Shown here: one piece after another, positions 1-64,000 of the stretch
Layout: each line of letters starts with the position of its first letter
Numbering within the stretch: the first letter of the stretch is position 1
Virus record (IMG/VR): IMGVR_UViG_3300024259_002152
Span: 286,867-350,866 of that record
DNA: 64,000 nt
Direction: 5' to 3' (one strand)
Source of the DNA: a virus
The notes under the pieces: model-generated
The model's input: the letters and a program-made list of their open reading frames with translations, nothing else
The model's database searches: none
What the model was told of the DNA's origin: nothing
Program-made: the position numbers and the translations under genes

Positions 1-2
1 AG

Positions 3-626
3 TGTAATTATGAGCAAATTAAGTGGGAAGCGTCATATATGGGAACTCGGTATGTGAAGCAATATAACTTTGAAGATATGGAAACCATAGTCAATACTGC
101 TAAAACTTTAGATAGCAATAATGAGGGTTATGTCATACGCTTCAAAAGCGGAATACGTTTAAAAATTAAAGGCGATGAGTATGTCCGCGTGCATAGACTA
201 ATTTCTCAAGTCACACCTCTTGCTATATGGGAATCTATGGTTAATGGTGACGACTTAGAAGGGATAAAAAAAGATTTGCCAGAAGAGATGGAAAAAGACT
301 TTGATACTATAAGAGCAATTTTTAATGCAAAATTAGAAGCTTTTATAAAAGAGGTAGAAAGTCTTTGTGAGCGAACTAAATCTATGTCAGATAAGGAATT
401 AGGCATATATATGCAACAGGGTCTTGTGGCATTCGGAAACACAGTTTTTAAAGATTCTTTTAAATTTATTTTCCATATGAGAAAGAATAAATTCTATGAA
501 TCTCTTAACGATGTGCCATCGTATGGTCGTAGAAGAATTTTTGCTGCATTTAGACCAAAAGCTAATATATTGGAAGGATATAAGCCTTCGTCAGTAGTTA
601 ATAGATTCGCCAATATGGACAACTAA
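3..626 (+). CDS. RNA/DNA ligase-family nucleotidyltransferase, C-terminal part (5' end lies upstream of window)
   Basis: Frame open to nt 3; motif IV-like EGYVIRFK and motif V-like LKIKGDEY of covalent nucleotidyltransferases (Rnl/ligase). Confidence 0.5.
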   Translation, partial: CNYEQIKWEASYMGTRYVKQYNFEDMETIVNTAKTLDSNNEGYVIRFKSGIRLKIKGDEYVRVHRLISQVTPLAIWESMVNGDDLEGIKKDLPEEMEKDFDTIRAIFNAKLEAFIKEVESLCERTKSMSDKELGIYMQQGLVAFGNTVFKDSFKFIFHMRKNKFYESLNDVPSYGRRRIFAAFRPKANILEGYKPSSVVNRFANMDN

Positions 627-716
627 CTAAATCACTTTCCAAAAAACTGATTTGTAAGTGAAAGTGATTTAGTTATAATTCACCTAGTAATATTAGTTGT
701 TTATTTAGGTGTATTT

Positions 717-1151
717 ATGAAAAGTGAATATGGGTGCTATGTTTTAATGTTGTCGTATATTGATGAAAATTGGATGGATATAGGAGGTAATATTTATCCA
801 ACAGAAGGTTTTATAGTAGCTAAAAATTTTACGAGAGATATTGATGTCAGATTTGGATTGAATGGAATTCTATGGGGTAAAACTTGCTATTTTCCATATG
901 AAAAAATAGATAAGGGACACTGGGCAGTAGTAAAAATAGAATTAACTGAAGATTTAATACAAACTGATTATCGTTATAATCGTTATAAATTTTCTAATGG
1001 ATTTGTAGTTTATACTGGTAGTCTGAGGTTTGCTGCTGATTACATCCTTGAACATAAAAATGATTCTGATTTTGGAGAAGAAGGAGGATGGTTGCAGCCA
1101 GAAGAGATAGCAGGATCTCAACAATGGATGCAAGACCATGCTCTTGTATAA
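717..1151 (+). CDS. hypothetical protein
   Basis: 144-aa ORF, no recognised motif. Confidence 0.4.
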   Translation: MKSEYGCYVLMLSYIDENWMDIGGNIYPTEGFIVAKNFTRDIDVRFGLNGILWGKTCYFPYEKIDKGHWAVVKIELTEDLIQTDYRYNRYKFSNGFVVYTGSLRFAADYILEHKNDSDFGEEGGWLQPEEIAGSQQWMQDHALV

Positions 1152-1192
1152 GAATAAGTTTAATATTTAATTAAGAAAAATAGGGAAGCATT

Positions 1193-1981
1193 ATGATAGG
1201 TTCCATAATAGGCGATGTAATTGGTTCTCCTTATGAGGGGAGAAGGATGAATTTCTTTGATTATGATTTCCCTCTCTTTAATGAAAGATCTACATTTACA
1301 GATGATACTATACTAACTGTTGCTACAGCTAAAGCTATACTTGAAGATATTCCTTACAAAGATGTTTATCTTGAGTTTGGTAGAAAGTATAAACGTAAGG
1401 GTTATGGTGGAGCTTTTGAAGCATGGTTATGTTCTGATGATCCTCAACCTTATGATAGTTGGGGAAATGGTTCTGCTATGAGGGTGGGCCCTATAGGTTT
1501 TTATTTTGACGAAGATGATGAAATCTTAAAAGAAGCAAAAGCAAGTTCAGAAGTAACTCATAATCATCCACATGGAATAGACGGTGCTCAAGCAATAGCT
1601 TTAGCTATTCATCATGCTAAAATAGGAGACAGCAAAGAACAGATAAAAAAAATTGTTTTTGCTGTGACTGGTTATTATGATTTGAATAAAACTGTAGATG
1701 ATTATAGAAAGAATTATAAGTTTGATACTAGTTGTAAAGTAACTGTTCCCCAAGCATTAACTGCCTTCTTTGAATCTGATAGTTTTGAAGATTGTATTAG
1801 AAAGGCAGTTTTAATGGGGGGAGATACAGATACGCTGGCGTGTATAGCAGGGTCAGTAGCAGAAGCATATTATAAGATTATTCCTAATAATATTAGCATG
1901 AAAGCTTTAGAAAAACTACCTGTAGAATTTTCAATTATAATAAATCGTTTTTATAGGGAAGTTTTAGAAGGAAATATATGA
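1193..1981 (+). CDS. ADP-ribosylglycohydrolase (ARH/DraG family)
   Basis: N-terminal GSIIGDVIGSPYE, C-terminal GGDTDTLACIAGSVAEAYY signature of ARH family. Confidence 0.75.
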   Translation: MIGSIIGDVIGSPYEGRRMNFFDYDFPLFNERSTFTDDTILTVATAKAILEDIPYKDVYLEFGRKYKRKGYGGAFEAWLCSDDPQPYDSWGNGSAMRVGPIGFYFDEDDEILKEAKASSEVTHNHPHGIDGAQAIALAIHHAKIGDSKEQIKKIVFAVTGYYDLNKTVDDYRKNYKFDTSCKVTVPQALTAFFESDSFEDCIRKAVLMGGDTDTLACIAGSVAEAYYKIIPNNISMKALEKLPVEFSIIINRFYREVLEGNI

Positions 1982-2673
1982 TGCTGATTACTGTCATTGC
2001 AGATATGCATGGAAATTTGAAGTTTAAAGTTCCAGAAACGGATTTGCTTTTGATAGCGGGAGATATATGTCCAGCTTCTCATGATCGTTATATATCTATT
2101 GGTATGCAAAGAACATGGTTGGAAAACAAATTTAAAAAATGGATTTATGAACAACCTGTTGATCATGCTATTGCTATAGCTGGAAACCATTGTTGGATAT
2201 GGGAATGTGCTGAAAGTGAAGTTCCTATATGGTTTCCTAAAAATTGTGTCGATAAAGAAATGGTGGAGGATAATAAGATTGAATATATAGAGGACTTTTT
2301 AGTTTTCTATAAGGATTTAAAAATATATGGGACTCCTGTTCAGCTTTCTTTTAATAATTGGGCTTTTAATCGGGAAGAAGAATCACTACAAAAGTATTGG
2401 GATAATATCCCTGAAGGACTAGATATACTTCTTCTACATAGTCCTCCATATGGAATATTAGACCAAACTCATCATCCTAAATATCCTTCTAAGCGTATAG
2501 GTAGTAAAAGTTTGTTAAAAAGAATAAAACAGGTTAAACCTAAACTGGTAGTTTTTGGTCATAATCATGGAGACCATGGGGTGGTTGAAGAAGATGGTAT
2601 TAAGTATATTAATGCTTCTTTAATTGACGAGCATTATAAAATGGTAAGAAAACCGATTGTTATAGAAATATAA
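1978..2673 (+). CDS. calcineurin-like metallophosphoesterase
   Basis: DMHGN, GDI, GNHC, LLLHSPP, GHNHG motifs; start overlaps upstream stop. Confidence 0.7.
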   Translation: MMLITVIADMHGNLKFKVPETDLLLIAGDICPASHDRYISIGMQRTWLENKFKKWIYEQPVDHAIAIAGNHCWIWECAESEVPIWFPKNCVDKEMVEDNKIEYIEDFLVFYKDLKIYGTPVQLSFNNWAFNREEESLQKYWDNIPEGLDILLLHSPPYGILDQTHHPKYPSKRIGSKSLLKRIKQVKPKLVVFGHNHGDHGVVEEDGIKYINASLIDEHYKMVRKPIVIEI

Positions 2674-2754
2674 CACTTAAAGGATATTTATAGGTATTTT
2701 AAGAATTATAATAATTATAGATATTTGATTTTACTAGGATTATAAAAAAGACAA

Positions 2755-5535
2755 ATGAGAATAGCTGATATATACCAGACTGTAGCTGATAATATAAATA
2801 GCGCTCAGGATAGAGGTGGGGATATAGTGTCTTATGTTGATCAGATGATGACAGACATTAATGATTCTGAGATACCTACTAATGACACAAACAAGAAAAC
2901 ACTAGAAAGTCAAATTAATGCGACTTCCCACCTTCTCATTTTAAAGAATAATACCTATACTGTTGAAGTGCTAAATTTTGTCCGAGAGTTACAAAAATAT
3001 GTAACGGAAGAGTATGGTTCAATAAATACTTTTTTAAGAGATCATGGCATACTAGTGGGAGTTACTTTTGCTGATATATCTAAAACTGTAGGATATCCAA
3101 TCGATGCAGATAATATCGTTGTAGATTATGGGTGCGATTTTTATGTGTCTAATAGTGGTAATGATTCAAATGATGGACGCACTGCGGCAACCGCATGGGC
3201 TACTCTTGATAAAGTTAGTAGCGTTCTTACTGATGCTACATTGAGTGTGGATAATGCAATTAGTGCTGGTGATATTGTTGGTTTTCGTACAGATGATATT
3301 TTTGTTGGAACATTAGATACTTCTGAAGTTGACGGTAGTTCTGGAAATCCTATTACTTTTACTTCATATGGGACGGGAAATAAACCAGTAATTACTGGTA
3401 AGATTACTTTAGGAGATAATTGGGTTCATCATTCTGGTAATATTTGGAGATATGATGTTTCATCTTTGTCTGCCACTCATGTTAGATATTTATTGTTGGA
3501 TGGTGTCGATCAAACAATGTCTCAATCAGAAGTGGGATATGCAGACAATGCGACATATAGTTCTTTCCAAGACTATAATTTAAGCTTTAATCCAAGCTTT
3601 AATCCTAGTGTAGATCCCGATTATAATCCTAGCGATTATGACAGTATTTATGTGGGTGCTGAAGTATTGATGAGAACAACAATTTTTACATGGGATATAC
3701 GAACTGTTACAGATTATGATCCTTATTCGGGGACAATATGTTTTGCACCAACTGTAAGTTATATTCTGGGAACAACAGGATCTTCTAAGGGGGGTTATTT
3801 CTTTCAGAATTCTTTATATATTTTGGAACAAAATGAGATTCAGGGGGAATGGGTAAATGAAGGTGATTATATTTATTATTATTCAATAACTGATCCTTAT
3901 GATTTAGGAACCATTGAAGTAAGTTCAGTAGATACTTTAATGGAAATTGAAAATTCAGAATATATAACTGTTAATAATCTAAAGTTTATGTATGCTAATG
4001 ATTATGCCATATTAGGGGATGGAGCCAATTATAAAAATATAAATAATTGTCATTTTGAGCAATGTAACACTGGTATTTTTGAGGCAATCACAGGTTCATC
4101 AAATTCAATAATAGATAATAATATTTTTACAGATATGGGTAGCATTGCTATTCATCAACGTGATTCAGTTGATGTGACAATTACAAATAATACTATTACT
4201 AATATCGGTTTGACAATTGGCAGGATGGCTTATGTAGAAGATTCTAATACTTGGAATCCTAATATGTGGTATTCGGGTATACATTGTATAGATGCGTCAG
4301 GAGGATTGATTAAATATAATAATATTACAAATGTTGGTTATATAGGATTTAATTTCACCAGACCTACCGATCAAGTGCTTATACAATATAACTATATGAA
4401 AAATCCTTGTTTTTTACTCGTCGATGGTGGATCATTTTATTCTTATAGTAATGCTCAACCTACTGTAACTTCAAATATTAATCAAATAACCTATAGAAAT
4501 AATATTGCCGAGTATGATGATTATGATAATGTAGATCGTTTGATTGGACTTGAAGGTTCTACTTATGAGGAAAGTTCTGCCGGAGTTGTTGGTCTATTTA
4601 AAGATGGATATCTAAGAGCTGCTAATTATTATGATAATTTTGCATTTGGTTTTTTCTTTGCTATTAGAAGCAATGCTTCGATGTATTCTGTGTGGTCAGG
4701 AAATATTGGAGTAGATAAATATTACATTTCTGGAACTGCTAGATCTTTTTATATGGCTGATGCGGCTTCAGTATTTTGGGTTAATAATATTTGTGAAAAT
4801 AATGTTTTTGTTTCTAATTATGTAGGTAGTTCTAGAGTGGGTTTGGTATATGATGATCAATTAATTGCTGCTAGTGGCAATTCATTTGATTATAATAAGA
4901 TGTTAAATCCATTTACTATACTTCCAGAACGTATTTCTACTTTGCCAAGCTTCAACTATTTAACAATAGAAGAATGGAAAGCATATGATGCAGTAGGACC
5001 TCATGAAACTTCTAATGTATTTTTGTATTCTATATCTGGACTATCTTCTGAGTCCGAATTTATCTGGTATGCTACTAATCCTACAAAATCAACAGTTAGT
5101 GTCAGTTTCCCTGCTGGCTATCGTTACTATACTGTTGATGGAGACGCAGTTACAAGTGATACCCTATCTTTATATGAAGGTAAGGTTTATTACAGGACTA
5201 TAGATGAAGGAATGCCTCAGGCTAGTAGTGTTACTATAAGTGAAAATATAAGCGCTAATCCTTCTAGCGGTGGAGTTTATGATGCTTCTTATGATTATAA
5301 CCATGCCGAAGGGAATACTGAATCAGGTTCTACTTATCAGTGGTATCGTTCAATAGATGGGACTGTTGAAGCGAGAGTAACAATTTCAGGTGCGAATAGC
5401 TTATCATATGACACAACTAGTATGGATATCGATCAATATGTCTTATTTGGTGTGACACCAAAATCTGCTGCTGGAGCGGGAAGTTTAGTTACCGGAGTGG
5501 AAAGATTTAGCAATACCATGTCTGTAGTTTGGTAA
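2755..5535 (+). CDS. tail fibre/tailspike with right-handed beta-helix (pectate-lyase-like) domain
   Basis: 926 aa; SGNDSNDGRTAATAW start of beta-helix, many NNIxxN/IGxxG repeats, Gly/Ser-rich termini. Confidence 0.6.
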   Translation: MRIADIYQTVADNINSAQDRGGDIVSYVDQMMTDINDSEIPTNDTNKKTLESQINATSHLLILKNNTYTVEVLNFVRELQKYVTEEYGSINTFLRDHGILVGVTFADISKTVGYPIDADNIVVDYGCDFYVSNSGNDSNDGRTAATAWATLDKVSSVLTDATLSVDNAISAGDIVGFRTDDIFVGTLDTSEVDGSSGNPITFTSYGTGNKPVITGKITLGDNWVHHSGNIWRYDVSSLSATHVRYLLLDGVDQTMSQSEVGYADNATYSSFQDYNLSFNPSFNPSVDPDYNPSDYDSIYVGAEVLMRTTIFTWDIRTVTDYDPYSGTICFAPTVSYILGTTGSSKGGYFFQNSLYILEQNEIQGEWVNEGDYIYYYSITDPYDLGTIEVSSVDTLMEIENSEYITVNNLKFMYANDYAILGDGANYKNINNCHFEQCNTGIFEAITGSSNSIIDNNIFTDMGSIAIHQRDSVDVTITNNTITNIGLTIGRMAYVEDSNTWNPNMWYSGIHCIDASGGLIKYNNITNVGYIGFNFTRPTDQVLIQYNYMKNPCFLLVDGGSFYSYSNAQPTVTSNINQITYRNNIAEYDDYDNVDRLIGLEGSTYEESSAGVVGLFKDGYLRAANYYDNFAFGFFFAIRSNASMYSVWSGNIGVDKYYISGTARSFYMADAASVFWVNNICENNVFVSNYVGSSRVGLVYDDQLIAASGNSFDYNKMLNPFTILPERISTLPSFNYLTIEEWKAYDAVGPHETSNVFLYSISGLSSESEFIWYATNPTKSTVSVSFPAGYRYYTVDGDAVTSDTLSLYEGKVYYRTIDEGMPQASSVTISENISANPSSGGVYDASYDYNHAEGNTESGSTYQWYRSIDGTVEARVTISGANSLSYDTTSMDIDQYVLFGVTPKSAAGAGSLVTGVERFSNTMSVVW

Positions 5536-5536
5536 T

Positions 5537-6133
5537 TTGTATTTAAGAAAGCGTAAACTATCTATTAATATTATGGAATACAGAGAAAAAATAAAAAGAG
5601 AAAAACAAATGATAGATAGTTGGGAAGAGATGGAAACCAGCAAACAACAACTGTCCCAACTTTTACTCAATCAAAGACAATTAGGTCCACAAGATTTTAT
5701 TCTTTTTTTTCAGTGTATGATCTTGGTTGTAGAAAATGTGGAAATACATAAAGAAGAGATAGAAGATTCTCCAGATAGATTAGAAGTAGAGAATACAGAT
5801 GAAAAATTTTATAATATTTTTGGTCCTTTATCAGAGAATGTGGAGAAACTTTGCGGTAAAGAAATAATTGGAGAGATAGAATATTTTCTTATGTCAATGG
5901 ACGATTCTAAGACTATAAACGAAAGATTCGATGCTATTGAGAAAATAAGGATGTCGGCATGGAAGAATATGTCTAATAAAAAAGATGAGATTGTAGAGTT
6001 GTTAGAAAGATATCCCAAGGATATATGTGCTGATGATTTTATGCTTATTTTTAAATGTATCTCTATGATATTACTAGAGTTAGATATGAAAAACCAAGAG
6101 AGGCAAATGCTGAAAAAGCTCAAATTTGAGTAA
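5537..6133 (+). CDS. hypothetical acidic protein
   Basis: 198-aa ORF. Confidence 0.4.
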   Translation: MYLRKRKLSINIMEYREKIKREKQMIDSWEEMETSKQQLSQLLLNQRQLGPQDFILFFQCMILVVENVEIHKEEIEDSPDRLEVENTDEKFYNIFGPLSENVEKLCGKEIIGEIEYFLMSMDDSKTINERFDAIEKIRMSAWKNMSNKKDEIVELLERYPKDICADDFMLIFKCISMILLELDMKNQERQMLKKLKFE

Positions 6134-6135
6134 AA

Positions 6136-6180
6136 TTCCAGACAATGAATTTTTCAAACATATAGGTAGAAATGTGTCGT
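6136..6180 (+). promoter_or_regulatory. phage promoter box TTCCAGACAA (-35 AGACAA) with -10 about 17 bp downstream
   Basis: motif plus TATAGG. Confidence 0.5.
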
Positions 6181-6203
6181 TATAACAATTATAGGAGTAT
6201 AAG

Positions 6204-6614
6204 ATGTATAGAAAGATGTCTCGACGAGGGGAAATTGATGGATTCTGGCTATTCATGATCTTGATTTTTGCCATAATTCCAGCTATAAAATATTTTGCAG
6301 GAGATGACAAAGTAGAAGAACCAGAAGGTGCAGCCCCTACGGTTAAAATAATTGACAATAAGGGCGTTATTCTATCTGTCAGAGATAATAGGACAACTGC
6401 TCCTATTAATAGTCAAGTTAAAATACCTCTCCCAAAAGATGCGGTATATACTATTAATAGAATTTCCCCAGATGATAAAGATCCAGAGATTTTGCCTGTT
6501 GTTTTTTCGACTGGATATCTTATAACTTCTTTCGATAAGAGGGGAACATGGGAAATAAATATGTATGATGAGAATGATTTGTTAGTTGAGTGGATTAGAG
6601 TAACTGTTTATTAG
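6204..6614 (+). CDS. hypothetical membrane-anchored protein
   Basis: N-terminal hydrophobic helix. Confidence 0.4.
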   Translation: MYRKMSRRGEIDGFWLFMILIFAIIPAIKYFAGDDKVEEPEGAAPTVKIIDNKGVILSVRDNRTTAPINSQVKIPLPKDAVYTINRISPDDKDPEILPVVFSTGYLITSFDKRGTWEINMYDENDLLVEWIRVTVY

Positions 6615-6622
6615 AAAGCAAA

Positions 6623-7120
6623 ATGATGTTAAAAAATAAAGCTGAAAAAGATATTAAAAAAATGTGGGCTTTAATCCAAAAGGATTCAGAAGCCTTAGGC
6701 TATTATTTATCAACAGGGAAGTTTATGGACGGAGTAAATGAACAAGATATTTTTATGATGATGGTGGTTTGTCTAAAAATTGTAGTGGGTGAGTTGTATG
6801 TCAATACCGAAAAATATGAGAAATATCCAGCAAAGCATTATACAGAAGATGAGTTTGTGAATATGGTGATCGATTCTATCGGAAAAAAATTGCCCGACAA
6901 AAATGATTTTGATGGGACTATCGCACATATAAAGAGTATAAAATCTCTTATGTGGGGTTACGCAAAATATAACTGTGAGAATTATCTTAAATTATATATG
7001 GCATTTAATCAGCATGATACAGGAAATTGTACTTTTGGTCATCTTAAGTCATGTGCTGCCATAGTCCTTGTGGAATGTATTTTAAGAAGAACTCAAAAAA
7101 ATAGGAATATCTGTTTGTAG
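6623..7120 (+). CDS. hypothetical protein
   Basis: 165-aa ORF. Confidence 0.4.
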   Translation: MMLKNKAEKDIKKMWALIQKDSEALGYYLSTGKFMDGVNEQDIFMMMVVCLKIVVGELYVNTEKYEKYPAKHYTEDEFVNMVIDSIGKKLPDKNDFDGTIAHIKSIKSLMWGYAKYNCENYLKLYMAFNQHDTGNCTFGHLKSCAAIVLVECILRRTQKNRNICL

Positions 7121-7159
7121 AAGAGTACTGGTAAAAGTTATCAAAAACATAAAAAATCT

Positions 7160-7567
7160 TTGGAAAAACACATGAGTAAATTAAAAATTGGAATAGATAT
7201 AGATAATACCATTGACGCGTCTAAAACAAGTGTTAATTTTTTCTCTTTGTTTACTAATGCTATAAGGCATGTTGCCCAAATTTATATTATCACCAACAGA
7301 GATCCTGGAGAAGATAGTAGGGCAGACACTATGTCGGAGCTAGATATGTTTGGTATTTATTATGATGAGTTGATTATAACTGCTGAAAAATCTCAACACA
7401 TTCTGCAATTAGGTGTTGATGTTTATTTTGATGATACGGATGAATATTTTCTAGATCTTCCTGAGTCCGTTGCTGTATTTAAAATCAGAGAGTTTGGTAA
7501 TTTTGATTTTAAAGAACATAAATGGCTGTATGGAGATAAGACGGGTATCAATATTGACAAGAAATAA
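7160..7567 (+). CDS. HAD-superfamily phosphatase (5'(3')-deoxyribonucleotidase-like)
   Basis: GIDIDNTI (DxDxT), YIITNR, DVYFDDTDE motifs. Confidence 0.5.
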   Translation: MEKHMSKLKIGIDIDNTIDASKTSVNFFSLFTNAIRHVAQIYIITNRDPGEDSRADTMSELDMFGIYYDELIITAEKSQHILQLGVDVYFDDTDEYFLDLPESVAVFKIREFGNFDFKEHKWLYGDKTGINIDKK

Positions 7568-7578
7568 ACAGAAGGAAA

Positions 7579-8184
7579 GTGGAGCGTTTTTCAGAATATA
7601 ACTTTATGAACTGGTATAAACGAGCAAATTTACAAACTACTCTTCCATATTTCCAAGAATTTGAAGATATGGGGGAGTATACTCCAAATGAAGAAAGTAT
7701 CAATAAAGTTCTGGAGAACCAGTTTGGAGCCACCATTGTCTCAGATATTGGGCAAGGAGATTCGGGAGTGGCTTATCTTCTATCTAATGGAGATATTTTA
7801 AAAATCACCACTAATACTCAAGAGGGTCAAGTAGCAGATTATCTATGGGAGCATCCTAATCCCAATGTGGTGGAGTATAAATTAGTTTGGAAAGAAGGGG
7901 ACCTTTATTATATTGTGATGGATAATATCCAGACTATGGCGAGTGATTATATTTCAGATGATTTTAATCATATTGCCGAAATTTTAGAGACAAATCAGTG
8001 CTATAAGCCCCAGTGTGCTTATTCCATCGTCCAAAATGATAATACTCTTGATGCTTCGATCAAGTATCAAATTTTATCATATTTATCCTCTTTGATGGAA
8101 ATCCCAATTCCAATATTTGATTTTTTAAACGAAAATAATGTTGGTATAAAAGATGGAAAACTCATATTCTTTGATATAACATAA
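7579..8184 (+). CDS. hypothetical protein
   Basis: 201-aa ORF. Confidence 0.4.
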   Translation: MERFSEYNFMNWYKRANLQTTLPYFQEFEDMGEYTPNEESINKVLENQFGATIVSDIGQGDSGVAYLLSNGDILKITTNTQEGQVADYLWEHPNPNVVEYKLVWKEGDLYYIVMDNIQTMASDYISDDFNHIAEILETNQCYKPQCAYSIVQNDNTLDASIKYQILSYLSSLMEIPIPIFDFLNENNVGIKDGKLIFFDIT

Positions 8185-8259
8185 TTGAAAAGTGATTATA
8201 TTTCCTTTATTCTAATACTATCTGTATGAATGGACGATATATTAGAAAAAGGATAATAT

Positions 8260-9327
8260 ATGAAAATAGAAGATGTTGGTAATAGCTCTTTTAAATGTAA
8301 ATTATTGTTAGGGAATGCTAAAAATGTTTTGCAAGATATCCCTGAAAATACTTTTCATATGGCAGTGACAAGTCCTCCTTATTGGGACCAAAGAGACTAT
8401 AACGTAGATGGTCAATTAGGTCAAGAAAATAGCCCTGAAGAGTATGTAGAGAATTTAGTCGCTATCTGTAGAGAAGTAAGAAGAGTTATTAGGGAAGATG
8501 GCACTTTTTGGCTTAATATCGGAGACGGTTATTGTAAGAAAACTATTAAATCTTCAAATCTTAAACAAAAAGATTTAGTAGGTATACCGTGGATGGTTGC
8601 GTTTGCTCTTAGGCAAGATGGGTGGTATTTACGAAGTGATATTATTTGGAAAAAAACAAATCCTATGCCCGAGAGTGTAAGAACAAGACCTTCTAAATCT
8701 TATGAACATTTATTTCTTTTCTCCAAATCGGAAAATTATTTCTATGATGCAGAAGCTATAGCAGAGCCACAGAAAGAGATTTCTGTTAAAAGAGCTTATT
8801 CTAAAAATAGAGTAGAAAAGAGAAAAGATTATCAAAATGATAATTATGCTATTAGTGGTAAGTCCCAAGATAAAACATATAGAAAGATGAGAAAAATATT
8901 AGACGAGATGGGAGAAGATGAGGTCATCACGTGTAATAAAAAAGATGTTTGGGAAATAGCTACTGCCGACAATAAGGTTAAACATTTTGCCATCTATCCA
9001 AGAGAATTAGTTAAGCCTTGCATTTTGGCAGGTAGTTCTTCGAAAGGTTGTTGTCCAAAATGCCAATCTCCATGGATTATGGAAAAGGGAAAAAATTGGG
9101 AACCAAGTTGTAATTGTGGAGAAACAGAAGTAAAAGAATGTATTGTTCTAGATCCTTTCAATGGGTCAGGAACTACAGGAATGATATGTAGAGAATATGG
9201 TAGAAAGTATGTAGGAATAGATATTAGTGAGGAATATTTATCTTATGCAAGAGATGCTTTGATAGGAGAGAGGAGAGCAGAAATGGCAGAAGAAGTAGAT
9301 TCTATTCAACAACTTAAAGTTTTGTAA
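8260..9327 (+). CDS. DNA methyltransferase, beta-class (N6-adenine or N4-cytosine)
   Basis: Motif IV VTSPPYW precedes motif I LDPFNGSGTTG; Cys-cluster insertion. Confidence 0.75.
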   Translation: MKIEDVGNSSFKCKLLLGNAKNVLQDIPENTFHMAVTSPPYWDQRDYNVDGQLGQENSPEEYVENLVAICREVRRVIREDGTFWLNIGDGYCKKTIKSSNLKQKDLVGIPWMVAFALRQDGWYLRSDIIWKKTNPMPESVRTRPSKSYEHLFLFSKSENYFYDAEAIAEPQKEISVKRAYSKNRVEKRKDYQNDNYAISGKSQDKTYRKMRKILDEMGEDEVITCNKKDVWEIATADNKVKHFAIYPRELVKPCILAGSSSKGCCPKCQSPWIMEKGKNWEPSCNCGETEVKECIVLDPFNGSGTTGMICREYGRKYVGIDISEEYLSYARDALIGERRAEMAEEVDSIQQLKVL

Positions 9328-9368
9328 AATAAGAACTTACAGAAATCTTACAATTTAGGAGTGAAAAA

Positions 9369-9410
9369 TTCCAGACAACGCTTTTCTTAAAATTATAGCA
9401 TAGAAAGTGT
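9369..9410 (+). promoter_or_regulatory. promoter box + -10 TATAGCAT + AGAAAGTGTG box
   Basis: TTCCAGACAACGCTTTTCTTAAAATTATAGCATAGAAAGTGTG. Confidence 0.55.
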
Positions 9411-9446
9411 GTTTTTGAAGAAAGTATAGATATAGAAAGGGCTGTT

Positions 9447-10136
9447 ATGGTAGTTAAATTGACTCATCCATTTTTGATGGAATGTATTGATCCTAAGGGT
9501 CTTTTAAGGAATAACCTTAAAAGCAAATCTATGACATTCTCCATGTTTTCTGGCCGACTTAGAAAGCAAGCTACAAAGTATGCGACAGGTGGGGATGGTA
9601 AAGTAAACGAAGATAAAGAAAATAAATACAAAGGTAATGGGTTTGAGTTATTCTGTGAGATATTTGTAAGAATATTTGGTTTTGATATGCTGGTTTCAAT
9701 AAATCCCGATTCTTATGAAATAGTTGCTGATGGTGATGATACAGGAGTTGATGGAATAGGAATAGGTAACAATGGAAAAATTCATACCTTACAAGCCAAG
9801 TTTTGTATCGGCACAGAAGAATTAACAGCTAATAGGCAACATCTTACAAATTTCACTTCTGCATCTATGCTTAGGTATAATGTTAATAAAGATGAAGTAT
9901 GCAATCTTAATAGGCCTGGGATAAAAAGTAAAATTAATATGACGATCATGCATACTGGTAAGGGTATTAATCATTATACTGAGAATGATATGCTTTGTGG
10001 GCTTATCAGAGAGATAGGTTTAAAGGATATCAAAAATAAAGTAGATGGTAATAATATTTTTTGGGAATGTTTTAGGAAATCATGGGACAAACATCTTACA
10101 GAACTTATGAAGAAAAAGAGAAATGATGAAAAATAG
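9447..10136 (+). CDS. Mrr-like PD-(D/E)xK restriction-endonuclease-fold protein
   Basis: GNGFELFCEIF...DGDDTGVDGIGI...TLQAKF resembles Mrr_cat D-(E/Q)xK core. Confidence 0.4.
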   Translation: MVVKLTHPFLMECIDPKGLLRNNLKSKSMTFSMFSGRLRKQATKYATGGDGKVNEDKENKYKGNGFELFCEIFVRIFGFDMLVSINPDSYEIVADGDDTGVDGIGIGNNGKIHTLQAKFCIGTEELTANRQHLTNFTSASMLRYNVNKDEVCNLNRPGIKSKINMTIMHTGKGINHYTENDMLCGLIREIGLKDIKNKVDGNNIFWECFRKSWDKHLTELMKKKRNDEK

Positions 10137-11877
10137 ATATTTGTATCCATATCAAGAATTGCTTATTGAAAAAAGTTTAGACCCATCTATGGAAAAAGGC
10201 AGAATAATATTACCTACTGCTTCTGGTAAGGGTGTTATTTGCAGAGATATCATACGCAGAATGATTATATCTTCTGAAAATAAACTCAATCAGTTTCTGG
10301 GGGCTATTTTCACTCCTCGTCTTCTTTTAAATAAACAGTGGACAAATGATTGTAGGGAATATTTTGAAAAAATAGATAGACCTTATAATTTTGCTCTTGT
10401 TGGTTCTTTAGGATTTAATAAGGAAGAAGCGATATCTATTGAAGAGGCGTTATATTTCATATCAGGAGTTGGGGTTGATGCTCCCTGTCATGCTAAAACA
10501 GCTAAAGATTTAAAAGAGTTTGTAGAAAGCAACAGGACAAAAGGTGTTAATACAATTGTAATTTCTACTTATCACTCTAATAGAATTGTTAGAGCCTCAG
10601 GACTGGTTTTTGATTGTGCTGTGTATGATGAAGCTCACTACCTGCCTGGCAGAGAGCCTCAGGCAGGAGCTACAAGAGCTATTGATGAATTGTTTGAAGC
10701 AACAGAAGTGTTAACAAAGAAAAAAATATTTACTACTGCTACAGAAAAACTTGGAGATGATCTGTTTGATATTGAAGAGGATAATATAGAGTATAATGGC
10801 AGAGGTATGGAAAATGAAGATATTTATGGTGCTGAGATATTTGGATGGATAGATAAAAAAACAGGACGACATAGACGTGTTTCTCCAAGAGATTTAATTG
10901 AATTCGGCTCAATATTGGAACCTAGAGTTTATGTTATTACAGATAATGACATAGACAAATATGAGCTTGATAGTCTTAGCGATGTTCCTAAAATAACTCC
11001 TGATCAGCCTCTGGGGCAACGTCAGGCAGAAGAAGTAGCTAAGGTTACTTTTATATCTTTTGAGGGCCATAAAAAAGAACTTAAAAAAGAGTCTGATTTT
11101 CCTGAGAAAATTGGGGCTAAGATGATGGTTGTTTGTGATGGTTTTAAAGAACTCGAGGGAATTAGAAACTCAAAAGAACTGCAAAATTTTAGGAGTAAAA
11201 ATCCTAAGGTGAAATTATATTTTATTAGTTCTGATTCTGATGGAGGCATATATATTCATGGGCAAGAAAAACAAAATTACAGTAATAAATCTAAAAAAGA
11301 TTTTTTAGATGCTCTGAATAATTTGAGTTCTGAAGAAGATGCTATAATTTACCATATTGATATCCTTACTTGCGGAATTGATGTCCCTTCATTAACAGGT
11401 GTTTTATTCTTTAAAGAATGCAAGTTAATAAAATTGCTTCAAAATATAGGTAGGGGTTCAAGACTTCATATCGAAGATAGAATAAGATGGGAAAATGGAG
11501 AGATCGAACCTGGAGGAAAAGGGTATATTAAACCTAGTTTTCATGTTTTACTCCCAATACTCAAACAGGACACTGAAGATTTTGTTAATAAATTTGTCAA
11601 AATAATAAATAGAATGAGGGATAATTATGGTTTTAAGGCTTATGAATTCTTACATATTGGGGCCACCAAAGAGCCTGGTGGAAAAGTGCCTATTGAAATT
11701 GCTGGACTAAAAACTCCTTTAAGTCAACTGAAAGATAAAGCTGGTAGAGTCTATTATGAGTGGATAGAAGATAAAAGGATTAAAAGAGAAGAAAGAAAAA
11801 TACAGGAAGAGATAGATAATCTTAAAAGATGGGTAGAGAATGGAGAATGGGATAAAATTGCAGAATATAAGAAATAA
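10123..11877 (+). CDS. SF2 DEAH-box helicase (HsdR/Res-like)
   Basis: PTASGKG (motif I), VYDEAHYL (DEAH), QNIGRGSRLH (motif VI); overlaps upstream nuclease ORF by 14 nt. Confidence 0.65.
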   Translation: MMKNRYLYPYQELLIEKSLDPSMEKGRIILPTASGKGVICRDIIRRMIISSENKLNQFLGAIFTPRLLLNKQWTNDCREYFEKIDRPYNFALVGSLGFNKEEAISIEEALYFISGVGVDAPCHAKTAKDLKEFVESNRTKGVNTIVISTYHSNRIVRASGLVFDCAVYDEAHYLPGREPQAGATRAIDELFEATEVLTKKKIFTTATEKLGDDLFDIEEDNIEYNGRGMENEDIYGAEIFGWIDKKTGRHRRVSPRDLIEFGSILEPRVYVITDNDIDKYELDSLSDVPKITPDQPLGQRQAEEVAKVTFISFEGHKKELKKESDFPEKIGAKMMVVCDGFKELEGIRNSKELQNFRSKNPKVKLYFISSDSDGGIYIHGQEKQNYSNKSKKDFLDALNNLSSEEDAIIYHIDILTCGIDVPSLTGVLFFKECKLIKLLQNIGRGSRLHIEDRIRWENGEIEPGGKGYIKPSFHVLLPILKQDTEDFVNKFVKIINRMRDNYGFKAYEFLHIGATKEPGGKVPIEIAGLKTPLSQLKDKAGRVYYEWIEDKRIKREERKIQEEIDNLKRWVENGEWDKIAEYKK

Positions 11878-11945
11878 CTCTTTCCAGGCGATGAGATTTT
11901 CAGTTTAGTAAAGTGTAAATGATGTTATAAATATAAGGAAGCAAG

Positions 11946-13133
11946 ATGGAGCTTACTGAAAAGTTAAAGAAAGAAGCTGTAAGGGGACTTATTAAAGAGA
12001 TATGCAAAGAAGATGGCTCTATACAAAATGTCCATACTCCTTATTCTCTTTGTGAAGATATAATAGAAAAGGCAGTTGATTATATTGAAGATTTAGAGAA
12101 TAAAAGTATTCTTGTTATGTTTAACCTTGAATTTATTGATAGTCTTATTGACTTGGGTATAGATCCTAAGAATATAACTTTTATGTCAGATTCAGAACAA
12201 AGAAGAGGTTTGGCAGAAAATTTTTATGAAGTTGAAGCTATTGAATTTAAATTATCAGATTTAAATGGAGATAATATAATGGGTAAACAATTCGACCATG
12301 TGATTGGTAATCCTCCTTATCATAAAAAAGGAAATGAAAAAGACACAAAGACGCAAGCGATATGGCCATCATTTGTTGATTTGTCTTTACAGTATTGTAA
12401 GGATGATGGGCATTTGTGTTTTGTGCATCCATCAGGGTGGAGAGGAAATGGAATGTATAAAAAAATAGGTAGGTTGATGAAATCAAAGCAGATAGAATAT
12501 TTAGAAATTCATGATGAAAAAGATGGGATGAAAGTATTCGATGCTGAGACAAGATATGATTGGTATGTTTTGCAAAATAAATATAATGAAGATGTTACCG
12601 AAATTAAAGACCAAATAGGGAAAATCTCTAAAATAAATATAAGAGACATGGAGATAATTCCTAATTTTAACATTATAGATGTTCAGAATCTCATTGCTAA
12701 AGATGGGGAGGAAAAGGTTACCGTTCTGTCAGATTCTACATATCATACTCAATCTGGTGTTAAAAAAGGGTTTATGAGCGAAACAGAAACAAAGACACAT
12801 AAATATCCGTGTGTGTATGTGGTTAACTCTGTGGGAGAAATGCAATTATGGTATTCTTCTGTAAAAAAAGGACATTTTGGGACAACCAAGCTTATATTTT
12901 CTAATGGCAGAATATCTTCTGCTAATTATTTTGTAGATCAAAATGGAGAATACGGTTTGACTCAATTTTCTTATGGGATTATAGACAGTATCGAGAATTT
13001 GAGAGATATATATAAAGCAATGAGAACTAAAGAATTTAAAAATTTAATGGAGGCATGTTCGATAGGAATGCTTACTATTAATAAAGATGTTTTAAAAACA
13101 TTCCGTAAAGATTTTTGGAAGGAGTTTGTATAA
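11946..13133 (+). CDS. N6-adenine methyltransferase-like protein (NPPY, no clear motif I)
   Basis: VHTPYSL (motif X-like), FDHVIGNPPY (motif IV), LCFVHPSGW. Confidence 0.5.
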   Translation: MELTEKLKKEAVRGLIKEICKEDGSIQNVHTPYSLCEDIIEKAVDYIEDLENKSILVMFNLEFIDSLIDLGIDPKNITFMSDSEQRRGLAENFYEVEAIEFKLSDLNGDNIMGKQFDHVIGNPPYHKKGNEKDTKTQAIWPSFVDLSLQYCKDDGHLCFVHPSGWRGNGMYKKIGRLMKSKQIEYLEIHDEKDGMKVFDAETRYDWYVLQNKYNEDVTEIKDQIGKISKINIRDMEIIPNFNIIDVQNLIAKDGEEKVTVLSDSTYHTQSGVKKGFMSETETKTHKYPCVYVVNSVGEMQLWYSSVKKGHFGTTKLIFSNGRISSANYFVDQNGEYGLTQFSYGIIDSIENLRDIYKAMRTKEFKNLMEACSIGMLTINKDVLKTFRKDFWKEFV

Positions 13134-13738
13134 TGGTGAAAGAAATAACAAATACAGAACAAGTTTTAAAGAATGAGGAAAGAAGAAAAAAAGAGCAGAA
13201 GCAAACCGCAGAAGTATTCACACCTGATTCATTAGTGAATGAAATGTTAGATAAATTGCCTGAGGAATCGTGGAAAGAGAGGAAAACTTTTATAGACCCT
13301 GCTTGTGGTAATGGTAATTTTTTAGTTCATATATTAAATAGAAAATTAAAAAGAGGCCATGATTCAGTTGGAGCTTTAAAATCTATTTATGGGCTTGATA
13401 TTGAACAGAGTAATATTTTTGAATGTAGATTAAGACTTTTAAAAATTGTTAGTTTGCAAGAAGAACTAACTGAAGAACATCTTAAAGCAGTTACTATAAA
13501 TATTAAATATTTAAATAGTAAAAAGTGGCCTAATGGTTCTCTTGACTATGATATGGAATTTAGAAATAATGCTAATCTTCAAACTATTAAAGAATGGTTA
13601 GAAGATATTAAAAAAAATGGTCTCGATCATGTGGCTATACCTGATAATATTGAATACACTATCGCAACCCCAGCTTTGGAAAATGGGAAAATATCAAACA
13701 GGAATGTAGAAAGTATTGATATGTTTGGAGATGATTAA
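13133..13738 (+). CDS. methyltransferase N-terminal-domain-like protein (motif X/I, no motif IV)
   Basis: EVFTPDSLV...FIDPACGNGNFL (motif I), GLDIEQ; ATG at 13133 behind GGAAGGAG; TAATG overlap with upstream gene. Confidence 0.5.
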   Translation: MVKEITNTEQVLKNEERRKKEQKQTAEVFTPDSLVNEMLDKLPEESWKERKTFIDPACGNGNFLVHILNRKLKRGHDSVGALKSIYGLDIEQSNIFECRLRLLKIVSLQEELTEEHLKAVTINIKYLNSKKWPNGSLDYDMEFRNNANLQTIKEWLEDIKKNGLDHVAIPDNIEYTIATPALENGKISNRNVESIDMFGDD

Positions 13739-13741
13739 AAA

Positions 13742-13783
13742 TTCCAGACAACGCTTTTCTTAAAATAGTAGCATAGAAAGTGT
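13742..13783 (+). promoter_or_regulatory. promoter box + TAGCATAGAAAGTGTG
   Basis: near-identical to 9369 copy. Confidence 0.55.
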
Positions 13784-13829
13784 GTTTTTCAACTAGAACA
13801 GTGTTTTTTAAAGAAACGAAGGCGCAAAA

Positions 13830-14150
13830 ATGGCATTAGAAGTTACAATTATTCCCATCAAATGGCAAAAATTAGATGACAATATCCCTACTCTTAACTG
13901 TCCTGTTTGTGGAAAAGAGTGGGAACAAGAAGGAGGATATCCAGTAACTCCTTGTGAGCATCTAAAGTTTCGTTATCTAGAGGGAATTAATGTTGAATAC
14001 TTCGGAGACTGGGATCATAACAATTTTGATTTGGATGAAGTTTTGAAGGGCAAAATAACTGATCAGATTAGTGTTATATATCTATTTGAAGGGACCTCTA
14101 TGTCTTGCGGTCCCGTTTTTACGAGTATTTACTATGGCGTAAAAGAGTAA
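13830..14150 (+). CDS. hypothetical zinc-ribbon protein
   Basis: CPVCGKEW...PCEH. Confidence 0.4.
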   Translation: MALEVTIIPIKWQKLDDNIPTLNCPVCGKEWEQEGGYPVTPCEHLKFRYLEGINVEYFGDWDHNNFDLDEVLKGKITDQISVIYLFEGTSMSCGPVFTSIYYGVKE

Positions 14151-14163
14151 TATTTCGTAAAAA

Positions 14164-14196
14164 TTCCAGACAACGCTTTTTTCAGGGTTGTAAGAT
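14164..14196 (+). promoter_or_regulatory. promoter box
   Basis: TTCCAGACAACGCTTTTTTCAGGGTTGTAAGATATG. Confidence 0.5.
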
Positions 14197-14409
14197 ATGA
14201 AAAAGTTAATTGAAGCATTACAAATATTGTTGAAATATGGTAATCCTGCTTATCCTACTCATTGCGAACATGATGTATTGATTATTTGTGGAATAGAACC
14301 TAAGAATGTCTCTCAAGAAGATATTGAGAAATTGGGTGAATTAGGATTTATTATTAGTAAAGAATACGGGACCGAGTCTTTCAGTTCATTTCGATATGGA
14401 TCTGCATAA
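14197..14409 (+). CDS. hypothetical protein
   Basis: 70-aa ORF directly behind promoter box. Confidence 0.4.
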   Translation: MKKLIEALQILLKYGNPAYPTHCEHDVLIICGIEPKNVSQEDIEKLGELGFIISKEYGTESFSSFRYGSA

Positions 14410-14411
14410 AA

Positions 14412-14453
14412 TTCCAGACAACGCTTTTCTCAGAATTATAGCATAGAAAGTGT
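14412..14453 (+). promoter_or_regulatory. promoter box + TAGCATAGAAAGTGTG
   Basis: third near-identical copy. Confidence 0.55.
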
Positions 14454-14501
14454 GTTTTTTTAACAATAGAGTGGTTTTTAACAAGAAACGGAGATGTAGC
14501 G

Positions 14502-14957
14502 ATGAACGATGCAAAAAAGAAGTCGATTTTGGACAAGTATGAGAGTTGGGAAAGTGTTCCTGCCGCTATTAAGGCATGGATTACTACGGATGCCATAAAA
14601 GAGGGTAAAAACCCTGTTATGGTTCGGGCTGGCTACAAAGCAGCATTCAAGAGAATCCAGAACAATACCACTTTTACCATCGTGAGAGAAGATGGTGGGT
14701 ATCTGGGCGGCTGTGTGAGTTCGATTCCTCTTCATCATGTCATTAAGGCAAGAAGTGAACAGATGCTCACGGACAAGATTGGAAGAATCTATGAGGACAT
14801 CCTGGAAGGTAGTAATAAGGATTCCAAGGGATATTGGAAGGCAATGTCTTTGAAAAAAGAGAATATTACTTCTCTAGTCGAAGATTTAGAAGCTATTACT
14901 GTTGATGGTGTCGAACTCCAAATCATCAGCGATCCTGAGCATGTAGAGATCCTCTAA
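14502..14957 (+). CDS. hypothetical protein
   Basis: 151-aa ORF, followed by terminator. Confidence 0.45.
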   Translation: MNDAKKKSILDKYESWESVPAAIKAWITTDAIKEGKNPVMVRAGYKAAFKRIQNNTTFTIVREDGGYLGGCVSSIPLHHVIKARSEQMLTDKIGRIYEDILEGSNKDSKGYWKAMSLKKENITSLVEDLEAITVDGVELQIISDPEHVEIL

Positions 14958-15026
14958 CGTATAAGAGAATATGGATCAGCGTCTTAAACAACTATAAAAA
15001 TAAAGTAGACGCTACCCTAGATCAAA

Positions 15027-15056
15027 GGCACAAGCTAATAACTTGTGCCTTTTTTC
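15027..15056 (+). terminator. rho-independent terminator
   Basis: GGCACAAG-CTAATAA-CTTGTGCC-T6. Confidence 0.7.
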
Positions 15057-15060
15057 ATTT

Positions 15061-15095
15061 TTCCAGACAACGCTTTTCTCAAAGTTGTATAATAA
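15061..15095 (+). promoter_or_regulatory. promoter box, -10 TATAAT
   Basis: AGACAA-N17-TATAAT. Confidence 0.6.
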
Positions 15096-15123
15096 ATGTG
15101 CTAATAAAGGTTGATAGAAAAGT

Positions 15124-15375
15124 ATGGAACAAAGTTATTTTTTAAGTAAATTAAAGACTCATATAGATAGAACGGCCAATGCTCATGACCCTCAAATCAC
15201 CGCCAATGCTATTTATTTTATAACTAAACAATATCCTGTAAGTGTAATCAGCAAAGAAGCTTACAGAGAAACCCTTAAGAAGATAAGAACTCATTTAGTA
15301 GAGAATTTTGGGTGGAAGATGACTGAGGTTCATAGATGTGTTTGTATCCTACATAGATTGATGAAAATATTTTAA
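15124..15375 (+). CDS. hypothetical protein
   Basis: 83-aa ORF. Confidence 0.4.
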   Translation: MEQSYFLSKLKTHIDRTANAHDPQITANAIYFITKQYPVSVISKEAYRETLKKIRTHLVENFGWKMTEVHRCVCILHRLMKIF

Positions 15376-15420
15376 AAAAACATCTTGACATGAAAGTGGA
15401 AGAAGGGTAAAATAGACATT

Positions 15421-15657
15421 ATGACATGGAAATCTATAAAAGGTGTAAAACCCCCTTCTTTGAAAAGAGTATGGATATCCTATTATATAGATGGGATTTT
15501 AACTAAACAATATCAAACTTATGCTAAAGCTGTAGGAAAAGATCCTCATGGAGATATTTTTTGGCATGATTTTATGACTGGCAAAGTTCTTGATAATAGT
15601 AGAATTACAGTGTCTCATTGGATGGCAATTCCTGATAATCCAATTCTTAATTTATGA
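15421..15657 (+). CDS. hypothetical protein
   Basis: 78-aa ORF. Confidence 0.4.
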   Translation: MTWKSIKGVKPPSLKRVWISYYIDGILTKQYQTYAKAVGKDPHGDIFWHDFMTGKVLDNSRITVSHWMAIPDNPILNL

Positions 15658-16988
15658 TGATTAGTAGTCGTAACTCACAATATTTTTTTGAAAGGTTTGG
15701 TATCATGGCGAAGAGTAGTAAATCACGTAGGAAAAAAGGCGGGTCTGCCCCTGTAACTCCTAGGCAGACAATTGTTCACGAAATCTCTCAAGCAACTAAT
15801 GAGACAATCGTTCCCGAAAAAATGAGAACCCCAAAAATCTCTCATTTTTTTATCGATGTCGTGAAGAAAGTTCAAAAAGGGGTGGCTTATTATTCGGGGG
15901 ATATGAGTTTGGCTGAGTTAGCAGCTTTGACTCATGTGGATAATTACGATGGGGAGTGTGCGGATGTGGCAGGTAAGGGTCAAAGAGCATTGTGCGAAAC
16001 GAGAGGTAAGCAATTTATGAATTTTATTGCTGACCGAGACAATCTATGTTTTATGGAGATCCTTCTTAATGAACGTGAAAAAGAGATAACATTCACGTCT
16101 CTAAAACAAATGGGAATTTCTGTTCCTCAATATGACAAATTGTCAGCTATGCATGGGGTTCTTGAGATTCCTATTTCTGTTAGATTGTATGTCTATGATG
16201 GGCAAACAAGACGGTTTGGTTATTTAAGTTTGCTTCATTTTGATCTAGACATGTTGGGAACAGATGCTTATAAGAGTTTTAAACATATGAGAGTTCCTTT
16301 CTGTTTATGTCAGGTATCTGCTGGTCAAGAAACAACTTTGTTTCTTCATCACAATAAGCAAACTTCAGTGCCTAATGATCATAAGGCAATGGTTTCTTGG
16401 CATGCAAATAAATCATCAAGTCAGGTAAAGACTGATAGTTATTCCGAGAAAACACGTTCCGTCATTGCTGGTATGACATTCATGATGGATAGAGATAGAA
16501 CTAATCCATGGTATGGAAGAATTGGTATGCCCGATCTTCCTAAGGAAGAAAATAAGCTACGCTTGGGAACACAGGGCAGCTTTAATACAGGACTGAAACG
16601 TTTTGTTGGATGGTTGAATAACCAATATTGGAGTCCTGAAACTTCTTACGAGGAAAAGAGTCAGGACTTGAAAGAAATATGCACCGTATTCTGGAGATCA
16701 GTGCAAAAAGTTTGCCCCAAGATATGGAGAACTCCTGAAGATTATATTCAGTTAAAATCTTTTGGAATTGCAACTTTAAGTTTGCTGATGCATACTCTGT
16801 ATATCGATTTTTTCGATAGAGATATCGAATGGACTATTGATAACATTCATAAGCATTTGAAGAAGAGTAAAATTATTACAACTCCTAAAATGTGGGAATG
16901 TGGCGGAGAACTCTCCAAAAGGGGAGGTAATTACAAATCTCTTCAATCTCTTGAGCGGGATATATATGACCAGATCAGAAGGAATTAG
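15654..16988 (+). CDS. DGQHR-like (DndB/ParB-fold) domain protein, putative
   Basis: VYDGQTRRFGY resembles DGQHR/DGQQR motif of DndB-like proteins; 444 aa. Confidence 0.35.
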   Translation: MMISSRNSQYFFERFGIMAKSSKSRRKKGGSAPVTPRQTIVHEISQATNETIVPEKMRTPKISHFFIDVVKKVQKGVAYYSGDMSLAELAALTHVDNYDGECADVAGKGQRALCETRGKQFMNFIADRDNLCFMEILLNEREKEITFTSLKQMGISVPQYDKLSAMHGVLEIPISVRLYVYDGQTRRFGYLSLLHFDLDMLGTDAYKSFKHMRVPFCLCQVSAGQETTLFLHHNKQTSVPNDHKAMVSWHANKSSSQVKTDSYSEKTRSVIAGMTFMMDRDRTNPWYGRIGMPDLPKEENKLRLGTQGSFNTGLKRFVGWLNNQYWSPETSYEEKSQDLKEICTVFWRSVQKVCPKIWRTPEDYIQLKSFGIATLSLLMHTLYIDFFDRDIEWTIDNIHKHLKKSKIITTPKMWECGGELSKRGGNYKSLQSLERDIYDQIRRN

Positions 16989-16995
16989 AAGCTAC

Positions 16996-17029
16996 GGGGA
17001 GTGGTTAATATCCACTCCCCTTCTTTTTT
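16996..17029 (+). terminator. rho-independent terminator
   Basis: GGGGAGTGG-TTAATA-CCACTCCCC-T run. Confidence 0.7.
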
Positions 17030-17065
17030 CCAGACAATGAGTTTCTCAAAATGGTGATATATAAA
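17028..17065 (+). promoter_or_regulatory. promoter box
   Basis: TTCCAGACAATGAGTTTCTCAAAATGGTGATATATAAAT. Confidence 0.5.
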
Positions 17066-17196
17066 TGTTAATTCTGATAAACTTATTTTCGAGGAGATAA
17101 AGATGCCAAGAAATCGGACAATCTTATGGGAGCAATAACAGATCGTCTTGATGGTGTTCCTTCTATTTTTAATGAATTTGAATTGGAAAAAAAGTA

Positions 17197-17514
17197 ATGG
17201 TAGAGCCAATTAAACCTAGAGAACTCACATCGTTACCTAATCAAGTTCGATTATTGCCTAATGAAGTCATAGAAGCTTTTAATGAGTTAATAGTGGAAAA
17301 GTGGGATGGCAGTTCTTCTGTTATTTTGCAAATTGAGGCAATATCAAAAATTTTAAGAAAATTTAAATTTCAAGGGCTTACTAGGCAACAAATATTTAGA
17401 AGAAGATATCTGGAGATAGAGGGCATTTTTAGAAAAGTGGGTTGGAAAGTAACTTATAGTAGACCCTCTCATAGTCAAGATCCTTTTGAACCATTTTTCA
17501 AGTTTGAAAAGTAA
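17197..17514 (+). CDS. hypothetical protein
   Basis: 105-aa ORF. Confidence 0.4.
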   Translation: MVEPIKPRELTSLPNQVRLLPNEVIEAFNELIVEKWDGSSSVILQIEAISKILRKFKFQGLTRQQIFRRRYLEIEGIFRKVGWKVTYSRPSHSQDPFEPFFKFEK

Positions 17515-17569
17515 GTAAAAAAGTTATGAATTGGAAATACGAAGTAAAACTGAATGGTAGGAGAATATA

Positions 17570-17929
17570 ATGTTATTGTCTAGTAAGATAAGATGGTCGA
17601 TGCTATCTGTATTGGCTTTTGTTGTTGGTATAATAATCACTGTCCAATGGATAGGAACAGAGCATGGGATGAGAGTATGGGACTTATTTAAAAGACCTGA
17701 TGTGGTAGAAAAGATTGTAGAAGTAGAAACTATAAAAGTTATAACTATCTCCGATGACTCAACAATACAAATCATTAATCAAGAGTATAGAGATGCTCTT
17801 CTACAAATTTCTGCGGTAACTTTTAATAATGATAGATATGGTGAAAATACATATAACACTATGCACCAATATGCTATAACAGCCCTGGCGATACCAAAAA
17901 CTTTGGATAGAGAAAAAAATAAAGAATAG
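17570..17929 (+). CDS. hypothetical membrane protein
   Basis: N-terminal TM helix. Confidence 0.4.
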   Translation: MLLSSKIRWSMLSVLAFVVGIIITVQWIGTEHGMRVWDLFKRPDVVEKIVEVETIKVITISDDSTIQIINQEYRDALLQISAVTFNNDRYGENTYNTMHQYAITALAIPKTLDREKNKE

Positions 17930-18047
17930 TCATATCTTCTTATTCTTCATAGGGTTATAGAAATCTAATTATTTTTATTTTCTCTATTGCAAATAAAAGT
18001 AGAATACAGTATAATTGTCAAAGTGAAAGTCGGAAGTAGTAATCTTA

Positions 18048-18452
18048 TTGAAAGGATATGTGATGAGAGTTAAAGGATGGATTTTGTTGGTGCTTATAGT
18101 TTTATTGTGTTGCTTTTGTGTTTATACTTATAAACTCAGGACAGCTTTTAATGTTGATAAGCAAGATGCTCAAATAGAAGTATCTGATTATCAGTTAGAA
18201 GTTGTTCAGTATGCTCTTTCTTTATTCCCTCAAAAGGATAAAGGCGACATCTTTTTCAATTCCATAGGAAATGAATATCCTGATTTTAAGGAAGATGAAA
18301 GACTTTGCGAAATCTTGGGATATCAAAAAACTCCAGCAGAAATAGAGCAAAATAAAGCAGAACAAGAGGCAGAAGATAAAAAGGGAATTCCCGATACAAC
18401 AGTAGCTAAAGTTATGGATAACATTCTTACCATCGAAATTGAGGAGGAGTAA
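18048..18452 (+). CDS. hypothetical membrane protein
   Basis: TM helix, acidic C-terminus. Confidence 0.4.
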   Translation: MKGYVMRVKGWILLVLIVLLCCFCVYTYKLRTAFNVDKQDAQIEVSDYQLEVVQYALSLFPQKDKGDIFFNSIGNEYPDFKEDERLCEILGYQKTPAEIEQNKAEQEAEDKKGIPDTTVAKVMDNILTIEIEEE

Positions 18453-18457
18453 TAATT

Positions 18458-19522
18458 ATGATGCTTGGTATTTCAAACAGTAGTTTCCATTATAAATATT
18501 ATGAGTTACTTCGCAAAATGTGGGCGTTGGACCCACAAGATGATCGACAATTAAGTCTTTGTGTGTATTCTCAATTTATATTCTGGATGACAATTGTAAC
18601 TACCATTTGCTCCCCTCTTATATTGATGGGATGGCTTATCTTGAAGTCAGGGAGACTATTTTATAAGGCATGTTCATGGACAAAGATAGGAAGAGTCATC
18701 ACCGATGGCTTAGATTGGTTGTGTGGTCTTGGAGATAAAATTGACGAGAGATCTAATAATATGATAAAATCTCCTGCGGTTTATCTCGTTGCTACGACAC
18801 TGCAAGTATTATGTGTTGTAATAGTTGTTTTTCTTGTTGTTCTGCTTTTAAGCATAGGAATTACAGCATTTGTGCGAATTTTTATGAATATCCCAGAATA
18901 TCTTGGAGGATTTCTTTCTTGTATAGCATTGGGTATTTTTTATATCTTTTGCGGTTTGGGATGGTGCATTTGTCAAATGTTTTCAGGTATATGGATTGGT
19001 CTGAAATGGTTAGGAATGATTGCGGTAATGTATGCCACAACTGTTATATTTGTGGCGTTTATGGTAGCTTTGGCTGCTGCTGTTACATTAGTAGTAATTA
19101 AAATATCTTTGTGTTTTGAGCGTGTGCGACAATTTTTAGGGTTTAGAATTAATGGTTTTCGTGAAGCCAGAATATCTGCCCAAAAACGTAAAACAGAATT
19201 AGAGAAGCTTCGCCAACAAAGACAAGCGGAGCTAGAAGAAATACGTAGGAAAAAAGAGATTGGGGAAATTCCTCTTACTGGTTGGGAGCAAGTCCTTGCA
19301 AGTATTGGTGAGATGTTCTGTAAATTTGGAACATGGCTCAGGAGGTCAGCGGTCAGCAAAACTACTCAAGTTAAGGGTGGCTCTGTGAAAGTTTTAGGCG
19401 TATTCGGCATTCTCTGGAATGTCGTTATATCTCTTTATCATGGAGTTTGTCCACTTCTGCAAGTTGTTGATGATAAGGATATTGATTATCAGGAATTACC
19501 ATCCACAAAGAAAGAAGCATGA
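18458..19522 (+). CDS. multi-pass membrane protein
   Basis: 4-6 predicted TM helices, coiled-coil tail. Confidence 0.45.
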   Translation: MMLGISNSSFHYKYYELLRKMWALDPQDDRQLSLCVYSQFIFWMTIVTTICSPLILMGWLILKSGRLFYKACSWTKIGRVITDGLDWLCGLGDKIDERSNNMIKSPAVYLVATTLQVLCVVIVVFLVVLLLSIGITAFVRIFMNIPEYLGGFLSCIALGIFYIFCGLGWCICQMFSGIWIGLKWLGMIAVMYATTVIFVAFMVALAAAVTLVVIKISLCFERVRQFLGFRINGFREARISAQKRKTELEKLRQQRQAELEEIRRKKEIGEIPLTGWEQVLASIGEMFCKFGTWLRRSAVSKTTQVKGGSVKVLGVFGILWNVVISLYHGVCPLLQVVDDKDIDYQELPSTKKEA

Positions 19523-19725
19523 TGGAATTGTTGCTGTTATGGCCGATACTTGGGATATTAGGATTTGCTCTATATTGTAGCAATCCTAATACTAGACCTA
19601 AAAAATGGTATCTTCTAATGATTGCTTTTTGCACTCATACTTTCTTTGGTTTAATCGGTTTATTCTATGGTTTTGTGTGTTTCTCAGGAAGAAAATATAA
19701 ACCCAGAGGAATCCGTAATGACTAG
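19519..19725 (+). CDS. small membrane protein
   Basis: two hydrophobic helices. Confidence 0.35.
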   Translation: MMELLLLWPILGILGFALYCSNPNTRPKKWYLLMIAFCTHTFFGLIGLFYGFVCFSGRKYKPRGIRND

Positions 19726-19888
19726 TTGCAAATATTGTAGTTCTAGAATAGATGACTTTGCTTTTGTGTGTCCTTTCTGCATGAGAAAACAACCCGATCA
19801 GATTGTGGTCTCGAATCTTAATAGAAAATTCGTAATATGGATAGTTATTATAGCTGTTCTTTTTGGGGTTATTGTTCTTTGTTTTTAA
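19667..19888 (+). CDS. zinc-ribbon membrane protein
   Basis: CKYCSS...CPFC then TM helix. Confidence 0.35.
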   Translation: MVLCVSQEENINPEESVMTSCKYCSSRIDDFAFVCPFCMRKQPDQIVVSNLNRKFVIWIVIIAVLFGVIVLCF

Positions 19889-19906
19889 TAAAAGGTAAAA
19901 ATAGCG

Positions 19907-20302
19907 ATGAGTAAAAGTGGTAAAATAACAATAGCTTCCTTTTTTTGTCTTACAGTGATTGCAATACTATATGGAATCGGTAGTTTCGTTCCGTCAGAGG
20001 CTGAAGCCGCAAGAAAAGACGCACCCACATGGATACTTCGAAGATCAGGTAAGATTATGGATATAGACCCTCTTTTTGGGGATTATAGTAATATTTTGGG
20101 TATTATGATCCATTTTGATAAGGAAAATTGGATTTGCGTATACGATGCAATATGGGATATCAAGCATCGAGGACCTTGGCCAAATATCGGAGAAGAAGGT
20201 TCTTTGTATACGGAAAAAGAGAGAAAGGAACGTCCTTGGAAATTGAGGTGGAAGTGGGTAGAAGGAACAGCCCCTAAAAGAATACATCTAGATGAAAACT
20301 AA
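19907..20302 (+). CDS. membrane-anchored protein, paralogue A
   Basis: MSKSGKITI... N-terminus and 5' leader duplicated at 20345. Confidence 0.45.
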   Translation: MSKSGKITIASFFCLTVIAILYGIGSFVPSEAEAARKDAPTWILRRSGKIMDIDPLFGDYSNILGIMIHFDKENWICVYDAIWDIKHRGPWPNIGEEGSLYTEKERKERPWKLRWKWVEGTAPKRIHLDEN

Positions 20303-20363
20303 ACATTGACCCGAATAACGCAATTTCTTTTTTAGAAGTTGTTAATGAAAGGTAGAAATAGCG

Positions 20364-20969
20364 ATGAGTAAAAGTGGTAAAATAACAATTGGATTTCTTT
20401 TCAGCTTTATGCTAATTGCAGTTGTATTAGGTGGTATTGTTGCCTCCAATGCTAAAGCTGCAAAAGATGGAGAATGGGAATTATGGACTTCAGCAAAAAT
20501 TATAGATGTAGATCCTCTTTATTCTATAGGAGGTTTTGGCATGATGGCTCATTTTGACAACATGGCATGGGCGGTAATATGGCGACAGGATATTGTAGGG
20601 AAATGGCCAGCTATAGGACAAACAGGGTCTCTTTATAAGAAAGGAAGCGAAGATAAAACAAAATGGAAATGGGTAAGAAAAAAACTCTCGAAAAAAATCA
20701 AAGCCAAAGTTAAACGCAAAACAAAGCATGATCCAAATAATGTAATTTCATTACCTCCCCAAATAATATTACCAGAAAATACAGAATGGGAGAGAGCCTC
20801 TACTACTCCTGAAATAGATAAAATCGTAGTAGTAAGATTCGATGATGGTAGAACTTCTACGGCTTATATTAATAATGATAAAGAGTGGAAGTTAGACATA
20901 GAAAGAAATAAATATCGCGGAGGCAAAACTATTAATAATGTCAAAGAATGGAAAGATATAGGTATCTAA
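20364..20969 (+). CDS. membrane-anchored protein, paralogue B
   Basis: shares MSKSGKITI N-terminus and upstream AAAGGTA(A/G)AAATAGCG leader with 19907 gene. Confidence 0.45.
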   Translation: MSKSGKITIGFLFSFMLIAVVLGGIVASNAKAAKDGEWELWTSAKIIDVDPLYSIGGFGMMAHFDNMAWAVIWRQDIVGKWPAIGQTGSLYKKGSEDKTKWKWVRKKLSKKIKAKVKRKTKHDPNNVISLPPQIILPENTEWERASTTPEIDKIVVVRFDDGRTSTAYINNDKEWKLDIERNKYRGGKTINNVKEWKDIGI

Positions 20970-20970
20970 A

Positions 20971-21345
20971 ATGGAGAATAATCTTAAACAAACAAGACAG
21001 AAACTTAATAACGAAGCAGAGCACCTTAAACAAGTAAGGCAAAAACTCAATACGGAAATAGAGCAACTTAACCAAAATCTTCGTGAAAAAGAATATCTAT
21101 TAAACGCTATAGATAAAAAATGTTCTCATATGTGGGGAGAAACCATCCCTGATCACATTGAACATAAAGCACATACAATCCCAGGAGATCCTCCAGGAAC
21201 GATGGGTGTAGATTGGAGGGGTCCAATTAATGTTCCTGCAAAAACAGAAGAACGTTGGAAACGTATTTGTAAAATATGCGGCAAAATCGAATATAGTAAA
21301 GAAACTACAGAACAAGTAATTCATGCTCCTAAATTTTCGACATGA
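20971..21345 (+). CDS. hypothetical coiled-coil/zinc protein
   Basis: 124-aa ORF. Confidence 0.4.
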   Translation: MENNLKQTRQKLNNEAEHLKQVRQKLNTEIEQLNQNLREKEYLLNAIDKKCSHMWGETIPDHIEHKAHTIPGDPPGTMGVDWRGPINVPAKTEERWKRICKICGKIEYSKETTEQVIHAPKFST

Positions 21346-21539
21346 TAAAATTAGAAAATCTAACTGATAAAAACGTTGGCAGAGAAGTTATTTATACTTC
21401 TGCAAAAGGAAAAGAAGAACATGGAAAAATAACTTCCTGGAATTCTAAATTTATCTTTGTTGATTATGGAAATAATTGTGGCAGAGGAACTGCTACTTCT
21501 CCTGAAGATTTAACATTTACATATGAAGTAAAAAGATGA
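21342..21539 (+). CDS. hypothetical protein
   Basis: 65-aa ORF. Confidence 0.35.
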   Translation: MIKLENLTDKNVGREVIYTSAKGKEEHGKITSWNSKFIFVDYGNNCGRGTATSPEDLTFTYEVKR

Positions 21540-21542
21540 TCT

Positions 21543-21746
21543 ATGAAATATTTTAAAGACATATATGACTTATGCAAAGGCTTCATTACAACAATAATCA
21601 TTTATGGGATACTATTGGGAATAGTAATAATTCCAATTCTATTTATCGAATCCTTTAATTCTAACAATAAGGATAATGCTTCTGAAAATTCTGAAAATAA
21701 ATCTTCAAAAATAATAATTGCAAAAGAAAATAAAATATCATCATGA
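21543..21746 (+). CDS. small membrane protein
   Basis: TM helix. Confidence 0.35.
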   Translation: MKYFKDIYDLCKGFITTIIIYGILLGIVIIPILFIESFNSNNKDNASENSENKSSKIIIAKENKISS

Positions 21747-21982
21747 AAAATAAAAAAGCATTTTTTAGTCCTTGTCAATGGGTGAGATTTTGTGCAAAAT
21801 TATCTCTATGTGTGTTTCTATTTTTAATGTCTTTAGGTATAGTTGACTGCAATGTAAGAATGATAAAGCATCGCTATAAAACAGTAAAAGATACTGACGA
21901 AAAGGCAATAGTAGATGTTCAAAAAAAAGAAACTACTGAAAATTCTTATACAGGTATAAATTATAATCCTTTGCAAAAGTAG
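21743..21982 (+). CDS. small membrane protein
   Basis: TM helix. Confidence 0.35.
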   Translation: MKNKKAFFSPCQWVRFCAKLSLCVFLFLMSLGIVDCNVRMIKHRYKTVKDTDEKAIVDVQKKETTENSYTGINYNPLQK

Positions 21983-21991
21983 AATATTATC

Positions 21992-22501
21992 ATGAGTATA
22001 CCTTTTTATAGATATGTTGAATATTTGGATGATGGACACAGCCTCTATCAATGTCTTCAATGTGGCACAAAAATAGATGTGGGAGAATGGTTTGAACCTA
22101 ATTTTTGTTGGGATTGTGGAGTAAAATTTAAGGGTATGATACTTCGTAAACAAACTGATTATATTTCTCTTCCCATAACTAATGAATTGTGGTTTCAAAT
22201 TGAGTCGGGTTATGATTGGGGAGAAGGAGAGGGTGTCCATTGGGGACCAACTTGGAGAGGACATCATAATGCTCATCAAGCAATAAAATATTTAAAAAAA
22301 GCACGAGAGGAAAGAGAAGAAGAGAATAAAAGAATTATAAAACAAACAGGGAAGGAAGGATATAAATTTAGGGTAACTGCCCAAATAAAAGAGAAATCTC
22401 ATGGTGCTGTCATTATTGATACTGCTAAGTATTATAAAAAAACAGGAAAAAAGTTTGATAAGAAAATACGAGAAAGGCATATGAATGGCAATAAAAGATG
22501 A
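21992..22501 (+). CDS. zinc-ribbon protein
   Basis: CLQCGT...CWDCG. Confidence 0.4.
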   Translation: MSIPFYRYVEYLDDGHSLYQCLQCGTKIDVGEWFEPNFCWDCGVKFKGMILRKQTDYISLPITNELWFQIESGYDWGEGEGVHWGPTWRGHHNAHQAIKYLKKAREEREEENKRIIKQTGKEGYKFRVTAQIKEKSHGAVIIDTAKYYKKTGKKFDKKIRERHMNGNKR

Positions 22502-22790
22502 AATTATAAGGATATATGAAAGACCAGTTATTGCTCATCCTGGTGGCGCTGTAGTGCATATGGGAGATTGTCATATCTATGATTCTTGGCTGGGAATATG
22601 CACATGTGGTTTACATCATTTGCTACAACAAGCAGGGAGCGAAGTTGCCCAGGAAGTTTATCCTCGTTTCCAAGAAGAAAAAACAAATGAGAGTTTTGTT
22701 GTATATCTTTTGCAAGAATTTCGTGATGGTAATCTTTACGTTAAAAATAAGGGAAAATTCGTCCAAGTTGAAACAAAAGAGGTTTATTAA
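22485..22790 (+). CDS. hypothetical protein
   Basis: 101-aa ORF. Confidence 0.4.
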   Translation: MAIKDEIIRIYERPVIAHPGGAVVHMGDCHIYDSWLGICTCGLHHLLQQAGSEVAQEVYPRFQEEKTNESFVVYLLQEFRDGNLYVKNKGKFVQVETKEVY

Positions 22791-23096
22791 GTGGAAGTAA
22801 AAGAAAAGAAAATAGAGAAAGAAGATAAGGTGGAAAAGAACAGTACTGACGAAAGAGAACAATTAGAGTCTATTACTTCTTTTCTCCGCGAATCTATTCC
22901 TGCCCCCGAAGGGAGTATAATTGATGTAAAGCATCTTTGGGGGAAATTTTATAGGATTAATTATTGGAGAGAAGATAAAATACGAGCAGAAAGTAAATTA
23001 AATAGTGACATTTCTATGAACAGAGTAATAGAATCAAAATTTGTTCGAGTAGAGATAGTCATAGATGGCTATATTTTTGAGGATTATGATGCCTAA
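22791..23096 (+). CDS. hypothetical protein
   Basis: 101-aa ORF. Confidence 0.4.
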   Translation: MEVKEKKIEKEDKVEKNSTDEREQLESITSFLRESIPAPEGSIIDVKHLWGKFYRINYWREDKIRAESKLNSDISMNRVIESKFVRVEIVIDGYIFEDYDA

Positions 23097-23538
23097 AAAA
23101 ACGCCCCTAAAAAATGAAACAGCAAAAGCATGGGACAAAAGCGTAAAAAGAGCCATGGCTGTCCTAGAAAAAACAGCAAAGAAGCGAGCGTTTGATTGCT
23201 CCCATACTGCTGATGGAAAAATCTTAAAAATAGGACTGAAGGTTTATAGTATCGATGATCCCACTATTCAATTGGTTATTTCGAATATTGAAGATGAGAT
23301 TACTCGTAGAGGAAAAAGAGTAACCCTAACTAGTAAAGAACAACAATCTTCTAAACAATATTGTAGTAAATTATTTGTTAATCAGGCAAAAGCTGTTGAT
23401 GCTTGTATTATAGATATAGAACAAGCACGACGTGCTATACTTAGGGACGCTCAAGAATCCCTCGATAGGTTAGATGCTGACAATATGCTTAAAAAATTAA
23501 AAAGGCAACGTAAAAAATTAGAAAAAACGAAAGGTTAA
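23065..23538 (+). CDS. hypothetical protein
   Basis: 157-aa ORF. Confidence 0.4.
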   Translation: MAIFLRIMMPKKTPLKNETAKAWDKSVKRAMAVLEKTAKKRAFDCSHTADGKILKIGLKVYSIDDPTIQLVISNIEDEITRRGKRVTLTSKEQQSSKQYCSKLFVNQAKAVDACIIDIEQARRAILRDAQESLDRLDADNMLKKLKRQRKKLEKTKG

Positions 23539-23540
23539 CA

Positions 23541-23831
23541 ATGAAAGATCAAATGATAATTAATGAATTTTTAGCAAAAATCAGGGATGCAAAGCTTAAT
23601 CAGCCAGAAGCAATTGCTATGGCAGGTATGTTTATTGCAGCGGCTATTGATAGACAGACAGAATTGCAAAAAATAAGTCTTGAAATACAAATGAAAATGT
23701 CTGGCTCGGCTACTGATATGTTTGAGAAAATGAGTAGATCAGTAGATAATATGAACGAAGGGGACGAATGGAAAAACGGTCGAGATGATGATGATGGTTA
23801 TGACTCTAACACGGGTTCATTTGAATGTTGA
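23541..23831 (+). CDS. hypothetical protein
   Basis: 96-aa ORF. Confidence 0.4.
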   Translation: MKDQMIINEFLAKIRDAKLNQPEAIAMAGMFIAAAIDRQTELQKISLEIQMKMSGSATDMFEKMSRSVDNMNEGDEWKNGRDDDDGYDSNTGSFEC

Positions 23832-23946
23832 TATGGAAAAATATAATCTTTCAATACTAACTGTGATAGCCATACTGGTAGCAATCTGGGCAATTATGAT
23901 TATAGATATTTTTGCTTAAACGATAAAAATATTAAGGAGTAACATT

Positions 23947-24177
23947 ATGATTATAGGTTCGTGTCATACTAATTTAGACGATTACGATAGGGAAGAATGG
24001 CCTACACAATTTGTTGCTGTTCCAAGAGAAGGAGAATGGGTAGAGTCTAAAAATAGAAAAATTCTTAAGGTTGTTAAAGTTACACATGTTGTGGTGAAAA
24101 AAAATATTTATGGCGGAGAATGTGAACAAGGTTATCCGCAAATACGAGTAGAATTGCACAAACCATCAGGTGGGTAG
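23947..24177 (+). CDS. hypothetical protein
   Basis: 76-aa ORF. Confidence 0.4.
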   Translation: MIIGSCHTNLDDYDREEWPTQFVAVPREGEWVESKNRKILKVVKVTHVVVKKNIYGGECEQGYPQIRVELHKPSGG

Positions 24178-24189
24178 AAAGGATGAATA

Positions 24190-24453
24190 ATGGGTAGGTG
24201 GATAGATACATTAAAAAAATTGCCAGAATCAAAGTCATTTTGGGCATTATATATGGTGGGCTTTGGAATCTGTCTTTCTTTGGCTTTAATCTCTGATATT
24301 ATCCCCGAGGAAAGTAGAGATGAATGGGGACGTACCTCTTGCGCTTATCCTATATTTCAGGTGGCTTTAGTATTAATTGCGAGTGTTCATTTTCTCGCGG
24401 CAGTGGTATTTTTGGTAGCATTTATAGTGGATAAAATAGAAAATATACCCTAA
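24190..24453 (+). CDS. hypothetical membrane protein
   Basis: two TM helices. Confidence 0.4.
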   Translation: MGRWIDTLKKLPESKSFWALYMVGFGICLSLALISDIIPEESRDEWGRTSCAYPIFQVALVLIASVHFLAAVVFLVAFIVDKIENIP

Positions 24454-24725
24454 TGGAAGTAAAAGTAAAATTAATTGTTCCTGATGGTTTGCATATGAGG
24501 CCATCTATGATGGTTGCTGATTTGGCTAATACTTTTGAGAGCCAGATTGAAATAAGCAAAAATGGAATAAAAGTAGATGGTAAAAGCATTATGGATTTAA
24601 CTATGCTCGCAGCAGTGGTGAACGAAGAATTAACAATCACTGCTAAAGGAAAAGATGAGCAAGAAGCTATAATAGCTCTTGAAAAATTAATTAGTAGTGA
24701 TTTTGATAACTATTTAGAGAAATAA
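24453..24725 (+). CDS. ptsH-like: HPr-like phosphocarrier protein
   Basis: GLHMRPSMMV (HPr His15 loop GLHARPA), GKSIMDL (Ser46 region), 90 aa typical HPr length. Confidence 0.7.
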   Translation: MEVKVKLIVPDGLHMRPSMMVADLANTFESQIEISKNGIKVDGKSIMDLTMLAAVVNEELTITAKGKDEQEAIIALEKLISSDFDNYLEK

Positions 24726-24742
24726 GAATGGGAGAATAAATA

Positions 24743-25009
24743 ATGGGCGAAGGAACGAAAATAACTAAGGAAGAAATGTTAATAGAAGAGATACGGAATG
24801 TAGTAGCTAATTTTGAAAAAGACTCCGCAATAGCTAAAGGAATAGCCAGGGATAGGGCTGAGAGAGTTGCTGAACTTATAAGTTCTACCAGCGAAGAAGG
24901 GATAAAAAAAAGAGACTCAGCACACATGGACTTTCAACGTTGGAGAGAAAGGTCAGAAGTTTTTGCACAAGCGGCAAAAGAATTAAAAAAGATACTAATA
25001 CCACATTAA
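24743..25009 (+). CDS. hypothetical protein
   Basis: 88-aa ORF. Confidence 0.4.
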   Translation: MGEGTKITKEEMLIEEIRNVVANFEKDSAIAKGIARDRAERVAELISSTSEEGIKKRDSAHMDFQRWRERSEVFAQAAKELKKILIPH

Positions 25010-25024
25010 GTAAGGATATAAAAA

Positions 25025-25630
25025 ATGTATGAAAAATTTACCGATAGGGCAAAAAGGGTATTAGCACTAGCCAATCAAACTGCACAAGGATGGAACCACG
25101 AGTATATTGGGACTGAACATATTCTTATGGGTTTAATTAAGGAAGGAAGTGGTATAGGATGCAATGTCCTAAAACAGTTTAATATTAATCTAGATCATGC
25201 CAGAAAAAAGATTGAAGAAATTGTTCAGACAGGTCCCGACATAGTTAGTATGGGCAAACTGCCGATGACTCCGAGAGGAGAGAAGATCATTCGTCTAGCA
25301 ATAGATTGTGCTAAAAAAATGAATTGCAATTATGTTGGAACAGAACATTTAATGCACGGGTTGCTTGAAGAAAAAGACGGTGTGGCATCCCATGTTTTGA
25401 TGGATTTATCACTCACTTTGGAAAAATATGAGAAAAATCTAGAATTTACACTAGGACCCAACACCAGGGAAAACGGATGTAAAAATTGTGTTAGTTATGA
25501 AGTATGTGTGATAGTTAAACATATAAATAAAACTCCATTGCTTGTTATCTCATCAAATCTTAATGATGTTCGAAAAGAAATGGAGAAGGTAGTCGCGAGT
25601 TCCTGCAAATGTTATAAGGAAAAAGAATGA
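25025..25630 (+). CDS. Clp N-terminal (ClpC/ClpA N-domain) double-repeat protein, stand-alone
   Basis: two repeats FTDRAKRVLALA...YIGTEHILMGL and MTPRGEKIIRLA...YVGTEHLMHGL; Cys-rich tail. Confidence 0.7.
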   Translation: MYEKFTDRAKRVLALANQTAQGWNHEYIGTEHILMGLIKEGSGIGCNVLKQFNINLDHARKKIEEIVQTGPDIVSMGKLPMTPRGEKIIRLAIDCAKKMNCNYVGTEHLMHGLLEEKDGVASHVLMDLSLTLEKYEKNLEFTLGPNTRENGCKNCVSYEVCVIVKHINKTPLLVISSNLNDVRKEMEKVVASSCKCYKEKE

Positions 25631-25806
25631 TGAAAAAGGGTTTTTCTCTTATAGAATTAATGGTCGTCGTTATAATTGTGATAATTCTGCTATGTTTGGT
25701 AGTGAAAGCAGGATGGTATATGGCAATTGGACCAATTTTTAGAAACATAATACCACTATTAATCGGTGGTTTTGTAGGGTATGTTGTTGGAAAGAAAAAT
25801 AGATAG
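25627..25806 (+). CDS. prepilin-like (type IV pilin N-terminal motif) small membrane protein
   Basis: MMKKGFSLIELMVVV = class III signal (G|FxxxE); 59 aa; not in ORF track (<60 aa). Confidence 0.45.
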   Translation: MMKKGFSLIELMVVVIIVIILLCLVVKAGWYMAIGPIFRNIIPLLIGGFVGYVVGKKNR

Positions 25807-25883
25807 GAAATTTATACTTAACTCTAAAACAAAAGTCTGAAACTCCTATGTTCTTTCAAAAGTGAAAGGCATGCCAACATGAT

Positions 25884-25923
25884 ACATAACTCCTTGCTTA
25901 TAAAGGAGTTATGTATTTTTTTT
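25884..25923 (+). terminator. rho-independent terminator
   Basis: ACATAACTCCTT-loop-AAGGAGTTATGT-T8. Confidence 0.65.
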
Positions 25924-25993
25924 ATATTGTGATTGTTTTTATCTCCCAAGTGATTATAATAATTTTTGAAAGTGATAATTTTGTGGAAGAAAA

Positions 25994-26740
25994 ATGATGC
26001 CAATTTTGGACGATTATATAGCAGAAACAGAGTTTCTAAAATCAAAAGAAACTGATGAAACAGGAGGCAAAGAGAATGCTATTTGCGTAATAGCTGTTTC
26101 TGCCACTGGAGATGCTCTGGTGATTACTACTATTAATGCAAAACAAGCTGCATGGTATTATGATGACTATCTACAAGATGGGATGCCTTGTCTTGATGAA
26201 GAACCTGGTATTTATATTATTGAATTTGCAGTAGAAGAAAAAAGAGATTACTGGGGAGAATGTGATTCATGGTTAGAATATAAGAATATTATAAAATACA
26301 AAGTCATCATTAATGATAAAAGAAATTCACATGATAAGAATATAACATATGCAAATGATGGCATACTAGTAGATGGTAATGACAATTTTGGCTCTGAATA
26401 TCCTCGTTGTTTGTTTGTGGTTACAGATAGTGGTATGGGTTTTGTCCTTGATATCTTGAATGAAGATAAAGCTTATAAAAGTATTATTGAAGAAATTACG
26501 TGGTATATGGAAGATATTGATAATGCTGATCCCATAATATGCTGTGAAGGCATATATATAGCAACATGTTCTATTGTTGGAGATATGGTTAATCTGCTAG
26601 ATCGAGATGAAAATGAAGATATTAAATTGACAAATATAGAACAAGTAGAACTCATACCCGAAAAAGATGATTCTCCAAAGTCAGAAACATTCATACGAAA
26701 GGAACAAGAATGGCGGACGAACAGGCTCCTGAAGAAATAA
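25994..26740 (+). CDS. hypothetical acidic protein
   Basis: 248-aa ORF. Confidence 0.45.
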   Translation: MMPILDDYIAETEFLKSKETDETGGKENAICVIAVSATGDALVITTINAKQAAWYYDDYLQDGMPCLDEEPGIYIIEFAVEEKRDYWGECDSWLEYKNIIKYKVIINDKRNSHDKNITYANDGILVDGNDNFGSEYPRCLFVVTDSGMGFVLDILNEDKAYKSIIEEITWYMEDIDNADPIICCEGIYIATCSIVGDMVNLLDRDENEDIKLTNIEQVELIPEKDDSPKSETFIRKEQEWRTNRLLKK

Positions 26741-26925
26741 CTATTCAACTATGGTGGAATTCAGGCGGAGGAATGTCGGTAAGAAGAGACTGTCTTGACC
26801 CAGATCACCCTGAACATACCTATAATTATATATTAAGAGAGTTTGGAGTTAGACCCGAACAGTATGGAATCGAAAAACCAAAAAATTATATGGAAACATG
26901 CCCCTCATGCGGTTGTAGATTTTGA
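26710..26925 (+). CDS. hypothetical protein
   Basis: 71-aa ORF, CPSCGC. Confidence 0.35.
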   Translation: MADEQAPEEITIQLWWNSGGGMSVRRDCLDPDHPEHTYNYILREFGVRPEQYGIEKPKNYMETCPSCGCRF

Positions 26926-27239
26926 GGAATATTATGATAGAATTAATACTAAAAATTCTTTTCAGTATACTTGTAATTGGAGCATTTGTGTGGTCATCCC
27001 TTAAGGCTTATTTCGCCTCTAAAGCATATTTTACACGAATTAACCAAATTCGAATTGAACGACGAAAAGATGCTGAAGAAATAATAGCACAAATAGATGT
27101 TCTTATAAATCAACAAAATGAGATTCTCGAAGAGATAAAAACTCTCAAAACTGAGCAAAACCAATCTCTAAATTTAACAAATATTAATGAGATATATGAG
27201 GAAGCCATTAATGACGACAAAAAAGAAAAAGAAGATTAA
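26922..27239 (+). CDS. membrane-anchored coiled-coil protein
   Basis: TM then coiled coil. Confidence 0.4.
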   Translation: MRNIMIELILKILFSILVIGAFVWSSLKAYFASKAYFTRINQIRIERRKDAEEIIAQIDVLINQQNEILEEIKTLKTEQNQSLNLTNINEIYEEAINDDKKEKED

Positions 27240-27471
27240 AAACTGTTTAGATTGTAGTTGTCATGAAATTATTGATGATCGAGATCCTCATGACTCGTTT
27301 TGTAGTGATGATATAGCAGTAGTATGCACAATAACCCAAAATCCTAACTGCAAACCAAAATCTAAATATCTAGCAAGTAGAAGTAAATTTCATATAGTAG
27401 CTTGTGCTTGTAGACCTTATAATGCGAAAAAAGAAGCAACAGTGCCCGATTGGTGCCCAAAAAACAAATAA
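27187..27471 (+). CDS. Cys-rich hypothetical protein
   Basis: 94-aa ORF. Confidence 0.35.
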   Translation: MRYMRKPLMTTKKKKKIKNCLDCSCHEIIDDRDPHDSFCSDDIAVVCTITQNPNCKPKSKYLASRSKFHIVACACRPYNAKKEATVPDWCPKNK

Positions 27472-27481
27472 GGAATTGTCC

Positions 27482-28417
27482 ATGGCAAATGTAGTAATGA
27501 TTGTAGGATATCCCGCAGCAGGAAAATCAGCGATAGCACAAGGATATATAGACCATGGATATACCATTCTAAATAGAGATACAGAGGGAGGAACTATCTC
27601 TGCCCTTGTGCCTAAGATGGTAAAACTTATTAGACAATATACAGACGTTGTCCTAGATAATACTTTCCCTACCAAACAAGTTAGAAAACAATTCATAGAA
27701 GCATGTAAAGATAATAATACTCCTATCTATTGTAATTGGGTTAATTCTTCTATAGAAGAAGCTCAGTTTAATGCCTGTCAAAGAATGATAAAGACAAGGG
27801 GCAAACTTCTCTCTTCAGAAGAGATTAAAAAAGAAAAAAGTCCTAATATGTTCCCTCCTATGGTCCAATTCAAATACCGTAAAGAGTTTGAAGAACCATC
27901 AGAAAAGGAGGGTTTTGGTATGGTGACTATAACAGAATTTGAAAGAAGATTTCCCCCTAATTGGAAGAATAAAGCCCTATTCCTTGACTATGATGGAACA
28001 CTTAGAACTACAAAAAGCGATAAGAAATGGCCTACCAAACCCAATGACATTCAAATACTTCCTAATCGAAGAGCCGTCCTTGATTACTATAAATCTCAAG
28101 GATATATTCTGTTGGGAGTTAGTAATCAATCGGGAATAAGAAAAGATAATCCAACCGAAGAACAAGCAATAGTTTGCTTCGATAAAACTAATACTATGCT
28201 TGGACATAAGATAGATTATAAGTATTGCCCCCATAGACCAGCTCCCATTAGCTGCTATTGTAGAAAACCTATGCCAGGAATGGCAATAGAATTTTTCCAT
28301 AAATATAAACTAGATCCTACTCAGTGCATTATGGTGGGAGATATGACCTCTGATGAAACGTTTGCTAAGAGATCCCATATGCAGTTTGTTCATGCTGATG
28401 AATTTTTTAAGTCATAG
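27482..28417 (+). CDS. pnk: polynucleotide 5'-kinase/3'-phosphatase (T4 Pnk-like)
   Basis: Walker A GYPAAGKS (kinase) + HAD phosphatase LDYDGTL, GVSNQSG, MVGDMTSDE; ATG 27482 behind AAGGA. Confidence 0.75.
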   Translation: MANVVMIVGYPAAGKSAIAQGYIDHGYTILNRDTEGGTISALVPKMVKLIRQYTDVVLDNTFPTKQVRKQFIEACKDNNTPIYCNWVNSSIEEAQFNACQRMIKTRGKLLSSEEIKKEKSPNMFPPMVQFKYRKEFEEPSEKEGFGMVTITEFERRFPPNWKNKALFLDYDGTLRTTKSDKKWPTKPNDIQILPNRRAVLDYYKSQGYILLGVSNQSGIRKDNPTEEQAIVCFDKTNTMLGHKIDYKYCPHRPAPISCYCRKPMPGMAIEFFHKYKLDPTQCIMVGDMTSDETFAKRSHMQFVHADEFFKS

Positions 28418-28429
28418 AACGGAGATGAA

Positions 28430-28654
28430 ATGACGACAGGAACAGCCAGAAAGTTTTGGAGTTTAGATGGGTTTGTGGCTATTATCTTTACTATTTTTAC
28501 CATTAGTGCTCTGCTCCGTGGAAGTATCCTAGGTGCCATGTTAATGGGTATATTCTCCTATTGGTGGATAAAAAGAGTATTAGCAAAACCCACGATAATC
28601 AGACGTAGAGGTGGGTATTCTCAGAATCACGGACCAAGGGATTTAGACCTATGA
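28430..28654 (+). CDS. small membrane protein
   Basis: two TM helices. Confidence 0.35.
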   Translation: MTTGTARKFWSLDGFVAIIFTIFTISALLRGSILGAMLMGIFSYWWIKRVLAKPTIIRRRGGYSQNHGPRDLDL

Positions 28655-29295
28655 AAAAACTTGCATCAGATGTAAGAGTCGGAGTAGTTTCAGAAGTGAG
28701 AAGATTCTCTATTTCGGAAAATGGAGCAATTATTTCAAAAGCGAAAGTGAGAGACAACAAAGATGGCAAACCTGTCTATCTGTTTGGTCTTAGAACTAAT
28801 AAATCTCATAGAAGACGATATTGTGCTACAGAACTTTTGAATAGTATTATAAAAACGTATTCTGACAGAGGAATAACCCTAAAGGTATTCTCTGAACATG
28901 GTGGTCCTTCTAACAATACCTTGATGAATATCTATAGGAAGTTTGGATTCAAAAGAAAAGGCAAAACTAACGTTATGTATGTGTCTCCTCCCCGAAAATG
29001 GGAAGAGGGAGATAGAACGAGAATCAAATGCCCTAATTGTGGTAACTGTATGACTATTACTCCTATGCCTTATTATAGATATTATAGAGATGCTAGGGAA
29101 GATATTTGTGAAATAACAAGCGATTATGATCCATGTGCTATGCAATGTAAAAAATGTGAATTGTCATATGCTGGAGGATGCCTTGTAAAATATAAAGGCT
29201 TTTCTACAAACCAATGGTCACCAATACTACCACTTAAAGAATGGATAGATGATATTAACCAAGGGAAAGGTAAGAATAGGAATGGTTATGGCTAA
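28651..29295 (+). CDS. GNAT-like acetyltransferase with C-terminal zinc ribbon, putative
   Basis: NTLMNIYRKFGFKRKG GNAT motif A-like; CPNCGNC...CKKCE. Confidence 0.35.
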   Translation: MKKLASDVRVGVVSEVRRFSISENGAIISKAKVRDNKDGKPVYLFGLRTNKSHRRRYCATELLNSIIKTYSDRGITLKVFSEHGGPSNNTLMNIYRKFGFKRKGKTNVMYVSPPRKWEEGDRTRIKCPNCGNCMTITPMPYYRYYRDAREDICEITSDYDPCAMQCKKCELSYAGGCLVKYKGFSTNQWSPILPLKEWIDDINQGKGKNRNGYG

Positions 29296-29632
29296 AAAAA
29301 GAGAAATAGTAAAAAGACTCCAAATGATAGACTTTGAGGGAGAAGTGGAGGAAGTGCTATATACTCTTCAATCTCTTGTGGAATCTTATAAAAAGCAAGA
29401 TTATCTCAGATTCCATATCATATATGGATACGGTAATGGCGATGTGAGCGATGAATATTATCTCTTTGGGACAAGATTAGAAACTGATAAAGAATTTGAA
29501 AAACGACTGGCAAAAGAGAAAAAAGAAAGAGCAGCAAAAAAAACCAAGGTAGATAAAAGAAAAAAAGAAGAAGAACAAAAGGAAAAAGAACTATATAAAA
29601 AATTACATGATAAATATAAGGATGTAGTATGA
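29249..29632 (+). CDS. Lys/Glu-rich hypothetical protein
   Basis: 127-aa ORF. Confidence 0.4.
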   Translation: MILTKGKVRIGMVMAKKREIVKRLQMIDFEGEVEEVLYTLQSLVESYKKQDYLRFHIIYGYGNGDVSDEYYLFGTRLETDKEFEKRLAKEKKERAAKKTKVDKRKKEEEQKEKELYKKLHDKYKDVV

Positions 29633-30048
29633 GTCATATATCGGTGCTACTAGAACAATATAGAATAAAACAGATCTACCGATCTAATGCTAATAAAGAG
29701 GATTTGATCCAATGTGGTCGCAATAATCATGTGCCAGAAGATGAACATTTTCAAAAAAATATGTCTCCAGGTCATCCCTCAATGAACGAACTGCTTAAAG
29801 ATAGTTACCCTCGAAGATGCAAACACTGTGGAGTCCTTTTAAGGCCTGAAGAATGGGAACCTATAGACCCAACTTGCCCACATGTAGAACCTATAGACCC
29901 AACTTGCCCACATGTAGAACCCACAAAATCACAATGTATACATGAAAATATAGGATATTATGGGGATAGACAAGGATGCCGATTCCCACAAAAATGTAAA
30001 CATTGCGGAATACTCTTAAAACCCAAAACATGGACAACAAAACATTAA
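29629..30048 (+). CDS. Cys-rich protein with internal 30-bp tandem duplication
   Basis: PIDPTCPHVE repeated twice. Confidence 0.4.
   Translation: MSHISVLLEQYRIKQIYRSNANKEDLIQCGRNNHVPEDEHFQKNMSPGHPSMNELLKDSYPRRCKHCGVLLRPEEWEPIDPTCPHVEPIDPTCPHVEPTKSQCIHENIGYYGDRQGCRFPQKCKHCGILLKPKTWTTKH
29863..29922 (+). repeat. perfect 2 x 30-bp tandem duplication inside CDS
   Basis: CCTATAGACCCAACTTGCCCACATGTAGAA x2. Confidence 0.8.
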
Positions 30049-30057
30049 GGAGTTGTT

Positions 30058-30366
30058 ATGAAAGTCGTGTTAAAACAAAGTTTCAAAATTGGTACTGATA
30101 TATTGAGATATGTAACGTTATGCAAAGAAATTGATATGCCATTCATGCCACAACTGGGTATATATATAGTAACTAAGCCGTGTTTTGCTGCTCGTCAGGT
30201 GTCTTATGGTACATGGGACGCAGAGACAGAACGGGCAGAGGCATATTTCTGTGAGAAAACATATGGATCTCCTAAAAAGAAACGCAAAGTCCAATTAGCA
30301 GAAACACTGAGATTTGAAGCAGATATTGAAGAATATAAAAAACATGGATGGACAGAAGAAGCATAA
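30058..30366 (+). CDS. hypothetical protein
   Basis: 102-aa ORF. Confidence 0.4.
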   Translation: MKVVLKQSFKIGTDILRYVTLCKEIDMPFMPQLGIYIVTKPCFAARQVSYGTWDAETERAEAYFCEKTYGSPKKKRKVQLAETLRFEADIEEYKKHGWTEEA

Positions 30367-30369
30367 AAC

Positions 30370-30780
30370 ATGGGTAATATCAATACAATTAAAGATAAAG
30401 ATGGAAATGTAATAGGACAAGCTGATCTTGGACTAGCCTGTTACGCAGTGGTTATAGAGATTATAAAAAAATATAATCCAGATAAGACTATTACATTCCC
30501 AAAACCTGGAGAAATAAATGGGTTACTTGAACCAGCCTATGAAAAAGGAAAAGATTATGAAGTAATACAACTCCAAGTATTTATCAATGATAAATCTACT
30601 TTTACAGAAGAAGATATAGAAGCATTTGAGATGGCTGCTGAAAAATGCTTATCACAAAATGAAGAAAAAGGACCAAAGAGAGTCCTGATTGCCGTAAAAG
30701 AATTGATAGAAAAATATGGCGAAATAACGATGGAATATGTGGCAGTAACCCCTCCAAAAATTACTGTTACGAAGGAATAA
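30370..30780 (+). CDS. hypothetical protein
   Basis: 136-aa ORF. Confidence 0.4.
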   Translation: MGNINTIKDKDGNVIGQADLGLACYAVVIEIIKKYNPDKTITFPKPGEINGLLEPAYEKGKDYEVIQLQVFINDKSTFTEEDIEAFEMAAEKCLSQNEEKGPKRVLIAVKELIEKYGEITMEYVAVTPPKITVTKE

Positions 30781-30855
30781 ACAATGAATTATACGTTTAT
30801 ATTAACTAATGGATATATGGAACAACATCATAAATGGTTGTATTGGAAATAGACG

Positions 30856-31743
30856 ATGGAACTAATAGTAGAAACAGATATAGGAAGAGATCCTGATGAT
30901 TTCTTTACCCTCTGCTACCTAATCTCAGCAGGGGTGCAAATAAGGGCTATTACTGTCTCTCCTGGAGATCTAGATCAAGTAGCGGTAGTTAAATTTTTAC
31001 TTAAAGAAGTAGGTCTAACTATACCAGTAGGAGTAGGTAGACTAAATAGAATTAAATCATCAGTAGGAGGAGTTCATACCGAACTACTAAGAAAATATAA
31101 ATTTCCATCTGTTTTTCATGATGATGGTTTCGGACCTATAGTAATAAGAGAAACATTTAATAGATATAGAAATGCAGAACTACTCTGTATAGGACCTCTT
31201 TTGAGCGTAGGAGAATATCTTTCACCTCACTCTTCCCAAAAAATATTCTTTGTTAAAAGAGCAACTATGCAAGGAGGTTTTATAGGATATGATATACATG
31301 GTGTAAAAGTCCCAGAATTAGATAAATTTAAAGGACTTACAACATGCTTAACTTTTAACCTCGGAGGAGATAATGAAGGAGCTATGACGTATATCTCCTC
31401 TAAAATGATTAGAGAACGTAATTGGATAGGAAAAAATATCTGCCATACTATCGAATATGATGAAAATGTTCATAATTTTATCCTGTCCATCAAACCCCAT
31501 GATAGAGCAGGAGAATTATTGAGAGAAGGCATGGGCATGTATCTGGCAAAACATAAATCTAAAAAATTCCATGATCCAACAGCAGCAGTGTGTATGCTTC
31601 ATCCAGAAATAGCTACATGGACAAAAGGTAAAATGTATTATGATAGAGGGAAGTGGGGAGCTACTCTTAATGAAAATGGAGATAATATAGCTATTGATGT
31701 AGATAGATCACAATTATGGAATTTTATCGCGAAAGGAGAATAA
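30856..31743 (+). CDS. inosine-uridine-preferring nucleoside hydrolase family protein
   Basis: N-terminal ETDIGRDPDDFF (DxDxxxDD) signature. Confidence 0.65.
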   Translation: MELIVETDIGRDPDDFFTLCYLISAGVQIRAITVSPGDLDQVAVVKFLLKEVGLTIPVGVGRLNRIKSSVGGVHTELLRKYKFPSVFHDDGFGPIVIRETFNRYRNAELLCIGPLLSVGEYLSPHSSQKIFFVKRATMQGGFIGYDIHGVKVPELDKFKGLTTCLTFNLGGDNEGAMTYISSKMIRERNWIGKNICHTIEYDENVHNFILSIKPHDRAGELLREGMGMYLAKHKSKKFHDPTAAVCMLHPEIATWTKGKMYYDRGKWGATLNENGDNIAIDVDRSQLWNFIAKGE

Positions 31744-31744
31744 T

Positions 31745-31927
31745 ATGATCGCCAAATATAAACATTTTGCTACTGCTGATCTATATTCTGCTGCTACTGA
31801 GTTTATTAACCAAATAGGTGAAGAACGATTGATTACTGTTACATCAAATGCCTATCAATCGAATTCTAGCCCAGGAAACCTAAGAAACGGGGAAAAAGTT
31901 ACTGTTTGGTACTGGGGAGAAAAATAA
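31745..31927 (+). CDS. hypothetical protein
   Basis: 60-aa ORF. Confidence 0.3.
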   Translation: MIAKYKHFATADLYSAATEFINQIGEERLITVTSNAYQSNSSPGNLRNGEKVTVWYWGEK

Positions 31928-32196
31928 ACACCATGAAAAGTCCTAAATGTAGTAAATTAATGAAAAAAAGACATGGAGAAGATCTTCCTAAATTTACTAG
32001 GTGTATCCAATGCTTTTGGAGTTTTATATGCGATGATAAATTCGGGAAAAATACCTTTTGGGACGATACCTTCTGTCATTATAAAAAATCAAGATTCCAA
32101 GAACATGATAAAAAACCCAAAAAATATGTGAGCCATACTAGCTATTGTAATTATCCCAATGATCCGTGTTGTTGCGATTTGAATTATGGCGGATAA
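31906..32196 (+). CDS. Cys-rich hypothetical protein
   Basis: 96-aa ORF. Confidence 0.35.
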   Translation: MVLGRKINTMKSPKCSKLMKKRHGEDLPKFTRCIQCFWSFICDDKFGKNTFWDDTFCHYKKSRFQEHDKKPKKYVSHTSYCNYPNDPCCCDLNYGG

Positions 32197-32219
32197 AATT
32201 ATAGACTAAAGGAGAATCT

Positions 32220-32426
32220 ATGATATTTGGGAAAACATATTCACAACGATTGAGAGAAAGAGATGAGATCAAAGAAAAACAATCAAAAGAAATTAAGTGG
32301 TTTGCCTGGAGACCAGTTGAGTTAAAGGATGGACGAATTGTATGGCTACAATATGTATATCGAACCTATCGATATGGTCGGATCTCAGGGCGGCGGTACT
32401 GGGTATATTCAACTAGAAAAAAATAA
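32220..32426 (+). CDS. hypothetical protein
   Basis: 68-aa ORF. Confidence 0.35.
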   Translation: MIFGKTYSQRLRERDEIKEKQSKEIKWFAWRPVELKDGRIVWLQYVYRTYRYGRISGRRYWVYSTRKK

Positions 32427-32456
32427 ATTATATCTAACTCGAAAGGAAAATAACCT

Positions 32457-32675
32457 ATGATCTTTCTGAAAAAAAAGACAAAAAAAGAATGGACAATTAC
32501 TGCAAAAGAAGCAAAAGCACTAGCCAAAGAACTCGACTATATAGCAGATGAAGCTAATAGTCATAACTGTGCCTATCCCTCAAGAGTAATATTTGCGGGA
32601 GATCCAGATAATCTCAAAATCCCAAAACGTAGAGAATTTAGAATAGTAGCATTGCCAGATCAGGAGGTAGAATGA
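32457..32675 (+). CDS. hypothetical protein
   Basis: 72-aa ORF. Confidence 0.35.
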   Translation: MIFLKKKTKKEWTITAKEAKALAKELDYIADEANSHNCAYPSRVIFAGDPDNLKIPKRREFRIVALPDQEVE

Positions 32676-33088
32676 AAATCATATCAAAAAACACTATTAA
32701 AACAATGGAAGGCTATGAAGATATTCCACTATTCCTCGATGTCTTTAAACTAGAGCCTCAATATGAAGAAGATGAAGAGGGGAAACTGAGATTTAAACCA
32801 AATTCTGTAATAAAATATCTTCTTGATTATCATAAAATACAAACAATGATGACCTGCGAGAGCGGAGGGCTTGCAATTGTATGGGAAGATGCAGAAAAAG
32901 GAGAATATACCCTTAGAGAAATGATCGAACTCTATATCCATATGGGATACTCCCTCTGCGGATTTACAGCGATATTCGGGGAGGCAATGGACAAAGTCCT
33001 AAATATCGAAAGAGATGACGAGGGAGGAGTTATATCTAAATATGGACCAAGCACCATCTCAAAAGAATTTGTAGATCAACCAATCTAA
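32672..33088 (+). CDS. hypothetical protein
   Basis: 138-aa ORF. Confidence 0.4.
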   Translation: MKIISKNTIKTMEGYEDIPLFLDVFKLEPQYEEDEEGKLRFKPNSVIKYLLDYHKIQTMMTCESGGLAIVWEDAEKGEYTLREMIELYIHMGYSLCGFTAIFGEAMDKVLNIERDDEGGVISKYGPSTISKEFVDQPI

Positions 33089-33105
33089 TCCTATGGAGAA
33101 TAATA

Positions 33106-33336
33106 ATGAGTATCGAATTTGAATATGAATGTAGAGAAGGAAATCTTAATCCAGAACATAGATTAATCTATCTCTACAGTAGAGTGAATGGGGCAGATAA
33201 AACATTGGGCTATTTATGGATGTCACAAGAAGAATTTGATCGCTTCTGTATTCTTATGGCCAAAGGTAAAGTATTCGAAGAGTTTGAAGAAGCCTTTAGA
33301 GATACTATAAAAGAAAAACTAATCGGAACAGGATAA
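33106..33336 (+). CDS. hypothetical protein
   Basis: 76-aa ORF. Confidence 0.35.
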   Translation: MSIEFEYECREGNLNPEHRLIYLYSRVNGADKTLGYLWMSQEEFDRFCILMAKGKVFEEFEEAFRDTIKEKLIGTG

Positions 33337-33340
33337 TTAT

Positions 33341-33526
33341 ATGATAGAACCATCATCCCCTAATATCTCAATGTCTGGAGAATTAACTACCTTCGCAGAA
33401 ACAGCAATGACTATATTTAAGTATGGAATTATAATCTTAGCAATAGTCGTCTGCATATCACTGATTGCTAATTTAATTGGAAAGAGAATAAAAAACGGAG
33501 ATAATGATGAAAATACTAGAAATTGA
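33341..33526 (+). CDS. small membrane protein
   Basis: TM helix. Confidence 0.3.
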   Translation: MIEPSSPNISMSGELTTFAETAMTIFKYGIIILAIVVCISLIANLIGKRIKNGDNDENTRN

Positions 33527-33731
33527 ATATTGTAATTCTTGTCCTTATTTTGAATGCTATTTTCTTGATAGTAAAAATTTTACCCTATTGTGTAAAAAAT
33601 GCACCGAACGCACTATAAAACATTATGATGTAGAGAGTGAAGAATATCAAAATATAATTATGAATCGGGATAAAGTGGCTTCTATTACTCCTCCCGAATG
33701 GTGCCCACTACCAGATAAAATCACTGATTAG
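33504..33731 (+). CDS. zinc-ribbon protein
   Basis: CNSCPYFEC...CKKC. Confidence 0.35.
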   Translation: MMKILEIEYCNSCPYFECYFLDSKNFTLLCKKCTERTIKHYDVESEEYQNIIMNRDKVASITPPEWCPLPDKITD

Positions 33732-33838
33732 TAGATTTTTAAACAAATATACCATGGCGATCATGGTGGAACAAAGTGGAAAAGAATGGCAATCAGTGGA
33801 AAAAAGTAGAAAAAACCCACTTTTTACTACTTTAACCC

Positions 33839-33866
33839 TTGACAAAACCCAAATACCCCCTATAAT
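33839..33866 (+). promoter_or_regulatory. consensus sigma70-type promoter TTGACA-N16-TATAAT
   Basis: exact hexamers; upstream AGTGGAAAA repeats and CCATGGCGATCATGG palindrome. Confidence 0.6.
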
Positions 33867-33923
33867 ACATATTGATTTGTCCAAAATATTTTAATAAATA
33901 AATCTAAAAGAAAGCAACTTATA

Positions 33924-34193
33924 ATGTTCTATGTATGTATAGAAAGAAAAAATAGGGAAAGAACTGTAGCATCATCAGCTACAAGTAAAATTAAACTTGA
34001 TAGAACCCTACAAGCACTAATAATAGAAGGACCAAGGAATGCTGTGACAGAATATACTTCAGAATTTGACTCTGCCTTCTTCACAGAATCAGATGAAATA
34101 GCTATTAACTTCCTACTCAGAAGACCAATCGATACAAGTAAAATTAGAGATAAAATATTTACTCCAAAATGGGAAGAAAGAAAACAAAGATAA
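33924..34193 (+). CDS. hypothetical protein
   Basis: 89-aa ORF behind consensus promoter. Confidence 0.4.
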   Translation: MFYVCIERKNRERTVASSATSKIKLDRTLQALIIEGPRNAVTEYTSEFDSAFFTESDEIAINFLLRRPIDTSKIRDKIFTPKWEERKQR

Positions 34194-34206
34194 GGAATAA
34201 ATCATT

Positions 34207-34728
34207 ATGTGCTTATCCACTGTAATGACAGATAAAGAAATGAAAAAAGAAGTAGCTACAATACCTAGAGAAGGGATAGTAGTCTATAAAATGGTGCAGG
34301 TAGGTAAAGAAGTATATATGACTGTAATTAAAAACGGAGTAAAAAATTTGGTAGTAGATAATAGATACTATCCAGTATTTTTCGGAAACGATCCGTATAA
34401 AGAAGGGGTAAATAAAGCCTGTACCGAACATAAACCATGGACAAGCCATCAAACACAAACAGATATAATAGATGGAGTAAAATATATAAGAAATGTAACA
34501 TATGAGTCAGGATTTCATTTCTATAAAACAAAATCTGCAGCAAAATCTCACCTAAAAGGACTTACAGAATGTAACACAAGAGATTATTGTCACCCCTGCT
34601 CAAGATATACTGTTATCGAATGTATTGTTAAAAAATCATGGATAACTGCCATAGGAACAGAAAATATTCTAAAACAATCAGAAGATGTTATTGTCGCTAA
34701 AAAAGCAATATTTCCGAAAGCAGCATAA
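34207..34728 (+). CDS. hypothetical protein
   Basis: 173-aa ORF. Confidence 0.4.
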   Translation: MCLSTVMTDKEMKKEVATIPREGIVVYKMVQVGKEVYMTVIKNGVKNLVVDNRYYPVFFGNDPYKEGVNKACTEHKPWTSHQTQTDIIDGVKYIRNVTYESGFHFYKTKSAAKSHLKGLTECNTRDYCHPCSRYTVIECIVKKSWITAIGTENILKQSEDVIVAKKAIFPKAA

Positions 34729-34937
34729 TGCCTGATAAAGAACTATACAATATAATAGATCAATATGGACTACCAAGAGATGAAGTCTCCTGCCCATCAT
34801 GCGGACATCTCTATGGAACTCATAACAGACTAGTCTGCTCGACATGCGAAGAATGCTCCAAATGCTGTCACTGCCCAAAACCTAATCACATCAATCCTGA
34901 TGATTTTGTAGGTAAATATTTATTATCAGAAGAATAA
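34728..34937 (+). CDS. Cys-rich protein
   Basis: 69-aa ORF. Confidence 0.35.
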   Translation: MPDKELYNIIDQYGLPRDEVSCPSCGHLYGTHNRLVCSTCEECSKCCHCPKPNHINPDDFVGKYLLSEE

Positions 34938-34938
34938 T

Positions 34939-35433
34939 ATGTTCTACCAAAACCAAAAAAATATAAATACTATAGGGTGGTTGTTGATTGTAATAAACCT
35001 CCTCATAACAATATCTATAGGAATGAAATTTGGAATTATCTTTATTCTCCCTGTTCTAATAGGTATTATTATAACTGTTCTTGTATATAAGAAAAATACT
35101 AAAATTGGTAATATCCTCTGCACAAATTGTAAATACTTCAAAATCTCAACTATAGATACACTTTCAGAATGCTTAGCCCCCGAAAATACTAAAATAGATG
35201 ATACTTCACTAGGAACTATGAAAGTAAAAACAAAAATACAAATACAAACTAATGAAAATTTAAATGAAAATAATGACTGTAAATTCTATAAATATGATTG
35301 CAGCCTTTATGCAATAGATGAAGAACATGCGTCAGAAATATGCTGGGAAACAGGAGCAATATTTACAGTAATAACTATTTTTCTAACTTTTATTGCTCTG
35401 ACTATAAGATTAGTATTCGTAATGCCAAAATAA
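34939..35433 (+). CDS. membrane protein
   Basis: three TM helices. Confidence 0.4.
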   Translation: MFYQNQKNINTIGWLLIVINLLITISIGMKFGIIFILPVLIGIIITVLVYKKNTKIGNILCTNCKYFKISTIDTLSECLAPENTKIDDTSLGTMKVKTKIQIQTNENLNENNDCKFYKYDCSLYAIDEEHASEICWETGAIFTVITIFLTFIALTIRLVFVMPK

Positions 35434-35593
35434 ATAATAAGGAATAATACTATGAAACTACTCGATAAATTCGAAAAACACTGGCATAAATATGAAAAAA
35501 TCTATAACAAAGCTTTCTGGATATTTATTATATCTATACTTGCAATTATTGCCATAGGATGGATAGGTATATTTATTTAAATCGCGGAGAAAA

Positions 35594-36403
35594 ATGATGA
35601 ACCCTACCCCCTCAAATGATCTTCCAGAAAATGCTCAAGCATATGGGAAAAGAATCGGACAAAATTTTGTTAAAAAATTTGATGCGAAAGAACAATCCTA
35701 TAACCTTAATGCAAGAGGACTACAAACAGGTAAAGCAGCTACTGCTATAGCAGAAATGTTATACCAATGCTATAAAAAAGAACAAGAAACAAACTGCGGA
35801 GAATTACTGAATAAATGGATAGCTGAACACCTGTGGGCAATTATACTACTAGACTATATGCCTAAACTACAAAAAATATGGCAATATCTATATGATAATA
35901 AATATAATAAAAGTCATACTCTGCCCTATGGAGATGCAGATGGAAATATATGGGTAGAATACCCTAAACAAATATCTAAATGGACAGATAATAGAAAAAT
36001 CCTTATACATACCTCTCATTGCACTATGGCCGATGATAATACTCATATCTTTATGATGGATAAAGATAGTGCTCTAAATACCCTAGAAATTAGAACTGTA
36101 TGGCCAAGACAAAATCTTAAAGGCGGATATAAAGTAGAAAAATCAGAAGAATATCCAAATGGATGGTTCTCGTGGGGAGATGATAGAGATGTTAAAATAC
36201 CTTCTCTGCAAACCTATAGAGATAGAAATTTCGAATATGGATACCATGATGCAACAGATAAAGGATATGTCGTAACTCTACAAACTATTGGAGAACCAAA
36301 AGCAAAAAGAGCAGATATATATCAACAAGAAATACAACATGCCGTATGGCTTATTAATATTATGGAAAATGTCATAGAAGATAAAGTCAATACTAAACCC
36401 TAA
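35594..36403 (+). CDS. hypothetical protein
   Basis: 269-aa ORF. Confidence 0.45.
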   Translation: MMNPTPSNDLPENAQAYGKRIGQNFVKKFDAKEQSYNLNARGLQTGKAATAIAEMLYQCYKKEQETNCGELLNKWIAEHLWAIILLDYMPKLQKIWQYLYDNKYNKSHTLPYGDADGNIWVEYPKQISKWTDNRKILIHTSHCTMADDNTHIFMMDKDSALNTLEIRTVWPRQNLKGGYKVEKSEEYPNGWFSWGDDRDVKIPSLQTYRDRNFEYGYHDATDKGYVVTLQTIGEPKAKRADIYQQEIQHAVWLINIMENVIEDKVNTKP

Positions 36404-36613
36404 CTAATTTCGCGGAAAATAATGTAAACCCAAACTACTACTAAAATGAATATATTCACTAACCTAATAGAAGCATTCGATAAAGCATGGAAACATCTAT
36501 CTAATACTAATAAAGTAATAATAACTACTCTACTTATTATACAAGCTATAAATGGACTACAAATAATCATAAGTATAATAAAATACATAACTTATAGTAT
36601 ATTATGATAGGAA

Positions 36614-36982
36614 ATGATAATGGAAGTAAATGAATCACTATACCCTAAGGCAGTATGTATCTTCTGTGAGCATTGTGTAGATGAAGAAGGAGATGAAGAA
36701 TTTGTCTTTCAATCAGATTGTGATACCTATCTATGTAAAAAACATCCCACTCAAAGAACTATTCATCCTGTTACTGGAAAACCTTGCTATGCCTTTCAAC
36801 ATGAAGAACATATAGAATGGAATGTAGGAAGTAAATATAAATTATGTATACATGTTAATCATGATGGACAATGCTCACATTTCTCCAAAATAGGAGAAAA
36901 AGAACAAAAAGAAAGGAAATTGTCAGTAGGTGAGCAAGAAGAAGTAGTAGAAGTAGAAGAAGTAGAAGAAGGAAATATATAG
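36614..36982 (+). CDS. Cys/His-rich protein with acidic tail
   Basis: 122-aa ORF. Confidence 0.4.
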   Translation: MIMEVNESLYPKAVCIFCEHCVDEEGDEEFVFQSDCDTYLCKKHPTQRTIHPVTGKPCYAFQHEEHIEWNVGSKYKLCIHVNHDGQCSHFSKIGEKEQKERKLSVGEQEEVVEVEEVEEGNI

Positions 36983-37202
36983 TGTTCCACGTGGAACAAT
37001 TGTAGTAGGTTATAGGAAAAATGGAAATTCCTGGCACCAAAATAGGAAATTCATTATATCAATTTTTTGGTTCTATATAGAAAAATTAGCGTTTCATTAC
37101 ACTAAAATTTTTGGTTCTCGGTGGACCTTTAAAAAATGGATCAAAAATTCCCCAAAAAATAATAGATTTTTTTATTAAAATTTTCAATAAAGGAGAAATA
37201 AA

Positions 37203-37333
37203 TTGTCTGGAAAATCGATAGTGTCGATAAATTCCAGACCACGAGAAAACACTTGCAAAAGTGATTAGTAAATGGTAAAATAGAGAAGAATCGATAGTCT
37301 GGAAAAAATAGGAGCAAAAATAATTCCAGACAA
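37203..37333. promoter_or_regulatory. cluster of four promoter-box copies in both orientations with ATCGATAGTGTCGAT palindrome
   Basis: 37203-12 and 37295-304 on minus, 37232-40 and 37324-33 on plus. Confidence 0.45.
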
Positions 37334-37382
37334 GTATTTTACCATCACCCCTTGATTTCCCCCTAGGAGAAAGGTTTTTGAG

Positions 37383-38102
37383 ATGATTGAGATTATGTAC
37401 TCACCAGAAGATGTAGGCAAAGAAGTTAAAAATAGTCATGGAAAACATACAATAATTAGAAAATACCATATGACAGAAAAAGAAAAGGAGATAGCACGAA
37501 ATAAGTGGTTAGTAATAACAGCAAAAATAAATAAAAGAATAGTTAAGCAAGCAGGAGATTTATTTTATAATCCATACCGAAAGGGAGTATATTACTATCA
37601 GATCTATTCTATGTTCTTATTAGGAGCTAATAAATGGCATAGTTTAAATGCTGTCCTAAAGAAGATGGAAAGTATTATGTCAAAGATAGTAGTTAAAAAA
37701 GATGGATATCAGATAACAGCATGGGACAAATTTCGAGGTAAGGGTAGCAGAGACAGTGCTATCAGATGTAAAGATTTTGTTGGCAGGGTGCAGGAGAATA
37801 TGGTATTCTTTCAACGTCTTACTAGACTACATCCTTATGGTTATAAGCTATGGCAGGTTGGTTCTGCTGTAGATATTAAGAGAGTAAGTAGAAGAGGGTT
37901 TGTAAGTGGTTGTTATTACTACAGGTTATCTACTTATGGCACATCAAAAGAAGCATTACCTATAAGAGATTATAGAGAATTTAACTTTCCTCAGCATGAG
38001 AGGAAATATGTTAGTTATAAGTTCATTGGGACTGTTATCACTAAAGATAAAGTCATAACTGAAGGGAAAATAAATGAGATGTCACAAATGCAATCAGGAT
38101 AG
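37383..38102 (+). CDS. hypothetical protein
   Basis: 239-aa ORF. Confidence 0.45.
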   Translation: MIEIMYSPEDVGKEVKNSHGKHTIIRKYHMTEKEKEIARNKWLVITAKINKRIVKQAGDLFYNPYRKGVYYYQIYSMFLLGANKWHSLNAVLKKMESIMSKIVVKKDGYQITAWDKFRGKGSRDSAIRCKDFVGRVQENMVFFQRLTRLHPYGYKLWQVGSAVDIKRVSRRGFVSGCYYYRLSTYGTSKEALPIRDYREFNFPQHERKYVSYKFIGTVITKDKVITEGKINEMSQMQSG

Positions 38103-38640
38103 TATAAAGATTGATAATGGACATATTATTTGTGAGATATGTGGTTTAGATATAGATGTTAGTTCTTTAGAAGATCCATTATTTGATTTATTCTTCTATA
38201 ATGAAAATTTGCAAGAAGCAGAGAAGTTAGGTAAGGAGTCGTATATAGAGGGTAAGGACATGGGAGATAATCCTTATTCTATTGCTTCTGATCAGCTTAT
38301 GCTTAATAAGAGGTGGGAGGCAGGTTATAGCACCGAAAGGGATATAGAGGAAAAAGAGGCATTATTAATTTCTGCCGAAAATTTAAAAAATGTCCTTGAA
38401 AAACTAGAAAAACTACAAACTGCTATAAAAGAGAAGGAACAAGTCTCTGATCAGACCATAGAAGAACTAAGAGAAGGTAATTCTATTCTCGTAGAAAGAA
38501 TAGATAATCTTAATTCTCTTTGTGTTAATTTAGAGAAGATAGTTAAAAGAGTTAAGATACTAGAAAAGACAAAATATCTCCTTCCTGGGCGATACAGGAG
38601 GGAAATAGCTAAGATTACGATAAAAATTCCAGACAAGTGA
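38074..38640 (+). CDS. zinc-ribbon/coiled-coil protein
   Basis: CHKCN...CEICG; promoter box overlaps 3' end. Confidence 0.4.
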   Translation: MRCHKCNQDSIKIDNGHIICEICGLDIDVSSLEDPLFDLFFYNENLQEAEKLGKESYIEGKDMGDNPYSIASDQLMLNKRWEAGYSTERDIEEKEALLISAENLKNVLEKLEKLQTAIKEKEQVSDQTIEELREGNSILVERIDNLNSLCVNLEKIVKRVKILEKTKYLLPGRYRREIAKITIKIPDK

Positions 38641-38665
38641 TTTTTTATAATGGTATAATGTGGCA
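38627..38665 (+). promoter_or_regulatory. promoter box overlapping 3' end of upstream CDS
   Basis: TTCCAGACAAGTGA. Confidence 0.45.
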
Positions 38666-38697
38666 ATAGTAAAAGCAGTTATATTAGGAGAAAAATC

Positions 38698-39198
38698 ATG
38701 AGTGACTTTCAGAGTAAAGCTAATGAAGTAGTAACATATGGAGCATTGGGTTTTGGAGCAAGTATAGTTGTATGTTTTATAATTGTTTGGTATCCTGCTT
38801 TAATGCTAACATTATCGGCTGTTGATCATATGTGTGATTGGAAGAATGTAACGACATTTCGTGAGCAGGGGTATTCTCGTCAAATGCCTGAAGGTTATTA
38901 TGGAGAATATCTTGGTTTGTCTGACGCTGAGGCTCGTGCAAAGTATGCAAAAAGTTTAGATGATCCAATTGTTCTTATAGATGAAGATAAATTTAATAGT
39001 GCCTGTTGGGCAGGAGTTATAATAGGGATTATTATATGGGGGTTTCTTGTCTTTTTAGTTAAGAATATAAAGGACACATGGCCTATTGTGGTAGGTTTGT
39101 ATGTGTTTTCTTTCTATCCTTTCATGAAGTGGATAGGATGGGCAATAGACTCTGATGCTGGTCGTTTTCCTGGTGTTGATTGGATACCATGGTGGTAA
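38698..39198 (+). CDS. membrane protein
   Basis: multiple TM helices. Confidence 0.4.
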   Translation: MSDFQSKANEVVTYGALGFGASIVVCFIIVWYPALMLTLSAVDHMCDWKNVTTFREQGYSRQMPEGYYGEYLGLSDAEARAKYAKSLDDPIVLIDEDKFNSACWAGVIIGIIIWGFLVFLVKNIKDTWPIVVGLYVFSFYPFMKWIGWAIDSDAGRFPGVDWIPWW

Positions 39199-46948: not shown

Positions 46949-47455
46949 ATGCATAGAAGACTTCCAATAGGAAAACTAATAGGAGGATCTATTTATGTTC
47001 ATAGGGACTATGTAGATCGTGTAGTTCCTGGGGATATTTTCCGAGAAGCGAAGAAAATTGGACATATTAAAGATTTTCATGAATGGTATCCTCAATGGAC
47101 AATAGTCAAATGGAACAAATATAAAGAGATGGTCTCATTTGTTTATTGTCCTTATTTTGATAGACAATTTGAGCCAGGGATTCATCATGTAGTTACTGTT
47201 GATTTAAGGACTAGGACTAGTCAAATAAGGTGTTATAGGGGTATTAAGAATCGTCCTATTTATCATTATAAATGGCTTATGGTTGGTGTTGGTTATAGGA
47301 AATTTCAAGTAAGTCAATGTATGATGAGGAGTTATGAGATTGAAAGAGTTCTAAAGAAATACAATATTAATAGATCAAAAATTGGTTATAGGAGATATTG
47401 GGATGATGTAGTTATTCCTTTAATTCAGAAAGAGAGGATTCCAGATGGTAGATAA
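46949..47455 (+). CDS. hypothetical protein
   Basis: 168-aa ORF. Confidence 0.4.
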   Translation: MHRRLPIGKLIGGSIYVHRDYVDRVVPGDIFREAKKIGHIKDFHEWYPQWTIVKWNKYKEMVSFVYCPYFDRQFEPGIHHVVTVDLRTRTSQIRCYRGIKNRPIYHYKWLMVGVGYRKFQVSQCMMRSYEIERVLKKYNINRSKIGYRRYWDDVVIPLIQKERIPDGR

Positions 47456-47690
47456 AGAATCAAAGATGATAAATACTATGTTAGTATATAGTATTAAGTG
47501 TTTTAAGTGTGGAATTCTTGAGGAAGAGATGGTAAAAGCAGGTCCAATAAAGTTTTGTAAGAAATGTTTTGGGGAAGAGTTTAAGGATTGTGTATCTCCG
47601 AAAGGACAGATATATTCTGGCTCTAAGGTATATAAAGAATGGATAGGTAAATATAGAATGCATATGAATGCATTAACTCATGATAGATAA
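47445..47690 (+). CDS. zinc-ribbon protein
   Basis: CFKCG...CKKCF. Confidence 0.35.
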   Translation: MVDKESKMINTMLVYSIKCFKCGILEEEMVKAGPIKFCKKCFGEEFKDCVSPKGQIYSGSKVYKEWIGKYRMHMNALTHDR

Positions 47691-47717
47691 ATGTAAACCT
47701 TTTGTTGTAGGAGAATT

Positions 47718-47897
47718 ATGATGGCTATGGATCATTATGGTAACACGGTAGATGTAGGTGACACTGTAAGAAAGGTCGGTTACAGTGATGAGTATACTGT
47801 AATTGATACAGAGTATGGAGGAGAAATGCTCAGTTTGAGTGGGGAGAATTGGGTAGAAAATAATGTTCGTGTTCAGGATGTGATGAAAATAGGTTAA
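47718..47897 (+). CDS. hypothetical small protein
   Basis: 59-aa ORF behind GGAG. Confidence 0.3.
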   Translation: MMAMDHYGNTVDVGDTVRKVGYSDEYTVIDTEYGGEMLSLSGENWVENNVRVQDVMKIG

Positions 47898-47912
47898 TTT
47901 AAGCGGGTGTAA

Positions 47913-47983
47913 TCTCCATAAGTGTATTGGTCGCACGTGACCCTTCCAAGGTTGAAGGCTCAGTTCGATTCTGAGATGGAGAA
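47913..47983 (+). tRNA. tRNA-Gly(TCC)
   Basis: loop CTTCCAA. Confidence 0.65.
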
Positions 47984-48074
47984 TTTATTTTGGCTATATG
48001 CAAAAATAAATAAAGGTATATAGCATGTTTCTCCGAATATATTAATAGTTAATGATATATTTTGGAGAAATAAA

Positions 48075-48659
48075 ATGAGAAAAAGAACAAGTCCAATATG
48101 GACAATATCTAAAGATAAGCTAGAAAGGATTGTTAAAAATAGTGATAGTCTCGCTAAAGTCTTAAAACAAATTAATTTAGATCCATATGGTAGCGGTAGC
48201 CGTTATCGATCTTTGAAAGAAAGATTAAAAATAGATAGTATTGATTACTCTCATATACGGTTGGGATCTTTCTCTAATAGTGGTAGAAATTTTGATAGTA
48301 AGGCAATTTCTTTAAAAGAAATTATGGTGGAAAATTCTACTTATAGTAGAAATCATCTTAAGCGAAGACTACTAGAAAATAATATATTAGAAAATTGTTG
48401 TGCCATATGTGGTCAAGAACCCACTTGGAAAAATATAAAATTAGTAATGGTGTTAGATCATATTAATGGTGTTAGAAATGATAACAGATTAGAGAATTTG
48501 AGATTATTATGTCCTAATTGCAATAGTCAACAGAAAACTTTTGCAGGAAAATGTAATAAGAGACCTCTTCCTGTATGCAAAAATTGCGGTAAAGAGGTAT
48601 CTAGAAGATCAAAAACTAAATTATGTAAAAATTGTTATGTAAATAGGAGAATAACATGA
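48075..48659 (+). CDS. HNH homing endonuclease
   Basis: LDHINGVRNDNRLENLRLLCPNCN. Confidence 0.7.
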   Translation: MRKRTSPIWTISKDKLERIVKNSDSLAKVLKQINLDPYGSGSRYRSLKERLKIDSIDYSHIRLGSFSNSGRNFDSKAISLKEIMVENSTYSRNHLKRRLLENNILENCCAICGQEPTWKNIKLVMVLDHINGVRNDNRLENLRLLCPNCNSQQKTFAGKCNKRPLPVCKNCGKEVSRRSKTKLCKNCYVNRRIT

Positions 48660-48862
48660 TAATTACTCTTGATGAAAATACGATGATAAATACTAATTTC
48701 ATACAATATGTGGATAAAAAAGATGATCAAACAGTTGTTATAACAATGGCAGATAGTAAGAGATATGAAAAAAAAGAAACAATGGAACAGGTTAAAAAAT
48801 GGTTATTACATTATGAACAACATCCCCCTGTTACTCATAATATAAAGATAGTTGATAAATAA
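48656..48862 (+). CDS. hypothetical protein
   Basis: 68-aa ORF. Confidence 0.35.
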   Translation: MIITLDENTMINTNFIQYVDKKDDQTVVITMADSKRYEKKETMEQVKKWLLHYEQHPPVTHNIKIVDK

Positions 48863-48870
48863 GATTTTTT

Positions 48871-48942
48871 GCAGCTATGGTATAACGGATATTACGTGAC
48901 CTTGCCAAGGTCAAAATGTGAGTTCGATTCTCACTAGTTGCT
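48871..48942 (+). tRNA. tRNA-Gly(GCC)
   Basis: loop TTGCCAA. Confidence 0.7.
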
Positions 48943-48947
48943 TACAA

Positions 48948-49021
48948 GCCCAGGTAGCCCAAATGGCAGAGGCACATGCCTTAGGAGCATGGTGATGGTG
49001 GTTCGAATCCACTTCTGGGTA
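48948..49021 (+). tRNA. tRNA-Leu(TAG), type-I-like (short variable arm)
   Basis: loop CTTAGGA; 11-nt D loop. Confidence 0.5.
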
Positions 49022-49067
49022 TTTATTAGTGTTTTAGAAATAAGTAGCACCGAATCGGAGTAATATT

Positions 49068-49304
49068 ATGGATGTTGTAATGCTTTTACTTAGTACTCTT
49101 TCTATTATAATTGGTATATATTGTATAATAGTGAGTTTTGTTCCAATTTTAGGTATTGCTTGGGGTTTTGTACCATCTATTATTGGAATAGTATTAGGAG
49201 CTATTGCTGGTAGTACAGCAGGAGTAGTTCTCAATATAATAGCTATTGTTATTATGATTGTTTGGAATCTTATTTGTATTTTGTTTTTAGCTAAGAATGG
49301 TTAA
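49068..49304 (+). CDS. small membrane protein
   Basis: three TM helices. Confidence 0.4.
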   Translation: MDVVMLLLSTLSIIIGIYCIIVSFVPILGIAWGFVPSIIGIVLGAIAGSTAGVVLNIIAIVIMIVWNLICILFLAKNG

Positions 49305-49318
49305 AAAAACTGTTTTTT

Positions 49319-49393
49319 ACTCCTGTAGCTCAATTGGATTAGAGCATCTCCCTTCTAAGGAGAAAGTTAGGGGTTCGAGTCCTCTCAGGAGTG
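49319..49393 (+). tRNA. tRNA-Arg(TCT)
   Basis: loop CTTCTAA. Confidence 0.7.
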
Positions 49394-49603
49394 TTTTTCT
49401 CTATTTTTCACTTTTCCCGAAAAATATAAATCTTTATTACAAAGGAAGTTATAGAGAATTTTTAATATTTATAACAGGAAAATAGTGAATTTACTTGATT
49501 ATTCTTTCACTTTTGACTATATTATACATAGTCATATGACAAGTGTAGTAGTTAGTAAATGTTAACCTAAGTAGTATGTGGCAGAGCCACGGAGGTAACA
49601 ACA

Positions 49604-50026
49604 ATGCAAAGTGTTCAAGTAGGTAAGGAAGCCTCACGAACTGGTAGTGAGTCTTATATCCAGACCTACCAGAACCTGTTGAGGCAAAAAGAGCGTATTG
49701 ACAGGAATCTGATGAAGCTTCAGAGCAAATTATTAAGGGCTATGGCTGGTCAAAAGCCAGTCAGTAGTCCTGCGAAATATGTTTCGAGGCTTCCCAACAC
49801 GACCATTTTGGTCAGAGCTATTAGAGAGTGTATGACTCCGAATAAAGAGATGACTATGAGTGACATTCTAGAATCTCTTCATAAAAAGGATTTGTATCAC
49901 ACTCAGAGCCAGTATTTCTATACGATGGTTAATAATAAACTTAACCGTGATAGTCTTATTCATAAGGTTCGTCGCGGTGTCTTTATGTTTAAACCTCGCA
50001 GAAAAAAAGGAAGTGCTGTGGCATAA
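49604..50026 (+). CDS. hypothetical basic protein
   Basis: 140-aa ORF; followed by terminator. Confidence 0.45.
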   Translation: MQSVQVGKEASRTGSESYIQTYQNLLRQKERIDRNLMKLQSKLLRAMAGQKPVSSPAKYVSRLPNTTILVRAIRECMTPNKEMTMSDILESLHKKDLYHTQSQYFYTMVNNKLNRDSLIHKVRRGVFMFKPRRKKGSAVA

Positions 50027-50051
50027 AAATCTAAAAACATTTAAGTTTTTA

Positions 50052-50094
50052 ATGCCCAGTCTTCTTAGGAAACAGGATGATTGGGCATTTTTTT
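50052..50094 (+). terminator. rho-independent terminator
   Basis: ATGCCCAGTC-17 nt-GATTGGGCAT-T7. Confidence 0.6.
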
Positions 50095-50126
50095 ATACTT
50101 TTTTCCTAAAATTGGGAAAAAAAGAC

Positions 50127-50154
50127 TTGCAAAAGTAGGGAAAGTGTGTAGAAT
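50127..50154 (+). promoter_or_regulatory. sigma70-type promoter TTGCAA-N16-TAGAAT
   Basis: hexamers. Confidence 0.5.
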
Positions 50155-50165
50155 ACTGGGGTCAT

Positions 50166-50483
50166 GTGAGAGGCATGTATATTTTACACCTATGGATAAT
50201 GGAGATTATTGTGGAGCAAAGCGAAAGGACCAAGAACACCTACAGATTAAGATGTGAGAAGATAGTCAACGAATCATGGTCAAAAGTTGAGGAGCATGTA
50301 AATGAGATTATGAAAGCATTAGAGAAAGATATTCTTGATGAGAGAGATATTTTACTTTTAAGGCTTGCTTCTGGGGCTTTTGTTCAGAGAGTTCAGTTAA
50401 ATCAGTTAGAAAGTGATGAGCTTTTTCAGATAGATCCTAACGAGGGTCGTCGAGATAAAGATCTTGATCTTGATGTTTGTTAA
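50166..50483 (+). CDS. hypothetical protein
   Basis: 105-aa ORF behind TTGCAA-N16-TAGAAT promoter. Confidence 0.45.
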   Translation: MRGMYILHLWIMEIIVEQSERTKNTYRLRCEKIVNESWSKVEEHVNEIMKALEKDILDERDILLLRLASGAFVQRVQLNQLESDELFQIDPNEGRRDKDLDLDVC

Positions 50484-50557
50484 GCTCCTGTAGTCTAATA
50501 GGATAGGCACTGGTTTCCTAAACCAGATATATGCAGGTTCGAGTCCTGTCAGGAGTA
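50484..50557 (+). tRNA. tRNA-Arg(CCT)
   Basis: loop TTCCTAA. Confidence 0.65.
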
Positions 50558-50560
50558 TAA

Positions 50561-50635
50561 GTCCCTATCGCCTAATTGGATATGGCACTCCGCTACGGAC
50601 GGAGAATAGTGTGGGTTCGAATCCTACTAGGGATA
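50561..50635 (+). tRNA. tRNA-Arg(ACG)
   Basis: loop CTACGGA. Confidence 0.7.
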
Positions 50636-50640
50636 TTGCT

Positions 50641-50712
50641 AGGTCGTTGGTGAAATTGGTATCATTGGACTCTCCAAAAGTTCGGTTCAGGGTTCGAGTC
50701 CCTGGCGACCTG
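50641..50712 (+). tRNA. tRNA-Trp(CCA)
   Basis: loop CTCCAAA. Confidence 0.7.
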
Positions 50713-50718
50713 TTAAAA

Positions 50719-50765
50719 TTCCAGACAATGAGTTTGTAGAAATGGTAGTAGTATAGCACCGAATC
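50719..50765 (+). promoter_or_regulatory. promoter box + TATAGCACCGAAT
   Basis: motif. Confidence 0.5.
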
Positions 50766-50786
50766 CTTTTTTAGCGGAAAAAATAA

Positions 50787-50981
50787 ATGACAATTACAGA
50801 GCTGTATAAAAAATTAGGAAATATGGTAAAACATGGCTTAGGAGATGAGTCAGTAAAGATATCTATTCCTTTTAGAGATGGAATAGGTATTCATTATGAA
50901 GATATTGTGAATGTTACTACTCATGATGGGATAGTAGATATACATACTACTGTGTCAGAATATGATGATGTGAAAAAATGA
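50787..50981 (+). CDS. hypothetical protein
   Basis: 64-aa ORF. Confidence 0.35.
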   Translation: MTITELYKKLGNMVKHGLGDESVKISIPFRDGIGIHYEDIVNVTTHDGIVDIHTTVSEYDDVKK

Positions 50982-50987
50982 ATAGAA

Positions 50988-51061
50988 GCCCACGTAGACC
51001 AATCGGCAGAGTCATAGCATTTAAAATGCTAGTAGTGGTGGTTCGAGTCCACTCGTGGGTA
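50988..51061 (+). tRNA. tRNA-Leu(TAA), type-I-like
   Basis: loop TTTAAAA, short variable arm. Confidence 0.55.
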
Positions 51062-51077
51062 TTAAAATACTAGATAG

Positions 51078-51150
51078 GCCCAGGTGACCCAATGGCAGAG
51101 GTGAACGTTTCAAAAGCGTTTTGTTGGTGGTTCGAGTCCACTTCTGGGTA
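51078..51150 (+). tRNA. tRNA-Leu(CAA), type-I-like
   Basis: loop TTCAAAA, short variable arm. Confidence 0.55.
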
Positions 51151-51169
51151 TTATGAAATTTACATTCCT

Positions 51170-51227
51170 CCCCTTGCTAATTGCTCCTCATCTTTTTCCC
51201 TCCAAAATTAGCAAGGGGTCTTTTTTT
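51170..51227 (+). terminator. rho-independent terminator
   Basis: CCCCTTGCTAATT...AATTAGCAAGGGG-T7. Confidence 0.6.
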
Positions 51228-51235
51228 GTCCATTT

Positions 51236-51270
51236 TTCCAGACAATGAGTTTTCCAAAAAGGTAAGTATT
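51236..51270 (+). promoter_or_regulatory. promoter box
   Basis: motif. Confidence 0.5.
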
Positions 51271-51462
51271 ATGATAACTGATCAAAAGAGATATATAATA
51301 ATGGAGACAAGTTGTTTCCCTAAGTCATGGAAAGTTCTTTCTGTTATAGGCAGAGATAATAATGCTGCTTATTTGTTTCATCCTACTCCTGAGCAAGCCA
51401 GGGAACAAGTAGAGAATGATTTCCATGGAGAAGTAGTTGAAATAGTAAAGCTAGGAGAATAG
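51271..51462 (+). CDS. hypothetical protein
   Basis: ATG 51271 behind AAAAAGGTAAG; track start 51181 lies inside terminator. Confidence 0.4.
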   Translation: MITDQKRYIIMETSCFPKSWKVLSVIGRDNNAAYLFHPTPEQAREQVENDFHGEVVEIVKLGE

Positions 51463-51464
51463 AA

Positions 51465-51653
51465 ATGAATGAGCAACAAAAGCAAAAATTAGAGCATCTA
51501 TGTTATCTTTGTAAAAAAGGTTATGGTTATAGACCTACTTCTGAAGAAAATGAGTTTCTTGCTGATATGTCTCGAAAATTTCCTCAAGAATATGATAAAA
51601 TTCATGACAAAGCAGTAAAGAAGGCAGTTAAAGAAATAAATCCATTAGGTTAA
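51465..51653 (+). CDS. hypothetical protein
   Basis: 62-aa ORF. Confidence 0.35.
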   Translation: MNEQQKQKLEHLCYLCKKGYGYRPTSEENEFLADMSRKFPQEYDKIHDKAVKKAVKEINPLG

Positions 51654-51659
51654 ATATAA

Positions 51660-51950
51660 GTGAAAAAAGAGAAAGTATATATTACTAGGGATGAGTTGGA
51701 TGATTTCATCTATGTATGGAGAAAACCATCTAAAGGTAATTGGGCTCCTACTCAGATGGTGGGTTGTGATGTAGTTAATTGGCAGAGGGAAGATATAGAG
51801 AATATGGATATATATCCTACTGCTAGTTTTAAGAAGAAATTTGGTATTACTATTTCTCGGAAAATTAAAAAATGTGTCCATCTCTCTTCTGAACTAGTTA
51901 ATAGTGAGGATTATAAGCTTATGTCTGATGACAAGAACAGGAAACAGTAA
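51660..51950 (+). CDS. hypothetical protein
   Basis: 96-aa ORF. Confidence 0.4.
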   Translation: MKKEKVYITRDELDDFIYVWRKPSKGNWAPTQMVGCDVVNWQREDIENMDIYPTASFKKKFGITISRKIKKCVHLSSELVNSEDYKLMSDDKNRKQ

Positions 51951-51952
51951 GG

Positions 51953-52168
51953 ATGGAAATGAAGAATCTTAAAACAATGAAGATAGAAAAAGAGCATATG
52001 CAATATTATGCTTCTGAAATTGTTGATAAGAGTGTCTCAAAAGGAGATATTTTTAAAGTAGTTAGAAAGGTTCAATCTGAGGCTAAAGAGAATGGAATTT
52101 ATCTATCTAATTGTGCTGATCTCTATTGGTTCTTGATAGAGTGTAGGGAGAAAATTCCAGACAAGTAG
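51953..52168 (+). CDS. hypothetical protein
   Basis: 71-aa ORF; promoter box overlaps 3' end. Confidence 0.35.
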   Translation: MEMKNLKTMKIEKEHMQYYASEIVDKSVSKGDIFKVVRKVQSEAKENGIYLSNCADLYWFLIECREKIPDK

Positions 52169-52195
52169 TTTTTAGAAATGGTGTAGTGTTGTTAG
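52155..52195 (+). promoter_or_regulatory. promoter box overlapping CDS 3' end
   Basis: motif. Confidence 0.45.
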
Positions 52196-52239
52196 TGTGT
52201 TCAGAGAAGTAAAATAACATTTCTTAGAGAGGTTAAACC

Positions 52240-53910
52240 ATGTCTGTTACAGAAGTTATAACAGAAACAAGACAGTTGGGAATGCACCCAAAACTCTTAA
52301 TGGATACTATTCAGAGGCAAGCAGGAAGTCTCCAAAAGGCTAATCTTGAAGGAGTCATGAATGCTATTGAGGCAGGCAGTCCTGAAGTTAGAATTAAGTT
52401 AGTAGTAGATGATGGCAAGGCTCTGCTTTCCATAGAGGATGATGGAAAAGGCATTGAAAATGAGCAAGAGATTTATGATTTTTTTGAGATTTTTGGCACT
52501 CCTCACGATGAGAGTGAGAATATGATATGGAAGCAATTCCGTATGGGTCGTGGGCAAATGTTTGCCTATGGCAGAAATACGTGGAGAACATCAACATTCA
52601 AAATGATTGTTGATATTAAGCACAAAGGGCTGGATTACGAATTGCAAAAGGGATTACCTTTTGTTAATGGGTGTCAGATTGACATTGAGTTGTATAGGAA
52701 TCCTATTGGTTCTTCCCATAATAGTATGGATTCTTATAAAGAAATGATTACGGAGCAAGTTAGATTCATGGAAGGAAGAGTCCTGTTTAATGAGGAGCAA
52801 ATAAATCTTCCTGCTTCTGAATGCAAATGGGATTTTGAAGATGATGATGCTTATTATCTGTTTAATGCTGGCTTAGATTTTAAGATTTATAATCTTGGAG
52901 CATTCGTCACAAAACCTTGGAATATAGGTATGAGTGGTATTGCTGTTTCTAAGCAACAGTTGGTAGTAAATTTTGCCAGAAATGATGTTCAGGATGATTG
53001 TGAAGTATATTGCAGAATGAAAAAGGTTATTCGAGAGAATCGTATTAAAACGACTCGTCGGACTCGGAGAACCTTGACTACTTCTTTAAGATTTGCTACT
53101 CTTAGAGATTTGAGAGATAATACTCAAGATATTAAAGGTATTCAGAGTTTGTCTCTTATTCCAACTGCTCAAGGAAGGCATATCTCTCTTAGTGATATAA
53201 GAAAGGTAAAGCAACAATGGTGTTTTGCTCCTCAGGGAGATAGACGTGCTGATAAGATGATGGAGAGAGGTGATGCTTTATGTATTTGTCAAGACCTTTT
53301 GGTTGATTTGGGATACACGGGCATACCTGAAATGTTTTTTGTATGGCTCACTCATACTGAGCAGTGGCGTTATGGCAATAATATATGGGAAGATATTGCT
53401 AAACTATACGTTGATTTTGAAGATTTGACAAGCAATATGTCTGACTCTTATGTTGTTTTGCCTGATAAAAAACAGACAGTAACAGAGAGAAGAATTATTA
53501 CAGTTCTTCAAAAGATGGCATGTTGGAATCAAAGACGTATTCTCCTGGGTTCCTCTGATACAGCCGCGGCTTGGACAGATGGTAGCACCTATATCTGTAT
53601 TGACCGCACTTGGCTGAAAAGCAAACATCTTACTTGTGGCACTCATATTAATCAACTCTTGATGACAATGGCTCATGAAATGGCTCATGATATTGATACA
53701 AGAGGCACTCATTATCATGGTCCTGAGTTCGATAGGAATATGATACAAATATTAGAATCTGATAGTTCTCCTACTTGTTGGGCAGCTAATTTCTGCCATA
53801 ATATGAGTAAGAGTCGGATAGAGGAAAGAAGAGTAAAAGAAGCTCAGCAACAGGAGAAAGCAAAGCATAAAGTTAATAAAAAATTAGGTATTGCGGCAAA
53901 AGAAAAGTAA
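52240..53910 (+). CDS. GHKL-type ATPase-like N-domain fused to HExxH metallopeptidase-like C-domain
   Basis: N-box LEGVMNAIEAG, G1 IEDDGKGIE, G2 GRGQMFAYG; C-terminal TMAHEMAHDID...GPEFD. Confidence 0.5.
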   Translation: MSVTEVITETRQLGMHPKLLMDTIQRQAGSLQKANLEGVMNAIEAGSPEVRIKLVVDDGKALLSIEDDGKGIENEQEIYDFFEIFGTPHDESENMIWKQFRMGRGQMFAYGRNTWRTSTFKMIVDIKHKGLDYELQKGLPFVNGCQIDIELYRNPIGSSHNSMDSYKEMITEQVRFMEGRVLFNEEQINLPASECKWDFEDDDAYYLFNAGLDFKIYNLGAFVTKPWNIGMSGIAVSKQQLVVNFARNDVQDDCEVYCRMKKVIRENRIKTTRRTRRTLTTSLRFATLRDLRDNTQDIKGIQSLSLIPTAQGRHISLSDIRKVKQQWCFAPQGDRRADKMMERGDALCICQDLLVDLGYTGIPEMFFVWLTHTEQWRYGNNIWEDIAKLYVDFEDLTSNMSDSYVVLPDKKQTVTERRIITVLQKMACWNQRRILLGSSDTAAAWTDGSTYICIDRTWLKSKHLTCGTHINQLLMTMAHEMAHDIDTRGTHYHGPEFDRNMIQILESDSSPTCWAANFCHNMSKSRIEERRVKEAQQQEKAKHKVNKKLGIAAKEK

Positions 53911-54042
53911 ATGTAAAGCATTAAGAGAACAGGAGTTATAAAAAATATCTCCTGTTTTCTATTTTTTTCTTGACAGCAAAGTGAAAGTAAGTATAATGAT
54001 GGCACCAAAAGTGATAATATAAACAAATGAAAGGAATGTCAG

Positions 54043-54336
54043 ATGTATAGAGTAATAATTCTTGTAGGGATAGTGATAGGTATAATATATCTTGTTGTTA
54101 AATTGGTGAGAAGCCCGAAGTTCGACAAGTTTTGTAAAGATCTTTCTGAAGGCAAGGTGGAGGAAGATGTGGCACCGAAAGAGACTATCAAAGAGATTAC
54201 TCAGGCTGAGATAGAATTGAATAGAGTAGCAAAAGAAAATCAACGTAAAGCTGAAAAACTTACTGCTGAGGGTGGAAGTATTAACAAATTTTTAGAAAAA
54301 CGGGGTGTGGTTAAGCCGAAGAAGGAGGATAGTTAA
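54043..54336 (+). CDS. membrane-anchored coiled-coil protein
   Basis: TM then charged helix. Confidence 0.4.
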   Translation: MYRVIILVGIVIGIIYLVVKLVRSPKFDKFCKDLSEGKVEEDVAPKETIKEITQAEIELNRVAKENQRKAEKLTAEGGSINKFLEKRGVVKPKKEDS

Positions 54337-54418
54337 TGAAATAAGCTATGGAGGTTGTTTGTAGTATAGTAGATAGTGTGGTAAGAAACAAATATTAATT
54401 TTTGAATTGGAGTAAACA

Positions 54419-55756
54419 ATGAGTCCGAAACAGATTGTAATTGCAGTAATTGTGGTAATAGCTATCGCTCTTGTAGGGTCGCTATTCATGGGAATGGTGT
54501 CCGTTAATGACGGTCAGAATTGGGTCTACCTTCAGCATCTGAGCGGTAAGGTGGTTATTGTTGATGAGCCTGGTGTGTATTGGAAATTCTTTGGCACTGA
54601 TTGGGTATATCCTCGTTATATCGAATTTCGATATAATGACGATCCTGAGGACGGAGATTTAGCTAAAGAATCTATTCAAGTCACATATAATGATGGTGGT
54701 ATGGCAGATATTTCTACCTATATCCGTTTAGCAACTCCATCGACCCAAAAGCGACGTATTGCTTTTCATGAGCAATTTGGCGGAAATAAGGATAATATTA
54801 AAGCTTCTACCAAATCATATATGATTGATTGTTTACAATCGACAGCACCGATTATGAGTTCCTCTGAGAATCAGTCGGCACGAAAGGCTGAGTTTAGGCA
54901 GGTTGTAGAAGGACAATTGAAGTATGGCACATATAAAATGCGTAAAGAAATAATTGTTCAGAAAGACACAACTGACGCGACTGGGAAGGGTATTACTATT
55001 TTCAAGACAGAGATTATCAATGATGCAGACGGCATGCCTATTGTCGTTACTAGATCTCCTATTGCCGAAGATTTTGGTATGACCGTTGTTCAATTCTCGG
55101 TTACCGACACCGATTATGATCCTGAGACTCGTAAGCAATTTGCGGCCAAGAAGGCATCTTTTTTGCTTACAGAGCAGGCTAAGGCAGATCGTGAGAAAGA
55201 AACTCAAGAACGTCTAATGGTTATTGAGAGAGGTTTGAAGGAGAAAGCCATCGAGACTGCTAAAGCGAATGTGTTAAAAGCTAAGGCAGTTATCGCGGGA
55301 GAGTTGAAAGCCGAAGTTGCACTTCAAACTAAACTTGAAGCTGAGACCAAGGCTGCCCAGAAGCTATCGGTTGCCGAGATTAACAAACAAGAGCAGTTGA
55401 TGATTGCAAGTGCTAAGCTTGAAGTAGCTCAGATTAAAGCTAAGGAAGCTGAGCAAGAAAAGGTTGCAGCAATTTTGAGGGCTGAAGGCAAAAAAGAAGC
55501 TATTCAGTTGTCGGGGGCCATAACTGAATTGGAACAGGCGATGATCGATGCTGAAGTTGAGAAGGCAAGGGTTGTTTCCGAAGCATTAGCAAAGATCAAG
55601 GTTCCTTCGACAATGATTATCGGTGGTGGTGAAGGAAAAGGTAATACCCTTATGGAAAACCTGATCAATATGAAACTTATGACTGATACAGGTATTCTGA
55701 ATAAGACTGATATCAATGCCTCCGATGTCGATCGTAGGGTTGACAGGACAAAGTGA
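54419..55756 (+). CDS. SPFH/band-7 (flotillin-like) membrane protein, putative
   Basis: N-terminal TM, globular domain, long Ala/Glu/Lys-rich coiled coil. Confidence 0.4.
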   Translation: MSPKQIVIAVIVVIAIALVGSLFMGMVSVNDGQNWVYLQHLSGKVVIVDEPGVYWKFFGTDWVYPRYIEFRYNDDPEDGDLAKESIQVTYNDGGMADISTYIRLATPSTQKRRIAFHEQFGGNKDNIKASTKSYMIDCLQSTAPIMSSSENQSARKAEFRQVVEGQLKYGTYKMRKEIIVQKDTTDATGKGITIFKTEIINDADGMPIVVTRSPIAEDFGMTVVQFSVTDTDYDPETRKQFAAKKASFLLTEQAKADREKETQERLMVIERGLKEKAIETAKANVLKAKAVIAGELKAEVALQTKLEAETKAAQKLSVAEINKQEQLMIASAKLEVAQIKAKEAEQEKVAAILRAEGKKEAIQLSGAITELEQAMIDAEVEKARVVSEALAKIKVPSTMIIGGGEGKGNTLMENLINMKLMTDTGILNKTDINASDVDRRVDRTK

Positions 55757-55785
55757 CACCTATGACCTCCATGGGTTATTTAGCG

Positions 55786-55836
55786 AACCCCCTTATTGTT
55801 TGAATAGTTATATTTAGATAGTAAGGGGGTTTTTTA
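55786..55836 (+). terminator. rho-independent terminator
   Basis: AACCCCCTTA...TAAGGGGGTT-T5. Confidence 0.6.
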
Positions 55837-55842
55837 TTAAAA

Positions 55843-55906
55843 TTCCAGACAATGAGTTTTAAGTTATTATAGAATGTAAACAATAACTTTTTGTCGGAGA
55901 AATAAA
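55843..55906 (+). promoter_or_regulatory. promoter box + conserved leader AATAACTTTTTGTCGGAGAAATAAAATG
   Basis: motif. Confidence 0.55.
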
Positions 55907-56740
55907 ATGTCGAAACCTATCGGAATCATCTTGTGGCAAGGGAAATCCCTAATAGACAATGAGAGAATAGCGGTAATCGCTACAGGGATTGGTAGAGAAT
56001 CGGAAAACAGAAAAACAGGGGATATGATTCAAACCTACATTATTCGTAGGGATATTCACCCAATGTTGGCACGACGGATGGGAGAGGACAAAAGTATTTG
56101 TGGGGATTGCAAACATAAAGAAGGTAGCACATGCTATGTTAATCTCTGTCATGGTCCTATTGGGGTGTTCCATGCTCTGATTGATGGTAGTTATCGACCG
56201 TATGGGGATAAGGATATTGAGCTATTCCGAGACCGTTTCTTCAGAATTGGTTCTTATGGGGACCCTGCGGCGGTACCATATGAAGTATGGGAGAATATTT
56301 GCAGTGTTGCTAAGGGATATACTGGTTATACTCATCAGTGGAAAAACTGCGATCAAAGACTGAAAAACTATTGTATGGCAAGTGTTGATAGTATCAAGGG
56401 TTATATGAAGGAATATAATCAAGCTCAAGCAATGGGCTGGAGGACTTTCAGAATCAGAGAGAATGAAGATAATGTTTTGATGGAAAATGAAATGATTTGT
56501 CCTGCTAGTAAAGAAGCAGGGGCATTAACTACTTGTGAGCAGTGTAATCTATGTGGTGGTTTGAATAGGGCTAATGGTAGAAACCCTGTTATAATGCTCC
56601 ATGCCGATAGTGAAGCAATGGGTAGCATGTGGCGTCGTGATAGATATATCAAGATGATGAAAAAGATCAAAAACAAAAAAGCATGGCGTAGGAATTACAA
56701 AGCAGAACGTAAAGAATTTAAGAAGGTGTGTAGATTCTAA
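55907..56740 (+). CDS. Cys-rich hypothetical protein
   Basis: 277-aa ORF behind conserved leader. Confidence 0.45.
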   Translation: MSKPIGIILWQGKSLIDNERIAVIATGIGRESENRKTGDMIQTYIIRRDIHPMLARRMGEDKSICGDCKHKEGSTCYVNLCHGPIGVFHALIDGSYRPYGDKDIELFRDRFFRIGSYGDPAAVPYEVWENICSVAKGYTGYTHQWKNCDQRLKNYCMASVDSIKGYMKEYNQAQAMGWRTFRIRENEDNVLMENEMICPASKEAGALTTCEQCNLCGGLNRANGRNPVIMLHADSEAMGSMWRRDRYIKMMKKIKNKKAWRRNYKAERKEFKKVCRF

Positions 56741-56741
56741 T

Positions 56742-56802
56742 TTCCAGACAATGCGTTTGTTATAATGATAGATTGTAGTAATAACTTTTTTGGAGAAATA
56801 AA
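56742..56802 (+). promoter_or_regulatory. promoter box (-10 TATAAT) + conserved leader
   Basis: motif. Confidence 0.55.
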
Positions 56803-56967
56803 ATGACATTTACAATTGAAATCAATGCAAAAACAATTGAAGAGGCTACCTTAGTGGTTGAGAAGGGTATAAAGAGGGGTGATTTTCAACCATTTATAAC
56901 AATGGAAAATGATAAGGGTCGGGTAGTGGTTCAGGCGGATACAGTGAAATTTAGTTCGGAGAAATAA
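56803..56967 (+). CDS. hypothetical small protein
   Basis: 54-aa ORF behind conserved leader. Confidence 0.35.
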   Translation: MTFTIEINAKTIEEATLVVEKGIKRGDFQPFITMENDKGRVVVQADTVKFSSEK

Positions 56968-56968
56968 A

Positions 56969-57343
56969 ATGTCCGATAGTGAGAAAAACAACGGTCCTTG
57001 GTATGTGTATTGTCAAACTTGTAAAGAGCTTATAGGAAAATGTAATAGTGTAGAAATTGCTTTTGCGATAGAACATGAACATAAAGAATCTGTAGGGACT
57101 AAATGCTGCGTTATTACAACTGGGATAAAGTGGTATTTCGATAATGCTTTTCCCGATATAGAGTTGGAACCTAGCGCTGTCCTTATCACTGTTAGTGGGG
57201 GAGTAGCAGAAGTAGTAGATCAACCCTTTGGAGTTAAGGTAGAGATTAGAGATTATGATGTCGAAGAGCCTGATGCAGAGAATAGTGATAATTGCAAACA
57301 AGACGATGATGGGAATTGGTATCAAGAAATAATATGGAAGTAA
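56969..57343 (+). CDS. hypothetical protein
   Basis: 124-aa ORF. Confidence 0.45.
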   Translation: MSDSEKNNGPWYVYCQTCKELIGKCNSVEIAFAIEHEHKESVGTKCCVITTGIKWYFDNAFPDIELEPSAVLITVSGGVAEVVDQPFGVKVEIRDYDVEEPDAENSDNCKQDDDGNWYQEIIWK

Positions 57344-57383
57344 TCAAAACAACAACCATTGATCAATTACAGGAGTAACAACA

Positions 57384-58160
57384 ATGGGAACCAGAGGTAA
57401 GAAAATTTGTGAATGTGGCACCGAAGTAGGGGCAAGAACTCGTGTATGTTCTTGTGGTTATGAATTTTATGAGAAGAGAGTCGCTGAGCCTAAAAAGGTA
57501 GAAGTAGTTGAACAATCCCCAGGTGAAGGTAGGAAACAATGTTCTTGTGGTTTCTTTATGAACTCAAGAATAAAGTTCTGTCCTACTTGCAATGAAAGAG
57601 TGGTTTGCAAACCAAAAGAGCGCAAAGCTATAGAGCAAGTCCCAGGTCCTGGTAGAAAACAGTGTGCTTGTGGGGTGTTTGTAGCTTTGAGAATCAAAAT
57701 TTGTCCTTCTTGTAATCAGGAGATTGTTACTAAACCCAAAGAGCCAAAAGAAGTTAAGCCAGTAGAGCAGTCCCCAGGGATAGGTAGAAAACAATGTGTT
57801 TGTGAGTTGTTTGTTGGGGGAAGAACAGGTATTTGTCCGTCGTGTGGTCATGTTTTTGTTCCTGGCGAAAGGCAAGAAAGAGAGAAGAAAGAAAGAGCAG
57901 CAAGAAAGGCAGAAAAGGCTGAGATTCAGAGACCTATGACTCGAGCTGAGAAATTTACTCAGCAACTATTAAAACAGTTTTATGATAATCCTCCAGAAGT
58001 GTTGGAAATGAAGGGTTTAACTGCTGATGATCATGCCCATCGGGTATTGGGACTAGGTGAGGAAAGAGCTGGGATTTTACTTTTTCAGCACAAAACCAAA
58101 CAAGGAGAAAGTTGGTCCCATGTTAATTGGAAACTTGTTGAAGAGCAACTAACCAAATAA
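57384..58160 (+). CDS. protein with four tandem zinc-ribbon modules
   Basis: repeats PG(x)GRKQCxCG...R...CPxC about 45 aa each. Confidence 0.45.
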   Translation: MGTRGKKICECGTEVGARTRVCSCGYEFYEKRVAEPKKVEVVEQSPGEGRKQCSCGFFMNSRIKFCPTCNERVVCKPKERKAIEQVPGPGRKQCACGVFVALRIKICPSCNQEIVTKPKEPKEVKPVEQSPGIGRKQCVCELFVGGRTGICPSCGHVFVPGERQEREKKERAARKAEKAEIQRPMTRAEKFTQQLLKQFYDNPPEVLEMKGLTADDHAHRVLGLGEERAGILLFQHKTKQGESWSHVNWKLVEEQLTK

Positions 58161-58221
58161 TTCCAGACAACGCGTTTATTACTTTGATAGGTTGTAATAT
58201 CAACTTTTTGGAGAAATAAAA
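58161..58221 (+). promoter_or_regulatory. promoter box + conserved leader
   Basis: motif. Confidence 0.5.
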
Positions 58222-58401
58222 ATGGCAATAGACAGAACAAAGAACACCACAATAATAGTGAATAAAGAGGATATTGATAGTCCCGATCACCCTAACTTGT
58301 GGAGTAGTTGGCTAGACACTTTGGGGATAGACCCAGAAGCCACAGAAATCTGTTTGAGAAGGTCTTCTTTGGACCACAATAGAAATGATGATAGGGAGTA
58401 G
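58222..58401 (+). CDS. hypothetical small protein
   Basis: 59-aa ORF behind conserved leader. Confidence 0.35.
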   Translation: MAIDRTKNTTIIVNKEDIDSPDHPNLWSSWLDTLGIDPEATEICLRRSSLDHNRNDDRE

Positions 58402-58403
58402 TT

Positions 58404-59735
58404 ATGTCAGCGATAACAGAACATAAGAAATGTATTTGTGTAGAATTTGGAGATACTAACAACAACAAGGTATGGCAATATACTTTGTATGATGATGACA
58501 CTGCCTTAACAGAGTGGGGGAGAGTTGGGAAAGGTCTACAAAGTAAGATAACAAGTCATTCTCAGGCTCTTAAAAAGTGGAGAGAAAAAACCAATTCCAA
58601 TAACAAACCCGACAAAATGTATACTGAAGTAAAAGCAGTTGATACGGGGGGTTCTGTTTCTGTCGGCTCTGTTAAAAATGCAGAATTGAAAGATGTTGCT
58701 AAGAAACAGATTAAATCTAAAAATCCTGTTATTGCACAACTTATTGATTTTCTTGTTCAAGTCAATGCCCATCAGATTTTGAAACAATCGGGTGGCAAGA
58801 TCATGTATGATGCAAACTCCGCACAATTCAAAACACCACTCGGAGTTATTGACCCAGTGCAAGTAGCAGAAGCTAGAGATTTGCTTGTTATGATTTCTGA
58901 TTTTGTAAAGGCTGAGGACTTTGATAATAAAGAATTTGGTAGGATTCTTAATTCCTATCTTAGACTTATTCCTCATGATGTAGGAATGTCTAAGATTTCT
59001 ACTGGACGAATATTTCCTAATACTCAAACAGTTATTGCAGAGAATGATTTGCTTGATGGTTTGGAAACTTCCTTTATTGATATTACGACAAAGCCGACAA
59101 AGAAGAAAACCAAAAAGAAAGATGCTCCACAAATTTTTAATGTTGAAATGGAGATTGTAAGTGATAAGCAAATCTTGTCTCATGTCAAGCACCTTTATCA
59201 ATCGACAAGAAAGAGTATGCACCAATCTAACAATCTTTCTGTTCAAACAGTTTATGCTGTAACGATCAAGAACATGAAAGATGGATATGATAAGCATGGT
59301 GCTAAGATGAGTAACATTTGGCAGTTGTGGCACGGAACAAAGGCAAGTAATCTTTTGTCTATTATGAGGCAAGGTTTGATTATTCCTTCTTCCAGTTCTG
59401 GTCATGTGACAGGTCGAATGTATTCCGATGGGGTGTATTTTTCTGACATTAGTACTAAAGCACTGAATTATGCTACGAACTACTGGGGAGGTGGAGGCAA
59501 TACTGATAAAACGTTTATGTTTTTGGCGGACGTAGCGATGGGTAATTACCATATCGCCAAAAGTAGTTGGACTAAATATCCTATTCCTGGTTCGGATAGT
59601 ACATGGGCGAAAGGCAGAGATAAAGGGGGAGTTAATTCTGGAGTGGTCAACGATGAAATGATAGTATATCGTCTTGATCAGTGTAATCTTGTTTATTTGG
59701 TAGAATTTGTGCCAAATTCTCAGCTTAGAACATAA
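58404..59735 (+). CDS. PARP-like ADP-ribosyltransferase with N-terminal WGR domain
   Basis: WGR: WQYTLYDDDTALTEWGRVGKG; catalytic QLWHGTKASN...GRMYSDGVYFSD...DEMIVYRLDQCNLVYL matches the PARP1 H-Y-E core motifs. Confidence 0.8.
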   Translation: MSAITEHKKCICVEFGDTNNNKVWQYTLYDDDTALTEWGRVGKGLQSKITSHSQALKKWREKTNSNNKPDKMYTEVKAVDTGGSVSVGSVKNAELKDVAKKQIKSKNPVIAQLIDFLVQVNAHQILKQSGGKIMYDANSAQFKTPLGVIDPVQVAEARDLLVMISDFVKAEDFDNKEFGRILNSYLRLIPHDVGMSKISTGRIFPNTQTVIAENDLLDGLETSFIDITTKPTKKKTKKKDAPQIFNVEMEIVSDKQILSHVKHLYQSTRKSMHQSNNLSVQTVYAVTIKNMKDGYDKHGAKMSNIWQLWHGTKASNLLSIMRQGLIIPSSSSGHVTGRMYSDGVYFSDISTKALNYATNYWGGGGNTDKTFMFLADVAMGNYHIAKSSWTKYPIPGSDSTWAKGRDKGGVNSGVVNDEMIVYRLDQCNLVYLVEFVPNSQLRT

Positions 59736-59803
59736 ATAAAGGATTTTTATTTGTATATTAGAATATATACTTCATAACAAGAATTATATATGGAGTATAT
59801 AAA

Positions 59804-60610
59804 ATGAGTAAATATCCTTTATTAGATAACAAAGAATGGCTTTATAGTAAGTATATTCAAGAATATCTTGGTTTTAGAGCGATATGTAAATTAGTAGGAG
59901 CACAAAGCACTAATTCTGTTAGACAATCATTAATAAAGCACTCTATTCCAATTAGAACTATTGGAGATGGTATCAGAATTAATAGAGTAGATGATGGTTT
60001 TATTATTAACAAAGAAGTTATAGAAGGTTGTTTATTAGGAGATGGTTTCTTATGTAAGTGGAATAAAAAAAATGATAATTCTTTTCCTTATTTCGCGAAA
60101 AGAAATAAATATTATGATCATATAATATATGTTTCTAGAATTCTTTTTGGTAATAAGTGGAAGGAAAGGACAAAAGAGAATGATGAAAAAAGTTTAGGAA
60201 AAAGACATGTAGTATTTACTTTAAGAAGTTTGTCAAATAAGCTTTTACAATCATTTTATAAAAGGTGGTATCCTGAGTGGAATAATTATAAAAAAGTAAT
60301 ACCTGATGATATTGATATAACACCAACATTACTACTACATTGGTTTTTAGATGATGGTAATTCTTACCAAAGAAGAAAAAATAGTAGCACCAAACAAATA
60401 GTTATAACTCTTTGTAGTGAATGCTTTAATAAAGATGATCAACAAATGATAGTGGAAAAAATAAACTACATTTTTGGTTTAGTTTGCACTTTGAAGAAGG
60501 TTAATTATGGCACTGGATATCAGATACGTATTCCTCAATCTCAAGCATCTTTGTTTTATGATATTATAGGTCCTTGCCCTGTTCCAAGTATGAAATATAA
60601 ATGGAAGTAA
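59804..60610 (+). CDS. LAGLIDADG homing endonuclease (two-motif)
   Basis: CLLGDGFL and HWFLDDGNS; very AT-rich. Confidence 0.65.
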   Translation: MSKYPLLDNKEWLYSKYIQEYLGFRAICKLVGAQSTNSVRQSLIKHSIPIRTIGDGIRINRVDDGFIINKEVIEGCLLGDGFLCKWNKKNDNSFPYFAKRNKYYDHIIYVSRILFGNKWKERTKENDEKSLGKRHVVFTLRSLSNKLLQSFYKRWYPEWNNYKKVIPDDIDITPTLLLHWFLDDGNSYQRRKNSSTKQIVITLCSECFNKDDQQMIVEKINYIFGLVCTLKKVNYGTGYQIRIPQSQASLFYDIIGPCPVPSMKYKWK

Positions 60611-60612
60611 AA

Positions 60613-60685
60613 TTCCAGACAATGAGTTTCTTAAAACAATAGAGTAGTTACGAATAAAAACTAATAATTTTACGGAGAAACAAAA
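60613..60685 (+). promoter_or_regulatory. promoter box + leader
   Basis: motif. Confidence 0.5.
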
Positions 60686-61270
60686 ATGTGTACGACAGCA
60701 ACAGCATCTTTAATTGTTGAGACTATTGAGAAATTTTGCCAGGACGATGATGTTTTTACTGCTTTTGATATTACGAAAGAAGTAAGAGCAAAAACTTCTG
60801 AGCGTATTTCTCATAATGATGTAAGAAGAATTGTTGTTAATGAACTCGCTCCAAATGCTGATTACGACAAAGATCTTTGTGTTCTTAATGTGCCGAGCAA
60901 TCCAACTGCTTTGGTTTATTTTCCTGATGGAAAATCTGCCACGGACCATCCTTTGGTCTCTGCTGGCACTGTTGTCGATGATGGGACTGATGTTGATGAT
61001 GACGATGATGACGAGGAGGATGATAATAACGATTTAGCAGATGATGAGTATGAACTTACGTCGGAAGGTAGGGTTGAAATTCCTAAGACCATATTGACTC
61101 AAGTGACTGCTAATGCAGGTAGTTACGACATTTTGGTCAAAGGATCGTTGAAATGTGTAACACCGAATGCTGATGGTCGTGTCAGGGTATGCTTGAAACA
61201 GATGGGTATTAGTGATAAGGTGACATTATCGGTAGATTCGACTAATAACACTATCAACATTACGAGTTAA
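60686..61270 (+). CDS. acidic hypothetical protein (poly-Asp tract)
   Basis: DDDDDDEEDDNND. Confidence 0.45.
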   Translation: MCTTATASLIVETIEKFCQDDDVFTAFDITKEVRAKTSERISHNDVRRIVVNELAPNADYDKDLCVLNVPSNPTALVYFPDGKSATDHPLVSAGTVVDDGTDVDDDDDDEEDDNNDLADDEYELTSEGRVEIPKTILTQVTANAGSYDILVKGSLKCVTPNADGRVRVCLKQMGISDKVTLSVDSTNNTINITS

Positions 61271-61285
61271 CAACAGTTTCTGTTT

Positions 61286-61333
61286 GGAGGAGCAGGTTGA
61301 CAATTTCCGTCGTCTTCCTGCTCCTCATTTTTC
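61286..61333 (+). terminator. rho-independent terminator
   Basis: GAGGAGCAGG-20 nt-CCTGCTCCTC-T5. Confidence 0.6.
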
Positions 61334-61354
61334 AAAATGGTATAAGGAGTAAAT

Positions 61355-61546
61355 ATGTATCTTTTAAGGTTCCATGATAGAGAGGAGTTGTCAGATATGA
61401 GAATTTCTGATCACATAGAAACTTTGAAGGCATTTGCTCGGAACGATATAGATGGAGAGTTGCAATTCAAAGGATTTTTTGATATAGTTTCTGTCAATTG
61501 TAAGGGACAAGAGATAGGGATTATTGGGGAAGTGACTGAAATATAA
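61355..61546 (+). CDS. hypothetical protein
   Basis: 63-aa ORF. Confidence 0.35.
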   Translation: MYLLRFHDREELSDMRISDHIETLKAFARNDIDGELQFKGFFDIVSVNCKGQEIGIIGEVTEI

Positions 61547-61575
61547 GAAGTTGTGTAGCATTTTATTTCTCTGTA

Positions 61576-61610
61576 GGGAGTAGGCGTGGTTTCCTACTCC
61601 CTTATTTTTT
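61576..61610 (+). terminator. rho-independent terminator
   Basis: GGGAGTAGG-CGTGGTTT-CCTACTCCC-TTATTTTTT. Confidence 0.65.
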
Positions 61611-61630
61611 CTAGACAATGAGGTTGTTAT
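61609..61630 (+). promoter_or_regulatory. variant promoter box TTCTAGACAA
   Basis: one substitution. Confidence 0.35.
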
Positions 61631-61936
61631 ATGAGAATTCAAACAGAAGTAGAGCATATATTTAGAGTTTTTGTATATTGTCCGAAAGGACATAAAGTTA
61701 AAGGACATTCTGAATGGATATTTTCTCATCCAAAATGTATTTCATGTCAAAAAAGAAAACATGAGGGCAAAACTTTTTTCAGAATAGATTTTTTAGGTGT
61801 TGCCCCACAGGACAGGGTTAAAATAAGAAAATATTGTAGAGACCAATTAAGAGAATATTATGAAAAATATATCATTATGAACAGGAAAAAGGAAAATAAT
61901 TCCAGACAACGTGTTTCTCAGAATGGTATAGTGTAG
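61631..61936 (+). CDS. Cys/His zinc-binding protein
   Basis: CPKGH...CISCQKRKHEGK. Confidence 0.4.
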   Translation: MRIQTEVEHIFRVFVYCPKGHKVKGHSEWIFSHPKCISCQKRKHEGKTFFRIDFLGVAPQDRVKIRKYCRDQLREYYEKYIIMNRKKENNSRQRVSQNGIV

Positions 61937-61966
61937 CACTGATTAAAACTCTTTTGGAGAAATAAA
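61900..61966 (+). promoter_or_regulatory. promoter box + TAGCACTGATT + conserved leader
   Basis: motif. Confidence 0.5.
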
Positions 61967-62278
61967 ATGAACCAGATACCTGAATTAAAATCCTACCAGG
62001 ACAATGAGATCAAAGAGGGAAGTGAATTTGCCAAGATGGTGGCAGATAAGATCAATAGTGGTTATGGGACTAGTAAGTTATTCCGAAAGGGATTTGCTGC
62101 CACTATAGCAGGTCCAAAGACCCACAATACAGTTCAGCAACTATTTTTTAAGTTGGTTCAAGAGTGTATTAAAGAAATGGCTAATGCTAGGTTTGTTGAT
62201 GGTCGAAACCAGGATAGTCATGAATTTGCAAAAGAGTGTTTGGATACAATAGAGAAGCACTGTTTGCCATATATCTAA
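61967..62278 (+). CDS. hypothetical protein
   Basis: 103-aa ORF. Confidence 0.4.
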   Translation: MNQIPELKSYQDNEIKEGSEFAKMVADKINSGYGTSKLFRKGFAATIAGPKTHNTVQQLFFKLVQECIKEMANARFVDGRNQDSHEFAKECLDTIEKHCLPYI

Positions 62279-62294
62279 TTTTCGGAGAAATAAA

Positions 62295-62513
62295 ATGAGC
62301 AAAGAAACAAAAGCAGTCCAAAAGAAATGTTTTAATAAGTGTCCTAGATGTGAGGCTGGGATAAAAGATATTGAATATGTTGAATGGGGAGCATATGAAT
62401 GCTCAGGAGAGACAATCATACAAAAGGCTGTATGTAAACAATGTGGACAAGAATTTACAGAGAATTATGTCTATTCTTACTCTGAGATAGAATTTGAGGT
62501 AGAAACAAAATGA
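62295..62513 (+). CDS. zinc-ribbon protein
   Basis: CPRCEAG...CKQCGQ. Confidence 0.4.
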   Translation: MSKETKAVQKKCFNKCPRCEAGIKDIEYVEWGAYECSGETIIQKAVCKQCGQEFTENYVYSYSEIEFEVETK

Positions 62514-62689
62514 CTGTTAAAGAACTAATAGACGAACTTTCACAAATGCCTATGGACACAAAGGTTGTAACTACAGAATATGCAAGCCCCGAGGATTCTG
62601 TACCGTATGTAAAAGATATAACGGAACCAATGTATCATAAAAATGGTATTTTAGGAACACATGGAGAGCCAGTTGTAGATATCTCATAA
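62510..62689 (+). CDS. small protein, paralogue 1 (MTVKELI...)
   Basis: 59-aa ORF; N-terminus shared with 62758 gene. Confidence 0.35.
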   Translation: MTVKELIDELSQMPMDTKVVTTEYASPEDSVPYVKDITEPMYHKNGILGTHGEPVVDIS

Positions 62690-62692
62690 TAA

Positions 62693-62757
62693 TTCCAGAC
62701 AATGAGTTTCTTATTATGATATACTGTAAACAATAACTTTTTTGTCGGAGAAATAAA
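62693..62757 (+). promoter_or_regulatory. promoter box + conserved leader
   Basis: motif. Confidence 0.5.
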
Positions 62758-62928
62758 ATGACTGTTAAAGAACTAATAGAGGAACTTTCTCAACTACCTA
62801 TGGATGCACAAGTTATAGCAACTGTGCGTGGAGGTGATAGTTCGTATTCGGATTATATTAGCACTACAGTATGTCACGAGAAAGGTCTTGCAGGAATTAC
62901 TGAAGAAACAGTTGTGGAAATAGATTAG
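62758..62928 (+). CDS. small protein, paralogue 2 (MTVKELI...)
   Basis: 56-aa ORF. Confidence 0.35.
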   Translation: MTVKELIEELSQLPMDAQVIATVRGGDSSYSDYISTTVCHEKGLAGITEETVVEID

Positions 62929-62953
62929 TAGAACTTTTTTTTGGAGAAATAAA

Positions 62954-63511
62954 ATGAGTTTTGGTTCAACTGAAAGTATAAAAAAGATACTAGATAATCC
63001 ATGTCTTCCAGGTCTCCTAAAAACAGTAGAGGGAGATGCTACAGACCCCCAATTCATAAAATCGAATGAGATAGCTATCATTCCTCATTGTTGTAATAAC
63101 AAAGGACAATGGGGAAAAGGTTTTGTTCTAGCACTGAGCAAAAAGTGGAAAAGACCAGAGAGTATATATAGAAATTTTTGTAAAATACACCAAGAAGAAA
63201 ATATTTTGGGTAGGAATTGTTCTGCTAAAATAGATGATCATCTTGCTATTGTTAATATGATAGCTCAAGATGGGACTGTTTCGGAAGATAATCCTAAACC
63301 CATTAGATACAAAGCACTTGTGCAATGTATGACACGGGTAGTTGATTATATTGAAATGATAAAATCTCAGAATACTAATCCTATTGCTATACATTGTCCC
63401 AAGTTTGGAAGTGAACTCGCGGGCGGGACATGGTCTTTCATATTAGAGCTTATCCATGAAATATGGATAGATGCTGGTATCGATGTTGTAATCTATGAGT
63501 ATAAGGGTTAA
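62954..63511 (+). CDS. macro domain protein (TARG1/OARD1-like ADP-ribose hydrolase)
   Basis: IPHCCNNKGQWGKGFVLAL and AIHCPKFGSELAGGTW parallel the OARD1/TARG1 macro-domain core motifs. Confidence 0.7.
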   Translation: MSFGSTESIKKILDNPCLPGLLKTVEGDATDPQFIKSNEIAIIPHCCNNKGQWGKGFVLALSKKWKRPESIYRNFCKIHQEENILGRNCSAKIDDHLAIVNMIAQDGTVSEDNPKPIRYKALVQCMTRVVDYIEMIKSQNTNPIAIHCPKFGSELAGGTWSFILELIHEIWIDAGIDVVIYEYKG

Positions 63512-63821
63512 AAAAATGAGTAATTATGTATTTGTAGATATTATCGAATGTCGAAAAATGTATGAGAGAAAAGATTCTGCATGGATATGTGTAAGAATGC
63601 AGGACGGTTACAGCACTGGGCAAGTGGATATTCCTACTGAAGATAGTGGAGTGAATATTTATGATAATCTGGGCATTTTAGAATGGTGTAAAGACTTTGG
63701 TTCAGATGATAGTGTAGAGATGGCTGATCTTATTGATTACATTATTGAGGAGGAATGCTCTGTTACTATTAACGGCACCGAGTATAGTTGGGATGAAATA
63801 AAGCACTTATTTGGAGAATAA
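63495..63821 (+). CDS. acidic hypothetical protein
   Basis: 108-aa ORF. Confidence 0.4.
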   Translation: MSIRVKKMSNYVFVDIIECRKMYERKDSAWICVRMQDGYSTGQVDIPTEDSGVNIYDNLGILEWCKDFGSDDSVEMADLIDYIIEEECSVTINGTEYSWDEIKHLFGE

Positions 63822-63823
63822 AA

Positions 63824-64000
63824 TGCTTAATATAGCCTTAACGACAATATGTTTTGTGATAGCAGTAGCAACTACTTCCAGGGTTTATCATATGGCGATG
63901 AATAAAATAGAGGCTAGTGAAGCTACAGTAGGTATTTTATTATTCTCTTGGGGAGCATTTATGTTCTTATTTCTATTCTGTTTCAAGGTATGGTTATCAT
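63824..64000 (+). CDS. membrane protein, 5' part (runs past window end)
   Basis: MLNIALTTICFVIAV... Confidence 0.35.

Follow-up and report, generated by a model that had tools for sequence, protein, structure and literature searches.

ADP-ribose-related and nucleic-acid repair genes at three sites of a huge phage genome

Gene content of the window

The stretch of DNA analysed here (the window, 64,000 nucleotides) is part of a huge phage with a contig of at least 327 kb (326,829 bp for the source contig). The huge-phage setting is apparent from the 33% G+C, the 31 tRNA genes and the location of nearly all long open reading frames on one strand. Its relatives are IMG/VR contigs and the LR7565xx huge phages, and its host is probably a member of the Bacteroidota. 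A genome this large (more than 300 kb) carries accessory genes by the hundred. An earlier note on this DNA had assembled an ADP-ribosylglycohydrolase (ARH), a phosphoesterase (MPE) and a nucleoside hydrolase (NH), together with a PARP/macrodomain pair, into a single ADP-ribose toolkit. The three frames lie on the plus strand with the boundaries that it had given, all three domain assignments exceed the Pfam curated cut-offs, and the PARP and macrodomain genes were identified as well (Table 1). The genes fall into three groups (ARH-MPE, NH and PARP-macro), which 28 and 57 kb separate in the window.

Table 1. Features of the window, with positions, strand and assignment.
Feature	Position	Strand	Assignment and context
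T4 Rnl1-type RNA ligase, C-terminal part	39-626	+	Gene begins upstream of the window; Ro60-x-x-Rnl1 island
Conserved 144-aa protein (orf144)	717-1151	+	Function not assigned; between Rnl1 and ARH/MPE genes in every case
ADP-ribosylglycohydrolase (ARH), ARH3-like, short, 262 aa	1193-1981	+	PF03747, complete binuclear metal site
MPPED1/2-type (class III) metallophosphodiesterase (MPE), 231 aa	1978-2673	+	ATGA overlap with ARH
T4 Pnkp-like polynucleotide kinase/HAD 3'-phosphatase (Pnkp)	27404-28417	+	RNA/DNA end-healing enzyme; 2.4 kb upstream of NH
IU-type nucleoside N-ribohydrolase (NH), divergent, 295 aa	30856-31743	+	PF01156, intact Asp cluster and His-Asp
PARP with WGR, helical regulatory and ART domains	58404-59735	+	PF00644, PF02877, PF05406; H-Y-E triad
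Free-standing LAGLIDADG homing endonuclease	59804-60610	+	PF03161 (2.5e-19); inserted between PARP and 194-aa gene
194-aa protein, long acidic tract	60686-61270	+	N-terminal domain trails PARP in several relatives
Macrodomain (macro), BT1257/SCO6735 (ALC1/TARG1-like) type	62954-63511	+	Matches to 2afc, 5e3b and PHROG 335

ARH and MPE in a Ro60-Rnl1 island

The ARH protein matches Pfam ADP_ribosyl_GH (1.2e-38, 133.9 bits; curated cut-off 26.2) and PHROG 6572 (1.7e-56) and has the PF03747 fold of human/vertebrate ARH3 (ADPRHL2), DraG and Tri1. Its best solved relative is ARH3 (6g1p, 6.6e-16), followed by Lmo0067 and MJ1187. Residues E15, T36-D37-D38, T122-H123 and D211/D213/T214 are invariant in the family alignment (A2), with a C-terminal metal motif that reads D211-x-D213-T214; the di-metal Asp/Thr residues expected of the candidate are therefore present. 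We take E15, T36-D37-D38 and D211-x-D213-T214 to align to E41, T76-D77-D78 and D314-D316-T317 of ARH3. The binuclear-metal ligands of the two enzymes are identical, but the window ARH is much shorter than ARH3 (~350 aa). Its scores also fall far under the equivalog cut-offs of DraG (65 bits versus 337) and Tri1 (39 bits versus 490). ARH is a member of a large, uncharacterised subfamily of short bacterial and phage proteins.

The carriers of this subfamily are mostly bacteria (7,848 hits, one a solitary gene in a Bacteroidota contig) and phages without a detected PARP. Temperate-type phages account for roughly half of the best ARH loci, and there the gene borders those for capsid and portal proteins, a setting unlike that of the window that weighs against the reading as three modules. 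Temperate phages of Porphyromonas and Bacteroides carry ARH in records where the PARP search had no match, and at least 586 viral (IMG/VR) contigs carry the short ARH family versus 170 with a PARP. This distribution is consistent with ARH, perhaps together with the macrodomain, acting as an anti-defence eraser independent of the phage PARP, with MPE and NH as bystanders. Its targets would be the products of host ADP-ribosyltransferases such as DarT (DNA), CmdT-like or Rhs-type enzymes (RNA) and toxin ARTs (proteins). The location of ARH in an RNA-repair island fits the removal of RNA lesions, and at just one of 80 PARP loci does an ARH occur within 8 kb. Phage macro-type antitoxin mimics against DarT have also been reported (PMC13309987), as has a host defence based on mRNA ADP-ribosylation (PMC11618068). 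Yet no host ART was identified, the family is very common in bacteria that show no obvious conflict context, and the macrodomain is consistently linked to PARP rather than free-standing. The conserved coupling of ARH to MPE (see below) further argues for MPE as a partner instead of a bystander, and we regard an anti-defence role of this kind as possible but doubtful.

The start/stop overlap claimed for ARH and MPE was observed as an ATGA at 1978-1981, formed by the ARH stop codon (TGA, 1979-1981) and the MPE start codon (ATG, 1978-1980), and MPE is translationally coupled to ARH through it. The 4-nt overlap is kept in two relatives (L002 and L006), and adjacency of ARH to another metallophosphoesterase arises independently in L098/L101 and in L099. 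MPE matches Pfam Metallophos (1.2e-11, 45.9 bits; cut-off 21.5) and has as closest known kin the class III metallophosphodiesterases MPPED1/MPPED2 (239FB). An ADPRibase-like identity was rejected for the family, which is of the MPPED2 type, and the proposed tie of the phosphoesterase to ADP-ribose-1''-phosphate found no support.

Upstream of the pair lies the gene for Rnl1, which encodes 403 aa in the source contig (PF09511, RNA_lig_T4_1; PHROG 562, 3.2e-15; TIGR02308, 8e-4) and is syntenic across L002-L008, L103, L104 and L181. Relatives whose ARH is 66-74% identical retain the gene order Ro60-x-x-Rnl1-orf144-[MPE2-DUF6899-x]-ARH-MPE, although between relatives at 60-75% identity a shared order can stem from common ancestry rather than function. 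The orf144 protein is 43-76% identical in six relatives and had no match of its own in Pfam, PHROG or NCBIfam; its AF2 single-sequence model was unusable (pLDDT 39.9). Its family has 106 representatives, many of ~285 aa with the orf144 domain N-terminal and some of the longer ones with a weak match to DUF7666. ARH is an optional member of the Ro60-Rnl1 RNA-repair island (the island in L181 retains MPE and is missing ARH), and ARH-MPE is a coupled pair that closes it.

The island resembles several known systems. Both enzymes of T4-type tRNA repair, Rnl1 and the kinase/HAD-phosphatase Pnkp, are in the genome of the window, but here Pnkp is 25 kb from Rnl1, and T4 is without the ARH and the one or two metallophosphodiesterases of the island. 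The genome also encodes the TROVE/vWA Ro60 of the jumbo-phage Ro60/Y-RNA modules treated in a published account (PMC7824862), and the island order is conserved; the same account describes calcineurin-like enzymes in jumbo-phage RNA repair (sec. 3.4.9). Viral NAD+/ADP-ribose networks and ARG-centred bacterial systems have been surveyed (Iyer, Burroughs, Anantharaman & Aravind 2022; PMC9503650), and one section (3.8) describes bacterial ARG-phosphatase coupling. As in ARH-MPE, these systems closely link the glycohydrolase to a phosphoesterase, with calcineurin-like phosphatases listed among the partners. However, the bacterial systems are host-encoded, under Nudix/WYL transcription-factor control and mostly equipped with rhodanese-type phosphatases, whereas the window has a phage-encoded pair with an MPPED2-type diesterase in a Ro60-Rnl1 island.

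The tight coupling also suggests consecutive steps, such as a breakdown in two stages of immune signals derived from ADP-ribose or made of cyclic nucleotides. ARH would open a ribose-ribose or base-ribose bond, for example that of glycocyclic ADPR or His-ADPR, and cleavage of the phosphate linkage or of cyclic nucleotides would fall to the MPPED2-type diesterase. A catalytic His absent from rat MPPED2 is present in MPE, which is widespread in phages (at least 569 viral contigs), as an anti-defence gene would be. Substrates of MPPED2-family enzymes include cAMP, cGMP and other diesters (PMC10547211), and a role against nucleotide signals has been predicted for calcineurin-like phage diesterases (PMC7824862 sec. 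3.4.8). Against this, direct evidence is absent, the island context is RNA repair, and our literature text search had no phage ARH tied to Thoeris. Viral ARGs are, moreover, argued in one section of the survey to prefer macromolecular adducts (PMC9503650 sec. 3.4.2). Signal degradation seems to us improbable. MPE homologues are also common in phages of Bacteroidota (e.g., crAss-like and Flavobacterium phages) in which ARH and PARP searches had no match, which suggests that MPE may serve a broader function with no connection to ADP-ribose or RNA repair.

The PARP-macro module and the nucleoside hydrolase

The PARP has a catalytic domain (PF00644, 1.6e-24), a PARP_reg domain (PF02877, 7.2e-8) and a weak WGR match (PF05406), and is matched by PARP1 and PARP2 structures at 1.9e-18. 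Its H310, Y345 and E418 are invariant among six phage PARPs. PARPs are annotated in phages XacN1, Xoo-sp13, Klebsiella FBKp34 and Cellulophaga phi17:2, those of XacN1, Xoo-sp13 and the Klebsiella phage having 31-34% identity to the window PARP over 94% of its length. The macrodomain was missed in the Pfam search of the window and matches BT1257 (2afc, 2.3e-28), SCO6735 (5e3b, 3.1e-25), the ALC1 macrodomain (9e-6) and PHROG 335 (7.7e-20). The window gave no sign of a PARG (DUF2263). The 194-aa protein, which has no family match in Pfam, PHROG or NCBIfam, has tblastn homologues in L016 (53%), in L018 and L019 (directly after PARP) and in L009/L017; in L016, the closest relative, it follows a PARP that has no LAGLIDADG endonuclease beside it.

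Macro homologues lie on the downstream side of PARP in L016 and L017 (at 3.8-6 kb) and in L032 (nearby). The gene after PARP is of the same macro kind in 20 clade-C loci (hhalign 93.9%, E 1.6e-7), and a 'phosphatase' 2.4 kb upstream of PARP in Klebsiella phage FBKp34 matches the macro HMM (2.9e-10). The PARP-macro pair recurs in at least four phage clades and is, as judged from sequence, a predicted writer/eraser pair. Other clades add NADAR, NUDIX, DNA/RNA ligases, sometimes an MPE homologue and, once, an ARH to PARP and macro. A DNA or RNA ligase lies within 8 kb of PARP in 55 of 80 loci and NADAR in 21 of them, counts that stem from only ~5-6 independent clades; NADAR, macro and LigA were absent from 80 control loci centred on ARH. 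Bacterial and phage PARP systems, the phage enzymes being known from sequence, likewise combine the WGR-helical-ART order and the H-Y-E triad with a macrodomain eraser nearby. For example, Herpetosiphon aurantiacus and Clostridioides difficile CD160 have a PARP with PARG/MacroD (PMC5966428), whereas the eraser in the window is BT1257/TARG1-like, with an ARH3-like gene standing apart at a distance of 57 kb.

The NH protein matches IU_nuc_hydro (1.6e-12, 48.2 bits; cut-off 34.2), a full-length PF01156 match that it has in common with IU-NH (C. fasciculata), RihA-C (E. coli) and Urh1 (yeast). Residues D12, D14, D15, Q139-G-G-F, T166/N168 and D240 are invariant and H239 nearly so (family alignment A3). 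The N-terminal Asp cluster and His-Asp pair of these hydrolases are thus retained, the latter within FHDP, but the protein is very divergent and its Asp motif differs (TDxGxDPDD versus DxDxxxDD). A profile search gave 3t8j as sole solved relative (6e-4), and phmmer matched no solved structure. The family is nearly limited to huge phages and a few MAGs, with 20 IMG/VR contigs versus none of 50,697 deposited phage records. Its neighbours vary: ARH (L115), macro (L278), a polynucleotide kinase (L270 and the window) or NadR-like and PnuC-like genes (L264). The kinase of the window matches AAA_33 (4.5e-8), PNK3P (1.9e-10) and TIGR01663 (2.3e-23), and its L270 homologue (45% identity) is directly 3' of NH. 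A consistent ADP-ribose context is not seen across the NH loci, which weakens the place of NH in the toolkit.

The annotations may also coincide by chance, MPE and NH being ordinary nucleotide-metabolism genes and only PARP-macro, perhaps with ARH, being related to ADP-ribose. The size of the accessory gene complement fits such a view, as do the solitary occurrence of NH in bacteria and, in one huge phage, its location with a clamp loader on one side and a 5-hmdU DNA kinase on the other. The neighbours of MPE are similarly heterogeneous across 80 loci and include an endolysin, ClpP, a Por-tail protein and a dGTP diphosphohydrolase. We nevertheless consider coincidence unlikely: the ARH-MPE overlap is conserved, adjacency of ARH to a metallophosphoesterase recurs independently, and NH stands beside ARH, macro or NadR/PnuC-like genes in four of ~25 loci, again independently. 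MPE homologues are also found near PARP-macro-NADAR in clade C, all within ~7 kb, and 3.6 kb from PARP-ligase in L183.

Relationships among the modules

Each family except NH is common in viral contigs, and macro is in 332 deposited phage records. What held of the claim that the set is unusually complete for a phage is the combination, which is uncommon in one genome. Outside this phage, ARH and PARP were seen together on a contig or record in just two cases, the nearest relative (UViG_3300035698_029839) and LR756500, the latter being the one deposited phage with both a PARP and a window-type ARH. Because co-conservation is confined to these two, the toolkit proposal is supported only in part: its genes are real and PARP/macro a likely writer/eraser, but they form three separate modules rather than one demonstrated pathway.

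A coordinated cycle of all five genes would have the phage PARP make poly-ADP-ribose, ARH and macro degrade it, MPE split ADP-ribose or phosphate derivatives, and NH finish. One genome encodes all five with their active sites intact, the spacing of ARH, MPE, PARP and macro is the same in the nearest relative, and ARH3 cleaves PAR (deposited structures are titled 'poly(ADP-ribose) glycohydrolase ARH3'). The clade C and L183 groupings and the NH loci adjoining ARH or near macro point the same way. Conversely, the genes are 28-57 kb apart in different conserved islands, ARH and PARP rarely meet, no PARP lies within 10 kb of MPE in 80 MPE loci, and the contig of the nearest relative is absent among the 20 NH-bearing viral contigs. 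Such a cycle is, in our view, quite unlikely.

The best explanation, with a probability of roughly 45%, is that the window carries three separate accessory modules touching NAD+/ADP-ribose and nucleic-acid repair, not one operon or proven pathway. This split rests on comparison with ~280 related loci. The gene identities, catalytic motifs and conserved gene order are shown by the sequences, whereas the substrates and links between modules that follow are inferred. By analogy with PARP1-3, the WGR domain would sense nucleic-acid breaks, the PARP would transfer ADP-ribose from NAD+ to proteins or to phosphorylated ends of nucleic acids, and the TARG1/ALC1-like macrodomain would remove the mark. 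ARH would most likely strip ADP-ribose from host- or phage-modified RNA ends or proteins, after which the trimming of a nucleotide or cyclic-phosphate ester by MPE may allow PNK and Rnl1 to heal and seal the RNA. However, end healing is already covered by the T4-type Pnkp of the window, which would make a healing role of MPE redundant. The active-looking NH may recycle a ribonucleoside, possibly nicotinamide riboside or adenosine from NAD+/ADP-ribose breakdown. The component families have already been described in surveys of viral NAD+/ADP-ribose systems, one of which catalogues the links of PARP, Macro, NADAR, Nudix and RNA repair in large phages (PMC9503650). What joins the modules in this phage, rather than a demonstrated single pathway, is a theme of nucleic-acid repair and NAD+.

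Genomic setting and enzyme identities

The five genes that an earlier note had joined into one dispersed ADP-ribose toolkit are best explained, with a probability of roughly 0.45, as three separate modules: PARP with macro (a macrodomain), ARH (an ADP-ribosylglycohydrolase) with MPE (a metallophosphodiesterase) in an island with Ro60 and the RNA ligase Rnl1, and NH (a nucleoside hydrolase). The genes are neither adjacent nor in one operon. ARH-MPE occupies 1.2–2.7 kb of the window; NH follows at 30.9 kb, PARP is found at 58.4 kb and macro at 63.0 kb, and the intervening DNA holds a tRNA array as well as dozens of genes unrelated to them. The ARH, MPE and NH reading frames were found where that note had placed them, the overlap of the ARH stop with the MPE start reads ATGA, and Pfam assigned the three proposed domains, each above its curated threshold (ADP_ribosyl_GH, 1.2e-38; Metallophos, 1.2e-11; IU_nuc_hydro, 1.6e-12).

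Coordinates of features in the window (L numbers denote the roughly 280 related loci compared; L016 is the closest relative)
Feature	Position	Remarks
T4 Rnl1-type RNA ligase, C-terminus	39-626	
144-aa ORF	717-1151	
ARH	1193-1981	+ strand
MPE	1978-2673	+ strand
926-aa right-handed beta-helix protein (NosD/Beta_helix, C-terminal Ig-like domain)	2755-5535	directly 3' of MPE
N6/N4 methyltransferase	8260-9327	
ResIII-type helicase	10123-11877	
Eco57I-like/N6 methyltransferase	11946-13133 + 13115-13738	apparently split into two ORFs
DndB-like protein	15654-16988	
Pnkp (polynucleotide kinase/phosphatase)	27404-28417	
NH	30856-31743	+ strand
31 tRNA genes	41039-51150	array covering most amino acids
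HNH endonuclease gene	48075-48659	inside tRNA array
SPFH/Band-7 protein and Cys-rich 277-aa protein (PHROG 2554, 9.9e-70)	54419-56740	upstream of PARP; syntenic in L016 and L017
PARP	58404-59735	found by Pfam scan
LAGLIDADG homing endonuclease, free-standing	59804-60610	between PARP and 194-aa gene
194-aa protein, long Asp/Glu tract	60686-61270	also L016 9996-10568; L018 1526-1744; L019 9967-10182
macro	62954-63511	

The window is AT-rich (33–38% G+C) and carries nearly all of its long ORFs on the + strand. The ARH protein is identical on a 326,829-bp JGI metagenome contig (the source contig) and the NH protein on contigs reaching 350,866 bp. These sizes, together with those of the IMG/VR relatives (viral contigs of 298–461 kb) and of the only deposited phages with DNA-level matches (LR7565xx ‘uncultured phage’ genomes, 462–735 kb), point to a huge phage. 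The DNA-level search of deposited phages returned just a weak match of 100–200 bp within ARH, and a close deposited relative is therefore absent. The best matches of several genes suggest a host in the Bacteroidota: macro matches Bacteroides BT1257, ARH matches Porphyromonas and Bacteroides phages, and MPE matches crAss-like and Flavobacterium phages. Rfam matches in the window were tRNAs only, including one (42263–42338, 41.7 bits) with an odd anticodon loop that ARAGORN left unassigned. The window also has a DNA-modification cluster (8260–16988), and the synteny of its methyltransferase and DndB genes is kept in L002, L006 and L181.

ARH matches PF03747 at 133.9 bits (cut-off 26.2) over residues 1–227 of 262. 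Its top solved match is ARH3 (6.6e-16), compared with 9e-9 for DraG and 1e-4 for ARH1, and it scores far under the cut-offs of the DraG and Tri1 equivalog models. Residues E15, T36-D37-D38, T122-H123 and D211-T-D213-T214 align to ARH3 residues and stay unchanged among 14 family members. Loss of the di-metal Asp/Thr residues would have spoken against the assignment; the equivalents of the ARH3 metal ligands, which we take to be E41, T76-D77-D78 and D314-D316-T317, are all kept and invariant across the family. ARH is an ARH3-like, predicted ADP-ribosylglycohydrolase. ARH3 reverses O-linked and phosphate-linked ADP-ribose, nucleic-acid ends included.

The metallophosphoesterase motif set (DxH, GD, GNH[D/E], H and GHxH) is complete in MPE, and the corresponding residues (D9-x-H11, G28-D29, G69-N70-H71, H154 and G194-H195-x-H197) do not vary among 15 diverse homologues. 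The fold is nearest that of MPPED2 rather than other metallophosphoesterases, and no specific similarity was found to ADPRibase-Mn (ADPRM, 2nxf), an ADP-ribose/CDP-alcohol diphosphatase. This fold ranking rules out MPE as an ADPRibase-Mn-type ADP-ribose pyrophosphatase. Degradation of ADP-ribose-derived signals is a very improbable reading.

NH matches PF01156 at 48.2 bits (cut-off 34.2) over residues 3–288, and its homologue in L115 (33% identical) does so at 54.8 bits. The 16 family members all share D12, D14, D15 and D240 and nearly all H239 (FHDP), residues that would correspond to D10/D14/D15/H241/D242 of IU-NH; the Asp motif is spaced TDxGxDPDD, compared with the canonical DxDxxxDD. A phmmer search of NH against PDB sequences returned no match and the family profile one weak match; judged by sequence, the family is very distant from any solved NH. 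NH is present in 20 viral contigs, and its bacterial copies are solitary. Its neighbours vary and include ARH (L115), macro (L278) and Pnkp (L270 and the window). In L264/L265 (4886–11680) a relative 63% identical lies directly 5' of a DUF3326 gene; it is flanked by a PnuC-like gene (NMN_transporter, weak) and by a NadR-like gene that combines CTP_transf_like with a kinase domain, which hints at nicotinamide-riboside salvage. In a 463-kb phage (L179, 6001–7730) NH comes after a clamp-loader subunit and overlaps a 5-hydroxymethyl-dUMP/DNA kinase-like gene (HMUDK_hel) at that gene’s start, an arrangement that may connect NH with nucleotide or DNA hypermodification. We also considered a role in queuosine or DNA-hypermodification salvage, given Q_salvage on the source contig and the 5-hmdU kinase beside one relative’s NH. 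NH looks like a salvage hydrolase.

The Pfam scan covered all window ORFs of about 120 aa and longer. The catalytic domain of PARP matches PF00644 at 1.6e-24 (87 bits; cut-off 26.7), and its H-Y-E triad, H310 (LWHGT), Y345 (GVYFSD) and E418 (NDEMIVY), is invariant in six phage PARPs, with H310 and Y345 falling inside the PARP1-aligned stretch. A helical regulatory domain (PF02877; 33.0 bits, cut-off 26.8; 7.2e-8) spans residues 125–240. The WGR domain is a weak match (PF05406, 16.9 bits, below the cut-off of 22); a literal W-G-R occupies residues 38–40, G39-R40-V41 is invariant, and alignment to the PARP1/2 WGR region begins at residues 19–36. Macro (185 aa) matched no Pfam family at E ≤ 0.01 and was recovered via solved structures, namely 2afc/2fg1 (BT1257; 2.3e-28, residues 25–182), SCO6735 (5e3b; 3.1e-25) and, more weakly, the ALC1 macrodomain (9e-6). 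Pfam models evidently cover the BT1257/SCO6735 subfamily poorly. Macro also matches PHROG 335 (‘phosphatase’) at 7.7e-20. None of the window ORFs scanned encodes PARG, NADAR, NUDIX, KptA, 2H or sirtuin domains. PARP-macro is a predicted writer/eraser pair.

The ARH-MPE pair and its island

Upstream of the window, the source contig carries, in order, Q_salvage, TnpB (TnpB/OrfB_IS605), an AAA protein, Ro60 (TROVE+vWA), two small genes and Rnl1; the window opens on the C-terminus of this ligase, followed by the 144-aa ORF (orf144), ARH and MPE. The order Ro60-x-x-Rnl1-orf144-(second MPE-DUF6899-small ORF)-ARH-MPE is kept in relatives with 66–74% ARH identity, and the 4-nt ARH/MPE overlap is also found in L002 and L006. 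In a 548-kb relative the island contains MPE and lacks ARH, and in a 276-kb relative an additional gene separates ARH from MPE. MPE is thus the more stable member of this RNA-repair island, and ARH an accessory insertion beside it. A scan of window positions 1–6000 found no terminator between ARH and MPE, and its promoter predictions were no better than those from shuffled sequence. The AF2 single-sequence model of the 144-aa protein is unusable (pLDDT 39.9), and DUF7666 is a weak match only, in its longer homologues. The beta-helix protein, possibly a depolymerase or tail-fibre-like protein, is not at the position after MPE in the relatives examined. Phage-encoded Ro60 adjoins Rnl1 in the source contig and in L003, L181 and L182; the AAA gene of L003 has an intein-like Hom_end/LAGLIDADG insertion.

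Our preferred reading makes ARH-MPE an add-on to the RNA-repair island of Ro60 and Rnl1. ARH would take off an ADP-ribosyl adduct, and the substrate trimmed by the MPPED2-type diesterase would be a nucleotide or cyclic-phosphate ester. We found no earlier description of such a phage pair in a Ro60-Rnl1 island. Outside this clade, L098/L101 and L099 again have ARH adjoining a metallophosphoesterase, one other than MPE, an adjacency that parallels the ARG-phosphatase coupling described in bacteria (PMC9503650).

Both families extend far beyond the island. Bacterial members of the short ARH family number in the thousands, and at least 586 viral contigs carry it. For the MPE family, scanned with the narrower alignment A6 because A5 was too diverse, the count is at least 569 viral contigs; its neighbours are heterogeneous, and a PARP within 10 kb is absent from all of the best 80 MPE loci. 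Temperate-type phages account for about half of the best 80 viral ARH loci, where ARH abuts capsid and portal genes, a context quite unlike the huge-phage island. In these phages (L012, Porphyromonas phage005b, and about 40 of L096–L175) ARH sits between a small transcriptional regulator/integrase and a minor-capsid/portal/terminase block. We asked whether temperate-phage ARH might give immunity to an ART packaged in the capsid as a fusion with the neighbouring ‘minor capsid protein’; that neighbour (686 aa, cluster 2) matches no Pfam family, and the idea is unsupported. Coincidental grouping of the five genes would accord with the heterogeneous MPE neighbours, runs against the conserved ARH/MPE overlap, and is unlikely.

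PARP neighbourhoods across phages

We took 80 PARP loci from 170 PARP-bearing viral contigs and clustered their genes; several cultured phages also have annotated PARPs. The SPFH-orf277-...-PARP-...-macro synteny is kept in the two closest PARP relatives (66% and 55% identity). The N-terminal ~80 residues of the 194-aa protein are conserved right after PARP in several phages; the protein has no family match and could be a PARP partner or substrate. The LAGLIDADG gene looks like a recent selfish insertion, because the 194-aa gene directly follows PARP in relatives.

Other PARP clades have different neighbours. One has the order dNMP kinase-endonuclease-Rnl1-PARP-NUDIX, another Rnl1-...-ATP DNA ligase-...-Rnl2-like ligase-...-PARP, and a Cellulophaga-like clade CCA-type nucleotidyltransferase-PARP-x-DNA ligase. 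A large clade C of huge phages (L046–L061, L068, L073, L084, L091 and L095) carries an NAD-dependent DNA ligase (LigA), followed by PARP-macro (gene cluster c15)-NADAR-c10 and then GIY-YIG-MPE homologue-c22-c52. Cluster c15 is a macrodomain of the window’s type, recognisable by profile-profile comparison only (hhalign 93.9%, E 1.6e-7). In clades B and D (L023–L026, L029, L040; L050, L063–L092) a T4 Rnl1-type ligase lies beside or a few kb from PARP at 18 loci, often with an ATP-dependent DNA ligase and an Rnl2-like ligase also nearby, and in clade B a NUDIX gene is directly 3' of PARP. A ‘putative phosphatase’ of Klebsiella FBKp34, 2.4 kb upstream of PARP, matches the macro profile at 2.9e-10, and another contig has MPE-...-PARP-DNA ligase inside 6 kb.

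A ligase lies within 8 kb at 55 of the 80 PARP loci and NADAR at 21, compared with zero NADAR, macro or LigA at 80 ARH-centred control loci; the PARP-locus counts come from only five to six independent lineages and are suggestive rather than statistical proof. The neighbourhoods show a recurrent core of PARP-macro, with ligases and assorted ADP-ribose hydrolases gathering round it. This repeated association with ligases suggests a PARP1-3-like break-response role for PARP-macro. That ARH and macro are pure anti-defence erasers, reversing host ADP-ribosylation, would suit the wider spread of ARH than of PARP among viral contigs and sits poorly with the linkage of macro to PARP; we regard it as rather unlikely.

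Co-occurrence of the modules

The earlier note had tied its grouping to co-conservation of the genes with PARP in relatives, and for ARH this largely fails among the loci compared. Only one contig (UViG_3300035698_029839, the closest relative) is common to the IMG/VR lists of the best 80 PARP and ARH loci, and the spacing of its ARH, MPE, PARP and macro is that of the window. PARP matches 20 and ARH 23 of 50,697 deposited phage records, the sole record in common being LR756500, where the two lie 13 kb apart with no MPE homologue nearby. Otherwise there was no overlap among the best 80 loci per list, most contigs being fragments. ARH lies within 8 kb at one of the 80 PARP loci (L055) and is of a different subfamily. 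One of the 20 NH contigs (UViG_3300029288_006769, 424 kb) also has PARP. A single PAR cycle run by all five genes is consistent with the closest relative, is at odds with the rest of this distribution, and is distinctly improbable. Three modules fit the data better than one pathway.

The PARP-linked Rnl1 and MPE homologues in other clades are real, indirect support for one functional theme among the dispersed genes. A phage PARP, TARG1-like macro, ARH3-like ARH, NADAR/NUDIX, DNA and RNA ligases, Pnkp and MPPED2-type diesterase might form an NAD+-dependent break-response system, a reading we consider speculative and unlikely. ADP-ribose would be placed reversibly on proteins or directly on phosphorylated DNA or tRNA ends, as a cap or signal, and its removal would precede ligation. 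Its parts in this phage would be divided over the Ro60-Rnl1-ARH-MPE island and the PARP-macro locus.

Earlier work (PMC9503650, PMC7824862, PMC11662467) already catalogues PARP, Macro, ARG, NADAR and Nudix in large phages, along with links to RNA repair. The window is a new example with an uncommon combination, and mostly one more genome for the catalogued jumbo-phage PARP/macro/ARG pattern. The conserved ARH-phosphodiesterase pair, two small soluble enzymes, is a concrete and cheap biochemical target, and its substrates could reveal ADP-ribose adducts or signals important during infection of Bacteroidota. If the break-response reading is true, PARP-type break signalling, and possibly nucleic-acid ADP-ribosylation, would extend to bacteriophage RNA/DNA repair. 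If the modules cooperate, huge phages would own a PARP-style damage response and ADP-ribose removal tied to RNA/DNA ligation, and would offer a bacterial virus as a simple model of PARP biology and of reversible nucleic-acid ADP-ribosylation.

What the first reader, a model, noticed from the sequence alone, without database searches (positions are those of the whole stretch)
8260..13738. Restriction-modification-like cluster with split nuclease/helicase and complementary MTase fragments
- Five co-oriented genes make up the cluster: a beta-class SPPY MTase, an Mrr-like PD-(D/E)xK protein whose stop overlaps the start of a DEAH SF2 helicase (together resembling an HsdR/Res subunit split into two ORFs), an NPPY protein lacking a glycine-rich motif I, and a TAATG-coupled ORF carrying motif X/I (FTP...DPACGNGNFL) but no motif IV.
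- The last two proteins look like one adenine MTase encoded as two polypeptides in permuted order.
- A phage-borne R-M-like or anti-restriction-modification locus of this architecture is unusual. It may modify phage DNA, exclude competitors, or degrade host DNA.
Basis: partly seen in the sequence, partly recalled or inferred. Interest (0 to 1): 0.7.

Follow-up and report, generated by a model that had tools for sequence, protein, structure and literature searches.

The report
Split Type ISP-like restriction-modification module in phage
A giant-phage genome carries a four-gene cassette that looks like a single-chain restriction-modification motor (nuclease, DNA translocase, adenine methylase) cut into separate proteins. 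The methylase has lost its cofactor-binding loop, and an extra small protein next to it consists of only that cofactor-binding half.

Summary
All five ORFs and the stated motifs are present at the given coordinates.

**What each gene is**
- P3 (10123-11877) is an SF2 ATPase. Its closest solved relatives are LlaGI and LlaBIII (E about 1e-32; next family 5e-13).
- P4 (11946-13133) is not a fragment. It has a complete M.TaqI-like fold with an invariant NPPY, but motif I is deleted or replaced (GNGNF becomes FNLEF).
- P5 (13133-13738) is a free-standing N-terminal (AdoMet-binding) half with motifs X, I, II and III. It is coupled to P4 by a TAATG overlap and an AAGGAG ribosome-binding site.

**Conservation**
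- P2-P3-P4-P5 recurs as a cassette in at least 10 lineages, mostly huge phages. Gene order is sometimes shuffled and flanking genes differ.
- Free N-half genes track methylases that lack motif I in cis: 34 of 44, against 4 of 53 for methylases with motif I.
- Cassettes whose methylase keeps motif I have no N-half gene.
- P1, the beta-class SPPY methylase, is not part of the conserved module.

**Verdict**
This is a virus-specific, multi-subunit variant of a Type ISP restriction-modification enzyme with a probable trans-acting AdoMet-binding subunit. How P4 and P5 assemble, and what the cassette does for the phage, are inferred and not shown.

The parts
9447..10136 (+). P2: stand-alone Mrr-family PD-(D/E)xK nuclease, 229 aa. 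Motif I is F66-E67 (nt 9642-9647), motif II is D98-T-G-V-D102 (nt 9738-9752), motif III is Q116-A-K118 (nt 9792-9800).
10123..11877 (+). P3: SF2 helicase-like ATPase or translocase, 584 aa. Walker A is P31-K36 (nt 10213-10230), DEAH is 169-172 (nt 10627-10638), with TAT at 205-207 and a Q440/G443/R444/R447 motif VI. The C-terminal part (about aa 450-584) has no recognised domain and could be a coupler equivalent.
   Evidence: It matches Pfam ResIII at 1.2e-6 and PADLOC REase_MTase_IIG profile positions 187-594 of 1646. A profile of 10 homologues hits LlaGI 5ffj at 1.7e-32 and LlaBIII 4xqk at 2.5e-32 (residues 174-450). The next family, XPB, scores 5e-13, and an HsdR (3h1t) scores 2.5e-11.
10123..10136 (+). 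14-nt overlap between the P2 stop and the P3 start (ATGATGAAAAATAG). This is translational coupling, not a programmed frameshift.
   Evidence: P3 is in the +1 frame relative to P2, and the P3 frame has a stop at 10108-10110. Relatives show overlaps of 4-73 nt, a 1-nt or 24-nt spacer, or non-adjacent genes.
11946..13133 (+). P4: M.TaqI-like gamma-class adenine-methylase fold plus target-recognition domain, 395 aa. Motif IV N122-P-P-Y125 is invariant (nt 12309-12320). Motif I is degenerate, F59-N-L-E-F63 (nt 12120-12134), with a 3-residue loop deletion.
   Evidence: Pfam Eco57I matches aa 91-193 to profile positions 63-166 of 171. The AlphaFold model has pLDDT 93.5 and a full Rossmann fold: beta1 55-58, beta2 77-81, beta3 97-100, beta4 116-121. 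Foldseek top hits are M.TaqI, CamA and M.BseCI over the full length. hhalign against free N-halves aligns FNLEF to GNGNF, with PAC deleted. N60 is invariant and E62 nearly invariant in the 46-sequence alignment (the FNLEF pattern is visible across 63 homologues).
13119..13135 (+). Coupling signal for P5: AAGGAG (13119-13124, inside the conserved W-K-E codons of P4), the TAA stop (13131-13133) and the overlapping ATG (13133-13135).
   Evidence: The same TGGAAGGAG...TAATG or TGATG junction occurs in L002, L004, L006, L024, L034, L038, L050, L052, L067 and L076.
13133..13738 (+). P5: free-standing AdoMet-binding N-half of a gamma-class methylase, 201 aa. Motif X is E27-V-F-T-P31 (nt 13211-13225), motif I is D55-PACGNGN-F63 (nt 13295-13321), motif II is Y-G-L-D, and the motif III region is N-I..L..SLDY. 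There is an acidic C-terminal tail and no motif IV.
   Evidence: Pfam N6_Mtase matches aa 19-101 to profile positions 19-96 of 311. Residues 17-115 align to the N-halves of intact family members. G59 and G61 are invariant in 40 homologues. The family has 3295 cluster representatives, mostly 100-250 aa stand-alone proteins.
8260..9327 (+). P1: beta-class SPPY amino-methylase (N4-C or N6-A). It is an adjacent gene and not part of the conserved module.
   Evidence: It matches PF01555 at 1e-45 and PADLOC MTase_II at 7.6e-91. No P1 homologue lies within +/-8 kb of any other module copy.

Best explanation
Genes 9447-13738 encode a virus-borne, multi-subunit version of a Type ISP restriction-modification enzyme.

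**Proposed roles**
- P4 recognises a DNA target through its M.TaqI-like recognition domain and flips the target adenine into its NPPY pocket.
- P3 is an ATP-driven dsDNA translocase.
- P2 is the Mrr-type nuclease that cuts DNA after translocation.
- P4 has lost its own AdoMet-binding loop. Methylation, and so protection of the phage's own DNA, is proposed to depend on P5. P5 is a separately translated AdoMet-binding half-domain made in step with P4 through the TAATG overlap.

**Shown**
- The homology and fold of each part.
- Conservation of the catalytic residues.
- Conservation of the four genes as a mobile cassette.
- The statistical link between loss of motif I in cis and presence of a free N-half gene.

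**Inferred**
- That the four proteins assemble.
- That P5 supplies AdoMet to the P4 active site. The geometry is unknown, because P4's own degenerate N-half occupies the canonical position in the model.
- That the biological role is cleavage of unmodified DNA (rival phage or host) while the phage genome is protected.
For: **Match to Type ISP enzymes**
- The P2 profile and the P2 model both pick the LlaBIII nuclease domain as closest solved relative. P2 carries the LlaGI Mrr motifs.
- The P3 profile hits LlaGI and LlaBIII at about 1e-32, roughly 20 orders of magnitude better than any other family. The hit lies directly after the region matched by P2 (LlaBIII 9-98, then 174-450).
- Type ISP domain order is nuclease, helicase, coupler, methylase, recognition domain (PMC4666363). 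This equals the gene order P2-P3-P4.

**Methylase parts**
- P4 has a full-length M.TaqI-like fold with an invariant NPPY.
- P4's motif I is replaced by FNLEF with a loop deletion.
- P5 keeps invariant motifs X and I.

**Conservation as a cassette**
- The cassette is found in L003, L005, L006, L021, L024, L031 and L088. Order is permuted in L010/L011 and L034, and the genes are dispersed in L090/L092. Only these four genes are shared with the window.

**Link between motif I loss and a free N-half gene**
- A free N-half gene lies next to 34 of 44 methylases lacking motif I in cis, against 4 of 53 with motif I (Fisher p = 1e-12). Most of the exceptions sit at contig or locus ends.
- Natural control: cassettes L049, L095 and L093 have a methylase with intact motif I plus P2 (and P3 in L049 and L095; L093 is cut off after P2), and no N-half gene.
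- One phage lineage (L051, L063, L027, L017) always has the trailing N-half, while its cis motif I ranges from intact to degenerate.

**Natural fusions**
- P0152 is a P5-like N-half followed by a P4-like C-half in canonical order.
- P0196, P0214 and Aeromonas phage AS-zj gp176 have the C-half and recognition domain followed by the N-half.
- L005, L031 and L021 fuse a degenerate P2-like domain to the helicase.
Against: - There are no biochemical data.
- AlphaFold places P4's own degenerate N-half confidently in the canonical position. Simple fold complementation by P5 is therefore sterically not obvious for P4, unlike for relatives that start at NPPY.
- P4 keeps a motif X-like HTP and a conserved D82 at the end of beta2 (invariant in the 9 cassette sequences). 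Some non-canonical AdoMet binding by P4 alone cannot be excluded.
- P4's methylase and recognition domain resemble M.TaqI, CamA and BseCI more than the LlaGI methylase; no Type ISP entry is in the Foldseek top 50.
- No coupler domain could be recognised.
- Four methylases with intact motif I still have a trailing N-half.
- P5-like domains are also fused to complete beta-class methylases (P0140, P0149). The N-half can therefore exist next to self-sufficient enzymes.
- The family is almost absent from cellular genomes, so a classical host-defence role does not apply.
Confidence: 0.6

Rival explanations
1. P4 and P5 are functionally independent. P4 would be either a self-sufficient methylase with a non-canonical cofactor site, or a catalytically dead DNA-recognition and base-flipping module for the P2-P3 motor. 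P5 would be an autonomous small AdoMet-binding protein: a regulator or sensor, or the partner of NPPY-only half-methylases encoded elsewhere in the roughly 350-kb genome.
For: - P4 has a complete, confidently predicted fold with its own N-half in place.
- P5-like domains occur fused to complete beta-class methylases and trail some methylases with intact motif I.
- NPPY-only proteins outnumber N-halves in some loci (L003, L026, L042), so an N-half can serve proteins other than its upstream neighbour.
Against: - Every motif-I-less P4-type protein with sequence available downstream has a P5-type gene beside it, usually with a stop-start overlap.
- Cassettes with intact motif I lack the N-half gene.
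- NPPY is invariant in 46 P4-type proteins, which argues against a dead domain.
- No NPPY-only ORF or second N-half exists in the 64-kb window.
Confidence: 0.2
2. The cassette is an anti-restriction or DNA-protection device rather than a restriction system. A translocating methylase, as proposed for DarB-type helicase-methylase proteins of phages, would rapidly modify the phage genome. The nuclease would serve another purpose, such as processing or host DNA breakdown.
For: - The family is essentially viral. Only 6 loci were found in representative genomes of 185,579 species, all on MAG contigs.
- Related methylase C-halves are fused to other helicases in 1250-1690-aa proteins of huge phages and giant-virus MAGs.
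- DarB of phage P1 is described in the literature as a helicase and methylase anti-restriction protein (papers listed).
Against: - The P2 catalytic residues are invariant.
- P2 and P3 are specifically closest to a bona fide restriction enzyme.
- The large viral helicase-methylase fusions do not match the P2 or P3 profiles.
- The cassette moves between unrelated genomes as a unit, as restriction-modification systems do.
Confidence: 0.15
3. The split genes are a decaying, frameshifted remnant of a single-chain enzyme, or assembly errors, with no function.
For: Adjacent ORFs overlap, which superficially resembles frameshift breaks.
Against: - The same ORF boundaries occur in at least 10 lineages at 35-63% identity, with invariant catalytic residues in all four proteins.
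- Gene order is permuted in some lineages.
- The SD-TAATG junction is conserved.
- P5 sits after the recognition domain, not where a frameshift in a gamma-class gene would leave it.
Confidence: 0.03

Closest known systems
[quoted passage not shown]
   Same: - The order of functions is the same: Mrr-family nuclease, SF2 translocase, gamma-class NPPY adenine methylase, recognition domain.
- P2 and P3 have these enzymes as their closest solved relatives.
- The Mrr motif signature is identical: F-E, D-x-G-V-D, then Q-x-K with the same 14-residue spacing.
   Different: - The module has four polypeptides instead of one.
- No coupler domain is recognisable.
- The methylase and recognition part is closer to M.TaqI, CamA and BseCI.
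- Methylase motif I is lost in cis, and an extra AdoMet-binding half-protein is encoded downstream.
- The module is carried by phages, not by bacterial plasmids or chromosomes.
M.TaqI (gamma-class N6-adenine methyltransferase; PDB 2adm, 1g38)
   Same: P4 superposes over its full length (catalytic Rossmann domain plus C-terminal recognition domain). Motif order is X, I-VIII, then the recognition domain, with an NPPY motif IV.
   Different: P4 lacks the glycine-rich motif I loop (FNLEF with a 3-residue deletion). It is always accompanied by a separate protein carrying motifs X and I-III.
Type I HsdR and Type III Res subunits
   Same: Both combine a PD-(D/E)xK nuclease with an SF2 motor. HsdR also has the nuclease at the N-terminus.
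   Different: - The HsdR match is much weaker (3h1t, 2.5e-11, partial) than the LlaGI match (1.7e-32).
- The P2 nuclease is of the Mrr Q-x-K type.
- Res carries its nuclease at the C-terminus (established knowledge, not tested here).
Naturally split or circularly permuted DNA methylases: M.AquI alpha/beta, M.BssHII, beta-class amino-methylases, and the permuted M.EcoKI-like Dam enzymes noted in jumbo phages
   Same: - There is precedent for a methylase made of two polypeptides and for permuted motif order (PMC5944983; PMC7824862).
- Fused relatives here (P0196, P0214, AS-zj gp176) have a beta-like order: IV-VIII, recognition domain, X, I-III.
   Different: - The cited natural splits are C5-methylases cut between motif VIII and the recognition domain, i.e. 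between domains.
- Here the cut lies inside the Rossmann fold, between motifs III and IV.
- In P4 a degenerate copy of the detached half is retained.
DarB-type helicase-methylase 'polyvalent' phage proteins
   Same: Both are phage-borne combinations of an SF2 helicase with an Eco57I-type adenine methylase. Many relatives of P4's C-half occur in proteins of this kind, 1250-1690 aa long.
   Different: Those helicases do not match the P3 profile, and the proteins lack a P2-like nuclease. Their proposed role is anti-restriction.

Membership tests
Type ISP restriction-modification enzyme | All activities reside in a single polypeptide. | tested here: not met
   There are four separate ORFs with their own starts. 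They are separate and sometimes reordered in relatives.
Type ISP restriction-modification enzyme | N-terminal Mrr-family nuclease with motifs I (F-E), II (D-x-G-V-D) and III (Q-x-K). | tested here: met
Type ISP restriction-modification enzyme | SF2 helicase-like translocase of the LlaGI type following the nuclease. | tested here: met
   The P3 profile hits LlaGI at 1.7e-32 and LlaBIII at 2.5e-32 (residues 174-450); the next family scores 5e-13. Walker A, DEAH and motifs III and VI are invariant.
Type ISP restriction-modification enzyme | Coupler domain between the motor and the methylase. | tested here: inconclusive
   P3 residues about 450-584 and the P4 N-terminal helix (2-22) match nothing. 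The LlaGI alignment ends at motif VI.
Type ISP restriction-modification enzyme | Gamma-class N6-adenine methylase with functional AdoMet-binding and NPPY motifs, plus a recognition domain. | tested here: inconclusive
   NPPY and the recognition domain are present in P4. Motif I is absent from P4 and present only in P5. Activity was not testable.
Type ISP restriction-modification enzyme | ATP-dependent translocation, cleavage on collision, and hemimethylation of an asymmetric site. | not testable with these tools
   This requires biochemistry and methylome sequencing.
Gamma-class (M.TaqI / Eco57I-family) N6-adenine methyltransferase | Motif order X, I-VIII, then recognition domain, on a Rossmann fold. 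| tested here: met
   The P4 model has beta1-beta4 in the canonical order followed by a recognition domain. Foldseek top hits are M.TaqI, CamA and BseCI.
Gamma-class (M.TaqI / Eco57I-family) N6-adenine methyltransferase | Glycine-rich motif I (D/E-P-x-x-G-x-G-x-F) that binds AdoMet. | tested here: not met
   In P4 both glycines are replaced (FNLEF) and the loop is shortened by 3 residues. The change is conserved in 63 homologues. The motif is met by P5 (DPACGNGNF).
Gamma-class (M.TaqI / Eco57I-family) N6-adenine methyltransferase | Motif IV (N/D)PP(Y/F). | tested here: met
   N122-P-P-Y125 is invariant in the 46-sequence alignment. P5 has no motif IV.
   They align contiguously, but the best match is Type ISP. 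An HsdR (3h1t) matches only part of P3, at 2.5e-11. Pfam ResIII is a generic SF2 N-terminal domain match.
Beta-class amino-methyltransferase (P1) | Motif IV precedes the recognition domain and motif I, with a PF01555 match above threshold. | tested here: met
   SPPY is at aa 38-41 and FNGSGTT at about aa 299-305. PF01555 scores 156.8 bits against a cutoff of 26.7.
Naturally split methylase (two polypeptides forming one enzyme) | Two adjacent genes carry complementary motif sets, and both are needed for activity. | tested here: inconclusive
   The motifs are complementary and the two genes co-occur strongly, and natural fusions exist. However, P4 also retains a degenerate N-half, and the need for both proteins was not testable.

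The most novel reading that the evidence does not exclude
Phages may have turned the AdoMet-binding half of a Rossmann-fold adenine methylase into a detachable, exchangeable subunit.

- One small N-half protein would serve one or several catalytic and recognition proteins. Examples are NPPY-only halves in tandem, as in L003, L026 and L042.
- In this cassette the N-half would act as the switch that decides whether a Type ISP-like motor methylates (protects) or cuts DNA.
- This would be the first natural amino-methylase whose active site is assembled from two polypeptides split between motifs III and IV. It would also be a previously undescribed way of regulating restriction against modification.
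Probability: 0.3. Interest if true: 0.8.

Novelty: new variant of a known kind. Interest (0 to 1): 0.62.

Why it matters
**Type ISP enzymes.** They are known as single-chain bacterial defence enzymes. A conserved multi-subunit version restricted to huge phages would extend the family. It would also show that viruses deploy translocating restriction-modification motors themselves, presumably against rivals or host DNA.

**Split methylases.** The data reveal a large family of stand-alone AdoMet-binding half-methylase proteins (thousands of clusters). These proteins track methylases that have lost motif I. This points to a natural split-enzyme design inside the Rossmann fold.

**Consequences**
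- Genome annotation: half-proteins are currently labelled 'hypothetical' or 'DNA methyltransferase', and at least one fused form is annotated with the wrong start.
- Interpretation of phage methylomes.
- Engineering of split methylases.

**Testability.** Cultured phages carry related arrangements (Klebsiella phage PKO111 gp114/gp115 and Aeromonas phage AS-zj gp176), so the idea can be tested directly.

Tried and rejected
- Megablast of the region against 50,697 phage records gave no match.
- A close-relative scan of viral contigs with P3 alone gave nothing.
- Single-sequence phmmer of P2, P3, P4 and P5 against PDB sequences was uninformative. Only profiles worked.
No complex model could be made.
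- The 256-aa ORF in huge-phage locus L001 (9000-9770) was considered as a P2 homologue. It was rejected because it aligns poorly and lacks the motifs.
- The 1250-1690-aa helicase-methylase proteins of giant-virus MAGs and huge phages were considered as single-chain versions of this module. They were rejected because they match neither the P2 nor the P3 profile.
- Programmed frameshifting at the A-rich P2/P3 overlap was rejected.
- P1 and the downstream DGQHR protein were considered as members of the system. They were rejected because they are not conserved with the cassette.
- A bacterial defence-system identity was tested with PADLOC. Only generic methylase and Type IIG hits appeared, and no named system.


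Full report
**Setting.** The window is part of a very large phage genome.
- All long ORFs are on the + strand and G+C is about 33%.
- A block of 31 tRNA genes lies at 41-51 kb, and many ORFs match phage protein families.
- The exact P2 protein is recorded on a contig of 350,866 bp.
- No nucleotide-level relative exists among 50,697 deposited phages.

**Check of the observation.** The five ORFs are at the stated coordinates.
- P1 (8260-9327) is a beta-class amino-methylase. SPPY is near the N-terminus and FNGSGTT near the C-terminus, and PF01555 matches at 1e-45.
- P2 ends at 10136, 14 nt inside P3, which starts at 10123.
- P4 has NPPY at residues 122-125 and no glycine-rich motif I.
- P5 starts at the ATG of a TAATG overlap, 8 nt after an AAGGAG. 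It carries EVFTP and DPACGNGNF but no motif IV.
- The sequence-level observation is therefore confirmed.

**P2 is an Mrr-type nuclease of the Type ISP kind.** No library family matched it except an unannotated phage family.
- Thirty-five homologues share invariant K62, G63, E67, E71, D98, G100, D102, Q116 and K118.
- These form F-E, D-x-G-V-D and Q-x-K. They are the three Mrr motifs defined in LlaGI, where D74, D78 and K94 are essential and E38 and Q92 are important (PMC2790908). The 14-residue spacing between motifs II and III is the same.
- A 9-sequence profile has the LlaBIII nuclease domain (residues 9-98) as its best PDB hit. The E-value is marginal (0.05), but the alignment runs through these motifs.

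**P3 is the matching motor.** A profile of ten homologues hits LlaGI (1.7e-32) and LlaBIII (2.5e-32, residues 174-450 plus the motif VI region).
- The next families are XPB at about 5e-13 and an HsdR at 2.5e-11.
- Walker A, DEAH, TAT and motif VI residues are invariant.
- P2 followed by P3 therefore reproduces the first roughly 600 residues of a Type ISP enzyme. The published domain order of those enzymes is Mrr nuclease, SF2 ATPase, coupler, methylase, recognition domain (PMC4666363).
- In three relatives (L005, L031, L021) the helicase carries an additional N-terminal P2-like domain that has lost the catalytic residues. This is a natural fusion linking the two folds.
- The P2/P3 overlap is not a frameshift site. 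P3 is in the +1 frame, and that frame is closed by a stop at 10108-10110. In relatives the junction ranges from overlaps of 4-73 nt to a 1-nt or 24-nt spacer, and the two genes are not adjacent in L034 or L090.

**P4 is a whole methylase fold, not a fragment.**
- Pfam sees only the part from motif IV onward (Eco57I, residues 91-193). In several methylase profiles P5 and P4 match adjacent, complementary positions, for example mad2 positions 264-333 and 338-440.
- AlphaFold with 46 sequences gives a confident model (pLDDT 93.5, pTM 0.90) that includes beta1 (55-58), beta2 (77-81) and beta3 (97-100) ahead of beta4 and NPPY.
- Foldseek aligns the model over its full length to M.TaqI, CamA and M.BseCI.
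- Profile-profile comparison shows that the P4 N-terminal region is homologous to free N-halves (E 7e-6). Motif X aligns with motif X. Motif I, DPACGNGNF, is replaced by a shortened ..FNLEF in which both invariant glycines become F and L.
- This altered sequence is itself conserved: the pattern holds across 63 homologues, and in the 46-sequence alignment N60 is invariant and E62 nearly invariant. NPPY remains invariant.

**P5 is a free AdoMet-binding half.**
- Its residues 17-115 align with the N-terminal halves of intact family members whose C-halves are about 50% identical to P4.
- An exhaustive search found 3295 cluster representatives (737 below 1e-10). Nearly all of the best 150 are stand-alone proteins of 100-250 residues.
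- E27, T30, G59 and G61 are invariant in 40 of them.

**Comparative genomics.** The P4 family is large, with 1359 hits, and comes in three forms:
- intact proteins;
- P4-type proteins with a degenerate motif I;
- proteins of about 280 residues that begin at NPPY.

In 86 loci a free N-half gene lies next to 21 of 23 motif-I-less methylases and 13 of 21 NPPY-only proteins. Most of the remaining ones lie at contig or locus ends. Only 4 of 53 methylases with motif I have such a neighbour (Fisher p = 1e-12).

The four genes P2-P3-P4-P5 occur together in the following forms:
- in L003, L005, L006 (a 548-kb phage, 60% identity), L021, L024 and L031;
- in L088/L089, with a different recognition domain;
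- in the order P4-P5-P2-P3 in L010/L011, and P3-P4-P5-P2 in L034;
- dispersed in L090/L092.

Further points from the comparison:
- Only these four genes are shared between the window and those loci, so the unit is a mobile cassette.
- Three cassettes (L049, L095, L093) pair P2 (and P3 in L049 and L095; L093 is cut off after P2) with a methylase that keeps motif I. They have no N-half gene.
- One lineage keeps the trailing N-half while its cis motif I ranges from intact to degenerate.
- The stop-start overlap preceded by TGGAAGGAG is conserved in many loci.
- Fused forms exist in both orders. P0152 is N-half then C-half. P0196, P0214 and Aeromonas phage AS-zj gp176 are C-half and recognition domain then N-half.
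- A scan of representative genomes of 185,579 bacterial and archaeal species found only six relatives, all on MAG contigs and none of the P4 type. Viral collections gave 262. The family is essentially viral.

**Interpretation.** The best-supported reading is a multi-subunit, phage-borne variant of a Type ISP restriction-modification enzyme in which AdoMet binding has been moved to a separate half-domain protein.
- The homology of each part and the cassette conservation are shown.
- Assembly, the way P5 reaches the P4 active site, and the biological role are inferred.
- The main difficulty is structural. In P4 the canonical position of the N-half is already filled by its own degenerate copy. 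Complementation would therefore need displacement or a different interface. This could not be modelled.
- Rivals are listed separately: P4 and P5 act independently; the cassette is a DarB-like anti-restriction device; or the genes are decaying. The last is effectively excluded.

**Comparison with the literature.**
- Natural two-polypeptide methylases and circular permutation are known for C5-methylases. M.AquI is cut between motif VIII and the recognition domain, and M.BssHII is permuted (PMC5944983).
- Circularly permuted M.EcoKI-like Dam enzymes have been noted in jumbo phages, as has the general use of restriction-modification systems by jumbo phages against rivals (PMC7824862).
- Searches found no description of a split Type ISP-like cassette, or of free N-half subunits paired with motif-I-less adenine methylases. 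The literature tool covers open-access papers only, so this is not proof of absence.

**Verdict.** This is a new variant of a known kind. It is of moderate to high interest, because it exposes a widespread viral split-methylase design and a multi-subunit Type ISP relative that can be tested in cultured phages.

Noticed in passing
window 41039-51150: A dense block of 31 tRNA genes on the + strand covers most amino acids. One call (42263-42338) has an abnormal 2-nt anticodon. The block coincides with the local G+C rise to about 41%.
   Followed up: no
window 15654-16988: A 444-aa DGQHR-domain protein lies 1.9 kb downstream of the cassette. It matches TIGR03187 at 1e-22, with weak DndB and DpdB matches. 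No DpdA/TGT-like partner was seen among the neighbours tested, and the protein is not conserved next to the cassette in other phages.
   Followed up: partly
window 8260-9327 (P1 residues about 262-295): The beta-class SPPY methylase carries a cysteine-rich insertion (CCPKC...CNCG...C) between the catalytic region and motif I, possibly a zinc ribbon. P5-like N-halves are fused to P1-like beta-class methylases in other metagenomic proteins (P0140, P0149).
   Followed up: partly
L099 (Aeromonas phage AS-zj, NC_048673) 3132-4288: gp176 is annotated from a GTG start that cuts off motif IV. Starting at the upstream ATG gives MSKLYDYVIMNPPY..., a 384-aa circularly permuted methylase: motif IV onward, recognition domain, then motifs X and I. 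This matches the length of phrog_11371.
   Followed up: yes
L100 (Klebsiella phage PKO111, NC_031095) 2470-4405: A cultured T4-like phage has the same design. gp114 (495 aa) has a LEM-3-like GIY-YIG domain (2.7e-15), a motif-I-less N-half and NPPF. The overlapping gp115 (153 aa) is a free N-half with LEPSAGDGNL.
   Followed up: partly
L003 5651-7362; L026 7986-10098; L042 6730-8837: Tandem NPPY-only half-methylases (two or three in a row) sit beside at most one visible N-half gene. In L042 the order is C-half, N-half, C-half. This suggests that one AdoMet-binding half may serve several catalytic and recognition halves.
   Followed up: partly
L005 7644-8240; L031 5707-6300; L021 2118-2720: In these cassettes the helicase carries an extra N-terminal P2-like domain whose catalytic D, D, Q and K residues are all replaced. 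An intact stand-alone P2 is still encoded upstream.
   Followed up: yes
L007, L014, L018, L013, L001 and many GVMAG loci: Giant-virus MAGs and huge phages encode 1250-1690-aa proteins that join a different SF2 helicase (ResIII in some) to a P4-like methylase C-half. Some lack motif I and are followed by a free N-half (L013, L015, L076; L052 also has one, though a motif-I-like string was found in it; L001 has the N-half just upstream).
   Followed up: partly
window 1193-2673: An ADP-ribosylglycohydrolase (1.2e-38) is followed by an overlapping calcineurin-like metallophosphoesterase. A 926-aa beta-helix protein lies at 2755-5535.
   Followed up: no
window 58404-60610: A polymerase-like ORF (phrog_23333, 1.7e-46) is followed directly by a LAGLIDADG homing-endonuclease ORF. 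A related locus, L002, also has a LAGLIDADG gene near the cassette.
   Followed up: no

Follow-up and report, generated by a model that had tools for sequence, protein, structure and literature searches.

Within the 64-kb stretch of viral DNA that we analyzed (here called the window), a gene for an HPr-family phosphocarrier homolog lies in a run of open reading frames (ORFs) that precedes a terminator-like hairpin (Table 1). Its ATG overlaps the TAA stop codon of the hydrophobic ORF upstream (TAATG) and is not preceded by a Shine-Dalgarno motif; given this overlap, translational coupling of the two ORFs is likely. Several of the genes recur in L102, a 298-kb IMG/VR contig (UViG_3300035698_029839) that is syntenic with the window at 14.9-37.8 kb. 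The 88-aa ORF has a 97-aa counterpart by position in L102 (35% identity) and 95-aa counterparts, matched by position alone, in the contigs L118 and L119. The prepilin-like ORF, the final gene before the hairpin, is also kept in L102 (69 aa, 51% identity). Transcription of the unit holding the HPr and Clp_N genes probably ends at this hairpin, although only one consensus match underlies it and the total hairpin count was not above that of shuffled controls. Promoter-like sites in the window were no commoner than in shuffled sequence.

Table 1. Features at the HPr locus (positions within the window)
Feature	Coordinates	Strand	Remarks
Hydrophobic 87-aa ORF upstream of HPr	24190..24453	+	No family match; absent from L102
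HPr-family phosphocarrier homolog	24453..24725	+	90 aa, ATG to TAA
88-aa ORF between HPr and Clp_N	24743..25009	+	No family match
Stand-alone ClpC-type N-terminal domain protein (Clp_N)	25025..25630	+	Two Clp_N repeats; Cys-rich C-terminal tail
Prepilin-like 59-aa ORF	25627..25806	+	N-terminal GFSLIELMVV; faint PF07963 match
Terminator-like hairpin	25881..25917	+	15-bp stem, 7-nt loop, T-run

The original prediction described the 90-residue protein as an HPr homolog with an active-site loop and a regulatory serine region, and both motifs are present, GLHMRPSMMV at residues 12-21 and GKSIMDL at residues 43-49. The profile search bears out the homology: the protein matched PF00381 (81.7 bits, gathering score 23, E = 4e-23) and TIGR01003 (76.4 bits, cutoff 47.9), as well as 33 solved HPr, Crh, and NPr chains at E <= 0.01. 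Canonical numbering was taken from HMMER alignments to solved Crh/HPr chains, in which query residues 3-77 correspond to chain residues 4-78 and residues 2-89 to 3-90. In these alignments, His14, Arg16, and Ser45 of the phage protein occupy the canonical His15, Arg17, and Ser46 sites; Pro17 is also present, and in solved HPrs the residues aligned with the loop G12-L13-H14-M15-R16-P17 include His15 and Arg17. A Met replaces the Ala, Thr, or Ser that usually follows the active-site His, and for this reason a strict PROSITE His-site pattern would presumably miss the protein. The same Met is common to Planctomycetota HPrs and to all 26 phage-type HPrs that we aligned.

An AF2 model of the protein (pLDDT 90.5) has the b-a-b-b-a-b-a order of the open-faced beta-sandwich fold, with strands at residues 2-6, 31-36, 39-42, and 59-65 and helices at 16-25, 46-52, and 69-81. 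His14 and Ser45 are placed just ahead of helices 1 and 2; the Ser46 context K44-S45-I46-M47 is present, and helix 46-52 starts directly after Ser45. Foldseek aligned the model to Thermoanaerobacter tengcongensis HPr with a TM score of 0.90 and an rmsd of 1.0, to E. coli HPr at 0.86-0.88, and across solved HPrs at 0.86-0.91. The protein is therefore a member of the HPr family with conserved catalytic residues and the HPr fold, and the His15 and fold-defining residues on which the original prediction had staked its claim are in place. Even so, it is an equivalog of no curated HPr or NPr subfamily among the NCBIfam models, scoring well below the cutoffs of the Gram-positive models PRK13782 (59.6 against 123 bits) and PRK13780 (54 against 110) and of PRK10850 (46.1 against 153) and the NPr model PRK10897 (44.2 against 119). 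It is not of the Crh type, in which His15 is replaced and Ser46 kept, since it has the His, and PHROGs contains no family for it.

The uncultured source genome, roughly 330-350 kb in size, is very probably that of a huge phage. Of the 43 ORFs in the window that are 150 aa or longer, 42 lie on one strand, the GC content is 35%, and there are 31 tRNAs, in an array with an embedded HNH endonuclease. Genes in the window encode an Rnl1-like ligase, PNKP, methyltransferases, a helicase, a PARP, an ADP-ribosylglycohydrolase, and HNH and LAGLIDADG endonucleases; there are strong PHROG matches among the window proteins, and two of these proteins have homologs in deposited phage records (151 and 42 records). 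A megablast of window positions 20-32 kb against INPHARED phages returned no match. Contigs 327 and 351 kb long encode the identical HPr protein. In eight independent assemblies, the contig matches the window at 100% identity from one end of the contig to the other, and the HPr gene resembles its neighbors in composition (GC 31.9%, GC3 24.2%), which together argue that the gene is not an assembly artifact. We considered whether the window could instead derive from a cellular genome, a plasmid or other extrachromosomal element, or misassembled host DNA. Such an origin would fit the fact that neither the 64-kb window nor the examined flanks of related contigs yielded capsid, portal, terminase, or tail genes. 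It is nevertheless very improbable in view of the eight identical assemblies, the matching gene composition, the syntenic relatives listed in IMG/VR, and the combination of an HNH-containing tRNA array, Rnl1 with PNKP, homing endonucleases, and numerous proteins that also occur in cultured phages; genes for cellular housekeeping functions were not seen. For a tailed huge phage in particular (Caudoviricetes, >200 kb), the support is indirect and comes from the tRNAs, the PHROG matches, the homologs in phage records, and the IMG/VR relatives. The one-strand ORFs, tRNAs, phage-typical genes, and synteny with L102 thus uphold the earlier view that the gene is phage-encoded, and HPr stands as a host-derived gene flanked by viral genes and kept in related viral genomes.

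We found that HPr is conserved across this phage lineage. The L102 ortholog sits in the same position and is 67% identical to the window protein, whereas no cellular HPr exceeds 59%. The gene is likewise syntenic in a third relative, the IMG/VR contig L103, and HPr genes also lie in phage-like gene arrays in L118-L120, L096, and L099. The related huge-phage contigs in IMG/VR were recovered only with an alignment of orphan-context HPrs; scans with a single protein or with a Planctomycetota-type alignment returned almost nothing. Among 18 ortholog pairs between the window and L102, HPr is the second most conserved (the median pair is 52% identical), with dN of 0.19, dS of 0.92, and dN/dS of about 0.2, a ratio that is approximate because dS is near saturation. 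Since the eight retrieved contigs are identical to the window, the divergence from L102 was used in place of a population-level dN/dS. In an alignment of 26 phage-type HPrs, mostly picked by profile score and with phage-like context checked for about ten, His15 and Ser46 are invariant (26/26 each) and Arg17 is kept in 24. One contig, L099, carries a tandem HPr pair whose first copy is Crh-like, with His changed to Asn. HPr is thus orthologous and selectively constrained across these phages, kept under purifying selection in a huge-phage lineage with Clp_N as a conserved module. Purifying selection on a protein with both phospho-sites invariant suggests that the PTS-type relay of nutrient status is itself a target of viral manipulation. 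The synteny of the gene across the lineage and its linkage to a ClpC-N-domain gene had gone unremarked in the original prediction.

The only INPHARED record that we accepted as a phage-borne HPr is gp197 of Bacillus phage G ("PtsH-like", JN638751 135707-135961), an HPr-fold homolog in a cultured jumbo phage of 497 kb. Like the window gene, it is an orphan among small phage ORFs. The two proteins are 36% identical (34% in the full alignment), and gp197 has Thr and Glu at His15 and Arg17 and Asn at Ser46, so that both phospho-sites are lost, whereas the window HPr and its clade keep all three residues. Other INPHARED tblastn matches (fecal "Bacteriophage sp." fragments, induced-prophage records, and Salmonella WGS) were discounted as unreliable. 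In the literature searched, we came across no report of an HPr encoded by a phage; papers on YerA41 and Exiguobacterium were rejected as such reports, as they concern host genes.

The highest-scoring cellular relatives of the phage HPr are HPrs of Planctomycetota, at 47-59% identity. The genome-contig scan was seeded with clade-specific peptides and is therefore biased toward that clade; an exhaustive search gave mixed top matches of at most 53% identity. The Planctomycetota and phage proteins have in common the unusual G-L-H-M-R-P loop, a V-D-G-K-S-I-M motif, and M-L-A-A. Among 80 HPr loci of the cellular relatives, ptsN lies upstream in all 80, hpf upstream in 77, and the EI gene downstream in 58, in the order of an hpf-ptsN(EIIA-Ntr)-ptsH-ptsI operon. 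In contrast, the phage gene sits among phage ORFs, with no linkage to hpf, ptsN, or ptsI in the window. The phage protein also lacks the N-terminal extension of many Planctomycetota HPrs and deviates at 10 of the 36 positions where conservation within that clade reaches 90% or more. At the putative interaction surface, however, it is identical to the Planctomycetota consensus at 23 of 30 positions, compared with 23 of the 56 remaining positions (p = 0.003), while E. coli and B. subtilis HPr match the consensus at only 12-14 of the same 30. In a neighbor-joining (NJ) tree, the Planctomycetota clade was the immediate sister of the window HPr in only 7 of 200 bootstrap replicates; this did not settle the origin of the protein, and we therefore make no claim that it is nested within Planctomycetota. 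HPr carries little phylogenetic signal (PMC2405797). The phage-type contigs have a GC content of 27-38%, compared with 40-70% for the Planctomycetota loci. Most likely, the phage HPr was acquired long ago from a host-type regulatory PTS, and we infer Planctomycetota as the host phylum.

The nature of the PTS in these organisms bears on what a viral HPr could do. The Planctomycetes PTS has been assigned to the regulatory "group R / R-Ntr" of organisms that lack PTS transporters (Comas et al. 2008, PMC2405797). Because the closest cellular relatives act in a purely regulatory phosphorelay, host nutrient-status signaling is a likelier target than sugar uptake, and the sugar-uptake role proposed earlier finds no footing among these transporter-less relatives (PMC2405797). 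The best functional analogy for them is the PTS-Ntr of E. coli (PMC2405797), a non-transport EI-HPr-EIIA(Ntr) relay whose NPr (PtsO) is encoded beside hpf and ptsN. NPr itself is only about 26% identical to the phage HPr and is the weakest structural match among HPr-like structures (TM 0.67).

The original prediction framed the gene in terms of low-GC Gram-positive bacteria, in which HprK would phosphorylate Ser46 and the phage protein would enter a CcpA-like circuit or act as an HprK decoy. The conserved Ser46 in its K-S-I-M context, which B. subtilis HPr and Crh share along with the fold, is compatible with this scheme, as are the AT-richness of the window and the best PDB sequence matches, which include a Firmicute HPr and Crh (the top match, E = 2e-12, with Gln at the His15 position where the phage protein has His). 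E. coli HPr and NPr retain Ser46 without having HprK, however, and a conserved Ser46 by itself is consequently no sign of HprK control. B. subtilis HPr and Crh are 30-37% identical to the phage protein, and Firmicute HPr/Crh as a whole 30-40%, against 47-59% for the Planctomycetota type; the Gram-positive equivalog models are far from their cutoffs, and the adjoining Clp_N gene points to Planctomycetota. A regular expression for the HprK P-loop, a crude negative, found no match in the window or the 80 cellular loci, and Table S2 of PMC2405797 contains no HPrK row for Rhodopirellula baltica, the only planctomycete that it lists. Control through HprK and CcpA thus appears highly unlikely, and the Gram-positive framing gives way to one centered on Planctomycetota.

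Neither the 64-kb window nor two pattern-limited scans of related IMG/VR contigs revealed an EI, EIIA, or HprK, and within this scope the phage HPr must depend on host partners. An EI scan of IMG/VR gave only matches of 26-29% identity on unrelated contigs, several of them giant viruses; these are possibly other PEP-utilizing enzymes, and the scan, which rested on two peptide patterns, is a weak negative.

Based on these observations, the phage HPr is most likely a working phosphocarrier that would plug into host EI/EIIA-Ntr signaling, a reading drawn from sequence comparison. We infer its phosphorylation, the identity of its partners, and the physiological direction of its effect as follows. 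During infection, host Enzyme I would phosphorylate the phage protein on His14 (canonical His15) with PEP, and the phage protein would then exchange phosphate with a host EIIA-Ntr-type protein through the helix-1/helix-2 surface used by host HPr. The phosphorylation state of the host EI-HPr-EIIA(Ntr) relay could thereby be shifted, or uncoupled from the nutrient status that the cell actually has. The candidate hosts encode this relay in one operon with hpf, the gene for the ribosome hibernation factor, and the expected benefit to the phage would be an infected cell held "fed, translating"; an effect on sugar import is not expected. That the huge-phage HPr is phosphorylation-competent and shifts this relay seems to us about an even proposition.

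The same conserved docking surface and His15, together with the lack of a partner gene in the window, would also suit a phosphate sink or dominant-negative decoy that binds EI and/or takes phosphate without productive onward transfer. The relay would then be drained or blocked, leaving host EIIA-Ntr and HPr dephosphorylated. Four substitutions relative to Planctomycetota residues that are at least 90% conserved, A18S, F21V, V22A, and Q48D (window protein numbering; canonical HPr numbering is one higher), lie in or near helices 1 and 2 and could change partner selectivity. On the other hand, a pure binder would have no need of the Arg17 and Ser46 retained among the 26 phage-type HPrs, and phage G gp197 shows that phospho-sites can be lost, yet the huge-phage clade kept them. 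Sink and carrier look alike from sequence alone; we consider the sink fairly unlikely. Of the earlier proposal that the phage rewires its host or deploys a decoy, a takeover of signaling or a decoy is reasonable, whereas the HprK and sugar-uptake side does not fit.

The gene for the stand-alone Clp_N protein, which has no AAA+ module, lies downstream of HPr in five phage contigs (the window, L102, L118, L119, and L120; 40-67% protein identity), and this adjacency occurs in 0 of 80 cellular HPr loci. Its best cellular matches are ClpC N-domains of Planctomycetota (55-64% identity), and all 11 matches with an organism name are from this phylum. Phospho-arginine and adaptors dock on the ClpC N-domain, and the phage protein may be a second mimic of a host regulator. 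We therefore considered whether HPr or P-HPr could act as a phospho-state-dependent regulator that binds or phosphorylates a non-PTS or phage target, such as the co-conserved ClpC-N-domain protein or the host ClpC machinery. The model for such a role is E. coli HPr, which binds glycogen phosphorylase or Rsd, and the Foldseek neighbors of the phage HPr include solved structures in which HPr is bound to glycogen phosphorylase, Rsd, or FruR. The adjacency of the two genes, seen in phages and in none of the cellular loci, is in line with this idea, but it may be mere inherited synteny of related phages, and L103 and L096 have HPr with no Clp_N nearby. We regard a regulator of this kind as unlikely.

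Returning to the carrier model, we also entertain, as a tentative and rather doubtful extension, a widespread and probably Planctomycetota-infecting clade of huge phages with a two-gene host-mimic module of HPr and the stand-alone ClpC N-domain. HPr would hijack the transporter-less EI-HPr-EIIA(Ntr) relay co-encoded with the ribosome hibernation factor, the ClpC N-domain would intercept ClpC adaptor or substrate recognition, and jointly they would keep the infected cell growth-permissive. If true, no earlier case of a virus taking over a regulatory PTS would precede this module. Most auxiliary genes of phages encode enzymes, whereas the candidate here is a small signaling phosphocarrier. The function of the transporter-less PTS of Planctomycetota and related phyla is essentially unstudied, and the viral copy could serve as a natural probe of it, for example of hpf-mediated ribosome hibernation and stress responses. 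Planctomycetota likewise become candidate hosts, open to testing, for a group of 300-kb-class phages, with the linked ClpC-N-domain protein as the second candidate host mimic. Separately, a faint SpoT/RelA HD-domain match (26.6 bits against a cutoff of 27.2), a lead and no more, lies beside an HPr in L096.

The gene originally predicted to encode HPr was borne out as a (+)-strand, ATG-to-TAA frame of 90 codons, with both quoted motifs present (GLHMRPSMMV, residues 12-21; GKSIMDL, residues 43-49). The Pfam PTS-HPr profile PF00381 is covered end to end (residues 2-81 against profile positions 2-80 of 81) at 81.7 bits and E = 4e-23, with a gathering score of 23, and the NCBIfam model TIGR01003 gives 76.4 bits (cutoff 47.9). 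With phmmer, the protein matched 33 solved HPr, Crh, and NPr chains; the alignments (e.g., query 3-77 to Crh 4-78 and query 2-89 to T. tengcongensis HPr 3-90) pair His14 with canonical position 15 and Ser45 with canonical position 46, as had been proposed. In an AlphaFold2 model built from 16 homologues (mean pLDDT 90.5, b-a-b-b-a-b-a order), these two residues directly precede the helices at 16-25 and 46-52, and the top Foldseek matches of the predicted fold are HPr-family structures only (TM 0.90 and rmsd 1.0 against 3LE3; TM 0.86-0.88 against E. coli HPr). By every sequence and predicted-fold comparison made, the protein belongs to the HPr family. Judged by its scores, which lie far under all equivalog-level models for HPr, NPr, and fused forms (e.g., 59.6 versus 123 and 44.2 versus 119), it is an equivalog of no curated subfamily. 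Its start codon overlaps the stop codon of the upstream ORF (TAATG) and no Shine-Dalgarno motif precedes it, which suggests that HPr is translationally coupled to that ORF.

The HPr gene is very probably phage-encoded. Its composition equals that of the neighboring genes (GC 31.9% against 35.4 +/- 1.8%; GC3 24.2% against 25.1 +/- 3.7%) in a window of 31-41% GC, where 42 of 43 ORFs that reach 150 aa lie on the + strand and the sole minus-strand ORF overlaps the PARP gene. Besides 31 tRNA genes, the window has family matches to three DNA methyltransferase-like ORFs, a helicase, a RecA/DnaB-like ATPase, and an SPFH protein, along with strong matches to PHROGs whose function is not known; two of its proteins have homologues among deposited phages, in 151 genomes for one and 42 for the other. 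The exact HPr protein is encoded by 13 contigs, including two of 326,829 bp and 350,866 bp, and the eight compared with the window are 100% identical to it. No capsid, portal, or terminase gene was found in the 64 kb window or in the flanks of related contigs, so the viral assignment rests on gene content and relatives. The Rnl1-like ligase and the polynucleotide kinase-phosphatase form the classic phage tRNA-repair pair directed against host anticodon nucleases. The only candidate structural gene in the window encodes a 926-aa protein that may be of the tail-fiber or depolymerase type. The tRNA array also holds an HNH endonuclease gene, two unusually long tRNA genes, and one tRNA gene without assignment.

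Features of the window and of related contigs (window coordinates unless a contig is named)
Feature	Position	Remarks
T4 Rnl1-like RNA ligase	39-626	phrog_562
ADP-ribosylglycohydrolase	1193-1981	phrog_6572, 193 bits
926-aa protein	2755-5535	right-handed beta-helix/NosD-like region, C-terminal Ig-like domain
DndB-like protein, 444 aa	15654-16988	PF14072, 35.8 bits; 66.5% identity with L102
Paralogous ORFs, adjacent	19907-20302; 20364-20969	both begin MSKSGKITI..., signal-peptide-like N-termini
HPr	24453-24725	
Stand-alone ClpC-type N-domain (Clp_N) protein	25025-25630	two Clp_N repeats, Cys-rich C-terminal tail, phrog_35667
Prepilin-like ORF, 59 aa	25627-25806	N-terminal cleavage/methylation motif KKGFSLIELMVV; overlaps Clp_N gene end
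Terminator-like hairpin	25881-25917	15-bp stem and T-run
Polynucleotide kinase-phosphatase	27404-28417	AAA_33 + PNK3P; 63% identical in L103
tRNA genes	41039-51150	
tRNA-???	42263-42338	abuts tRNA-Val
tRNA-Ser	42717-42813	97 nt
tRNA-Met	44013-44103	91 nt
HNH endonuclease	48075-48659	
Eukaryote-like PARP	58404-59735	catalytic domain 87 bits, PARP regulatory domain 33 bits
LAGLIDADG homing endonuclease	59804-60610	directly downstream of PARP gene
L014 (phage G) gp197	3974-4228	
L096 211-aa protein	115-750	two genes upstream of HPr; RelA/SpoT-type HD domain (PF13328), 26.6 bits vs cutoff 27.2
L099 tandem HPr genes	1847-2107; 2124-2402	
L100 HPr-domain fusion, 234 aa	214-918	~95-aa N-terminal extension without family match; complete HPr domain, 89.5 bits

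Alignment of HPr homologues from "orphan" contexts recovered two related IMG/VR contigs. The first, L102, comes from a viral contig of 297,710 bp and 31% GC and is syntenic with the window over 14.9-37.8 kb, at protein identities of 35-76%. Its 86-aa HPr occupies the same position, with shared genes of 143 and 82 aa upstream and, downstream, shared genes for a 97-aa protein, Clp_N, the prepilin-like protein (69 aa in L102), and a 270-aa protein. The two HPrs are 67% identical, above every cellular HPr (maximum 59% over 81% of length in a k-mer search and 53% when 1.84 billion representatives were searched exhaustively with HMMER). HPr ranks second among 18 orthologue pairs with a median identity of 52%, at dN 0.19 and dS 0.92 (NG86), the latter near saturation. 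The second, L103, from a 48-kb contig, is related more distantly; its synteny is partial, and its HPr is 46% identical to that of the window. The DndB-like protein likewise ranks among the best conserved of the proteins that L102 has in common with the window, and a single 209-aa L102 ORF is matched by both adjacent paralogous ORFs, indicating local duplication.

A profile built on the phage HPrs of the window, L102, and L103 retrieved about 20 more proteins at 99-159 bits; Planctomycetota HPrs plateau at ~90-97 bits in the same search. The matches that could be placed are embedded in long series of small ORFs sharing one direction, nearly all without a Pfam match, and PTS neighbors are absent around every one of them. 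They lie on contigs of 82 kb (L118), 50 kb (L119), and 23.5 kb (L120), all at 36-38% GC, and a 22.9-kb contig from the window's own JGI sample; the best unbiased matches (P0024, P0071, P0020, and P0064) sit in the same type of array on contigs of 27-32% GC. We compiled 26 HPrs: those of the window and L103, the 20 top profile matches, and four from orphan contexts. The genomic surroundings of about ten were checked, and one member of the set (P0187) resembles a cellular Planctomycetota-type HPr. His15, the Met after it, and Ser46 are present in 26/26, and Arg17 in 24, with Lys in the remaining two. The window protein has the HPr fold with its catalytic His/Arg and Ser, constrained across divergent phages.

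Among deposited phages, the only credible precedent is the "PtsH-like" gp197 of Bacillus phage G. Whereas the phage-type HPrs of our set retain His15 and Ser46, gp197 has Thr/Glu/Asn at the His15/Arg17/Ser46 positions (GLTSET, AKNMME) and is therefore an HPr-fold protein not phosphorylatable at the canonical sites. Our literature search found no description of a phage-encoded HPr. The HPr identity is secure, and conservation along a phage lineage is the real addition: what appears new is a virus-borne, orphan HPr clade, predicted to be phospho-competent and linked to a ClpC-N-domain gene. On L099, a phage-like contig of 28% GC, two HPr copies stand in tandem: the first reads GLNMRH and is Crh-like, having Asn for His15 but an intact Ser46, and the second retains His15. 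The 211-aa protein on L096 may be a small alarmone hydrolase beside a phage-type HPr, which would fit a stringent-response theme. The L100 fusion was the top match of the exhaustive search and adjoins a gene of the DUF6166 family, which recurs in L118 and L120.

The nearest genome-located cellular relatives, P0002 (59%) and P0009 (47%), lie in Ribosomal_S30AE(hpf)-PTS_EIIA_2(ptsN)-HPr(-EI) clusters. A scan of species-representative genomes, biased by its seeding with two clade-specific peptides, gave 585 relatives, and the best 80 are nearly all labeled Planctomycetota (Phycisphaerae, Sedimentisphaerales, Pirellulales, and Anaerohalosphaeraceae). In these 80 loci, ptsN lies directly upstream of HPr in all, hpf upstream in 77, and EI directly downstream in 58; Pfam verified the gene order on one complete chromosome. 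This genomic PTS linkage is characteristic of the nearest cellular relatives, but the window HPr lacks it. The organism-named matches of the profile search are also Planctomycetota, and pairwise distances agree. In a bootstrapped NJ tree the window protein was unstable, with the Planctomycetota clade as immediate sister in only 7/200 replicates, in keeping with the limited phylogenetic content noted for HPr (59% resolved quartets; Comas et al. 2008, PMC2405797).

Residues 11-26 and 42-55, a putative docking surface, are identical to the Planctomycetota consensus at 23/30 positions, versus 23/56 in the rest of the protein (Fisher p = 0.003); the HPrs of E. coli and B. subtilis score 12-14 over these 30 positions. 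Most likely, judging from sequence, the phage HPr is a working carrier: host EI would phosphorylate His14, the phage protein would exchange phosphate with host EIIA-Ntr, and the output of the regulatory relay would thereby shift. EI was not detected on related viral contigs in a search by two peptide patterns. A phosphate sink or decoy is the second choice; invariance of His15, Arg17, and Ser46 argues against an inert binder and favors the working carrier. Third comes phospho-dependent regulation of some other target, perhaps the Clp_N partner. The original prediction of action on HprK/CcpA catabolite repression is unlikely: a pattern search found no HprK-type P-loop in the window or within 6 kb of the 80 cellular loci, and Rhodopirellula baltica is listed with two EI, one HPr (R/Ntr), and no HPrK (Table S2 of PMC2405797). 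The Planctomycetes PTS is assigned there to the regulatory "group R," whose organisms, some Proteobacteria apart, have no PTS transporters.

The Clp_N gene lies two ORFs downstream of the window HPr, and its product has no AAA+ ATPase module. This HPr-then-Clp_N order recurs in five contigs (the window, L102, L118, L119, and L120). None of the 80 cellular HPr loci has a ClpC N-domain within 6 kb, which marks the linkage as a phage feature, not a captured host fragment. The hairpin 3' of the prepilin-like ORF may close the HPr transcription unit. The phage Clp_N protein may mimic the ClpC domain at which adaptors and substrates dock, or serve as its decoy. Over its N-terminal ~145 residues it shares 55-64% identity with ClpC-type N-domains, and all 11 organism-named matches are Planctomycetota, an independent, sequence-based clue to host or source. 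However, Planctomycetota as host is disfavored by the GC gap between phage-type contigs (27-38%) and cellular HPr loci (40-70%, median 49%); a tRNA set as large as the 31 genes of the window could go along with such a gap. Consortia rich in Planctomycetes have been reported to contain phages of ~300 kb, without a link to HPr (PMC9040852). Myrna gp251 and metagenomic phages of 595-735 kb also encode stand-alone Clp_N proteins, but these are only 28-44% identical to that of the window.

What the first reader, a model, noticed from the sequence alone, without database searches (positions are those of the whole stretch)
25025..25806. Stand-alone ClpC-type N-domain protein followed by a prepilin-like peptide
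- 25025-25630 encodes the duplicated Clp_N repeat (FTDRAKRVLALA...GTEHILMGL; MTPRGEKIIRLA...GTEHLMHGL) without any AAA+ module.
- It could sequester adaptor proteins or phospho-arginine-tagged substrates, or interfere with host ClpCP. Host Clp is used by some phages and defence systems.
- A 59-aa ORF overlapping its stop begins KKGFSLIELMVVV, a textbook type IV prepilin cleavage/methylation motif.
- Together with the HPr homologue upstream, this points to a Firmicutes-type host and a block of host-mimic regulators.
Basis: partly seen in the sequence, partly recalled or inferred. Interest (0 to 1): 0.65.

Follow-up and report, generated by a model that had tools for sequence, protein, structure and literature searches.

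The report
Phage copy of ClpC's receptor domain
A huge marine phage carries a copy of only the docking domain of its host's ClpC protein-degradation machine, with a small cysteine-rich tail, followed by a tiny membrane protein that starts like a pilin; both genes are real and conserved, but they are not an obligate pair and the host looks like a planctomycete, not a Firmicute.

Summary
ORF 25025-25630 (201 aa) is a double Clp_N repeat (Pfam 1.2e-29), colinear with ClpC from Met1. It has a ClpC1-NTD fold (TM 0.95) and no AAA+ module. ORF 25627-25806 (59 aa) overlaps its stop (ATGA) and passes the curated N_methyl and TIGR02532 cut-offs.

- **Host:** the domain is 55-63% identical to Planctomycetota ClpC, against 39-43% for Firmicute or mycobacterial ClpC. 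The host is probably a planctomycete.
- **Not a one-off:** 24 other IMG/VR viral contigs, mycobacteriophage Myrna gp251 and PHROG 35667 are stand-alone ClpC N-domains with varied tails.
- **The tail:** this clade's tail has conserved Cys/His positions, so it is probably a zinc-binding knuckle.
- **The small protein:** it is under purifying selection but has only four relatives among 1.84 billion proteins. Gly-1 is invariant, Glu5 is lost in two, and there is no pilin head.
- **The pairing:** Clp_N precedes the small gene in three of five lineages and is absent in two, where HPr does.

Best reading (inferred): a host-derived ClpC-receptor decoy or sensor, next to an independent small membrane protein that may be a prepilin-peptidase substrate. 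This is a new variant of known kinds, of moderate interest.

The parts
24453..24725 (+). HPr (phosphocarrier) homologue, 90 aa. It is the first recognisable gene of the same tightly packed + strand gene run. It is the most constant upstream neighbour of the small membrane protein in related phages.
   Evidence: Pfam PTS-HPr at E 4.1e-23 and TIGR01003 at 1.3e-21. The GLHMRP (His15) and KSI(M/L/V) (Ser46) motifs are kept in the window, L012, L083 and L167.
24743..25009 (+). 88-aa ORF of unknown function between HPr and Clp_N. It is found only in the lineages that also have Clp_N.
   Evidence: It is 36% identical to L012 3698-3991 and gives tblastn E 8e-11. It has no Pfam, PHROG or PADLOC hit. 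It is absent from L083 and L167.
25025..25462 (+). ClpC-type N-terminal domain, residues 1-146. It has two Clp_N repeats and is colinear with cellular ClpC from the initiator Met.
   Evidence: Pfam Clp_N at 1.2e-29. Matches to Mtb ClpC1 NTD chains in the PDB at E about 1e-35, over residues 1-136. The AF2 model has pLDDT about 90. Foldseek against 6pbs gives TM 0.95 and rmsd 1.2 A. T6/E31 and T82/E107 are kept.
25463..25630 (+). Clade-specific C-terminal tail, residues 147-201, plus the stop codon. Conserved positions are C152, C155, C161, H166 (Cys in one homologue) and C194. It is a probable small zinc-binding module.
   Evidence: The same pattern is seen in L012 and L166. There is no Pfam hit. 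It is not significantly related to the ClpC linker or D1 start. The AF2 model is below pLDDT 50 here.
25627..25806 (+). 59-aa small hydrophobic protein. The leader MMKKG is followed by FSLIE and a 21-residue hydrophobic helix (a class III signal-like N-terminus, about 25627-25704). A conserved second hydrophobic half follows: W30-Y31, G35-P36-I37, N40, I42-P43-L44, I46-G47, G51-Y52.
   Evidence: N_methyl and TIGR02532 scores are above their cut-offs. pS is 0.80-0.89 against pN of 0.25, and dN/dS is 0.21. Four homologues are known. AF2 predicts one long helix over residues 8-57 at pLDDT 82.
25881..25927 (+). Intrinsic-terminator-like hairpin with a T-run that closes the HPr-Clp_N-small-protein gene run.
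   Evidence: It is the only terminator-like site on either strand in 23500-27500. A similar hairpin, followed by a promoter-like site matching 11 of 12 positions, lies at the same place in L012.
25994..26740 (+). 248-aa ORF of unknown function. It is the conserved downstream neighbour and probably starts a new transcription unit.
   Evidence: It is 40-45% identical to homologues in L012, L083 and L167. It has no Pfam, PHROG or PDB match.

Best explanation
Two separate genes lie side by side in an accessory region of a huge marine phage.

**Gene 1 (25025-25630): a free copy of the ClpC receptor domain**
- It is a host-derived copy of the N-terminal receptor domain of ClpC. It was probably captured from a Planctomycetota-type clpC, and a short Cys/His tail that is probably zinc-binding was added.
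- It has no ATPase, so it cannot unfold or deliver anything to ClpP.
- It keeps the fold and the Thr/Glu pairs of both phospho-arginine pockets. Its most likely role in the infected cell is therefore as a free, competing copy of the ClpC docking site.
- As a decoy it would bind whatever normally docks there: tagged or unfolded substrates, or adaptor proteins. That would withhold them from ClpCP, or let the phage sense them.
- The tail would supply a second contact or oligomerisation surface.

**Gene 2 (25627-25806): an independent small inner-membrane protein**
- Its N-terminus has the form of a class III (prepilin) signal.
- It is probably inserted in the inner membrane, and possibly cut after Gly5 by the host prepilin peptidase.
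- It has no head domain, and Glu5 is not conserved in the family. It is therefore not a fibre-forming pilin.
- It may interfere with the host pilus or type II secretion machinery, or have an unrelated membrane role.

**What is shown and what is inferred**
- Shown: gene reality, domain identity, fold, conservation, synteny and taxonomic affinity.
- Inferred: ligand binding, decoy action, zinc binding, signal processing and the membrane target.
For: **Domain identity and fold**
- Clp_N identity and fold are established.
- There is no AAA+ module, ClpP or pilus machinery in the window.

**Conservation of the N-domain**
- The pArg-pocket residues T6/E31/H32 and T82/E107/H108 are kept. T6, H32 and T106-E107-H108 are at least 90% conserved across 27 phage stand-alone N-domains.
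- Mutating the equivalent Thr (ClpC2 T99A) abolishes pArg binding (PMC13345244). Glu32 and Glu106 lie in the two pArg pockets (PMC12583610).
- Purifying selection acts on the N-domain: pS 0.73-0.89 against pN 0.34-0.45.

**Recurrent capture by phages that tracks the host**
- 24 further IMG/VR viral contigs carry stand-alone N-domains of 199-501 aa with unrelated tails.
- Mycobacteriophage Myrna gp251 scores 250 bits against the Mtb ClpC1 NTD and is visibly near-identical in the printed alignment.
- PHROG 35667 matches at E 1.4e-33.
- The nearest cellular sequences to the window protein are Planctomycetota ClpC.

**Precedents**
- Mycobacterial ClpC2, a free ClpC1-NTD homologue, sponges NTD ligands and binds pArg (PMC10030653, PMC13345244).
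- Phage SPO1 Gp53 targets the ClpC N-domain (PMC6873191).

**The tail**
- Cys/His positions are conserved in three lineages, with a His-to-Cys swap at one position.

**The small protein**
- It passes the curated thresholds.
- dN/dS is 0.21, with synonymous sites saturated.
- Gly-1 is invariant in all five homologues. Gly-1 is the residue critical for prepilin processing, and Glu5 is dispensable for it (PMC4471445).
Against: - No binding, processing or expression data exist.
- The host is inferred from one gene only. The HPr search gave no usable taxon names.
- No McsB-type kinase gene recurs next to clpC in 61 Planctomycetota loci. A phospho-arginine pathway in the presumed host is therefore unproven.
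- In the window copy the positions matching Mtb ClpC1 F80, K85 and E89 are M81, E86 and R90. The hydrophobic-groove surface thus differs from cellular ClpC.
- The tail model has low confidence, and no known zinc-finger family matches it.
- The second half of the small protein is only moderately hydrophobic. AF2 gives one straight helix, so the topology is open.
- Two homologues have lost Glu5 and Phe1, so the pilin-like motif may not be the selected feature.
- Only a 64-kb window of a genome of about 350 kb was seen. A partner ATPase or peptidase could lie elsewhere.
Confidence: 0.45

Rival explanations
1. Ligand-responsive regulator in the manner of mycobacterial ClpC2. The N-domain would sense phospho-arginine or another ClpC ligand, and the Cys/His tail would bind DNA or mediate oligomerisation. 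The protein would then switch phage or host transcription when proteotoxic stress signals rise.
For: ClpC2 is a free ClpC1-NTD homologue whose repressor activity is released by pArg and by NTD-binding antibiotics (PMC13345244, PMC10030653). The phage protein also combines an NTD with a second small module. Cys/His knuckles often bind nucleic acid (general knowledge).
Against: The domain order is reversed relative to ClpC2, which has its extra domain at the N-terminus. Similarity to ClpC2 chains is far weaker than to ClpC1 (E 1e-10 to 1e-12 against 1e-35). No DNA-binding family matches the tail. No operator-like repeat was looked for or seen.
Confidence: 0.15
2. Trans-acting modulator of the host ClpC assembly state. 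The free N-domain would dock on ClpC M-domains or AAA1 through the same surfaces that the resident NTD uses to hold the resting state. This would lock ClpC off, or unleash it to degrade host proteins.
For: The NTD stabilises the ClpC resting state through contacts made by its pArg pockets and K85 (PMC12583610). The phage copy keeps the pockets.
Against: The window copy has Glu at the K85-equivalent position (E86). That would weaken the contact in question. There is no evidence that an NTD acts in trans. The varied tails among phage copies are not explained.
Confidence: 0.1
3. The small protein is a 'poison prepilin'. It would be processed by the host prepilin peptidase and would enter or block the type IV pilus or type II secretion platform. 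Because it lacks a head it could not be built into a fibre, so it would shut the machine and prevent superinfection.
For: A class III signal is present, and Gly-1 is invariant in five homologues. Gly-1 is the residue critical for processing (PMC4471445). Several PHROG families of short phage proteins share this N-terminus. That small hydrophobic phage proteins such as PfsE block pili is my recollection and was not checked here.
Against: Glu5 and Phe1 are lost in two homologues. No pilus or secretion genes lie nearby. The most conserved part is the second half, not the pilin motif.
Confidence: 0.2
4. The small protein is a holin-like or otherwise generic two-helix membrane peptide. On this reading its likeness to a prepilin signal is incidental.
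For: It is 59 aa with two hydrophobic stretches and basic ends. That this is the format of class II holins is general knowledge. The pilin-specific Glu5 is not conserved in the family.
Against: No endolysin or spanin is adjacent; the only weak spanin-like hit is at 26922 (E 0.004). It sits in an early or accessory-looking block with HPr. The strict motif is expected by chance about 0.01 times per window.
Confidence: 0.15
5. The Clp_N gene is a decaying 5' fragment of a captured clpC with no function of its own.
For: It begins at the ClpC start codon. BLAST extends the alignment weakly through the tail into the ClpC linker and D1 start.
Against: Intact ORFs exist in three diverged lineages, with saturated synonymous sites against pN of 0.34-0.45. 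The Cys/His pattern in the tail is conserved. Tested alone, the tail is not significantly related to the ClpC linker or D1 start: hhalign E 0.08, and empirical p of 0.035 and 0.117.
Confidence: 0.04

Closest known systems
N-terminal domain of ClpC / ClpC1 (Clp_N, PF02861), especially Planctomycetota ClpC
   Same: It has a double Clp_N repeat starting at Met1. It is 55-63% identical to Planctomycetota ClpC over residues 1-145. The fold superposes on the Mtb ClpC1 NTD at 1.1-1.2 A. The GTEH motifs and the Thr residues of both pArg pockets are kept.
   Different: There are no AAA+ D1/D2 modules, M-domain or ClpP-binding loop. After residue 146 there is a 55-residue Cys/His tail in place of the linker. 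Several surface positions are changed: M81, E86 and R90 at the Mtb F80, K85 and E89 positions.
Phage stand-alone Clp_N proteins (PHROG 35667; mycobacteriophage Myrna gp251 and Phabba; 24 further IMG/VR contigs)
   Same: The architecture is the same: a host-like ClpC N-domain, then a short non-ATPase tail.
   Different: The tails are unrelated. Only L012 and L166 share the Cys/His tail, and two others carry an HD_4 domain. All are annotated as unknown function or mis-annotated as 'ATP protease'. None has been studied as far as the searched literature shows.
Mycobacterial ClpC2 (Rv2667-type)
   Same: It is a free homologue of the ClpC1 NTD without an ATPase. It binds NTD ligands (cyclomarin, rufomycin, pArg), acts as a sponge, and carries a second domain (PMC10030653, PMC13345244).
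   Different: It is cellular, and its extra domain is N-terminal and binds DNA. Only one pArg site is kept. Sequence similarity is much weaker than to ClpC1.
SPO1 Gp53
   Same: It is a phage factor aimed at the ClpC N-domain interface (PMC6873191).
   Different: Gp53 mimics an adaptor that binds the NTD. The protein here mimics the NTD itself.
Type IV pilins and pseudopilins (class III signal peptide)
   Same: A basic leader ends in Gly, followed by Phe1, Glu5 and a 21-residue hydrophobic helix. It scores above the PF07963 and TIGR02532 cut-offs.
   Different: The mature length is only about 54 residues, with no alpha-beta head. The second half is hydrophobic. Glu5 is not conserved in the family. 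No assembly genes lie nearby. It has only four relatives among 1.84 billion representative proteins.

Membership tests
Clp_N / ClpC-type N-terminal domain | Two tandem Clp_N repeats scoring above the Pfam gathering score | tested here: met
   PF02861 at 102.6 bits against a cut-off of 20.7, in 2 stretches.
Clp_N / ClpC-type N-terminal domain | Pseudo-twofold helical fold of the ClpC NTD | tested here: met
   The AF2 model has pLDDT about 90 for residues 10-140. Foldseek gives TM 0.95 and rmsd 1.2 A to 6pbs, with the top 50 hits all Clp N-domains.
Clp_N / ClpC-type N-terminal domain | Phospho-arginine pocket residues (a Thr and the Glu of GTEH in each repeat) | tested here: met
   T6/E31 and T82/E107 are present. 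Actual pArg binding cannot be tested with these tools.
Clp/Hsp100 ATPase (ClpC, ClpA, ClpB) | AAA+ D1 and D2 modules with Walker motifs | tested here: not met
   The ORF ends at residue 201. NCBIfam ClpA/B/K models match only over their N-domains and score far below their cut-offs. No AAA_2 or ClpB_D2-small family is found in the window.
Mycobacterial ClpC2 | N-terminal DNA-binding domain followed by a C-terminal ClpC1-NTD-like domain | tested here: not met
   The NTD is at the N-terminus here. ClpC2 chains match at E 1e-10 to 1e-12, against 1e-35 for ClpC1.
Plant ClpT | Closest similarity to the ClpT1/T2 double Clp-N proteins | tested here: not met
   4y0b matches at E 5.5e-6 only, with 22-25% identity in Foldseek.
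Phage stand-alone Clp_N (PHROG 35667) | Profile match, and an architecture of NTD plus a short tail | tested here: met
   phrog_35667 at E 1.4e-33, over residues 1-137. The architecture is shared with 26 phage proteins.
Type IV pilin / pseudopilin | Class III signal: a hydrophilic leader ending in Gly, then about 21 hydrophobic residues | tested here: met
   The sequence is MMKKG|FSLIELMVVVIIVIILLCLVV. PF07963 scores 23.0 against 21.2 and TIGR02532 scores 24.5 against 16.3. Gly-1 is invariant in 5 homologues.
Type IV pilin / pseudopilin | Glu5 conserved (needed for fibre assembly) | tested here: inconclusive
   It is present in the window, L012 and L083, and replaced by Gly in P0142 and P0143.
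Type IV pilin / pseudopilin | Globular alpha-beta head after the alpha1 helix | tested here: not met
   Only about 33 mostly hydrophobic residues follow the first helix. AF2 gives a single helix over residues 8-57.
Type IV pilin / pseudopilin | Cleavage and N-methylation by a prepilin peptidase | not testable with these tools
   This needs co-expression with a prepilin peptidase and mass spectrometry. No Peptidase_A24 family is found in the window.
Class II holin | Two transmembrane helices encoded next to an endolysin in a lysis cassette | tested here: inconclusive
   There are two hydrophobic stretches. No lysis gene is adjacent. Membrane permeabilisation was not tested.

The most novel reading that the evidence does not exclude
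Phages of unrelated hosts (Planctomycetota, mycobacteria and others) repeatedly capture just the receptor domain of the host's ClpC and fit it with varied tails. These proteins would form a widespread, unstudied class of counter-proteolysis factors. They would blind ClpCP to its degradation tags or adaptors, or redirect them, during infection. In this clade the decoy carries a zinc knuckle. It is co-transcribed with HPr and with a headless prepilin-like peptide that jams the host pilus or secretion platform.
Probability: 0.25. Interest if true: 0.65.

Novelty: new variant of a known kind. Interest (0 to 1): 0.42.

Why it matters
ClpC/ClpC1 is a central protease regulator, and in mycobacteria it is an essential drug target whose N-domain is the site of action of several antibiotics.

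If phage-encoded free N-domains act as decoys or sensors, they would be natural tools that show which ligands matter at this site. They would also be a new type of phage takeover factor. The idea can be tested directly in a cultivable system, Myrna gp251 in M. smegmatis.

The result also gives a host clue, Planctomycetota, for an uncultured huge marine phage. It also defines a very rare family of headless prepilin-like peptides, which could show how phages use or block the prepilin pathway.

For the window itself the result is more modest: two real, conserved accessory genes of inferred function.

Tried and rejected
1. **Tail as a relic of the ClpC linker or D1 start.** BLAST extends through it. 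The tail alone is not significant: hhalign E 0.08, and shuffle tests against a 71-sequence ClpC profile giving p 0.035 and 0.117. Rejected as unsupported.
2. **Firmicute host.** Rejected.
3. **Clp_N and the small gene as an obligate pair.** Rejected, because L083 and L167/L168 lack Clp_N.
4. **Partner genes in the window.** A search for ClpP, Clp ATPase, prepilin peptidase and pilus ATPase found none among ORFs of at least 90 aa.
5. **Single-protein scan of IMG/VR.** It found nothing. An alignment-based scan was needed.
6. **Taxonomy from HPr homologues.** No useful names were returned.
7. **Function of orf248, orf88 and the tail.** Pfam, PHROG, PADLOC and PDB sequence searches gave nothing.
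8. **McsB-type kinase next to clpC in Planctomycetota loci.** None recurs, and the literature search was empty.
9. **More relatives of the small protein.** Only four were found among 1.84 billion representatives, plus one fragment in JGI metagenomes.
10. **Variation among the six contigs of the same phage.** There were zero differences over 24453-25806, so they carry no population signal.
11. **Literature on phage Clp_N proteins.** No study was found.
Full report
**Setting**

The window has about 33% G+C, and nearly all ORFs lie on the + strand, with about 85% of the + strand coding. It holds 31 tRNA genes between 41 and 51 kb. The exact Clp_N protein occurs on marine metagenome contigs up to 350,866 bp. 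The window therefore comes from a huge phage. Six contigs of the same phage are identical over 24453-25806.

**The observation**

- It matches Pfam Clp_N at E 1.2e-29 in two stretches.
- Residues 1-136 align from Met1 to solved ClpC1 and ClpC N-domains at E about 1e-35.
- An AlphaFold model has pLDDT about 90 across the domain.
- The model superposes on the M. tuberculosis ClpC1 NTD with TM 0.95 and rmsd 1.2 A.
- NCBIfam ClpA, ClpB and ClpK models match only over their N-domains.

There is no ATPase module in the ORF. No Clp ATPase, ClpP, prepilin peptidase or pilus ATPase family appears among 62 other ORFs of at least 90 aa.

ORF 25627-25806 (59 aa) overlaps the Clp_N stop in ATGA.
- It scores above the curated cut-offs of N_methyl (23.0 against 21.2) and TIGR02532 (24.5 against 16.3).
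- It is the only such motif in six frames of the window.
- Simulated sequences give 0.01 strict or 0.1 relaxed matches per window.

HPr upstream is confirmed at 4.1e-23.

**Where the N-domain came from**
- Among 5.8 billion proteins, the best non-self hits are N-termini of ClpC at 46-64% identity (mostly 55-62%). Every hit that carries a name is from Planctomycetota.
- A scan of one genome per species returned 80 best loci. Nearly all are Phycisphaerae, Planctomycetales, Pirellulales or relatives, at 44-63% identity. That scan was seeded by the motif AQ[GR][WF]NHEY, which is itself planctomycete-typical, so it is biased.
- Solved Firmicute N-domains are 39-40% identical and mycobacterial ones 41-43%.
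- A control supports the logic. Mycobacteriophage Myrna gp251 is also a stand-alone N-domain (235 aa). It scores 250 bits against the M. tuberculosis ClpC1 NTD and is visibly near-identical in the printed alignment. Phage copies therefore track their host's ClpC.

The host is thus probably a planctomycete, by inference from one gene. The 'Firmicutes-type host' is not supported. HPr homologues gave no usable taxon names.

**A recurrent phage theme**

An alignment-seeded scan of IMG/VR found 28 viral loci.
- Apart from one full-length clpC (L013), two duplicate pairs and the close relative L012, 24 distinct contigs encode stand-alone N-domains of 199-501 aa. Most start at the ClpC Met1 and continue into unrelated tails.
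- Two of these tails are HD_4 domains, and the rest match no Pfam family.
- PHROG 35667, annotated 'unknown function', matches the window protein at 1.4e-33.
- Across the 27 phage proteins, T6, H32 and T106-E107-H108 are at least 90% conserved.
- Literature searches found no study of these phage proteins.

**The tail**

Residues 147-201 have no Pfam match and are modelled with low confidence. Two relatives share them:
- L012, from a 297.7-kb viral contig, with a Clp_N 46% identical overall.
- L166, a 661-bp fragment.

C152, C155, C161 and C194 are invariant in all three. H166 is Cys in L166. A His/Cys exchange at a fixed position is typical of a metal ligand, so I infer a small zinc-binding module.

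BLAST extends weakly from the N-domain through the tail into the ClpC linker and D1 start. Tested alone, the tail is not significantly related to that region: hhalign E 0.08, and shuffle tests giving p 0.035 and 0.117. I do not claim that origin.

The N-domain is under purifying selection, with pS 0.73-0.89 against pN 0.34-0.45. It is therefore not a decaying fragment.

**The small protein**

Its homologue in L012 is 51% identical, and the one in L083 is 58-59% identical.
- Synonymous sites are saturated (pS 0.80-0.89) against pN of 0.25.
- dN/dS between L012 and L083 is 0.21. It is a real gene.

An exhaustive HMMER search of 1.84 billion representative proteins found only two further full-length relatives. 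All other hits cover just the first 23-28 residues. A JGI metagenome scan added only one fragment.

In the five homologues:
- Gly-1 is invariant.
- Phe1 and Glu5 are replaced in two, giving RKGITTIG and RKGTTLIG.
- The best conserved part is the second half: W30, A33, P36-I37, N40, I42-P43-L44, I46-G47, G51-Y52.

According to the pilin review PMC4471445, Gly-1 is critical for processing. Glu5 is dispensable for processing but needed for homopolymer assembly. The pattern therefore fits a possible prepilin-peptidase substrate that is not a fibre subunit.

There is no head domain. The first helix is very hydrophobic and the second stretch moderately so. AlphaFold draws a single helix over residues 8-57 at pLDDT 82, which does not settle the topology. 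Several PHROG families of short phage proteins share this N-terminus, all of unknown function.

**Are the two genes a unit?**

| Lineage | Gene order |
|---|---|
| Window | HPr - orf88 - Clp_N - small - orf248 |
| L012 | same order as the window |
| L166 | ...Clp_N - small |
| L083 | HPr - 43-aa ORF - small - orf248-like - ... - GNAT |
| L167/L168 | HPr - small - orf248-like |

- Clp_N, together with orf88, is present in three of the five lineages and absent from two.
- HPr is the constant upstream gene in the four lineages with upstream sequence, and an orf248-like gene is the constant downstream neighbour in the same four.
- A terminator-like hairpin follows the small gene in the window (25881-25917). 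One also follows it in L012, where a promoter-like site matching 11 of 12 positions comes next. The small gene therefore ends the HPr transcription unit.

The adjacency with Clp_N is real and translationally coupled where present, but it is not obligate.

**Mechanism**
- *Shown:* domain identity, fold, lack of an ATPase, conserved pocket residues, selection, recurrence in phages and host affinity.
- *From the literature:* the ClpC NTD binds pArg substrates, adaptors and unfolded segments, and it controls the resting state (PMC12583610). The free homologue ClpC2 sponges NTD ligands and binds pArg (PMC10030653, PMC13345244). Phage SPO1 Gp53 targets this interface (PMC6873191).
- *Inferred:* the phage protein competes with host ClpC for NTD ligands, as a decoy or sensor, and the zinc tail adds a second interaction.

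Several cautions apply.
- No McsB-type kinase recurs upstream of clpC in 61 Planctomycetota loci, and the literature search was empty.
- The window copy has M81, E86 and R90 at the ClpC1 F80, K85 and E89 positions.
- Only 64 kb of the genome was seen.

Rivals are a ClpC2-like regulator, a trans-modulator of the ClpC assembly state, and, disfavoured, a dead fragment. For the small protein, a pilus or secretion blocker and a generic or holin-like membrane peptide remain open.

**Verdict**

The N-domain is a new variant (Cys/His tail, planctomycete-type) of a known but unstudied kind, the phage stand-alone ClpC N-domains. The small protein is a very rare, headless, prepilin-like peptide. Interest is moderate. 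The most useful outcome is the general, testable idea that phages repeatedly capture the ClpC receptor domain.

Noticed in passing
window 58404-59735: A 443-aa ORF with a poly(ADP-ribose) polymerase catalytic domain (1.6e-24) and the PARP regulatory domain (7.2e-08). An ADP-ribosylglycohydrolase (1.2e-38) also lies somewhere among the window's ORFs, but its coordinates were not determined.
   Followed up: partly
window 41039-51150: A cluster of 31 tRNA genes covers most amino acids. It includes one ARAGORN call with a two-base anticodon at 42263-42338, and a tRNA-Ile(TAT).
   Followed up: no
window 24453-24725; L012 3425-3685; L083 1577-1858; L167 42-323: The phage HPr homologue keeps both phosphorylation motifs (GLHMRP, KSIM/L/V) in four lineages. 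It is the constant upstream neighbour of the small membrane protein. Its role in a phage is unexplained.
   Followed up: partly
window 25994-26740: A 248-aa ORF is conserved at 40-45% identity in four phage lineages with many invariant residues. It has no Pfam, PHROG or PDB match.
   Followed up: partly
L020 4001-4984 and L022 3926-4978: Viral contigs encode a ClpC N-domain fused to an HD_4 (RelA/SpoT-type HD) domain.
   Followed up: no
L006-L011 (for example L006 2152-7508): On bacterial contigs, a 240-aa stand-alone Clp_N protein (P0003) lies directly upstream of a full-length clpC. A Clp_N-ThiD2-TMP-TENI fusion lies on the other strand. These are cellular free N-domain paralogues next to clpC.
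   Followed up: no
window 15654-16988, 27404-28417, 28651-29295, 30856-31743, 59804-60610: These ORFs are, in order: a DndB-like protein, a polynucleotide kinase/3'-phosphatase, a GNAT acetyltransferase with a Cys-rich C-terminus, an inosine-uridine nucleoside hydrolase, and a LAGLIDADG endonuclease.
   Followed up: no
P0002 (326 aa, JGI contig of about 2 kb): The best non-self hit is a protein made of two complete ClpC N-domains in tandem (four Clp_N repeats) with no ATPase. Its origin is unknown.
   Followed up: no
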